In this document: one piece after another, positions 1 to 32,000 of the stretch
Position numbering within the stretch: position 1 is the first letter of the stretch
Layout of the letters: each line of letters starts with the position of its first letter
DNA from: Candidatus Saccharimonadota bacterium
GTDB taxonomy: Bacteria > Pseudomonadota > Gammaproteobacteria > Enterobacterales > Enterobacteriaceae
Reading direction: 5' to 3'
Length of the DNA stretch: 32,000 bases
Assembly: GCA_036689225.1 (NCBI GenBank)
Contig: CP144768.1
Span: 90,001 to 122,000, forward strand
Notes under the pieces: model-generated
Database searches by the model: none
What the model was told of the DNA's origin: nothing
The model's input: only the letters and a program-made list of their open reading frames with translations
Program-made: the position numbers and the translations under genes

Positions 1-495
1 ATTATTTTTTTTTTTATCTAATTTTATTATTTTAAATTCTAATTCTTTTCCTTCTATTTCTGATATATCTTTTATTGGTTTAACATCTATTAATGAACCT
101 GGTAAAAATGCTTTTATTCCATCTATATTTACAGTTAATCCACCTTTAACTTTACCATTAATAATTCCTTTAATATTTAGTGATTTATTATATGATTTTT
201 CTATATTTAATCATGTTTCATATTTTTTAGCTTTTTCTCTTGATAATAGAGTTTCTCCTCATTCACTTGCTATATCATCTATAGATAAATCTACTATATC
301 ATTTATATTTATGTTTATTTTTCCATTTATATCTTTAAATTGTTCTATTGGTATATATGATTCTGATTTTAATCCTGAATCTATAATTACTATATTATGT
401 TTTATGTCTATAACTTTTCCTTTAATTATAGAACCATATTTTAAATTTTTTTTTTTGATTGATTTTTTAAATAATTTATTAAATAATTTATTCAT
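1..495 (-). CDS. rpsA: 30S ribosomal protein S1, N-terminal part (3' end runs off the window)
   Basis: The start is ATG at 495. [38 protein letters not shown] parallels E. coli S1 MTESFAQLFEESL..GSIVRGVVV..AGLKSESAIPAEQFK. Reading TGA at 259-261 as a sense codon continues with [11 protein letters not shown], exactly as in S1. The 495 nt form 165 codons in frame down to position 1. Confidence 0.95.
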
Positions 496-536
496 ATTAT
501 TTTATATATATGTATATTTTTAGTTTAAATATAATT

Positions 537-995
537 TTAAAATGTTAAATCATCGAAATCTATAGATAAATCTTCATTTTTATTATTATCTATTTTTTTT
601 TTTTTTATATTATTATTATTATTATTATTGTTATTAATATTATTATTTTTATTACCTAACATTTTCATTGTTCCTTTTGAATTTACTATTATTTCTGTTA
701 TATATTTTTCATATCCATTTTTATCTTTTCATTTTCTTGTTTGTAATGATCCTTCTATATATATTTGTGATCCTTTTTTTAAATATTTTGAAGCTATTTC
801 TGCTAATTTACCAAATAATATTACTTTATGTCATTGTGTTTTTTCTTTTTTTTCCCCTGTTTTTTTATCTTTTCATATTTCTGATGTAGCTATACTTAAA
901 TTTATAATTGCATTTCCATTTGAAGTATATTTTATTTCTGGTTTTTGACCTAAATTACCTATTAAAATTACTTTATTTATACCTTTACTAGTCAT
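537..995 (-). CDS. ssb: single-stranded DNA-binding protein
   Basis: The gene is 152 aa under table 4. [96 protein letters not shown] is an OB-fold SSB with three TGA=Trp codons at classic SSB Trp positions. An N/K-rich linker follows, then the acidic tip IDFDDLTF (canonical DFDDDIPF). The stop is TAA at 537-539. The plus-strand ORFs 628..948 and 668..889 are antisense shadows. Confidence 0.95.
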
Positions 996-1107
996 TTTAT
1001 TATTTTAGATTAATATTTTTATATATATTTAATTATAATGTATATATATAAAAATATATATATTAATTATTTTGTTTTTTTATATTATATATATTATAAT
1101 ATTTATT

Positions 1108-2475
1108 TTAATTATAGTTATCAAATTTTGATATTTCTCCATTAAATATTAGATTTATTTTTCCTATAGGTCCATTTCTTTGTTTACCTATTATTATTTC
1201 AGCAATTCCTTTAGATTTTATTTTATCATTATATAATTCATCTCTATATATAAACATTATTAAATCTGCATCTTGTTCTATTGATCCAGATTCTCTAAGA
1301 TCTGAATTAACTGGTCTTTTGTCTATTCTTTGTTCAGAAGATCTATTTAATTGAGATAAAGCTATTATAGGTATTTTTAATTCTTTAGCTAATAATTTTA
1401 ATGAACGTGAAATATCTGCTATTTCTAAAGCTCTATTTTCTAATGTAGAAGATGATTTCATTAATTGCAAATAATCTATCATTACTAAACTTAATCCTTT
1501 ATTTTCTTTGTATATTTTTCTAGTTTTTGATCTTATTTCATTATGTGTAATTGTACATGAATCATCTATAAATATATTATTTTTTTTTTTAAGTAAGTCT
1601 ATTATATTTGATATTTTTATTCAATCTTGATAATTTAGTTTACCTGTTTTTATTTTACTTTGTTCTATTCTAGATAAAGAAGATATTATTTTTATTATTA
1701 TTTGTTCTGATGACATTTCTAAACTAAATATTAATACTGGTTTTTTTTGATTAATTGATATATTTTCACATAAATTAATAGCAAATGTTGTTTTACCCAT
1801 TGATGGTCTACTTGCTATTATTATTAAATCTGATTTTTGTAATCCAAAAGTTTTTTTATTTAAATCTTTATAACCTGTATCTATTCCTGTTATATCAAAA
1901 CTTGGATTTTTATATAATTTTTTTATTTTTTTTTTAGTTTTTTTTAATATAGAATTTATGTTAATTGGATTATTATTTTTATTAATTTTTTTTTCTGATA
2001 TTTTTAATATTTTTGATTCTGCTATATTAATTATATCTTTACTATTTTTACCTTTAGGATTATAACTTATTAATATAATTTCATTAGCTATATTTATTAT
2101 TTCTCTAATTATTGATTTTTCTTTTATTATTTCAGCATAATAATTTATATTAGTTAAATTATTTATATTTTGTGAAATTTCAACTAAGTAATTAAAACCT
2201 CCTATTATTTCTAATTTTTTATTTTTTTCTAATGATTCTGATAAACTAATTAAATCTATTGGTTTATATAATATAAATAATTTATTCATTTCATTAAATA
2301 TTATTTGATGAGATTTATAAAAAAAATCTTTTTTTTCTATAATTTTATTTATATTATCTCAATTATTATTATTTAAAATTAATCCTCCTAATACTGATTG
2401 TTCTGCTTCAATAGAATATGGTTGTATATTATTTTTTTTATTTACATTTTGAATATATTTTTTATTTTTTTCCAT
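1108..2475 (-). CDS. dnaB: replicative DNA helicase DnaB
   Basis: The gene is 455 aa, joined across in-frame TGAs (for example 1621-1623, giving the W in ..KLNYQDW, E. coli DDEDW). It carries QPYSIEAEQSVLGGLILNNNNW, Walker A ASRPSMGKTTFAINL, MIDYLQLM, ALSQLNRSSEQRIDKRPVNSDLRESGSIEQDADLIMFIYRDE and IIGKQRNGPIG. The length of 1368 nt is a multiple of 3, and a TAA lies immediately upstream of the ATG at 2475. Confidence 0.97.
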
Positions 2476-2684
2476 ATATTATTATAGTTTTTATTTTAAA
2501 TTAAATATTATTTGTAATTTAAATTTTATTTTTTATAAAATTATTATTAATATGTTTTTATAATAATTTATATATAATTATATTTTTTATTATTTTATTT
2601 TTTCTAAATAATTATATATTAATTATTATAATTATAATTTTAATTATAATTAAATATTAAATTAATAAATTTATTTATATAATT

Positions 2685-3245
2685 TTATTTTTTTTTAAAT
2701 AAAAAAAATTTATTATTTTGGTTTTTTTTTTTTTTATATATTTTTCAAGTATTTGGTATATTTATATATTTATTTTTTTTATGTGTTTCTATATATATTA
2801 AACTATTTTTTTTTATTAATTTATTTTTTTCTATTATTTCAATAGATTTATTTAATATATTAATCATTTTATATGGAGGATCTATAAAAATTAAATCTAA
2901 TTTTATGTTTTTATTTTTTTTTAATCAAGTTATTAAATTTATATTTATTATTTTATAATTTTTATAATTTATTTTTTTTAAATTTTTTTTTATATTTTTA
3001 TATATTTTATAATTTTTTTCTATAAAAAATACAAATTTTGCATTATTAGATAAACATTCTATACCTAATATTCCACTTCCTGAAAAGCAATCTAAACATA
3101 TTTTGTTTTTTATATTATTATTTAATCAATTAAAAATTGTTTTTCTTACTTTTATTAAAGTAGGTTTTAATAATTTATTATTTATTGTTTTTATATGTAT
3201 ATTTTTTAATTTTCCTGATATTATTTTTATATATTTTTTTTTCAT
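2685..3245 (-). CDS. rsmD: 16S rRNA (guanine966-N2)-methyltransferase RsmD
   Basis: The gene is 186 aa under table 4. ..LKPTLIKVRKTIFNWLNNNIKNKICLDCFSGSGILGIECLSNNA..LIFIDPPY.. matches RsmD (E. coli LRPTTDRVRETLFNWL..CLDCFAGSGALGLEALSR..VFVDPPF). Three in-frame TGA codons are read as Trp. The stop is TAA at 2685-2687. Confidence 0.85.
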
Positions 3246-3346
3246 ATTATATTTTATATTTTATAATATAAATTATTTAATGTTTATTAAAATATATTTT
3301 AATATATATATATAATATATTTATATTTATATTATTATGTATTAAT

Positions 3347-4204
3347 ATGTTTAATAATATTATTAATTCTAATTTATTTAATAAAAATAATTTAAATTCT
3401 TATATATATATGGTTAATTCTTTACCTGTTTTATCTTTAGAAAAAGAACATAAATTAATTACTAGATTTTATTATTATGGTGATTTAGAATCAATAAAAG
3501 AATTAATTTTATTAAATTTACGTTTTGTTATATATATAACAAAAAATTATTCTGGTTATGGTTTATCTAGATTAGATTTAATTCAAGAAGGTAATATTGG
3601 TTTAATGAAATCCATAAAAAAATTTAATCCTTTTTTTGGTGTTAGATTAATATCTTTTGCTATTCATTGAATTAAAGCAGAAATACATAATTATATATTA
3701 AAGAATTGGAGAATTGTAAAAATTGCTACAACTAAATCTCAACGTAAATTATTTTTTAATTTAAGAAAAATTAAAAAAAAAATGGGGTGGTTTAATAATA
3801 AAGAAATAAAATTTATTTCTAGTAAATTAAATGTTTCTAAAAAAGATATAATAGAAATGGAATCTAGAATGTTTAATAAAGATATAGAAATAGATTTTAA
3901 TATAAATAATTTTAATAAAAATAAGTTTTTAAATATTTTAGGAGATAAAAATTCTAATTTTGCTAATAATATAGAAATATATAATTGAAAAAAATATATT
4001 TTTAAAAAATTAAAATTTTCTTTAAATATATTAGATAATAGAAGTAAATATATAATTATTTCAAGATGATTAAATAATAAGAAAAAAAAAACATTAAAAA
4101 AATTGGCTGAATATTATTCAGTTTCTGCTGAAAGAATTCGTCAAATAGAAAAAAATGCTATGAAAAAAATAAAAATATTTTTAAAAAATAAAAGTAATTT
4201 TTAG
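3347..4204 (+). CDS. rpoH: RNA polymerase sigma-32 (heat-shock sigma factor)
   Basis: The gene is 285 aa, joined over 3 TGAs. Region 2 reads [62 protein letters not shown], which includes the RpoH box QRKLFFNLR. Region 4 reads TLKKLAEYYSVSAERIRQIEKNAMKK. The gene uses both TGG (3788-3790) and TGA for Trp. The stop is TAG at 4202-4204. Confidence 0.93.
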
Positions 4205-4252
4205 AATTTATTTTGTTTTTATTATTAATGATTTTATATTTATAGGTTTTTT

Positions 4253-4777
4253 GTGACTACTATATTATGTGTTAGAAAAAAAAATTTAGTTGTTATGGGT
4301 GGTGATGGACAAGCTACTTTTGGTAATGTTATTTTAAAAAGTAATGTAAAAAAAGTTCGTAAATTATATTCAAATAAAATTATTGCTGGTTTTGCTGGTG
4401 GTACAGCTGATGCTTTTACATTATTTGAATGTTTTGAAAAAAAATTAGAAATTTATCAAGGTAATATTATAAAATCAGCTGTTGAATTAGCTAAAGATTG
4501 AAGAACAGATAGAAATTTAAGAAAATTAGAAGCTTTATTAGCTATTGCAGATATTAAATATTCTTTAATAATTACTGGTAATGGTGATATTATTCAACCT
4601 GAAAATGATTTAATTGCTATTGGTAGTGGAGGTTCTTATGCATTAGCTTCTGCAAGATCTTTATTAGAAAATACTGATTTAAATGCTCGTTGTATAGTAA
4701 AAAAATCTTTATCTATTTCAGCTGATATATGTTTATATACTAATCATAATTTTATTATAGAAGAATTATGTTATTAA
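4253..4777 (+). CDS. hslV: ATP-dependent protease subunit HslV
   Basis: The start is GTG at 4253, followed by the catalytic Thr (M)[33 protein letters not shown] is present, and [21 protein letters not shown] has TGA 4499-4501 at the conserved Trp (E. coli ELAKDWRTDR). The C-terminus ..[16 protein letters not shown] resembles E. coli ..ICIYTNHFHTIEELSY. The stop is TAA at 4775-4777. Confidence 0.96.
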
Positions 4778-4798
4778 TATTTTTTAAAAGGTTAAAAT

Positions 4799-6118
4799 AT
4801 GTATAATGAAATGACTCCTCAAGAAATTGTAAATGAATTAAATAAATTTATTATTGGTCAAGATAATGCTAAAAAAGCAGTTGCTATTGCTTTAAGAAAT
4901 AGATGACGTAGAATGCAATTAACTAAAGAATTTAGAAATGAAATTACTCCTAAAAATATTTTAATGATAGGACCTACTGGTGTAGGTAAAACTGAAATAG
5001 CTCGTCGTTTAGCTAAATTAAGTAATTCTCCTTTTATTAAAGTGGAAGCTACTAAATTTACTGAAGTAGGTTATGTTGGTAAAGAAGTTGATTCTATAAT
5101 AAGAGATTTAATAGATTATGCTGTAAAAATGATTAAAAATCAAACTATAGAAATTAATATATTAAAAGCTAAAAAAATAGCTGAAAAACGTGTATTTAAT
5201 ATTTTAATTCAAAATTTAGATAAAAATAATGATAAAAATTATGTTATAGAAAAAGATTCTATATTACATAAATTACGTAATGGAGATTTAGATAATAAAA
5301 TTATTGATGTTAATATTAATATTCCTTCATTAGGAATAGAAATAATGTCTCCTCCTGGTATGGAAGATATGACTAATCAATTACAATCTATTTTTCGTAA
5401 TTTGAGTAGTAAAAAAAAAAAAATACATAAATTAAAAATAAAAGATGCTATGAATTTACTTATTGAAGAAGAATCATCTAAATTAGTTAATTTTGATGAT
5501 GTTAAACGTAGAGCTATTGATTTAGTAGAACAACAAGGTATTGTTTTTATTGATGAAATTGATAAAGTTTGTAAAAGAGGAGAAATTAGTGATTCTGGTG
5601 TATCTAGAGAAGGAGTTCAAAGAGATTTATTACCTTTAATAGAAGGTTGTACAGTATCTACTAAATATGGTGTTATTAAAACTGATTATATATTATTTAT
5701 AGCTTCAGGATCTTTTCAATTTTGTAGTCCTTCAGATTTAATACCTGAATTACAAGGTAGATTACCTATTAAAGTAGAATTAAGTGCTTTAACAAATAAA
5801 GATTTTGAAAGAATTTTAGTTGAACCAGATATTTCTATTACATCACAATATAAAAATTTATTAAAAGTTGAAGGTGTTAAAATAAGTTTTACTAATGATG
5901 GAATAAAGTCTTTAGCTAATATTTCTTGAAAGATTAATGAAAATACAGATAATATAGGTGCTAGAAGATTACATACAGTATTAGAAAAATTAATGGAAGA
6001 TATATCTTTTAATGCTAATAAATATAAAAATAAATCAATTTTAATAGATTCTAAATATGTAAATTTAAAATTAAATAATTTAATTATAAGTGAAGATTTA
6101 AGTAAATTTATATTATAA
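4799..6118 (+). CDS. hslU: ATP-dependent protease ATPase subunit HslU
   Basis: The gene is 439 aa. [41 protein letters not shown] is nearly identical to the E. coli HslU N-terminus, with TGA 4904-4906 at the conserved Trp. Walker A reads [21 protein letters not shown] and Walker B reads [19 protein letters not shown] is present, and a second TGA is read as W in ..[21 protein letters not shown]. Confidence 0.97.
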
Positions 6119-6144
6119 TTATTTATTATTTTTTTTTAATATTA

Positions 6145-6190
6145 TATATATATAATATATATAATATATATAATATATATAATATATATA
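6145..6190. repeat. tandem 9-bp repeat (AATATATAT) x4 plus partial copy
   Basis: Read directly from the sequence. Unit starts are at 6154, 6163, 6172 and 6181, with a related partial unit before them. The repeat lies in the hslU-orf91 spacer. Confidence 0.85.
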
Positions 6191-6260
6191 AATTATATTT
6201 TAAAATATTTGGTATTTTTATTTATTTTATATTATATATTTGATAATATATTATATATTT

Positions 6261-6536
6261 ATGAAATTTAAAAATTGAAATAGAAATATAGCTATAAATA
6301 TAGCTTTTAAAGAAAATATTATTTTAAATATATATTATTGAAGAATAATTTTTTATTTTAGATTTTATTATTTAAAAAATAAAATTATTCCTAATACAAG
6401 AAATTTATTAAATTTTTTAAATAAAAGATATAATTATAAATATAATAGTTTATATTTATTTAAATTATTTCCAAAAGGAGTAATAAAACAAATTACTAAA
6501 ATTTCTTGTTTACCTAATAATATGCAATGTTTTTAG
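6261..6536 (+). CDS. hypothetical 91-aa protein (orphan; open only under table 4)
   Basis: The frame runs from ATG at 6261 to TAG at 6534-6536 and contains two in-frame TGAs. It translates to MKFKNWNRNIAINIAFKENIILNIYYWRIIFYFRFYYLKNKIIPNTRNLLNFLNKRYNYKYNSLYLFKLFPKGVIKQITKISCLPNNMQCF. A stretch of 91 codons without TAA or TAG is improbable by chance in DNA this AT-rich. I recognise no homologue. Confidence 0.3.
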
Positions 6537-6549
6537 TTAAATATAAATT

Positions 6550-6762
6550 ATGAAAAAAAAAATACATCCTAAAATTTTTAGTTTAAAAATAAGTTGTTCT
6601 TGTGGAAATATAATAAATATTTTATCTACATTAAAAAATAATTTTTTTGTAGATGTTTGTTATAAATGTCATTCTTATTATACAGGAAAACAAAAAACTT
6701 CCTTTTCTAAAGGAAGAATAGAAAATTTAAAAAAAAGATTTAATAATATAAATTATATATAG
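6550..6762 (+). CDS. rpmE: 50S ribosomal protein L31
   Basis: MKKKIHPKIFSLKISCSCGNIINILSTL..VDVCYKCHSYYTGKQK..GRIENLKKRFN matches L31 (E. coli [47 protein letters not shown]), including the Cys motif. The stop is TAG at 6760-6762. Confidence 0.93.
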   Translation: MKKKIHPKIFSLKISCSCGNIINILSTLKNNFFVDVCYKCHSYYTGKQKTSFSKGRIENLKKRFNNINYI

Positions 6763-6778
6763 TATATATTATATATAA

Positions 6779-6798
6779 TATATATATATATATATATA
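6779..6798. repeat. (TA)10 dinucleotide repeat
   Basis: Read directly from the sequence. It sits between the convergent rpmE and murA ends and abuts the murA stop codon at 6799-6801. Confidence 0.85.
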
Positions 6799-8058
6799 TT
6801 AATTTATTTTTATATTTAAATTTTTAAATTTTTCTATTATATTTTCATATCCTCTATATACATGATATATAGATTTTATTATTGTTTTACCATATGCAAT
6901 ACATCCTGCTAGTATTAATGTTATTGAACATCTTAAATCTTTTGCAATTATAGTTTTACCAAAAATTTTTTTTACTCCATAACATATAATTTTATTATTT
7001 ATATTTTTTATTTTTGCACCCATTTTTTTTAATTCTTTAATATGTGAAAATCTTTTTTTAAATATATTTTCTATTATAATACTATTTCCTTTAGAAATAG
7101 AATTAAGTAATGTAAATTGTGGTTGCATATCTGTAGGAAAATTTGGATATGGATTAGTAATAATATTTACTGATTTACATCTTTTATTTTTCATATCTAA
7201 CATTATAAAATCATTTTTAATTTTAATTTTTGCTCCAGATAATTTTAATTTATTTATTATACATTTTAATAAATTAGGATTTGTATTATAACAAATTATT
7301 TTTCCTTTTGATATTGCGGATGCTAATAGATATGTTCCTGTTTCTATTCTATCTGGTAATATTTTATATATTATACATGATGATAATTTTTTAATTCCAT
7401 ATATAATTATTGTATTTGTTCCTGCTCCATATATATTTGCTCCTGATTTATTTAAAAAATTTATTGTATCTATTATTTCAGGTTCTTTAGAAGAATTTTT
7501 TATTATAGTTTTTCCTTTTATAAATATTGATGCTAATATACTTGTAATTGTAGCTCCTATACTTTTTTTTTTAAAAAAAATTATATTTGATTTTAATTTT
7601 TTATTTATTTTAGCTTTTATAATATTATTTTTATATTTTATTTTTACTCCTAAACATTTTAATGCATATAAATGTAAATCTATTGGTCTAGAACCTAGAT
7701 TACATCCTCCTGGAGTATTTAAAGTAATTTTTTTACATCTTATTAAAATTGGACTTAATAATCATATAGATGCTCTAATTTTTTTAATTAAATTTAATGG
7801 AAAATAATTATTATTTATATTTTTTGAGTTTATTATTATAGTATTTTTTTCTCTTATTATTTTTATACCTATTTTTTTAAATAATTTTAAAGTTATATTT
7901 ATATCTTCTATATTTGGTATATTTTTTATTGTTATTTCTTCTTTTATTAATAAAGAACTATATAATATTGGTAAAGCTGAATTTTTTGATCCTGATATTT
8001 TAACTTCTCCTTTTATTTTATTTGGTCCTAATATTATAAATTTATTTTTTTTTTTCAT
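6799..8058 (-). CDS. murA: UDP-N-acetylglucosamine 1-carboxyvinyltransferase
   Basis: The gene is 419 aa, joined at TGA 7762-7764 (..KKIRASIW-LLSPIL, E. coli TMRASIWALGPL). It carries GEVKISGSKNSALPIL, the catalytic Cys loop TPGGCNLGSRPIDLH, ILPDRIETGT, FPTDMQPQFTLL and DLRCSITLILAGCIA..IYHVYRGYE. The length of 1260 nt is a multiple of 3. Confidence 0.96.
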
Positions 8059-8821
8059 TATTATTTTTTATTATATTTAATATTTTAATAAAATTTTTTA
8101 TTTTAAGTGAATAATTACCTATTAATAATCCATCTATATTTTTTTGTGTTATAATTTTTTTTATATTTTTTATATTTATTGAACCTCCATATAATATTTT
8201 AATATTTTTAATATTTTTTTTACTTTTTTTATATATATAATTTTTAATATAAATATTTATTTTATTTATATGTTTTATATTTGCTATTTGTCCTGTACCT
8301 ATAGCTCATATTGGTTCATAAGCTATTATTATATTTTTAAATATATTAATATTATTTTTTTTTATTATATATTTTATTTGATTTTTACATATTTTTAAAC
8401 TTTTTTTATTTTTATAATCTTTTATATTTTCTCCTATACATAATATAGGAATTATTTTATTTTTTTGTGCTAATATAATTTTTTTTAATATAATTTTATT
8501 GTTTTCTTTATGATTTTTTCTTCTTTCTGAATGTCCAATTAATGTATATTTTATTCCAATATCTTGTAACATTATTGGAGATGTTTCTCCTGTATAAGGT
8601 CCTATTAAATTTTTATCAATATTTTGTGATATTAAATTTATATTTTTATTTTTTTTAATTATTTTTTTTATTTTATATAAATATATTATTGGAGGTGCTA
8701 TTAATATTAATATTTTATTATTTTTATTATATTTATTATATTTTATTAGTTTTTTAAAATATTTTTTTATAAATTTTAAATTTCCATTTAATTTTCAATT
8801 AGCTATAATTATTTTTTTCAT
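8042..8821 (-). CDS. tpiA: triosephosphate isomerase
   Basis: The gene is 259 aa. MKKIIIANW-KLNGN has TGA at 8795-8797, GHSERR is present, ILCIGEN is present, and AYEPIW-AIGTG has TGA at 8306-8308. ILYGGSIN is also present. The 3' end reads ..IKNNNEKKK-TAA, with the stop at 8042-8044, so it overlaps the murA start by 17 nt. Confidence 0.93.
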
Positions 8822-8932
8822 ATTTTATATATTTTTAAATTAATAATATTTATATTATAATTTAATTTATTAAATTATTATAAATATGTTATATTATTAT
8901 ATAAATAATTTATAATTTTTATTAAATATAAT

Positions 8933-9859
8933 ATGAAATATAAATCTGCTTTTTTAGATAGTATTAATAATTTTTTAAATATTAAAGAAAATGGAATATA
9001 TATAGATTGTACATTTGGTTGTGGTTATCATTCTCTTAAAATATTAAATTATTTAGGAAAAAAAGGTAAATTATATTCTTTTGATTGCGATTATGATTCT
9101 ATTAAAATTGGAAAAAAAATAATTAAAGATAATCGTATAAAATTAATAAATGATAATTTTATTAATTTAGAATATTATATTAAATTATTTAATTTATATA
9201 AAAAAATTGATGGTATTATTTTTGATTTAGGATTATCTTCTATACAATTGGATAATTCTATCAGAGGTTTTTCTTTTTTAAAAAATGGTCCTTTGGATAT
9301 GAGAATGAATCAAAAATTAGGTTTTCCTTTAAAAATTTGAATTAATAAAGCAAAAGAAAAAAATATTTATAATATAATAAAAAAATATGGACAAGATTAT
9401 AATTCTAAAAGAATATCAAAAAATATATTTTTATATTGTAAAAATAAAATTTTAAAAACTACTAATGATTTATCTAATATAGTAAAATATTCTGTAAATA
9501 ATTATAAAGATTATAAAAGTAAAGCTAGAGTTTTTCAAGCTTTTAGAATATTTATTAATAATGAATTATTTAATTTAAAAAATATTTTATATAAATGTTA
9601 TAAATTTTTGTCTAAAAAAGGTAGATTAGTTATAATTAGTTTTAATTCATTAGAAGATAAAATAGTAAAAGAATTTATTAAAATAAAATCAGATAGTAAT
9701 TATTCATTAATTAATAATATACCTTTAACTATTAATCAAATTAATAATTTTAATCCACCTGAATTAATTAATTTAGGTAAATTTAAACCTTTAAAAAAAG
9801 ATATTATTATAAATAATAGAATAAGAAGTGCTATATTAAGAGTTGCAGAAAAAATTTAG
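8933..9859 (+). CDS. rsmH: 16S rRNA (cytosine1402-N4)-methyltransferase RsmH/MraW
   Basis: The gene is 308 aa with one internal TGA. GIYIDCTFGCGYHS, IDGIIFDLGLSSIQLD..RGFSFLKNGPLDMRM, RVFQAFRIFINNEL, GRLVIISFNSLEDKIVK and RSAILRVAEK all parallel E. coli RsmH. The stop is TAG at 9857-9859. Confidence 0.93.
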
Positions 9860-9882
9860 TTTTGTTTAATAAGAGGTTTTTT

Positions 9883-11391
9883 TTGAAAAAAATTAATTTA
9901 AAAGATATTTTATTTAAATATTTTAATACTGATAATTTTCCTAATATTTATATAAGTGACATAAAACTTGATAGTAGATTAATTAAAAAAAATAATTTAT
10001 TTATAGCTATAAAAGGTTATAAATTAAATGGTAGAAATTATATAAATAATGCTATATTAAATGGAGCTATATCAATATTAACTTATTCTAATATAAATAA
10101 AAATTATTATTTTTTAAATTTAAAATATAATATTTTTATGTTTTTTATTTTTAATTTAAATTATTTTTTATCTGAAATATCTGGCAATTTTTATAATAAT
10201 CCAAGTAAAAAAATGTTTTTATTTGGTGTTACAGGAACTAATGGTAAAACAACTGTTGTTAATTTTATTTCTAATTGAATTTATTTATTAGGTTTAAAAA
10301 GTTCTGTTTTAAGTACTATAGGTAATGGTTTATATAATAATTTACATAATTCATTAAATACTACAGATTCTGCTGTTGAAATTCAATATGAATTAAATAA
10401 TCAATATAATATGGGTTCTAAATTTACTTCTATTGAAGTATCTTCACATTCATTAATTCAACATCGTGTTAGATCATTATATTTTTCTTCTGTTATATTT
10501 ACTAATCTTACTTTAGATCATTTAGATTTTCATAAAAGTTTTAAAAAATATGAATTAGCTAAAAAAAAATTATTTTTTGAATTTGGAGTTAAAAATTTAA
10601 TTATTAATATAGATGATCCTATTGGATTTAAATGATTTAGAAAATTATCACATAAATATGTTATTCCTGTAACATTTAATAAAAAATATATTATTTATTT
10701 TAAAAATAGATGATTATATATTAAAAAAATTATTTCTTTTGGTTTTTTAAGAAAAATTTATTTTGAATCTTATTTAGGTAATGGTATATTAAATATTTTT
10801 TTTCCTGGTAATTTTAATATTATTAATGTTATGTTAAGTTTTACATCTTTATTATCATTAAATTTTAATTTTGATAGTTTATTACGTAAAAGTAAATATT
10901 TAAGTTTACCTAAAGGACGTATGGAGTTTTTTTTTTGTAAAAAAAAACCATTATTTATAGTTGATTTTGCTCATACTCCTGATGCATTAAAAAATATTTT
11001 ATTAGAATCTAGAAAATATTGTTTAGGAAAATTATGATGTATTTTTGGTTGTACTGGTGATAGAGATAAAAATAAAAGATTTTTAATGGGATTTATAGCT
11101 AAAAAATATTCAGATATAGTTGTAATAACTAATGATGATTTATATTCTGAAGATGAAAATTCTATTTTAAAAGATATAAAATTAGGTATATATAATTTTA
11201 ATAATGTTTATATTATATTAAATAGAAAGTTAGCAATTAAATTTTGTATTGAAAATGCTAATTATAATGATGTTATATTAGTAGCGGGTAAAGGTCATGA
11301 AAATTTTCAAATTTTATTAAATAAAAAAATAAAATATTCTGATAGATATTTTATAAAAAAATTATTATTTAAATCTTTATGAAAAAAATAA
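9883..11391 (+). CDS. murE: UDP-MurNAc-L-Ala-D-Glu:2,6-diaminopimelate-type ligase MurE
   Basis: I prefer the TTG start at 9883, which lies 6 nt after AAGAGG (9871-9876), giving MKKINLKDIL.. (E. coli MADRNLRDLL). The track's TTG at 9862 is the alternative. GVTGTNGKTT, IEVSSHSLIQHRV, FTNLTLDHLDFH, DFAHTPDAL, KLW-CIFGCTGDRDKNKR and VAGKGHE are present, and five internal TGAs are read through as Trp. The terminal TGA at 11380-11382 is also read through, giving ..FKSLWKK-TAA (11389-11391). Confidence 0.93.
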
Positions 11392-12731
11392 ATTTATTAG
11401 ATATAGTTAATATTACTGATGCAATTTTAATAGGTAAAAATATATATATAGAAAATATTTGTATAGATACTAGAAATAAAAAAATTGTTAATTCTTTATT
11501 TATAATTATCAGAGGTAATTATAATATAGATTTTTTATGTTATGATGCTATTAATAAAGGTGCTGTAGCATTACTTTTAGATTTATATTTATTTAAATAT
11601 AGTAATATACCTCAATTAATTGTTAAAGATACTAAAATATCTTTAGGAAAGATATCAAATTGATTAAGGAAAAAAAGTTCTATTAAAATAATTTGTGTTA
11701 CAGGAAGTACAGGAAAAACCTCTGTAAAAGAAATTATTTATAATATTTTAAAACAGTCTAATAATGTATTATATAATATTTTTAATTTTAATAATGATTT
11801 AGGTGTATCTAATACTTTATTAAATTTACAATATTTTAAATATAAGTATGGAATATTAGAATTAGGTAGTAATTCTATTAATGATATTAATTATTTATCT
11901 AAAATAGTTTTACCTGATATTTCTTGTATTACTAATATTTGTATTTCTCATTTAAAAGGATTTAAATTATTTAATAATATAATAATTGATAAAGGAAAAA
12001 TATTTAAATATTTGTGTAAAAATGGTATAGCTATTATAAATAAAAATTATTTTTATTATAATTATTGAAATAAATATTTATTTAATAAAAAAGTTATATT
12101 TTATAATTTTTTAGATATTTTAAAATGTAATGTATTTATTAATGATTTAAATTTTAGTATTTTTGGTACATATTTTACCTTAAATATTTTAGGATTTAAA
12201 AAAAAAATTTTTATTAAATTATTAGGTATTCATAATATTATAAATATTTTATTATCTGTTATAGTATCTTTATCATTAGAAATAAGTTTTAAAGATATTC
12301 AATTAGGTTTAGAAAGTTTACTACCTATTAAAGGTAGATTATATCCTATTTTTTTAAGTAAAACTAAAATAATTTTAGATGATTCTTATAATTGTAATCC
12401 TAGATCTTTATATTTTGGTACTTTATTTTTACAAAAATGTAATGGTTATAAATTATTAGTTATTAGTGATATGTTAGAATTAAGTTATATGTCTTTATTT
12501 TATCATAAATATATGGGTTTAATTATAAAAAATTTATATATTAATAAGATATTAAGTATAGGTAAATATAGTTATTATATTTCTAAATATAGTAAAATAG
12601 GAGAACATTGTAATAATTTTAATATTTTATTATTTAAAATAAAAAAAATATTAAATTTTTATAATGAAGTTACTATTTTAATTAAAGGATCTAATTTATT
12701 TAATATGAATAAAATAATTAATTTTTTATAG
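11379..12731 (+). CDS. murF: UDP-MurNAc-tripeptide:D-Ala-D-Ala ligase MurF
   Basis: The gene is 450 aa with two internal TGAs. ..IPQLIVKDTKISLGKISNW-LRKK..IICVTGSTGKTSVKE, NNDLGV, ILELGSN, LDDSYNCNP and LIKGSN parallel E. coli MurF (LPQLIVKDTRLAFGELAAWVR..ALTGSSGKTSVKE..LDDSYNAN..VKGSR). The ATG overlaps the murE 3' end. Confidence 0.9.
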
Positions 12732-12738
12732 GATAAAT

Positions 12739-13785
12739 ATGATAATTTTTTTTTTAAATTTATTTTTTTTTAATGTTTTTATTCCTTTTTTTTTATCTTT
12801 TATTTTTTCTTTTTTTTTTATAAAATATTTTATATTTTTTTTATGTAATTTAAATGTTTTTCAAAATATTCGTATTTTTATTCCTAAAAATCATTTTTTT
12901 AAAAAAAATATACCTACTATGGGTGGTATATCAATATTATTTTCTTTTTTTTTTATATTTTATATTTTTTTTTATAAAAAATATAATTTTGATATATTAA
13001 TTTTAATTTTATTTTTTGTTTTAAATAGTTTAATAGGATTTTTAGATGATTATTTAAAATGTTTTGTAAAAAATTCTAATGGATTATCTATATTTAATAA
13101 ATATATTTTGCAATCTTTTTTTTCTTTTTTATATATATATTATTTATATTATTATAGTTTTTTAAATATTAATTATTATATTTATTTATTTAAATATAAA
13201 TTAAATATAAGTTATATTTATATTTTATTTTGATATTTTATATTAGTTGGAACTTCTAATTCTGTAAATTTTACTGATGGTTTAGATGGTTTAGTTAGTT
13301 TTCCTTTAATTTTAAATTTTATATTTTTATTAATTGTTTCTGTAAGTGAATATTTTTTAATTTTTAATAATATTATTATTAATTATAATTATTTAATATT
13401 TATAAATTATTTAATAATATTTATTAGTATAATTTTAGGTTCATTATTATCTTTTTTATATTATAATTTTTATCCTGCTAAAATTTTTTTAGGAGATGTA
13501 GGTTCTTTATCTTTAGGTTTTCTTTTAGCAGCAATTTTTATTTTATTAAATAAAGAATTTATTTTATTTATAAGTGGTTTTGTTTTTTTTATAGAATTTA
13601 TTTCTGTTATATTGCAAATTTTTTGATTTAATTTTTTAAATAAAAGAATATTTTTAATGGCTCCATTACATCATCATTATGAATTATTAAATTATAAAGA
13701 ACAGAATATTGTATTTTTTTTTTGATTTTTATCATTTTTTTCATTTTTAATTTCACTATTTATATTTTTTAAATTTTATGTTTAA
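12739..13785 (+). CDS. mraY: phospho-N-acetylmuramoyl-pentapeptide transferase
   Basis: The gene is 348 aa, a polytopic and Phe-rich protein, with three TGAs read as Trp. GFLDDYLK, NSVNFTDGLDGL, PAKIFLGDVGS and APLHHHYE are the conserved MraY motifs. The stop is TAA at 13783-13785. Confidence 0.95.
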
Positions 13786-15097
13786 TTATATTAATAAAAA
13801 TATTGTTATTTTAGGTGTTGGTTTAACTGGATTATCATGTTTAAATTATTTTCTATCATTAAATATATTTCCTAAATTAATTGATTCTAATAAAATAAGT
13901 AATATTTCTATTCCTAAAGGAATAAAATGTTGTTTTGGTTATTTAAATGAGAATTGAATATTAAATGCAGATTTAATTATTATTAGTCCTGGTATTAATT
14001 CTTATAATAAAGTAATTATTAAAGCTAAAAAAATTGGTATAGAAATTATTAATGATATAGAAATATTTTGTAGATTAGTTAATAAACCTATTATTGCTAT
14101 AACTGGAACTAATGGTAAAAGTACTGTAGTATCTTTATTATTTAATATTTTTAAATCTTATAATATTAAAGTATCATTAGGTGGAAATATTGGTATTCCA
14201 GTACTTAGTTTATTAAATGATAATAGTGATGTATATATATTAGAAATTTCAAGTTTTCAATTAGAATATATATATTCTTTAAAAGCTTTTTGTTCAGTTA
14301 TTTTAAATGTTACATATGATCATATGGATAGATATCCTAATGGATTTCAAGACTATTTTTTTAGTAAATTTAAAATTTTTAATAATTCTAAATATTGTAT
14401 AATTAATTTTAATGAAAAAGAAACTTTATTTAAAAATCTTTTTGATAAAAAAATAATTACTTTTGGATATAATAAAGGAGATTATTATATTAAAAAAAAA
14501 AAAAATTTTTATTTTTTATATTCATATAATAATTTTTATGTAAGTAATAAATTAATTTATTTAAAAGGTATTTTTAATTATTTAAATATTTTGGTTACTA
14601 TTTGTATTTCTGAAATTTTTAAAATTCCTAAAAATATAGTTTTATATAATTTAATTAATTTTATTGGTTTACCTCATAGATTTTCTATAATTAAAAAAAA
14701 TAATGGAATTTTATGAATTAATGATTCTAAATCTACTAATATAGCTAGTACTTTAGCTGCTTTAAATAATTTATCTAATGTTAAAGGTAGAATATGATTA
14801 ATAATGGGAGGAGATAATAAAAATGTTGATTTTAATAAATTTTTAAAACCTAATTTATTATTATATAATAATTTATTTATTTGTTGTTATGGTAAAAGTA
14901 AAAATATTATATTTAATTTGATTCCTAAAATTTCTTTTAAATTTAATTTTTTATCTAATGTTATTAAATATATTTTAAATTATTTAAAATATAATGATGT
15001 AGTATTATTTTCTCCAGGATGTTCTAGTTTAGATCAGTTTGTTAATTATAAAGAAAGAGGTAATGAATTTATAAAATTAGTTAATAAATATAATTAA
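13778..15097 (+). CDS. murD: UDP-MurNAc-L-Ala:D-Glu ligase MurD
   Basis: The gene is 439 aa, and its ATG at 13778 overlaps the mraY end by 8 nt. NIVILGVGLTGLSC, DIEIFCR..PIIAITGTNGKSTV, LEISSFQLE, LNVTYDHMDRYP, GLPHRFS, W-INDSKSTN and SPGCSSLDQFVNYKERGNEF parallel E. coli MurD. Confidence 0.93.
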
Positions 15098-15123
15098 AAT
15101 TTTAATTTATATATAATTATAGA

Positions 15124-16164
15124 ATGAATCGTATAATGATTATTACTGGAGGTACTGGAGGTCATATATTTCCTGGTTTAGTTATATCTAAATATTTAAA
15201 AAAAAAAAAATATAAAATAAAATGAATAGGTACTAAAAATGGTTTAGAATCTATTTTAGTTCCTAAAAATAAAATAGATATTGAATATGTATATATTCCT
15301 AATATTTTAAGTTTTAAAAATATATTTTTATATATAAAATCTATATATATTATTATAAAAAAAATAAAATTGTGAAAACCAAATTTAGTTTTAGGATTTG
15401 GTGGTTATATTTCTTTTTTTGGAATTTTTTCATCTTGATTATGTAATATTCCTACTATTATACATGAACAAAATTCTGTTTTAGGATTATCTAATAGAAT
15501 TTTATATTATATTGCTACAAAAAGTATTCAAGCATATAAAAATACTTTTCAATCAGATGTTATTATAGTAGGTAATCCTATTAGAGAAGAAATATTATCT
15601 ATAAAACCTCCTAATATTAGATTATTAAATCGTAAAGGTAATATAAATATATTAATAATGGGAGGTAGTCAAGGTTCTGAAATTATTAATAATATTATTT
15701 TTAATATTATTAATGTTTTAGATATAAATAAATATTCTTTTTTACATCAAGTTGGAATTTTAAATTATAAAAAAAATATAAAATTAATTAATAGTATTAA
15801 AAGAAAAAATTATGTATGTGTTGATTTTATATATAATATATATAAAGTTTATAATTGAGCTGATTTAATAATATGTAGATCTGGTGCATTAACTGTTAGT
15901 GAAATTACTAGTATAGGTTTAGCAGCTATATTTATACCATTTGTACATAAAGATAATCATCAATATTTTAATGCAGAATTTTTATATAAAAAAAAAGCTG
16001 CTATTATAATAAATGAATATGAATTAAATGAAATTTTATTAATTAATATTATATTAAAATTAAATAGAAAAAAATTGTTTAATATGTCTAATTTATCTTA
16101 TTTAAATAGGATTAAAAATCCTAATAAAAAATTTATAAAGGAAATATTTAATATTATTCAATAA
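15124..16164 (+). CDS. murG: UDP-GlcNAc:lipid I N-acetylglucosaminyltransferase MurG
   Basis: The gene is 346 aa, joined across in-frame TGAs. [31 protein letters not shown] and [17 protein letters not shown] parallel E. coli MurG ([34 protein letters not shown]). It starts 26 nt after the murD stop. Confidence 0.93.
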
Positions 16165-16184
16165 TAATATGAAATTTTATTAAA

Positions 16185-17630
16185 ATGAACAATAATAATT
16201 TATTTTTTGGTATAAATAAAAAAAAATTTGTTATACATTTTATTGGTATTGGAGGTGTTGGTATGTCTTCAATAGCAGAATATATGTTTTTGTCCGGTTA
16301 TAATATAACTGGTTCTGATATATATATAAATGAAAGAACAAATTATTTATCTTCATTAGGAATTAAAGTATATAATTTTCATTCTAAAAATAATATTATA
16401 AATTGTAATTTAATTGTTTATTCTTCTGCTATTAATTGTTTAAATGAAGAAATTGTTTTTTCTAAAATTTATAATATTCCTATTATATCTAGAATTGAAA
16501 TGTTATATGAATTAACAAAATATAGTTATTTAATTACTGTTATTGGTACTCATGGTAAAACTACTGTTACTTCTATGATTTTTGATTTTTTTTTTAATTA
16601 TGGTATAAAAATTAATTGTATAAATGGAGGTAATATAAAGTCTATTAATTCTTATATTTATTTAAGTGATAGTAAATATTTTTTAATTGAATTAGATGAA
16701 AGTGATAATTTATTTAATTTATTTAAACCTACTATAGTAGTTTTAACTAATATAGATTCTGATCATTTAAATAATTATAATAATAATATTAATAATTTAA
16801 TTAATTCTTTTTTAATTTATATTAAAAATATTCCATTTTATGGTTATCTTATAACTTGTTTAGATAATAATAATATTAAATTTATTTTAAAAAATAATTT
16901 TTTAAAATGTAAAATTATTACTTATGGTTTTAATAAAGATTCTGATTTTTTAATTAAAAATTTAATACAAAAAAAAAATACATGTAATTTTGATTTATGT
17001 ATTAATAAAAAAAAAATATATAATTTAAATATAAATATATTTGGTAAATATAATATTTTAAATGTTGTTTCTTGTATAACTTTATTTAATCAGTTTTATA
17101 AAATAAATTTATTAGATATTCAAAAATTTTTATATTTTTTAAAAGGTGTTAGTAGAAGATCTGAAATAATTGGTGAATTTTCTTTTTCATATAAAAATAA
17201 ATTTTATAATAATATATTATTTATATCTGATTATGGTCATCATCCTACTGAAATAAAATATATATTAAAATCTTTAAAAGAATCTTGAAATAGAAGAATA
17301 ATAATGATATTTCAACCTCATAGATTTAGTAGAACTAAAATGTTATTAAATTATTTTGCTAATGTTTTATATAAAGTTAATATTTTATTATTATTAAATA
17401 TTTATTCAGCTTTTGAAAGTAATAATAATTATAATATTAGTAGTAATAAATTATTTTCATTAATGTATGATTTATATAATTATAAAAATTGTATTTTAAT
17501 TAATAATGATAATGAAATTTTTGAATATTTATTAAATATTATTATTGATAATGATATTATTATATTTCAAGGAGCTGGTAAAGTTAATTTTATTTTATCA
17601 GATTTTATTTCAAATTATATAAATAATTAA
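16185..17630 (+). CDS. murC: UDP-N-acetylmuramate:L-alanine ligase MurC
   Basis: The gene is 481 aa, joined at one TGA (..LKESW-NRRIIMIFQPHRFSRT). IHFIGIGGVGMSSIAE, GTHGKTTVTSM, TNIDSDHL and DYGHHPTEI are MurC motifs. Confidence 0.92.
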
Positions 17631-17657
17631 TTTTTATTAAATTTATAATAATTTTAT

Positions 17658-18578
17658 ATGAAAATTATAAATAATGTTGCTATATTTTTTGGTGGTAATT
17701 CTTCTGAAAGAAATATTTCTATAGAATCTGGTTATTCTATTTTTAGAATTTTATTAAAAAAAAAAATAAAAGTTTTTCCTGTAGATTTAAAATATTTTTC
17801 TTTAAATGATTTTTTGAAAAAAAAAATAGATAAAGTTTTTATAGCATTACATGGAAAAATAGGAGAAAATGGAAATATACAAGGTTTTTTAGATTTTTTA
17901 AATATTTCTTATACTGGAAGTGGAGTTTTTACTTCATCTTTATGTATAAATAAATATAATACTAAAAAATTTTTAAGTATATATAATATAAATGTATTAC
18001 CTGATTTTCTTTTAAAAAAAAATATAATTATTAAGAATAATTTTTTTAGATTATATAAAAAAATTTTATTTAAATTTAATGTTCCTTTTATATTAAAACC
18101 TAATGATCATGGATCAAGTATAGGTTTAAATTTAATAAATAATTTTATTGATTTTAAAAATTATTTTAATAAAAATATTAATTTTTTTAATGATTTTATA
18201 GTAGAAAAATATATTTTTGGTGATGAATATACTGTTGCTATATTAGATGGTAAAATTTTATGTCCAATTAATATTAAATTTAATAATAAAATTTTTGATT
18301 ATTATACAAAATATAAAAATATTAATAATTTTTCTTATTCTAATAATATTAAAATAAATATTAAAAATAAATTGATTGATATATCTAAAAATATATGAAA
18401 AATTTTAAATTGTAAAGGTTGTGTAAGAATAGATTATATTATAGATAAATTTAATAATATATGGTTTTTAGAATTAAATACTATTCCTGGAATGACTAAT
18501 ACTAGTTTAGTTCCAATTTGTGCTAAATTTTCTAATATTAGTTATTCTAAATTAATATTAAAAATTTTATATTGTTAA
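17658..18578 (+). CDS. ddl: D-alanine--D-alanine ligase
   Basis: The gene is 306 aa, the same length as I recall for E. coli Ddl[68 protein letters not shown] and [22 protein letters not shown] are present, with one internal TGA. The stop is TAA at 18576-18578. Confidence 0.92.
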
Positions 18579-18868
18579 TTTATAATTTTAATTTTTTTTA
18601 TTTTTGGATAGTTTATTTTTTTTATTATTTTTTTATTTTTTTTAATTAAGTATTTTTTTATATTTTTGTTATTAGTTTTTATATATATATTATTTTTTTT
18701 TATATTTATTATTTTATATTTTTTATTATTTTTTTTTAATAAAATATTGTTTATTTTTTTATTAATTTTTTTTATTAGTTTACTTTTTAATATTATTGAA
18801 TATAAATTACTTTTTTTTTTAAGATTATTAATTATTTTTTTAAATAATTTTGGTTTTTTATTTTTCAT
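18575..18868 (-). CDS. hypothetical 97-aa highly basic (Lys/Asn/Ile) protein; function unknown (speculatively DUF721/DciA-like)
   Basis: The frame runs from ATG at 18868 to TAA at 18575-18577 with no internal stop. It translates to [97 protein letters not shown]. It fills most of the ddl|secA gap and converges on ddl with a 4-nt overlap. A 71-aa Phe-rich ORF on the plus strand (18666..18881, TTG start) covers the same DNA, so the coding strand is not certain. Confidence 0.35.
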
Positions 18869-18985
18869 TATTGTTTTTTAATTTATAATAATATATATTA
18901 TAAATTACCTTAAATATTAAATAATAATATATATTTTATATTATTATTATAAATTTTTTATTATATACAAATTTTATATATTATT

Positions 18986-21487
18986 ATGTTTATTAAATTA
19001 TTTTCTAATATTTTTAATAATAAAAATAGAAAAAAAATTAATTATTTTTATAAAATTATAGATAAAATTAATAGTTTAAAAAATACTTTTTCTAAATATT
19101 CTGATTATACTCTTAAAAGTAATACTAGTATATATTGTAAAATGTTAAATTATAATAATATTTATGATTTTTTACCTTATATATTTACAAATATATATGA
19201 ATCTATAAAAAGAGTTTTTGGAATTAGATTATTTGATGTTCAATTATTAGGAGCATTATCATTATATGATGGATATATTATTGAAATGAAAACAGGAGAA
19301 GGTAAAACTATTACTTCTACTTTATCTGCATATTTTTATTCTTTGTTTAAAAAAGGTGTTCATATTATAACTGTTAATGATTATTTAGCTAAAAGAGATT
19401 GAGAAAATAATAGTAAATTATTTAATTTTTTAGGTTTAAATGTTGGTTTAAATTTACCTAATATGTCATTGTTAGAAAAAAAAAAATCTTATTTATGTGA
19501 TATTACTTATGGTACTAGTAGTGAATTTGGTTTTGATTATTTACGCGATAATATGGTTTTATCTAAAAATGATAAAGTTCAAAGAAAAAAATTATTTTAT
19601 GCTATTTTAGATGAAGTTGATTCAATTTTAATAGATGAATCTAGAACTCCTCTTATTATATCTAATGATTCTGAATTTGTTAATAATTTTTATAAAAAAA
19701 TAAAAGAAATTATTTTTAATTTTAAACCTGGATATAAAGAGAATTATAATGATAATTTGAATGATAAAGATTTTATAATTGATAAAAAATTAAATCAAAT
19801 TTTTTTTACTGAAAAAGGTTTTATTAATATAGAAAAAATATTTATAAAAACTAATATAATTAATAAAAGAAAATTTTCATATAATATTAAAAATATTAAT
19901 ATTATAAATTATACTATTTCTTTATTAAAAGCATATTATATTTATAAAAAAAATGTTGATTATTTAGTTAAAGATAATAAAATAATTATTATAGATGAAA
20001 ATACTGGTAGAATGGTTCCTGATAGAAGATGATCTGATGGATTACATCAAGCTTTAGAAATTAAAGAAAATGTTAAAATAAATTGTGATAATAAAATATT
20101 AGCTTCTATTACTTTTCAAAATTATTTTCGTATGTATAAAAAAATATGTGGTATGACTGGTACTGCTATAACTGAAGCATCTGAATTTAATATAATTTAT
20201 AATTTAGATACTATAGTTATTCCAACTAATAAACCTATGATTCGTATTGATTATAATGATTTAATTTATTTAACTGAAAAAGAAAAAATAGATTCTATAA
20301 TATATGATATAAAAAATAAACATATTAAAGGTCAACCAATATTAGTAGGTACTACATCTATTGAAAAATCAGAATATTTATCTTTTTTATTATCTAAAAT
20401 TGGTATAAAAAACAATGTTTTGAATGCTAAATATCATATGTTTGAAGCTAATATTATTTCTAAAGCTGGAAAATTAGGTTCTGTTACTATTGCTACTAAT
20501 ATGGCTGGTAGAGGTACTGATATAGTTTTAGGTGGTAATTTAATTGATGAAATATTTAAAATTAAAGATAAAAAATTAAATAAAAATAAAATAGATTTAA
20601 TTAAAAAAAATTGAAAAAAAAATCATAATTTAGTAGTTTCTTTAGGTGGATTATATGTTATAGGTACTGAAAAATATGAATCTAGAAGATTAGATAATCA
20701 ATTAAGAGGTAGATCTGGTAGACAAGGTGATCCTGGATCTTCTAGATTTTATTTATCTATGGATGATTCTTTAATGCGTATTTTTTCTTCTAAAAAAGTT
20801 ATTTATTATATGAGAAAATTAGGTATGAAATATGGTGAATTTATAGAACATCCATGAGTATCATTTTCCATTCAAAATGCTCAAAAAAAAGTTGAAAGTC
20901 GTAATTTTGAAATACGTAAAAATCTTTTATATTATGATAATATTTATAATGATCAAAGAAAAATTATTTATTCTAAAAGAAATGATATATTATATTCGAA
21001 AAATATATATAAATATATATGTAAATATATTAAAAATATAGTAAATAATTTTTTATTTTTATATTTTAATAATAGGATATTATTTAATAAATATTTTAAA
21101 TATTTAAATGTTAAAATATTAAATTTATGATTAATTAATTATGATTTTTTTAAAATTTATAATTTTATTTTAAATAAAATAATATTTTTTTATAAAAAAT
21201 GTAAAAAAAAAATTAATAAAAATATATTATATAAATTACAAAAAAATATAATGTTAAAAACATTAGATATTTTTTGAACAGAATATTTATATATAATTGA
21301 TAATTTAAAAGAAGGTATAAATTTATGTATTTATGCTCAAAAAAATCCTAAACAAGAGTATAAAATAAAATCTTTTAATATTTTTATAAATATGTTAGAT
21401 AATTATTATATTGAAGTTATAAAAATTTTTTTAAATTTACCTACAGATTATAATAAATTATATAAATTTATAAATTTATATTTATAA
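18986..21487 (+). CDS. secA: preprotein translocase ATPase SecA (lacks C-terminal zinc-finger tail)
   Basis: The gene is 833 aa, joined over 7 TGAs, including the conserved Trp in PDRRW-SDGLHQA (20030-20032) and IEHPW-V (20855-20857). [83 protein letters not shown] and ESRNFEIRK are present. The stop is TAA at 21485-21487. Confidence 0.97.
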
Positions 21488-21571
21488 AATTTTTATTTAA
21501 ATTAATTATTATTTTATGTTTATTTATTTATATAAAATTATGTATTTAATTTATTTATAAGAGAATTTATT

Positions 21572-23014
21572 ATGATTAAAAATAATTTTTTTTGTTTATT
21601 TTTAATATTAATTTTATTTAATAATAATTATGTTTATAGTAATAAAAAAATAATTTTAAATTATTCTAAATTATTTAAAATTAATAATAATAATAATAAT
21701 AATTGTAATTTTTTAAATAATGTTTGTTCTTCATTAGTTTTAATAAAATCACGAATATTTTCTTTTAAAAATATTTATTATAAATATAATAATATTTTAA
21801 ATTTTAAATATTATTTAAATTTTTTAAAATATAAAAAATATAATAATAATTTTAATTTTTATATTAAAAAAAATAATTTTTTTAAAAAAAAAAATAGATC
21901 TTATTATTATAGTTTTGGTACTGGTATTATTATTGATAATATTAATGGTTATATTATTACTAATAGTCATGTTATTGATATGAGTAATGATATATTAATA
22001 AAATTAAATGATGGTAGAGAATATTCTGCATTTTTAGTTGGACAAGATAAATATGTTGATATAGCTGTTTTAAAAATTAAAAATTTTAAAAATATTAATT
22101 CTATTAAAATAGGAAATTCTGATAATTTATATTTGGGGGAAAAAATTTTTTCTTTAGGTTATCCTTATAATTTAAATTTATCTATTACTTCTGGTATAAT
22201 TTCTGGTTTAAATAGAAATAATATAGGTATACAAAAATATGAAAATTTTATTCAAACTGATTCTTTAATTAATTCTGGTAATTCAGGTGGTGCTTTAATA
22301 AATATTAAAGGAGAATTAATAGGTATTAATACTGCTGCATTAGTTTCTAATAATGGAAATAATTTAGGTATAAGTTTTTCTATACCTATTAATATGATAA
22401 AAAATATTGTAAATCAAATTATTAAAATAGGAGAATCTAAACATATAAATTTTGGTTTTTTTGCTATTAATATAGATAATAATATAAAAAAAATAAAAAA
22501 TATTTATAATAATTTTGGAGTATTTATTACTTATATAAAAAAAAATTCTTTATTTAATAAATATAAAATATTTGTTGGTGATATTATATTATTTATTAAT
22601 AATAAATTTGTTTTATCTTTAGAAGATTTAAATTATAAATTATCTACATTTTTAGTAGGTGATTATATTAATATAGGTTTATTAAGAAAAAATAAATTAA
22701 TATATAAAAAAATATTTTTATTTAATGATGATAAAAATATTTATAATTTTGATATTTTATATAATAATTTTAAAAATTTAGGTTTAACTACATATAATTA
22801 TTTAAATTTAAATAAAAATAATATATATGGAGTATATATAAGTAAAATATTAAATAATAATAATTTTTTTAAAATTGGTGATATTATTATTAATATAAAT
22901 AATAAAAATATTAATAATTTATTAGATTTAAGAAAAATTTTATATTTAAAACCTAAATTTATTTTAATAAAATTATTACGTAACAGAAAATTTATTTATT
23001 ATTATTTAAAATAA
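21572..23014 (+). CDS. degP: periplasmic serine endoprotease DegP/DegQ (HtrA family)
   Basis: The gene is 480 aa with a signal-like N-terminus, MIKNNFFCLFLILILFNNNYVYS. The catalytic triad contexts are GTGIIIDNINGYIITNSHVI, DIAVLKI and YENFIQTDSLINSGNSGGALINIKGELIGINTA, the last nearly identical to E. coli DegP. Two PDZ-like C-terminal repeats are present (GDIILFINNK.., GDIIININNK..). The gene has no Trp codon at all. Confidence 0.9.
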   Translation: MIKNNFFCLFLILILFNNNYVYSNKKIILNYSKLFKINNNNNNNCNFLNNVCSSLVLIKSRIFSFKNIYYKYNNILNFKYYLNFLKYKKYNNNFNFYIKKNNFFKKKNRSYYYSFGTGIIIDNINGYIITNSHVIDMSNDILIKLNDGREYSAFLVGQDKYVDIAVLKIKNFKNINSIKIGNSDNLYLGEKIFSLGYPYNLNLSITSGIISGLNRNNIGIQKYENFIQTDSLINSGNSGGALINIKGELIGINTAALVSNNGNNLGISFSIPINMIKNIVNQIIKIGESKHINFGFFAINIDNNIKKIKNIYNNFGVFITYIKKNSLFNKYKIFVGDIILFINNKFVLSLEDLNYKLSTFLVGDYINIGLLRKNKLIYKKIFLFNDDKNIYNFDILYNNFKNLGLTTYNYLNLNKNNIYGVYISKILNNNNFFKIGDIIININNKNINNLLDLRKILYLKPKFILIKLLRNRKFIYYYLK

Positions 23015-23029
23015 TTATAATTTTATAAT

Positions 23030-24133
23030 ATGTGTTTAAAAAATAATTTATCATTAAAATGAAGACCAAAATTTTTTAAAGATTTTACTGGTCATAGTTA
23101 TATAATTAAAATATTAATTAATAGTTTAAAATTTAATAAAATACATAATTGTTATTTATTTTATGGTTCTCATGGTGTAGGAAAAACTAGTTTAGCTAGA
23201 GTTTTTTCTAAAAGTTTAAATTGTATTAAAGGTATTAATTATAATTTTTGTGGTAAGTGTTTAAATTGTATAAATATTGATTTAAATAAATCTTCTGATG
23301 TAATAGAAATAGATGCAGCTTCTAGAACTAAAATAGATGATATTAAAGAAATTTTAGATAAAATTTATTATTTACCAATTTCTATGCGTTATAAAATATA
23401 TATAATTGATGAAATACATATGTTATCTCGTTATAGTTTTAATTTTTTATTAAAAATATTAGAAGAACCTCCTAAACATGTAAAGTTTATTTTAGCTACT
23501 ACTGAAATTAATAAAATTCCTGATACTATTTTATCTAGATGTATATCTTTTTATTTAAAACCTTTAAATCAAAATAATATTATTAAAAGAATGAATTATA
23601 TTTTATTAAAGGAAAATATAAAAATAAATTTTAATATTTTAAAATTAATATCTTTATATTGTAAAGGTAGTATGAGAGATGCTTTGAATATTTTAGATAA
23701 ATTATTTATGTTAAATTTAAATAATAATTTTTCTATTAAAAATATATATTCATTATTAGATATAGTAAATTATAAATGAATATTATTATTAATGAAGTAT
23801 TTGTTTATTAAAAATAAAAAAATATTTTTTTTATTATATAAATTAAATAATTTAGATATAAATTATAATAATTTTTTAGTAATTTTAATTGAAAATATTC
23901 ATAATTTATTATTTTTATTTTTATATCCAAATTATATAAATTATTTAGATAAACATTATATAAATATTAAAATTTTAATGAACTTAAAAAAATTAATAAA
24001 TTTAAAAGATATTATATTTTATTATAAATTATTTTTATTATGTAAAAAAAATATATCAATTATTGATAATAAAAAAATTATTTTTGAATTTTATGTTATT
24101 AGAGCTTATATATATAAAAATTTTTTTTTATAG
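23030..24133 (+). CDS. dnaX: DNA polymerase III clamp-loader subunit DnaX, short (gamma-like, domains I-III only)
   Basis: The gene is 367 aa with two internal TGAs. LSLKW-RPKFFKDFTGH, YLFYGSHGVGKTSLAR, the Zn module NC..FCGKCLNC, IEIDAASRTKIDD, IYIIDEIHMLS, FNFLLKILEEPPKHVKFILATTE, ILSRC and GSMRDALN parallel the E. coli DnaX N-terminal two thirds. The stop is TAG at 24131-24133. Confidence 0.92.
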
Positions 24134-24219
24134 TTATTAATTTATAGTAAAAAAATATTTTATTTGTTAATATATTATTAAATTAAATTTATTTATTCAA
24201 ATATAATATAGGAAATATA

Positions 24220-26094
24220 ATGAAAAAAGAAATTCATGTTTTTAAATCAGAAATAAAAGAATTATTGAATATTATGATAAATTCTTTATATTCTAATAAA
24301 GAAATTTTTTTAAGAGAATTAATTTCAAATTCTTCTGATGCTATAGATAAATTAAAATTTTATTATAATAATAATAATATAAATTTAAATAATGATTTTT
24401 TTATTAAAATTTATATAAATAATAATAATTTAATTATTAGTGATAATGGAATTGGTATGAATAAAAAGGAATTAATTAATAATTTAGGTAAAATAGCTAA
24501 ATCAGGTACAAAAGAATTTTTAAATAAATATATTAATTTAAATAATAAAAATAATTTAAATATGATAGGCCAATTTGGTGTTGGTTTTTATTCTTCATTT
24601 ATGGTATCTAATGAAGTTTTTGTTCATACTAAATCTATTTATGATAAAGAAAATGGATATTTATGAAATTCTGATGGTCATGGTAAATATACTATTATTA
24701 AAAAAAAAAAAGATTATGTTGGTACTGATGTTATATTAAATATAAAAGATTCTTGTAAAAATTTTTTAATTGAATCTAATATAAAAAAAATTGTAATTAA
24801 ATATTCTAATTATGTTAATGTTCCTATTAAAATTAAATATTTTAATAAAAAAGAAAATAAATATATATTAAAACAAATTAATATATCTAATGCTTTATGA
24901 ATTGAAAATAAAAATAATATATCTAATAAAGAATATATTGATTTTTATCATTCATTGACTAATAATTTAGGAAATCCATTAATTTGATCACATAATAGAG
25001 TTGAAGGAAAAAATGATTATATTAGTTTAATTTATATACCTAGTATTTCTCCTTGAAATATATGAAATAGAGATGAATATAAAAATGGTATTAAATTATA
25101 TATAAATAGAATTTTTGTTATGGATAGTATTACTAAAATAGTACCTTTTTATTTAAGATTTATTCAAGGTATAATAGATACTAATGATTTACCTTTAAAT
25201 ATTTCTCGTGAAATATTACAAAATAGTGATTTTATTAATATTTTACGTGTTTCTATAACTAATAAAGTATTAAAAATGTTAAATAAATTATCTTTAAATA
25301 AAGATAATTATTTTATTTTTTGAAAAGAATTTGGAAATATTTTTAAAGAAGGTTTAGCTGAAGATCAATCTAATAATTATAAAATATCTTTATTATTAAG
25401 ATTTTCTTCTACTTATTATAATTCTGAAAAAAAATATGTTTCTTTAGAAGATTATTTAAATCGTATGATACCTGGTCAAGATAAAATTTTTTATATTATT
25501 TCTGATAATTATTTATCTTCTTTTAATAGCCCTCATTTAGAAATATATCGTAAAAAAAATATAGAAGTATTATTAATGTATAATAGAATAGATGAATGAA
25601 TGATGTCTTATTTAAATGATTTTAAAGGAATAAAATTTTGTTCTATAAATAAAAATGATATTAATATTTCTAATAATATTATTTCTTTAAATAAATCTGA
25701 AATTATATATAATAATAAAAATAATTTAGATAATTTTATATTAAAAGTAAAAAATGTATTATTAAAATATAACATTAAAGATGTTATATTAACTAATAAG
25801 TTAGATAATTTTCCTGTTGTTGTTACTACATCTGTTAATGAAATTAGTACTCAAATGTCTAAATTATTATCTGCTGTTGGAAAATCTATTCCTGAAATAA
25901 AATATTTATTGGAAATAAATCCTAATCATATTTTAATAAAATATATTAGTAATATTAAAGATAATTTTTTATTTAAAAAATGAATTTATTATTTATTTTA
26001 TCAAGCATTATTAATTGAAACTAATTCTTTAGATAATCCTACTAAATTTATTAATATTATTAATGATATATTATCTAAATTAATTATGAATTAA
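24220..26094 (+). CDS. htpG: molecular chaperone HtpG (Hsp90)
   Basis: The gene is 624 aa, the length I recall for E. coli HtpG, joined over 8 TGAs. FKSEIKELLNIMINSLYSNKEIFLRELISNSSDAIDKL, ISDNGIGM, IAKSGTKEF, IGQFGVGFYSSFMV, LPLNISREILQ and IFYIISD are present. The stop is TAA at 26092-26094. Confidence 0.96.
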
Positions 26095-26242
26095 TTTTTT
26101 ATATTAATTAATTTTATTTTATTTTTTAAAAAAAATAAAATGTTAAAATTATTTTTAATTTAAAATTAATTTATTTATAATATTTTTTATATAAATCTTA
26201 TTTAAGATATATTTAATAATTTAGTTTTAAATAATGTATAAT

Positions 26243-26270
26243 TATTTTTTATAATATATTATAAAAAATA
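26243..26270. repeat. 28-bp perfect palindrome in the htpG/recA convergent spacer
   Basis: Read directly from the sequence: TTATTTTTTATAATA|TATTATAAAAAATAA. It is flanked by an imperfect inverted repeat, 26218..26235 AATTTAGTTTTAAATAAT versus 26311..26327 ATTATTTAAACTAAATT, with a one-base indel. Its function is unknown and it could be a bidirectional terminator. Confidence 0.6.
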
Positions 26271-26395
26271 TTTTTTATTTAATAATTATTTATTAATAAT
26301 TTTATTAAATATTATTTAAACTAAATTATTATTTTATATTTATTATTTTTTTATTATTATATATATAATATATAATAATTTTTTTTTAAAATATT

Positions 26396-27382
26396 TTAAA
26401 TATTTTTTTTTTTTTTTATATTATTTAATATTTCTATATATATTTTTTTATTTTTTTTTATAAATTTTGATGAATTTATTTTACCTTGTCCTAATTTAAT
26501 ATTATTATAATAATATCAAGTAGATTTTTTTTTTATTATATTATATTTAACTCCTACATTTAATATATCTTCATATATATTTATTCCTTTATTATATAAT
26601 ATTTGAAATTTTGCTTCTTTAAATGGAGAAGATAATTTATTTTTTACTATTTTTACTTTTATTTCATTTCCTATTATATTTTCTTTTTTTTTTATAATTC
26701 CTATTTTTCTTATATCCATTCTAATAGAAGAGTAAAATTTTAAAGCATTTCCTCCAGTAGTAGTTTCTGGATTACCAAATAATATTCCTATTTTTATTCT
26801 AATTTGATTTATAAATATTAATAATATATTAGATTTACATATATTTTTTGCTAATTTTCTCATAGCTTGACTCATCATTCTAGCAGATAAACCTATATGA
26901 GAATCTCCTATATTTCCTTCTATTTCTATTTTTGGTGTTAATGCTGCTACTGAATCTACTATTATTATATCTATAATTTTTTTTTTTGCTAATGAATTAC
27001 AAATTTCTAAAGCTTGTTCTCCATTATCTGGTTGAGAAAATAATAATTTTTCTATATTAACTCCAATTTTTTTTGCATAATTTGGATCTAGTGCATGTTC
27101 TGCATCTATAAATATACATTTTTTATTTTTTTTTTGTGCTGATGCTATTATTTCTAATGTTAATGTTGTTTTTCCAGATGATTCTGGACCATATATTTCT
27201 ATTATTCTACCTAAAGGTAATCCTCCTATACCTAATGCTATATCTAAAGATATAGAACCTGTTGATATTGTTTTTATATTTTTATATATTTTATTATTAT
27301 TTAATTTCATTATAGATCCTTTACCAAATTTATTTTCTATATATTTTATAGTATTATCTATTGATTTATTATTTTTATTCAT
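26396..27382 (-). CDS. recA: recombinase RecA
   Basis: The gene is 328 aa. [72 protein letters not shown] and [16 protein letters not shown] are present. TGA at 26516-26518 is the conserved Trp (..[16 protein letters not shown]. coli GAWYSYKGEKIGQGK). The stop is TAA at 26396-26398. Confidence 0.97.
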
Positions 27383-27478
27383 TTTTTTGTATATATGTAA
27401 TAATTTATATATTATTATATAATATTAATATATTTAGTTAATATATAAATAATTTTATTTAATATAAATTTTAAAATT

Positions 27479-30163
27479 ATGTTTAAAAGTTTTAATGAAA
27501 TACGTTATTTATTTATAGATTTTTTTAAATCTAAAAATCATTTTTTAATTGATAGTAGTTCTTTAATTCCTGAAGATAATAGTTTATTATTTACAAATGC
27601 AGGTATGAATCAATTTAAAAATATTTTTTTAGGTTTAAAGAAAAGTTTATTTAAAGAAGTAGTTACTATACAACGTTGTTTAAGAGTAGGTGGTAAACAT
27701 AATGATATAAATAATATAGGATATACATATAGACATAATACGTTTTTTGAAATGATGGGAAATTTTAGTTTTAATTCTTATTTTAGAAAAGAATCAATTT
27801 TATATGCTTGAGAATTATTAACTTCTAAAAAATGATTTGGATTAAATAAAAATAAATTAATTATTACTGTTAATATAAATGATTTTAAAACATATAAAAT
27901 ATGATCTAATATAATTAATATAAATAAAAATAATATTTTTTTAGTTGGTAAAAAATGTATTAATATAAATAAAAATTTAGATAATTTTTGACAAATGTCA
28001 GAATTTGGTCCATGTGGATATAGTACTGAAATATATTATAATATTAATTCTATTAAAGATATTAATAATTTTTTATTATATAAAGATACTAATAAATATT
28101 TAGAGATTTGAAATTTAGTTTTTATAGAATATAATATTATTAATAATAATAAAATTGTTTTTTTACCATATAAATCTGTTGATACAGGTATGGGTTTAGA
28201 AAGAATATCTTCAGTTTTACAAAATGTTATTTCAAATTTTGATATTGATATATTTATAAAATTAAAAAAATATATTTCTAATTTTTTAGATATTAAATTA
28301 AATAAAAAAAATTGTTTTATTTTTAATTTAATTTCTGATCATTTAAGATCTATTATATATCTAATAATAGATAATGTATTACCTTCTAATGAATATAGAG
28401 GCTATATATTAAGAAAAATTATTAGAAGAACTTTAACTTATATTTATTTATTATTAAAAAATAAAAATTTTATTTTAAATAAATTATTATATTTTATTAA
28501 AGATTGATTTTTTTATTATTATAATATAAATAATAAAAATATTTTTTTAAAAATTAAAAATATAGTTTTAAAAGAAGAAGAAAAATATTTTAATAATTTA
28601 TATAATAATTTAAATATTTTATATTTTTATTTAAAAAAAATAAATAATAAAAATAATATTTTAGATGGAAAAATTGTATTTTTATTATATGATACTTATG
28701 GTTTATATTTAGATATTATAATTGAAGTATGTAAATATAATAATATTAATATTGATTTTAAACAATTTTATTATTTATTAGATTTACAAAAAAAAAAATC
28801 TAAATTAAATAGTTCATTTAATGATTTTAATTTAAATATTAATAATTTAAATAATATTAAAAAAACTAAATTTTTAGGTTATAATATTAATTGTTGTTAT
28901 ACTAAAGTTATTAATATATTTTATAATAATATTCAAATTGATTATTTTGATAAAATTAATAAAAAAATAATAATTATATTATCTAGTACTGTTTTATATC
29001 CTGAATGTGGTGGACAAGTTGGAGATAGAGGTATTATATATAATAGTAATTTTAAATTTTTTGTTTATAATACTAAAATTTTAGGTAAATATATAATTCA
29101 TATTGGTAAATTAGAATATGGATTTATTAAAATTAATAATTTAGTAAAAGTAAAATATGATAATAAATATAGATTTGATATATCTTGTAATCATTCAGTT
29201 TGTCATATATTATTATATATTTTAAAAAAAATTTTTTCTAAAAATATTAAACAATGTGGTTCTTTTATAAAAAATAATTATTTTACTTTAGATTTTTATT
29301 ATAATTTTAATTTAGATAATATAAAAATATATAAAATAAATAAAAAAGTAAATGAAATAATATGAAAAAAATTAAATTTTTCAGAAAATTTTATAAAATT
29401 AAATGATATAAATAAAAAATTTATATTTTTAAATAAAAAAAAATATGCTCGTATTGTTAGTTTTGGTAATTATATAAATGATTATTGTTGTGGTACACAT
29501 ATTAATAATACTTGTAATATAAATTTATTTATAATTAAAAAACAATATAATATTTCTAATAATATAAAACGTATAAAAGCATTTACTAATTTATATGCAT
29601 TAAAATATATAAATAAAAATTTATTTTTTTTAAAAAATATTTATAAATTGTTATCTATAAATAAAAAAAATTTATATAAAAAAATATTATATATAAATAA
29701 ATATAAAGTAGAAAATAAAAAAAAAGAAAAATTAATATATAATATATTAATCAATAATATTTTATCTCAAATATTAATAAATGATATTATTAAATATATT
29801 AAAATAAATATTTTAATAAAAAGATTTTTTTATAATGATTTTTTAAATGAAAATATATTATTTATAATAATAAATAAATTAAAAGTTAAATTTAATTTAT
29901 CATTAATAATTTTTATATTAAAAATATGTAATATTAATAAATTAATTTTTTTTTTAAATAAAAATATATTATTTAATTTTAATTTAGATATTTTAAATAA
30001 TAAATTTATTAATATTAAATTTGATAGAATTATAAAAAAAAATAATTTTTTTATAGAATTTTTTAATATTTTATATTTGAAAGATAATTTTAATTTATCT
30101 AAAATAATAAAATTTGTTAAATTTAAGTTGTTAAATTTTAATAAAAATATTATTATTAAATAA
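27479..30163 (+). CDS. alaS: alanine--tRNA ligase
   Basis: The gene is 894 aa, joined across in-frame TGAs. [51 protein letters not shown] and YAW-ELLTSKKW-F are present, with TGAs at 27809-27811 and 27833-27835 on the two Trp of E. coli [28 protein letters not shown] and [16 protein letters not shown] are also present, and the editing-domain motifs HSVCH and CCGTH are kept. The C-terminal domain is very divergent. Confidence 0.96.
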
Positions 30164-30175
30164 TAAGGATATAAA

Positions 30176-30361
30176 ATGCTTATTTTAACTCGTAGAATTG
30201 GTGAAACATTAATTATTAAAGATGATATAATTATAACAGTTTTAGCAATTAAAGGTAATCAAGTACGTATAGGAATTAATGCTCCTAAAAATATTTCTGT
30301 TCATAGAAAAGAAATATATATAAAAATTATTAAAAAAAAAAAAAATATTTTAAATAAATAA
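30176..30361 (+). CDS. csrA: carbon storage regulator / translational repressor CsrA
   Basis: [48 protein letters not shown] closely matches E. coli Csr[54 protein letters not shown] lies upstream of the ATG at 30165-30169. Confidence 0.96.
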
Positions 30362-30381
30362 TTTTATATTTTTAATTATTT

Positions 30382-30467
30382 GGTGAGATGACCGAGTGGT
30401 TTAAGGTGCTCCTCTGCTAAGGGAGAATGCTTAAAAAGCATCGAGGGTTCGAATCCCTCTCTCACCT
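30382..30467 (+). tRNA. serV: tRNA-Ser (anticodon GCU)
   Basis: I folded the cloverleaf by hand. The acceptor stem is GGTGAGA/TCTCACC and the anticodon stem is CTCCT/GGGAG, with loop CT-GCT-AA (GCT at 30416-30418). The long variable arm is ATGCTTAAAAAGCAT and the T arm is GAGGG-TTCGAAT-CCCTC. It is very similar to E. coli serV. The 3' CCA is not encoded, since TTTT follows. Confidence 0.93.
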
Positions 30468-30475
30468 TTTATAAT

Positions 30476-30548
30476 ACATCCGTAACTCAGTGGATAGAGT
30501 ACTCGGCTACGAACCGAGTTGTCAGGGGTTCGAATCCTCTCGGATGTG
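30476..30548 (+). tRNA. argV: tRNA-Arg (anticodon ACG)
   Basis: ACATCCGTAACTCAGTGGATAGAGTACTCGGCTACGAACCGAGTTGTCAGGGGTTCGAATCCTCTCGGATGTG is near-identical in layout to E. coli tRNA-Arg(ACG), GCATCCGTAGCTCAG..GAGTACTCGGCTACGAACCGAG..GGTTCGAATCC... The anticodon ACG is at 30509-30511. CCA is not encoded. The gene begins 8 nt after tRNA-Ser. Confidence 0.95.
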
Positions 30549-30564
30549 TTTTTTTAAAAATATT

Positions 30565-31644
30565 TTAAAATTTTAAAGTAAATCCTATTGATATTTTATC
30601 GTCATTTTTATTATTTTTTTTATTTAAAAAATTATTTTTATTTAATTGATCTATTTTATAATCTATATATGCAGATAAAGATTTATTAAATTTATATATA
30701 GTTGCTATATTAAAATATTTTTCTGTATTTTTTTTTGATATATTATTTTTTTTTATATTATCTTGTTTTGTTTGTATATATCCTATAATAGGTGTAAATC
30801 CTGATTTAAAATTATATTTTGCTACTATATTAAAATTATAGTTTTTTATTTTATTATTTATTTTTTTTTTATTAAAATTATCTCCTTGAGTATATGTTGT
30901 TGCTAAATATAATTTATTTAAATTATATCTTATACCAGTAGATCATATATTTTTATTTACATTATTATTATTTAATATAATATTTTTTTTATTTATATTT
31001 TTTTTTATATTATATTTTTTTGAAGTATATGAACTAGATAATTCAATACCATATTTAGTTTTTAAATTATAAGTAATACCTCATCCATTTTCTAAAGATT
31101 TTATAATATTATTTGTATTATTATTTGAGTTATTTTTTTTTTGATATTGTAATATAAATGTTGAATTTTTTAATAAAGGTGTATTTTTATTAAAATTTAT
31201 TTTTTTTTTATATGTAATTAAATTATTATTTATATTATTAATAATATTATTTTTATTATTTGGAAATATATTTATATATGATAATGTATTATTTATATTT
31301 TCATAATTTTTTCCATAGCTTATTTTTCCTAAACAATTATCTTTTATACCTATATATAATAAATTTATATTAATATTATTATTTTTTTTATTTGTTTTAT
31401 TATTTTTTTCTAAAATTGTTTTTATTTTTCCAAATGTAGTTATATTTTTATTTAATTTATTTTTTCCTTTAATTGATAAAATTAATGATTTATTTATTTT
31501 TTTATCAAAATATTTATTTGATAATGATCCGTTAATATTTAATAAAAAATTTTTATTTTTTAAAATTGTAATTGATTTAGATGTTTGTATAGTTAATAAT
31601 GATATTATAATAAATATTAATGAATTTTTATTAATTATATTCAT
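30565..31644 (-). CDS. outer-membrane general porin, OmpF/OmpC family
   Basis: The gene is 359 aa, joined over 2 TGAs, with a signal-like N-terminus MNIINKNSLIFIIISLLTIQTSKS. By-eye matches to E. coli OmpF: NIW-STGIRYNLNKLYLATTYTQGDN versus [48 protein letters not shown] versus [22 protein letters not shown], and KYFNIATIYKFNKSLSAYIDYKIDQ versus [25 protein letters not shown]. The C-terminal ..ISIGFTLKF ends in the terminal aromatic Phe. AAGGA lies 7-8 nt upstream of the ATG. Confidence 0.85.
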
Positions 31645-31726
31645 TTTTTTAAATTCCTTATATATTAATTATTATATATTTATTATATAAATATAATTAA
31701 ATATTAACAATATTAATATTTTTTTT

Positions 31727-32000
31727 TTAAAAATTTATATAATTTGGATATCTTGGAAAAGGAATAACATCTTTTATATTTTTCATTTTAGTAATATACA
31801 TTAATAATCTTTCTATTCCTAAACCAAAACCACTATGTGGAATAGTACCATATTTTCTTAAATCTCTATATCATCAATATTTTTTTTTATTTAATTTTTT
31901 TTTTTTTATATTAATATCTAATAATTTTATATTTTCTTCTCTTTCTGAACCACCTATTATTTCTCCTACATTTGGTAAAATTATATCCATACATGATACT
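31727..32000 (-). CDS. asnS: asparagine--tRNA ligase, C-terminal part (5' end beyond window)
   Basis: ..[80 protein letters not shown] matches the E. coli AsnRS C-terminus, [65 protein letters not shown]. The WW pair is encoded by TGA-TGA at 31871-31876. The stop is TAA at 31727-31729. Confidence 0.95.

Follow-up and report, generated by a model that had tools for sequence, protein, structure and literature searches.

Decoding of UGA as tryptophan in a 32,000-nucleotide chromosomal segment placed in Candidatus Stammera capleta

The 32,000-nucleotide stretch of DNA analyzed herein (the window) raises the question of how a bacterium reads genes in which TGA recurs in frame. With gene calling in which TAA and TAG were the sole stops, the window, at a G+C content of 14.6%, contained 29 genes for proteins and 2 for tRNAs, and 69 in-frame TGA codons were spread over 25 of the 29 protein genes (86%). 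A preliminary description of this DNA had proposed that the fragmented standard-code reading frames re-join across TGA, and this was the case: the fragments obtained with translation table 11 became full-length genes, ending at TAA or TAG only, once TGA no longer terminated. It had also suggested comparing tables 4 and 11. The need for table 4 was upheld, while the estimate of approximately 20 dependent genes was not; 25 of the 29 genes were broken under table 11, and only rpmE, a degP-like gene, csrA, and a small dciA-like open reading frame (ORF) were intact. Measured over 26 complete genes, the longest run without a TGA made up a median of 55% of the gene.

The products were aligned one by one with their orthologues from Escherichia coli K-12 (NC_000913.3). 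Sixty-seven of the 69 TGA codons were alignable to an E. coli residue, and this residue was tryptophan in 56 (84%), against a background of 1.04% tryptophan in the aligned E. coli columns (binomial tail, 1e-99). The proposed tryptophan meaning and the suggested tally of residues opposite TGA were both borne out. Conversely, 56 of the 58 conserved tryptophan positions were coded by TGA. Only three TGG codons were left in the window genes versus 69 TGA, an approximately 96% replacement: the codon in rpoH at 3788-3790, as had been described, and those at 3707 and 18462. TGG is almost wholly displaced by TGA in the window. The alignments confirm UGA as a predicted sense codon for tryptophan, and nothing within the window speaks against this decoding.

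The remaining 11 aligned TGA codons were opposite phenylalanine (three), alanine (two), and serine, histidine, tyrosine, glutamine, arginine, and aspartate (one each). Such mismatches are anticipated at variable positions, where tryptophan is the predicted residue, and most of these codons are also TGA in close relatives. We considered whether UGA specifies another amino acid, such as glycine (table 25), cysteine, or selenocysteine, since UGA-to-glycine is the other known bacterial reassignment. However, neither glycine nor cysteine was found opposite any of the 67 aligned TGA codons, in contrast to the 56 tryptophans, and 69 sites in 25 genes far exceed any selenoprotein set. Another amino acid is, therefore, extremely improbable.

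The individual genes are consistent with tryptophan. All 13 TGA sites singled out in the preliminary description, in asnS (31871-31876), hslV (4499), hslU (4904), murA (7762), tpiA (8795 and 8306), dnaB (1621), secA (20030 and 20855), recA (26516), and alaS (27809 and 27833), were correct and had an E. coli tryptophan opposite. At the left end, which cuts rpsA, the 5' part of this gene (1..495, minus strand; 165 aa with 53% identity to E. coli RpsA) has TGA at 211-213, opposite tryptophan, and at 259-261, opposite phenylalanine. The three TGA codons of ssb (537..995, minus strand; 729, 831, and 873; 63% identity) correspond to the three tryptophan residues of SSB. Tryptophan is also opposite both TGA codons of dnaB (1108..2475, minus strand; 1621 and 2359; 57% identity) and two of the three in rsmD, which encodes the 16S m2G966 methyltransferase (2685..3245, minus strand; 2745, 2925, and 3126; Pfam Cons_hypoth95, E = 8e-50); the third is opposite phenylalanine. 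rpoH (3347..4204, plus strand; 54% identity) has three TGA codons (3668, 3986, and 4067) and TGG at 3707 and 3788, with tryptophan opposite all five sites. hslV (4253..4777, plus strand; 71% identity) starts with GTG and retains the motif AKDW-RTDR at its single TGA, and hslU (4799..6118, plus strand; 66% identity) has tryptophan opposite both TGA codons (4904 and 5927). Both TGA codons of tusE (6261..6536, plus strand) are opposite tryptophan of E. coli TusE, with one TGG located 5' of the start. rpmE, encoding L31 (6550..6762, plus strand), has no tryptophan codon and is intact with either table. murA (6799..8058, minus strand; 46% identity) retains RASIW at its one TGA. In tpiA (8042..8821, minus strand), both TGA codons are opposite tryptophan, in NWKLNG and EPxWAIGT, as is the single TGA (9338) of rsmH (8933..9859, plus strand; 40% identity).

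The genes from murE to ddl are on the plus strand. murE (9883..11391) has a TTG start behind AAGAGG and five TGA codons (10276, 10633, 10711, 11035, and 11380); tryptophan is opposite four, and the fifth is at the E. coli stop position. murF (11379..12731) has tryptophan opposite both TGA codons (11661 and 12066). The three in mraY (12739..13785; 13231, 13624, and 13723) are opposite one tryptophan, one alanine, and one serine; the three in murD (13778..15097; 13955, 14714, and 14795) are opposite two tryptophans and one histidine; and the four in murG (15124..16164; 15223, 15373, 15436, and 15856) are opposite three tryptophans and one tyrosine. The single TGA of murC (16185..17630; 17286) is opposite tryptophan, and ddl (17658..18578) has TGA 18396 opposite tryptophan and TGG 18462 opposite tyrosine.

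Further along the plus strand, secA (18986..21487; 50% identity to E. coli SecA) has six TGA codons (19400, 20030, 20612, 20855, 21128, and 21275), opposite four tryptophans, one alanine, and one phenylalanine. The degP-like serine protease gene (21572..23014; Pfam Trypsin_2 and PDZ domains) has no tryptophan codon, and E. coli DegP likewise has no tryptophan. A short dnaX (23030..24133; 367 aa) has two TGA codons (23060 and 23777) opposite one tryptophan and one glutamine. All eight TGA codons of htpG (24220..26094) are opposite E. coli tryptophan. The single TGA (26516) of recA (26396..27382, minus strand; 63% identity) is opposite tryptophan, and the seven in alaS (27479..30163, plus strand) are opposite five tryptophans, one arginine, and one gap. 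csrA (30176..30361), without a tryptophan codon, and the genes for tRNA-Ser (GCU; 30382..30467) and tRNA-Arg (ACG; 30475..30549), both identified with ARAGORN and Rfam, are on the plus strand. On the minus strand, an OmpF-type porin gene (30565..31644; Pfam Porin_1, E = 1e-37) has two TGA codons (30943 and 31081) opposite one tryptophan and one aspartate, and the 3' part of asnS (31727..32000; 59% identity), cut by the right window end, retains YWWYRDL with tandem TGA-TGA at 31871-31876. The E. coli-like gene order reported previously, alaS-csrA-tRNA-Ser(GCU)-tRNA-Arg(ACG), porin-asnS, and dnaX..htpG, agrees with the annotation of E. coli.

Candidatus Stammera capleta, a member of Enterobacterales, is an extracellular pectin-degrading gut symbiont of Cassidinae tortoise leaf beetles with a genome of approximately 0.27 Mb and a G+C content of approximately 14-15%. 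The top match of DnaB was from Ca. Stammera capleta CP144850.1 (73% identity). AlaS, translated with table 4, was 100% identical to P0001 of a 268,407-bp NCBI contig and 74-77% identical to AlaS of chromosomes bearing the name Ca. Stammera capleta, the nearest named relatives; approximately 40 further matches (45-77% identity) were on NCBI contigs of 212-314 kb and ranked above or among Buchnera. Gene order is common to the window, CP144850.1, CP043985.1, and CP145602.1. The G+C content of the window and the 268-kb contig are both inside the published Stammera ranges (13.9-20.4% and 0.22-0.34 Mb). Other table-4 Stammera have TGA at tryptophan positions and zero TGA stops, as in the window; there is no difference in kind, and the window lineage is near the AT-rich extreme, with 96% replacement, whereas CP144850.1 keeps TGG at approximately 20% of the shared sites. 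The window is very probably a piece of a table-4 Ca. Stammera capleta chromosome that reads UGA as tryptophan, and by sequence comparison does not represent a new lineage. A sequencing or assembly artefact, such as systematic G-to-A errors converting TGG to TGA, has nothing specific in its favor and a negligible probability: an independent Logan assembly of the public run SRR23946949 had 2 mismatches to the window in 9,728 bases, and the same pattern recurs in four further Stammera chromosomes, which come from different studies.

In three relatives that use code 4, TGA stood opposite window TGA at 16, 30, and 23 sites, respectively, and TGA and TGG were swapped at 8 sites across the three. The Stammera relative CP144777.1 has the locus dnaX-htpG-recA-alaS-csrA-tRNAs-porin-asnS in the same order as the window, but uses table 11. 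Its locus of 18 genes has no in-frame TGA, 43 TGG codons, and TGA at 3 of 18 stops. Of 22 window TGA sites, 18 are TGG in this relative, and all eight in htpG are TGG there. CP144777.1 behaves like the basal code-11 lineage of Ca. Stammera capleta in which prfB is reportedly retained (gTranslate preprint 10.64898/2026.05.24.727570).

These comparisons also bear on whether the TGA codons are nonsense mutations and the region is a pseudogene graveyard in a decaying standard-code genome. Extreme AT pressure generates stop codons, and the 25 genes broken under table 11 fit such decay. However, random nonsense mutations would not strike tryptophan codons 84% of the time, the TGA-bearing genes are never interrupted by TAA or TAG, and both the reading frame and similarity to E. 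coli run on across every TGA. Furthermore, relatives of only 50-80% identity have TGA at these sites, and the standard-code relative has TGG. Pseudogenes are very improbable, and this reading was rejected as refuted by the alignment statistics.

The stop codons are consistent with the reassignment. The 28 visible stops, with the small ORF at 18575-18868 counted in, comprise 22 TAA, 6 TAG, and no TGA, which exactly reproduces the earlier tally; 7 of the 28 compared E. coli orthologues and none of the window genes are TGA-terminated. UGA does not serve as a terminator anywhere in the window. We considered whether it nevertheless has a dual meaning, coding for tryptophan within genes and ending translation in certain contexts, a situation proposed for the leech symbiont Providencia siddallii PSAC (Enterobacterales). 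The murE TGA at 11380-11382 occupies exactly the place of the E. coli stop codon, in a conserved ATGA that overlaps the murF start, and a dual meaning would be possible if the window genome is among the prfB-retaining Stammera assemblies; prfB is reportedly present in 15 of 49 assemblies and absent from most, and only 5 of these 15 are code-11 genomes. However, this TGA is followed by AAA AAA TAA, and read-through costs only three added residues. None of the 28 genes requires TGA for its conserved C-terminus, and TGA stops were absent from code-4 relatives (0/14 and 0/16). The 68 other TGA codons lie far within essential genes, secA, htpG, alaS, recA, and dnaB among them, in which efficient termination at UGA would be lethal. 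We regard a dual meaning as unlikely. P. siddallii PSAC is similarly gammaproteobacterial and reads UGA as tryptophan with a CCA tRNA-Trp, but is transitional: UGA is present in approximately 20% of its genes versus 86% in the window, prfB is kept, and some genes may stop at UGA.

With tryptophan as the sole meaning, the code probably changed inside the Stammera clade: the standard-code sister lineage keeps TGG at the same positions as well as TGA gene ends. Comparisons with relatives suggest that AT-biased mutation then pushed TGG to TGA, that ancestral TGA stops had been swapped for TAA or TAG, and that one old stop, in murE, came to be read through with three extra codons. The tRNA-Trp and prfB loci of the window genome lie outside the window, and the decoding mechanism draws on the literature. 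Published surveys of other Stammera assemblies found tRNA-Trp with a CCA anticodon only, with a reportedly normal 5-bp anticodon stem; the preliminary description had anticipated either UCA or CCA alone. Since there is no UCA tRNA in Stammera, reading of UGA would have to rely on a C-A wobble mismatch, which would be tolerated owing to the loss from most Stammera genomes of release factor 2 (prfB), the sole factor recognizing UGA.

The preliminary description had regarded a gammaproteobacterial lineage with Enterobacterales-like gene order as a notable place for this recoding; the implied novelty did not hold, as Stammera is already known as such a lineage. In PMC10540940 and bioRxiv 10.1101/2023.12.12.571295, code 4 in Stammera is credited to Salem et al. 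2017, and published Stammera genome annotations already use table 4. UGA-to-tryptophan reassignment in Stammera has been known since 2017 and was re-analyzed several times later; the observation is real, but not new. Further gammaproteobacterial cases are P. siddallii PSAC and Fastidiosibacteraceae XS4. The betaproteobacterial spittlebug symbiont Candidatus Zinderia insecticola, likewise of extremely low G+C content (13.5%), also reads UGA as tryptophan and, similar to Stammera, has lost prfB and has a CCA tRNA-Trp only; however, it belongs to another class, and the anticodon stem of its tRNA-Trp is 4 bp long, the proposed enabler of UGA reading, versus the reported 5-bp stem in Stammera. Candidatus Hodgkinia cicadicola, Candidatus Nasuia deltocephalinicola, and Mycoplasmatales share UGA as tryptophan, the loss of release factor 2, and reduced genomes, but have a cognate UCA tRNA-Trp and belong to other classes or phyla.

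Gene content differs locally from Stammera relatives: murA and the degP-like gene are present in the window, and priA, ftsA, and ftsZ were not found in it at the positions held in these relatives. The small basic ORF between ddl and secA (18575..18868, minus strand; TAA stop, no tryptophan codon) is kept in three Stammera genomes. Two relatives give sub-threshold Pfam DciA matches (E = 1e-3), its top PDB match is the Vibrio cholerae DUF721/DciA chain 8a3v_C (E = 0.015), and it adjoins secA, the canonical position of dciA. This ORF is probably dciA.

The products of the window were each aligned to their own E. coli K-12 orthologue (NC_000913.3). The 29 protein genes contained 69 in-frame TGA codons, distributed over 25 genes, and 67 of these codons were aligned to an E. 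coli residue. Trp was opposite TGA in 56 of the 67 cases (84%), against a background of 1.04% of aligned E. coli columns (binomial tail, 1e-99). The remaining 11 codons were opposite Phe (3), Ala (2), Ser, His, Tyr, Gln, Arg, and Asp. Among the 58 E. coli Trp residues retained as a Trp codon in the window, 56 were encoded by TGA and two by TGG. TGG was present within genes at only three positions of the whole window (3707, 3788, and 18462), and 96% of the Trp codons were UGA. The base composition directly after TGA did not differ unusually from that after all codons. The results obtained showed that UGA encodes Trp in the window. This agrees with the preliminary description, which proposed a table 4 reading with TGA at conserved Trp positions; every TGA and TGG coordinate that it listed was correct.

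The termination codons supported the same reading. All 28 stop codons visible in the window were TAA (22) or TAG (6), exactly reproducing the earlier count, which included no TGA. TGA is the stop codon of seven E. coli genes in the set of 28 orthologues compared (ssb, rsmH, murE, murD, murC, dnaX, and htpG), and the window counterparts of these seven genes all end in TAA or TAG. Therefore, no gene in the window stops at UGA. The murE gene is a special case. The ATGA overlap between murE and murF (11379-11391) has been kept from E. coli, and TGA 11380-11382, which lies inside this overlap at the murF start codon, is at the exact position of the E. coli murE stop. It is directly followed by AAA AAA TAA, and under table 4 MurE becomes longer by W-K-K. 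This TGA is an ancestral stop that is now read through. It is also the only site in the window at which the sequence alone cannot separate "stop" from "Trp", and UGA might be supposed to keep a residual dual meaning (stop and Trp) there. Retention of prfB, which encodes RF2, in the genome of the window would lend more weight to this dual meaning; we consider it very improbable.

Other explanations for the in-frame TGA codons were rejected. Pseudogenization was excluded because TGA targets Trp and similarity to the orthologues runs on past every TGA; moreover, the genes were never interrupted by TAA or TAG. Under table 25, which is used by Gracilibacteria and Absconditabacteria, UGA encodes Gly; however, Gly was opposite none of the 67 aligned TGA codons. 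Selenocysteine insertion is expected to involve rare UGA codons at Cys or selenocysteine positions of a few selenoenzymes, whereas the 69 TGA codons were in 25 housekeeping genes, and Cys was also opposite none of the 67. A sequencing or assembly artifact was excluded, since four other Stammera chromosomes show the same pattern and an independent Logan assembly of SRR23946949 matched window positions 21679-31406 with two mismatches.

With only TAA and TAG as stops, many short table 11 open reading frames (ORFs) merged into full-length genes, and 29 protein genes and two tRNA genes were delimited. From the left end, the order is rpsA (5' part), ssb, dnaB, rsmD, rpoH, hslV, hslU, tusE, rpmE, murA, and tpiA, followed by rsmH, murE, murF, mraY, murD, murG, murC, and ddl. 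A small dciA-like ORF, secA, a gene for a DegP-like protease, dnaX, htpG, recA, alaS, and csrA come next, and tRNA-Ser(GCU), tRNA-Arg(ACG), an OmpF-type porin gene, and asnS (3' part) occupy the right end. Under table 11, 25 of the 29 genes were broken, the four exceptions being rpmE, the degP-like gene, csrA, and the dciA-like ORF, and the longest TGA-free stretch of each complete gene had a median of 55% of gene length. Table 4 must therefore be used, since pipelines applying table 11 would fragment the 25 genes and report the genome as a collection of pseudogenes.

Sequence similarity and gene order place the window within the Candidatus Stammera capleta clade, the symbionts of tortoise leaf beetles. 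In a DnaB scan with one genome per species, the best match was Ca. Stammera capleta CP144850.1 (73% identity), and other Enterobacterales did not exceed 64%. AlaS translated with table 4 was 100% identical to a protein on a 268,407-bp NCBI contig and 77% identical to that of another Stammera chromosome, CP043985.1, whereas Buchnera and other named non-Stammera matches reached at most 46%. Approximately 40 further AlaS proteins (45-77% identity), encoded on NCBI contigs of 212-314 kb, ranked above or among the Buchnera matches. The order rpsA-ssb-dnaB-rsmD-rpoH-hslVU-tusE...tpiA-rsmH was common to the window and CP144850.1 (locus L001), and murG-murC-ddl-ORF-secA-dnaX-htpG-recA-alaS-csrA-tRNAs-porin-asnS was common to the window and CP043985.1 (locus L095). 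Gene order was also shared with a third Stammera chromosome, CP145602.1. The G+C content of the 32-kb window (14.6%) and the length of the 268,407-bp contig were inside the published ranges for Stammera (13.9-20.4% G+C and 0.22-0.34 Mb). NCBI places Ca. Stammera in Enterobacterales.

The preliminary description regarded an Enterobacterales-like gammaproteobacterium as an unusual place for this code, a premise that is out of date. Salem et al. (2017), as cited in PMC10540940 and bioRxiv 10.1101/2023.12.12.571295, described the use of code 4 by Stammera, and code 4 is also the table given in the annotations of the deposited genomes. UGA as Trp is thus already known here, and Stammera is the one clade of gammaproteobacterial insect symbionts in which table 4 is textbook knowledge. 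Other published gammaproteobacterial cases are Providencia siddallii PSAC (PMC10540940) and Fastidiosibacteraceae XS4 (10.64898/2026.05.24.727570). The split within the Stammera clade between basal code 11 and code 4 lineages has also been reported.

Comparisons with relatives confirmed, at the level of aligned codons, that TGA and TGG are synonymous. The TGA sites of the window were also TGA at 16, 30, and 23 positions in three code 4 Stammera chromosomes, and TGA and TGG were swapped at eight positions. A 312-kb relative with the standard code, CP144777.1 (locus G+C, 19.6%), had an alaS gene that was intact when translated with table 11, and the 18 genes of its locus contained no in-frame TGA, 43 TGG, and three TGA stops. 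It had TGG at 18 of 22 window TGA sites. This behavior agrees with the basal Stammera lineage of five genomes reported in a 2026 preprint (10.64898/2026.05.24.727570), which uses the standard code and has kept prfB. We infer from these codons that Trp was probably encoded by TGG, and that TGA was probably a stop, in the ancestor of the Stammera clade. CP144850.1 has the same G+C content (19.6%) as CP144777.1, but uses code 4 and still has TGG at approximately one-fifth of the shared sites; G+C content alone thus does not set the code. The replacement of TGG by TGA looks like a gradual outcome of AT pressure after reassignment, and is nearly complete in the lineage of the window. The window shows clearly how reassignment ends: UGG is almost gone, every ancestral UGA stop has been replaced, and the murE stop is read through.

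The remaining interest is in how a tRNA-Trp with a CCA anticodon reads UGA. A tRNA-Trp gene was not found in the window and five related loci (approximately 70 kb of contiguous Stammera gene order), in which tRNA-Ser(GCU) and tRNA-Arg(ACG) were the only tRNAs. In 49 Stammera genomes, tRNA-Trp(CCA) has been reported without tRNA-Trp(UCA). Two solutions for decoding UGA as Trp have been described: a UCA anticodon and a 4-bp anticodon stem (Zinderia and Blastocrithidia), the latter of which is thought to enable UGA reading in Zinderia. A tRNA with the 4-bp stem has been expressed in E. coli together with a UGA reporter (PMC13092985). Stammera tRNA-Trp is reported to have a normal 5-bp anticodon stem and only the CCA anticodon; on these reports, neither known solution is present. 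The prfB gene is reported to be absent from the Stammera reference genome (PMC10540940) and present in 15 of the 49 assemblies, and is said still to be contained in approximately ten code 4 assemblies. With RF2 gone, UGA would have no competitor, and tRNA-Trp(CCA) may read it through a C-A wobble mismatch. We found no published explanation in the literature for efficient reading by a CCA tRNA at 69 UGA sites in 32 kb, and the supplement text of a 2026 tRNA paper in NAR had no Stammera entry. A third route to UGA reassignment, through an undescribed decoding feature or with UGA decoded as Trp alongside an intact RF2, appears rather unlikely, but not negligible. Candidate UGA-reading features are a D-arm change of the Hirsh suppressor type, a modification of C34, and a ribosomal change.

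The m2G966 and m4C1402 modifications of 16S rRNA are both located at the ribosomal P site. The corresponding methyltransferase genes, rsmD (2685-3245) and rsmH (8933-9859), have been kept in a genome of approximately 268 kb. A tie between their retention and UGA decoding is pure speculation.

The small ORF between ddl and secA (18575-18868, minus strand) encodes a very basic protein of 97 amino acids and was conserved in three Stammera genomes, namely, the window, L095 (2792-3097, minus strand), and the Stammera locus L097 (1432-1755, minus strand). Pfam DciA was matched below the threshold in two relatives (E = 1e-3), and the best PDB match was V. cholerae DciA (8a3v_C, E = 0.015). In beta- and gammaproteobacteria, dciA is located between secA and lpxC, and the ORF likewise adjoins secA. 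Based on these similarities, it probably encodes the helicase operator DciA. If so, the ancestry of Stammera would be placed among Enterobacterales without DnaC.

At fixed positions, Stammera lineages differ in gene content. The gene between rpmE and tpiA is murA in the window (6799-8058), whereas CP144850.1 has priA at this position (L001 2089-4206; Pfam PriA_3primeBD) and no murA match. The degP-like gene of the window lies between secA and dnaX (21572-23014); this gap contains nothing in CP043985.1 (L095 5714-5762) and an mtn-like gene in CP145602.1 and CP144777.1. The dcw cluster (8933-21487) is reduced to rsmH-murE-murF-mraY-murD-murG-murC-ddl, and ftsL, ftsI, ftsW, ftsQ, ftsA, ftsZ, lpxC, and secM are absent from their E. 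coli positions in the window. The ftsA-ftsZ pair is still present ahead of secA in CP145602.1 and is missing in CP043985.1, as in the window.

Several proteins were shortened. DnaX (23030-24133) has 367 amino acids versus 643 in E. coli, indicating that the C-terminal part of tau is missing, and SecA (18986-21487) is approximately 50 C-terminal residues shorter. The last approximately 150 residues of AlaS (27479-30163) did not align to the E. coli enzyme; Pfam detected no DHHA1 domain in Stammera AlaS, whereas this domain is present in Buchnera AlaS. The recA and alaS genes (26396-30163) are in opposite orientations and recX is absent from this region, whereas in E. coli they share one strand and flank recX. 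The start codon of hslV is GTG (4253-4255), immediately 5' of the catalytic Thr, and that of murE is TTG, six bases past an AAGAGG Shine-Dalgarno-like motif (9871-9885). Throughout the window (1-32000), GC skew tracked the coding strand with no replication-type switch, being approximately +0.3 over plus-strand genes and close to zero or negative where genes lie on the minus strand (rpsA-dnaB, murA-tpiA, recA, and porin-asnS).

Follow-up and report, generated by a model that had tools for sequence, protein, structure and literature searches.

The dcw cluster of a tortoise beetle symbiont retains intact mur genes while the division genes are missing from their slots

The DNA analysed here, a stretch of 32,000 nucleotides referred to as the window, belongs to Candidatus Stammera capleta, the symbiont of the tortoise beetle Terpsis quadrimaculata. 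The genomes closest to the window are those of Stammera, and its SecA is 100% identical to P0121 and 49% identical to the E. coli protein. The genome of the T. quadrimaculata symbiont has been published (268,407 bp; 10.1101/2023.12.12.571295, Table S2). The GC content of the window is 14.6% and UGA is read as Trp: TGA makes up nearly every Trp codon, and the ORFs are contiguous under table 4 and fragmented under table 11. Genes were named from NCBIfam scores compared with the curated cut-offs, using genetic code 4, and the E. coli reference order was taken from the annotated K-12 record. Positions 8933–18578 hold rsmH-murE-murF-mraY-murD-murG-murC-ddl, and the features of the locus and its surroundings are as follows.

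3246..3346, spacer of 101 nt between rsmD (minus strand) and rpoH (plus strand), the ftsY-ftsE-ftsX slot in E. coli
6799..8058, minus strand, murA, UDP-GlcNAc enolpyruvyl transferase, first committed step (TIGR01072, 485.9 bits, cut-off 392.7)
8822..8932, divergent tpiA-rsmH spacer of 111 nt, the slot of mraZ and the promoter in E. coli
8933..9859, plus strand, rsmH, 16S rRNA m4C1402 methyltransferase, first gene of the probable operon (TIGR00006, 272.8 bits, cut-off 154.3)
9862..11391, plus strand, murE, third-residue ligase (TIGR01085, 437 bits, cut-off 257; P-loop GTNGKT)
11379..12731, plus strand, murF, D-Ala-D-Ala adding ligase (NF008041, 348.8 bits; TIGR01143, 276.7 bits, cut-off 288.6; P-loop GSTGKT)
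12739..13785, plus strand, mraY, lipid I synthase (TIGR00445, 248.8 bits, cut-off 192)
13778..15097, plus strand, murD, D-Glu ligase (TIGR01087, 331.4 bits, cut-off 212; P-loop GTNGKS)
15124..16164, plus strand, murG, lipid II synthase (TIGR01133, 278.2 bits, cut-off 250; GGTGGH and GGSQG)
16185..17630, plus strand, murC, L-Ala ligase (TIGR01082, 399.7 bits, cut-off 335; P-loop GTHGKT)
17658..18578, plus strand, ddl, D-Ala-D-Ala ligase, last gene of the probable operon (NF002378, 289.3 bits, cut-off 243)
18575..18868, minus strand, probable dciA (DnaB helicase loader), 97 aa, named from the position of its orthologues, PF05258 and AlphaFold2/Foldseek
18869..18985, divergent dciA-secA spacer of 117 nt
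18986..21487, plus strand, secA, downstream anchor of the ancestral cluster

MurA, RsmH, MurE, MraY, MurD, MurG, MurC, and Ddl scored above their curated cut-offs, while MurF fell just under that of TIGR01143. These calls and the K-12 order confirmed what an earlier note had read from the window alone, namely the succession rsmH to ddl and then secA with the non-Mur members missing; mraZ, the division genes, and lpxC are indeed not in their slots. The spaces left behind also have the sizes given there. The mraZ slot between tpiA and rsmH measures 111 nt, and the ftsW slot between murD and murG 26 nt. The ftsL-ftsI slot is reduced to 2–23 nt depending on the start of murE, which is either TTG 9862 (2 nt from rsmH) or TTG 9883 (23 nt, as in the note); the latter is more likely, judged from its alignment with the E. 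coli N-terminus. In place of ftsQ-ftsA-ftsZ-lpxC, the 407-nt gap between ddl and secA contains the 97-codon ORF and the 117-nt spacer. The remaining genes are packed similarly, with overlaps of 13 nt (murE/murF) and 8 nt (mraY/murD) and spacers of 7 nt (murF|mraY), 20 nt (murG|murC), and 27 nt (murC|ddl). Since the co-directional genes abut or overlap, rsmH to ddl most likely form a single operon read from a presumed promoter in the 111-nt tpiA-rsmH spacer. A second slot has been emptied of fts genes as well: E. coli has rsmD | ftsY-ftsE-ftsX-rpoH, while rsmD and rpoH are adjacent in the window and also in the Stammera strains L007, L009, and L010. In the latter three, rsmH is directly preceded by tpiA or tusE, so that mraZ is missing from all strains whose upstream flank of rsmH was seen.

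The ORF in the ddl-secA gap, which the note had taken for an orphan, turned out to be conserved. It overlaps ddl by 4 nt, is convergent with ddl and divergent from secA, and has orthologues at the same position in L001, L002, L009, L006, L007, and L011. Four of eight orthologues gave sub-threshold matches to Pfam PF05258 (E = 1e-4 to 0.016). The AlphaFold2 model of the ORF had a pLDDT of 80.5, and its best Foldseek matches in the PDB were the chains of Vibrio cholerae DciA (8a3v_C/D, probability 1.00, TM 0.63–0.67). In Gammaproteobacteria, dciA has been reported between secA and lpxC (PMC5109545). The ORF is therefore probably dciA in its usual lpxC-secA slot, as position, profile matches, and the predicted fold suggest, and it would have been retained because DnaB loading is needed. 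The E. coli order does not match the ancestral template in full, since dciA rather than secM is found upstream of secA here; secM may never have occupied this slot in this lineage.

The locus was compared in 12 Stammera strains, including that of the window, and the gene order around it was collinear in all 12. Their contents formed an erosion series. Two strains (L006 and L014) carry the mur genes together with ftsA and ftsZ in the ancestral slot, L004 has intact ftsA and zapD while ftsZ is missing from the slot, and L015 has only ftsZ there. In L008 the slot contains an ftsZ pseudogene, broken into three FtsZ-like pieces that are collinear, lie in different frames, and have many stops; it matched L015 ftsZ by blastn (E = 8e-18). 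Four strains (the window, L001, L002, and L011) possess only the mur genes, and in the remaining three, the type strain L007, L009, and L010, the entire mur block has been deleted, although rsmH is still kept near secA, abutting either secA or dciA. The murA gene, 83–86% identical in L001/L002, is absent from this position in L007, L009, and L010, and the symbiont of C. alternans also lacks murA. Furthermore, L004 has a split ddl and L011 a split murE. The loss of the mur block in three strains and these splits indicate that the pathway can be dispensed with in some hosts and is being eroded throughout the clade, and peptidoglycan genes have already been described as an accessory part of the Stammera pangenome (“some, all, or almost none”). 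The arrangement in the window, described as unusual in the note, is thus one common state in its clade rather than a unique one.

The mur genes that remain are under purifying selection. In three genomes that differ by 11–17% at the nucleotide level, none of the nine ORFs (rsmH and the eight mur/ddl genes) is interrupted, whereas simulated unconstrained change introduced 10–15 stops per gene and left none of 2000 replicates open. The mur genes resembled secA, htpG, dnaX, and rsmH in both dN and dN/dS, and mur dN was at most about 1.6 times that of secA; because the AT-only synonymous sites are saturated, the dN/dS values of 0.2–0.7 are inflated and have meaning only in comparison with other genes. 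All the motifs quoted in the note were found, including the four of MraY (DDYLK, NFTDGLDGL, GDVGS, and HHHYE, with D115, D116, and D267 aligned), the two of MurG, the P-loops of the four ligases, and the GGC loop of MurA with its catalytic Cys. The Ddl residues E15, S150, K215, Y216, R255, D257, E270, N272, S281, and L282 were all conserved. MurE keeps R389, D413, G464, and E468 in the window, but its DNPR motif is changed to DDLY. The same replacement (DDLY or DDPY) was present in seven of seven Stammera sequences, in which D413, E468, and R389 were retained, and DNPR persists in the symbiont of Plateumaris. The roles of these residues in diaminopimelate recognition have been described (PMC3829189). 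Since both MurE residues binding the distal carboxylate of meso-diaminopimelate (mDAP) are replaced in every examined Stammera strain, the third residue of the stem peptide is probably no longer mDAP in Stammera.

Taken together, we consider the locus to be a dcw remnant that lost its division genes by deletion in situ, while the mur pathway stayed under selection and useful without a Z-ring, a reading to which we assign a probability of roughly 70%. With murA, the cluster would encode the route that turns UDP-GlcNAc into lipid II, apart from MurB, the racemases, and the genes for the lipid carrier. The statement that every lipid II gene is retained thus holds for the dcw members plus murA, while murB, murI/alr, uppS, and the flippase lie outside the window. 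Because the mur genes were selected after ftsA and ftsZ had vanished, the pathway most likely still yields a useful muropeptide-lipid precursor. This may serve to build a thin sacculus by means of an elongasome-type synthase (MreB/RodA/PBP2) whose genes lie elsewhere, by analogy with the reed-beetle symbionts, a tentative proposal somewhat short of an even chance. The suggestion of the note that RodA/PBP2 could act from another locus is plausible in this respect, as reed-beetle symbionts with the same stripped cluster encode mreB, rodA, and mrdA. Such a sacculus, if present, would make the cells robust against mechanical and osmotic stress while they are transmitted extracellularly in the egg caplet.

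It could be argued that only the cluster was broken up, and that ftsZ, ftsA, ftsW, ftsI, and others lie intact elsewhere in the genome. Some rearrangement relative to E. coli is visible in the window (for instance, murA is beside tpiA, and recA and alaS are on opposite strands), and L004, with its intact ftsA and zapD, could have ftsZ at another site; to our knowledge, neither FtsA nor ZapD has a role without FtsZ. However, all four strains with intact ftsA and/or ftsZ (L006, L014, L015, and L004) carry them in the ancestral ddl-secA slot, the ftsZ of L008 is decaying at that very place, and the locus is collinear throughout the series. Moreover, tblastn with L006, L004, L014, and L015 queries detected no significant FtsZ or FtsA match in the ddl-secA gap or the whole 32-kb window, and the reed-beetle symbionts, with genomes of twice the size, list no ftsZ, ftsA, or ftsW. 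Across the clade, these genes were seen nowhere but in the ancestral slot, where they are intact, single, pseudogenised, or gone, and this argues for loss in place rather than relocation, which appears quite unlikely. The note had left this choice to a genome-wide search; the strain series favours loss, and an absence of ftsZ, ftsA, class B PBPs, and SEDS proteins (FtsW/RodA family) from the rest of the genome is inferred.

The accessory status of the peptidoglycan genes, the deleted mur blocks, the split ddl and murE, and the missing murA of the C. alternans symbiont would also suit a functionless operon of an incomplete pathway that simply has not been deleted yet. We regard this as very unlikely, because the ORFs have stayed open where neutral change would have closed them, their dN is close to that of secA, every catalytic residue checked is conserved, and even the derived MurE motif is conserved clade-wide, while a truly unselected gene, the ftsZ of L008, is riddled with stops. 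Alternatively, lipid II or muropeptides might have a non-structural role, either in cueing division or in signalling to the host or modulating its immunity, as proposed for Chlamydia and Wolbachia, and the altered MurE product may be a non-DAP one evading the DAP-type recognition of the insect IMD pathway. The pathway does persist without FtsZ, FtsA, FtsW, and FtsI at the locus, all Stammera sequences have replacements at the residues that bind the DAP carboxylate, DAP-type peptidoglycan is the elicitor of IMD in beetles (PMC6431197), and host immune responses have been explained by differences in the cell wall among Stammera strains (PMC12905250). Nevertheless, strains that have no mur genes also colonise their hosts and remain of service to them, so such a signal cannot be a universal requirement. 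We hold this role to be rather improbable, although it is compatible with a thin sacculus and does not exclude one.

The dcw cluster of E. coli and other Enterobacterales has rsmH, murE, murF, mraY, murD, murG, murC, ddl, and secA in exactly this order and orientation, with genes that likewise abut or overlap, but the window is without mraZ, ftsL, ftsI, ftsW, ftsQ, ftsA, ftsZ, lpxC, and secM. In E. coli, murA is not linked to this cluster. The window also differs from E. coli in its genetic code 4, its very low GC content, and the minus-strand dciA before secA, the last of which it shares with Enterobacterales lacking DnaC and with other Gammaproteobacteria (PMC5109545). The same stripped cluster, rsmH-murE...ddl followed by a minus-strand DciA-like ORF and secA, is present in the symbionts of reed beetles (Donaciinae; “Macropleicola”, Plateumaris pusilla endosymbiont, CP046226.1), pectinolytic leaf-beetle symbionts reported to be close relatives of Stammera. 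They encode mreBCD, rodA, mrdA, and minCDE; their published gene tables list mreB, rodA, mrdA, and minCDE, and contain no ftsZ, ftsA, or ftsW by name or KEGG orthology (KO) number. The Plateumaris symbiont differs in having a genome about twice as large, code 11, the DNPR motif in MurE, and a full-length DciA of 157 aa.

Chlamydiae lack FtsZ, retain lipid II synthesis, and use MreB and a ring of septal peptidoglycan for division, whereas Wolbachia has retained both the lipid II pathway and ftsZ. The window resembles Chlamydiae in the full Mur/MraY/MurG pathway of a reduced genome, here apparently without FtsZ. However, Chlamydiae live strictly inside cells and keep ftsW, ftsI/pbp3, ftsK, and ftsQLB, while the Stammera cluster is without ftsW and ftsI and the bacterium is transmitted extracellularly. 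The tiny genomes of Carsonella, Sulcia, and Hodgkinia have neither ftsZ nor peptidoglycan genes, an end state that the type strain L007, L009, and L010 have reached, while the strain of the window has halted at an intermediate state held under selection. Buchnera generally keeps ftsZ and is said to vary between lineages in its retention of peptidoglycan genes, and Moranella of mealybugs has a mosaic host/symbiont peptidoglycan pathway. As in these symbionts, the peptidoglycan genes of Stammera are accessory, and their erosion differs among sister lineages.

Read with table 11, the window (GC content 14.6%) gave fragmented ORFs, and with table 4 (UGA = Trp) it gave 28 full-length genes, which were named by NCBIfam and Pfam. 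UGA is the near-sole Trp codon in the ten genes from murA to secA (27 in-frame TGA versus one TGG, in ddl), and code 4 is already known from Stammera (PMC13462651). Among the genomes scanned, one per species, the closest relatives were two Candidatus Stammera capleta chromosomes, whose MurG is 72-76% identical to that of the window. Below, handles with the letter L denote other Stammera chromosomes, except L012, which is the symbiont of the reed beetle Plateumaris pusilla (CP046226.1).

Genes of the window in order (strand and coordinates where they are used in the text)
rpsA', ssb, dnaB
2685-3245, minus strand, rsmD
3347-4204, plus strand, rpoH
hslV, hslU, a DsrC/TusE-like gene and rpmE (all genes to this point lie before murA)
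minus strand, murA
8042-8821, minus strand, tpiA
rsmH
9862-11391, murE
murF, mraY, murD, murG, murC, ddl
18575-18868, minus strand, 97-aa ORF between ddl and secA
secA
21572-23014, degP, a DegP/HtrA periplasmic protease
dnaX, htpG
minus strand, recA
alaS, csrA
two tRNAs
30565-31644, minus strand, OmpF/PhoE-type porin
minus strand, asnS'

Both tpiA and degP are deleted in the close relatives L001 and L002, which like the window belong to Stammera of Mesomphaliini beetles. Given DegP and the porin, an outer membrane and a periplasm are presumably still maintained in the window strain. Some further differences were seen in the flanks: adk (adenylate kinase) lies 3′ of htpG in L004, L006, L007, L008, L010, L014, and L015, and is missing there from the window (htpG-recA interval, 26095-26395), L001 (19534-19600), L002, and L009, while recA is also missing from the htpG-adjacent position in L009 and L015. 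The window has murA right after rpmE; L007 has no murA in that region, and carries a 591-aa ORF without Pfam match between the DsrC-like gene and rpmE (5676-7451, minus strand).

Compared with the annotated E. coli K-12 record, on which the order of the division and cell wall (dcw) cluster quoted in the earlier note proved correct, the window has an rsmH-led, co-directional series of mur, mraY, and ddl genes ending near secA, and this series is devoid of ftsL, ftsI, ftsW, ftsQ, ftsA, ftsZ, and mraZ. The coordinates, spacers, and motifs described in that note were all confirmed, and the spacers (111 nt before rsmH, 2-23 nt between rsmH and murE, 26 nt between murD and murG, 407 nt between ddl and secA) are too small to hold the missing genes. 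Whether the rsmH-murE spacer is 2 or 23 nt is set by the choice of the murE TTG start, and 23 nt is reasonable since TTG 9883 lines up with the N-terminus of E. coli MurE. At the remaining junctions the genes overlap by 13 or 8 nt or are separated by 7, 20, or 27 nt; such packing from rsmH to ddl suggests a single operon. The retained enzymes keep their P-loops, the Asp and His residues of MraY, the G-loops of MurG, and ten conserved active-site residues of Ddl. MurA, MurE, MraY, MurD, MurG, MurC, and Ddl scored above the NCBIfam cut-offs and MurF 12 bits under that of TIGR01143, and the Mur proteins are 32-40% identical to those of E. coli as against 49% for SecA. Having no division genes, the locus is not a full dcw cluster; it qualifies as a Mur/MraY/MurG operon.

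Searching the 32-kb window by tblastn with Stammera FtsZ and FtsA queries gave no match, and MurB, the Glu and Ala racemases, UppS/BacA, GlmSMU, a flippase, and a polymerase were likewise not found within it. When tblastn was run without composition correction, many spurious matches rich in K, N, and I appeared (e.g., ZapD against every gap), which were disregarded, and the best 120 of the 8000 matches of a protein search with E. coli FtsZ were dominated by enteric sequences and hence uninformative on Stammera. A second emptied slot tells the same story: the divergent neighbors rsmD and rpoH are 101 nt apart (3246-3346), where E. coli carries ftsY-ftsE-ftsX, and these three genes are missing from the slot in L007, L009, and L010 as well. 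The departure of the SRP receptor gene from this slot is notable in itself.

The locus was then compared with that of eleven further Stammera chromosomes, anchored on SecA.

State of the locus in twelve Stammera strains
L006 (306 kb) and L014 (312 kb): mur genes, ftsA and ftsZ, then dciA and secA
L015 (283 kb): mur genes and ftsZ only
L004 (326 kb): mur genes and ftsA only; ddl split; zapD kept after secA
L008 (283 kb): mur genes and a 1.2-kb gap without called gene
Window, L001, L002, and L011: mur genes only (murE split in L011)
L007 (type strain, Cassida rubiginosa), L009 (213 kb), and L010: no mur genes; rsmH abuts dciA or secA

In the ddl-secA gap of L008 (8771-10000) we found three collinear FtsZ-like pieces in different frames with many stops, and blastn matched this gap to the ftsZ of L015 (E = 8e-18); the stretch reads as an ftsZ pseudogene in the ancestral slot. 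mraZ, ftsL, ftsI, ftsW, ftsQ, lpxC, and secM are present at the locus in none of the 12 strains, while ftsA and ftsZ, where present, are always in the ancestral slot, and one of them is caught decaying there. Because of this distribution the series has the pattern of stepwise deletion in place, by which the division genes appear to have been lost one by one and in differing orders between strains. For the window strain, where ftsZ is absent from both slot and window, its loss is inferred from the states of the slot across strains together with the decayed copy in L008. The alternative, that its division genes were relocated elsewhere in the genome, is unlikely considering where the ftsA and ftsZ genes of the other strains reside and decay; the sole observation leaning that way is L004, which has intact ftsA and zapD without an adjoining ftsZ. 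Two combinations are worth recording: L004 keeps ftsA and zapD (8363-9634 and 12591-13319) with no ftsZ in the slot, and L015 keeps ftsZ (8824-9912) without ftsA, its FtsZ ending without the conserved C-terminal FtsA-binding peptide that is present in L006.

Protein identity to L001 and L002 is 65-86% across the nine products of the operon and murA, comparable to the 78-82% of SecA, HtpG, DnaX, and RsmH. The dN/dS ratios (Nei-Gojobori) of the mur genes spanned 0.22-0.73, and those of these four housekeeping genes 0.33-0.53, of which only the relative comparison is meaningful because synonymous sites are nearly all A/T and saturated, inflating the absolute values; the published maximum-likelihood dN/dS for Stammera core genes is 0.038. 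A more robust test here was simulation: at an unconstrained nucleotide divergence of 11-17%, genes acquired 10-15 in-frame stops each and 0 of 2000 replicates stayed open. The L008 ftsZ relic shows how sequence decays in this clade once constraint is gone. Since the mur ORFs are open at this divergence, the operon has been maintained by selection since the lineages of the window, L001, and L002 split, and neutral evolution, which the earlier note had named as refuting its reading, is not what the data indicate. The ddl-dciA junction is common to the three within -4 to +32 nt, thus they separated after it had formed and selection acted after that event. On the other hand, three strains are entirely without mur genes, so the pathway is dispensable in other hosts. 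Peptidoglycan genes have already been reported as accessory in the Stammera pangenome, and the A. quinquefasciata symbiont is without murD, murE, ddl, bamA, and phoE (PMC12905250). No mention of ftsZ in Stammera was found in the literature searched, and fts genes are in no gene list of the Stammera paper supplements searched.

One of the retained enzymes carries a change of its own. MurE recognizes meso-diaminopimelate through a DNPR motif (E. coli 413-416), in which the distal carboxylate of the substrate is bound by Asn and Arg (PMC3829189). In the corresponding column (residues 425-428 of the window protein) DDLY was found in the window, L001, L002, L004, and L008, and DDPY in L011; DNPR itself is kept in E. 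coli and the Plateumaris symbiont and occurs in none of the Stammera sequences examined, while D413, E468, R389, and G464 are kept in Stammera. The alignment thus points to a change that was derived and then conserved at the exact specificity residues. Because it was conserved precisely there, Stammera MurE would be a working enzyme with altered substrate choice, perhaps for L-lysine, which suggests that the third stem-peptide residue has changed throughout the clade.

The 97-aa ORF in the ddl-secA gap, regarded as an orphan in the earlier note, turned out to be a conserved gene with orthologues in six further Stammera strains, in the same place and orientation (L001, L002, L009, L007, L011, and, between ftsZ and secA, L006).

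Coordinates of orthologues of the gap ORF
L001, 13497-13802
L002, 13498-13797
L009, 9604-9897
L012 (Plateumaris pusilla symbiont), 9397-9870

The orthologues are 47-72% identical at the amino acid level. PF05258 (DciA/DUF721) matched four of eight orthologues at 15.8-22.6 bits (E = 1e-4 to 0.016), under the gathering threshold of 24, among them a 157-aa ORF at the same position in the reed-beetle symbiont, while the window copy gave no match. A single-sequence AlphaFold2 model of the ORF (pLDDT 80.5) has the topology helix-strand-strand-helix-strand, and the top two Foldseek matches in the PDB were 8a3v_C/D, V. cholerae DciA of the DnaB-DciA complex (probability 1.00), followed by DnaA domain I and Deinococcus DciA (DrDciA, 7ykm). 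The model accordingly resembles the KH-like N-terminal fold common to V. cholerae DciA and DnaA domain I. The position also agrees, as the ORF directly precedes secA, in divergent orientation, in 7 Stammera strains and the Plateumaris symbiont, and Brezellec et al. (PMC5109545) report dciA from the secA-lpxC interval of Gammaproteobacteria and from Enterobacterales without dnaC. Considering the weak PF05258 matches, the Foldseek result, and the canonical lpxC-secA position, the ORF is probably dciA, encoding the loader of the replicative helicase DnaB. Consequently, the ancestral cluster of this lineage did not match exactly the E. coli order taken as its template in the earlier note, since E. 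coli has secM and lacks dciA. No match to the ORF was found among 5.8 billion proteins at E ≤ 0.01, probably because it is uncalled or was removed by low-complexity filtering. Several strains (L006, L007) have no gene call at this position, and a PDB sequence search with a three-sequence profile returned noise only. An antisense artefact or a secM relic was rejected, as the ORF is conserved in 7 strains with a dN/dS of 0.24-0.37, persists in L009, the smallest genome (213 kb), which lost the whole mur block, and has a DciA-like predicted fold and position. In L006, L007, and L011, a poly(A) tract of a length (9-14 A) that throws the dciA-like ORF out of frame is seen on the minus strand, by the ATG in L006 (~9900-9930) and L007 (~9905-9930) and near the 3′-end in L011 (~9700-9720), which could reflect sequencing error, incipient decay, or reliance on transcriptional slippage.

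Why a lipid II pathway is retained after loss of the Z-ring or of a visible wall has long been asked for Chlamydia and Wolbachia. That the stripped cluster is real is plain from the locus. The most far-reaching reading, to which we assign a probability of about 0.3, is that the Mesomphaliini Stammera (window, L001, L002) may truly lack FtsZ and FtsA and live and be passed on outside host cells, yet make and need peptidoglycan precursor, its third residue maybe moved off diaminopimelate (e.g., to host-supplied lysine) and possibly blunting DAP-type immune recognition. If so, the clade, whose members have ftsA and ftsZ, one of the two, neither, or no mur genes at all, would form a natural allelic series for lipid II function without a divisome and for division without FtsZ, holding the same combination together with every intermediate and both end states. 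It would also be relevant to the extracellular survival of a 0.2-0.3 Mb bacterium while it is being transmitted. As symbiont exchange between beetle hosts is experimentally feasible, the question is accessible to comparative and experimental tests. The annotation of the published genomes is corrected at two points, the ORF before secA probably being DciA and MurE having a clade-specific change in its substrate motif. The main value lies in these two observations and in the range of states that occur naturally within a single symbiosis amenable to experiment.

The stripped cluster described in the earlier note stands, whereas its orphan ORF and E. coli template do not, and the arrangement, called unusual there, proved not to be unique: it is shared by L001, L002, L011, and the symbiont of Plateumaris pusilla (515 kb), which has the same order, rsmH-murE...ddl-[DciA-like ORF]-secA. 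Reed-beetle symbiont genomes with such an fts-less cluster measure 0.45-0.52 Mb. The published gene tables of Donaciinae symbionts list mreB, rodA, mrdA, minC/D/E, and ftsH, one RAST annotation among them names an FtsI, and ftsZ, ftsA, and ftsW appear in none of them by name or KEGG orthology number (PMC7289800, PMC12508126). It is odd, and has apparently drawn no comment so far, that minC/D/E are listed without FtsZ, the only known target of the Min system. A Mur pathway and elongasome without a Z-ring thus seems to be a viable state in the Stammera/reed-beetle group, so RodA/PBP2 encoded elsewhere would, by analogy, be the most economical model for Stammera. The closest functional analogue is provided by the Chlamydiae, which are FtsZ-less yet retain lipid II.
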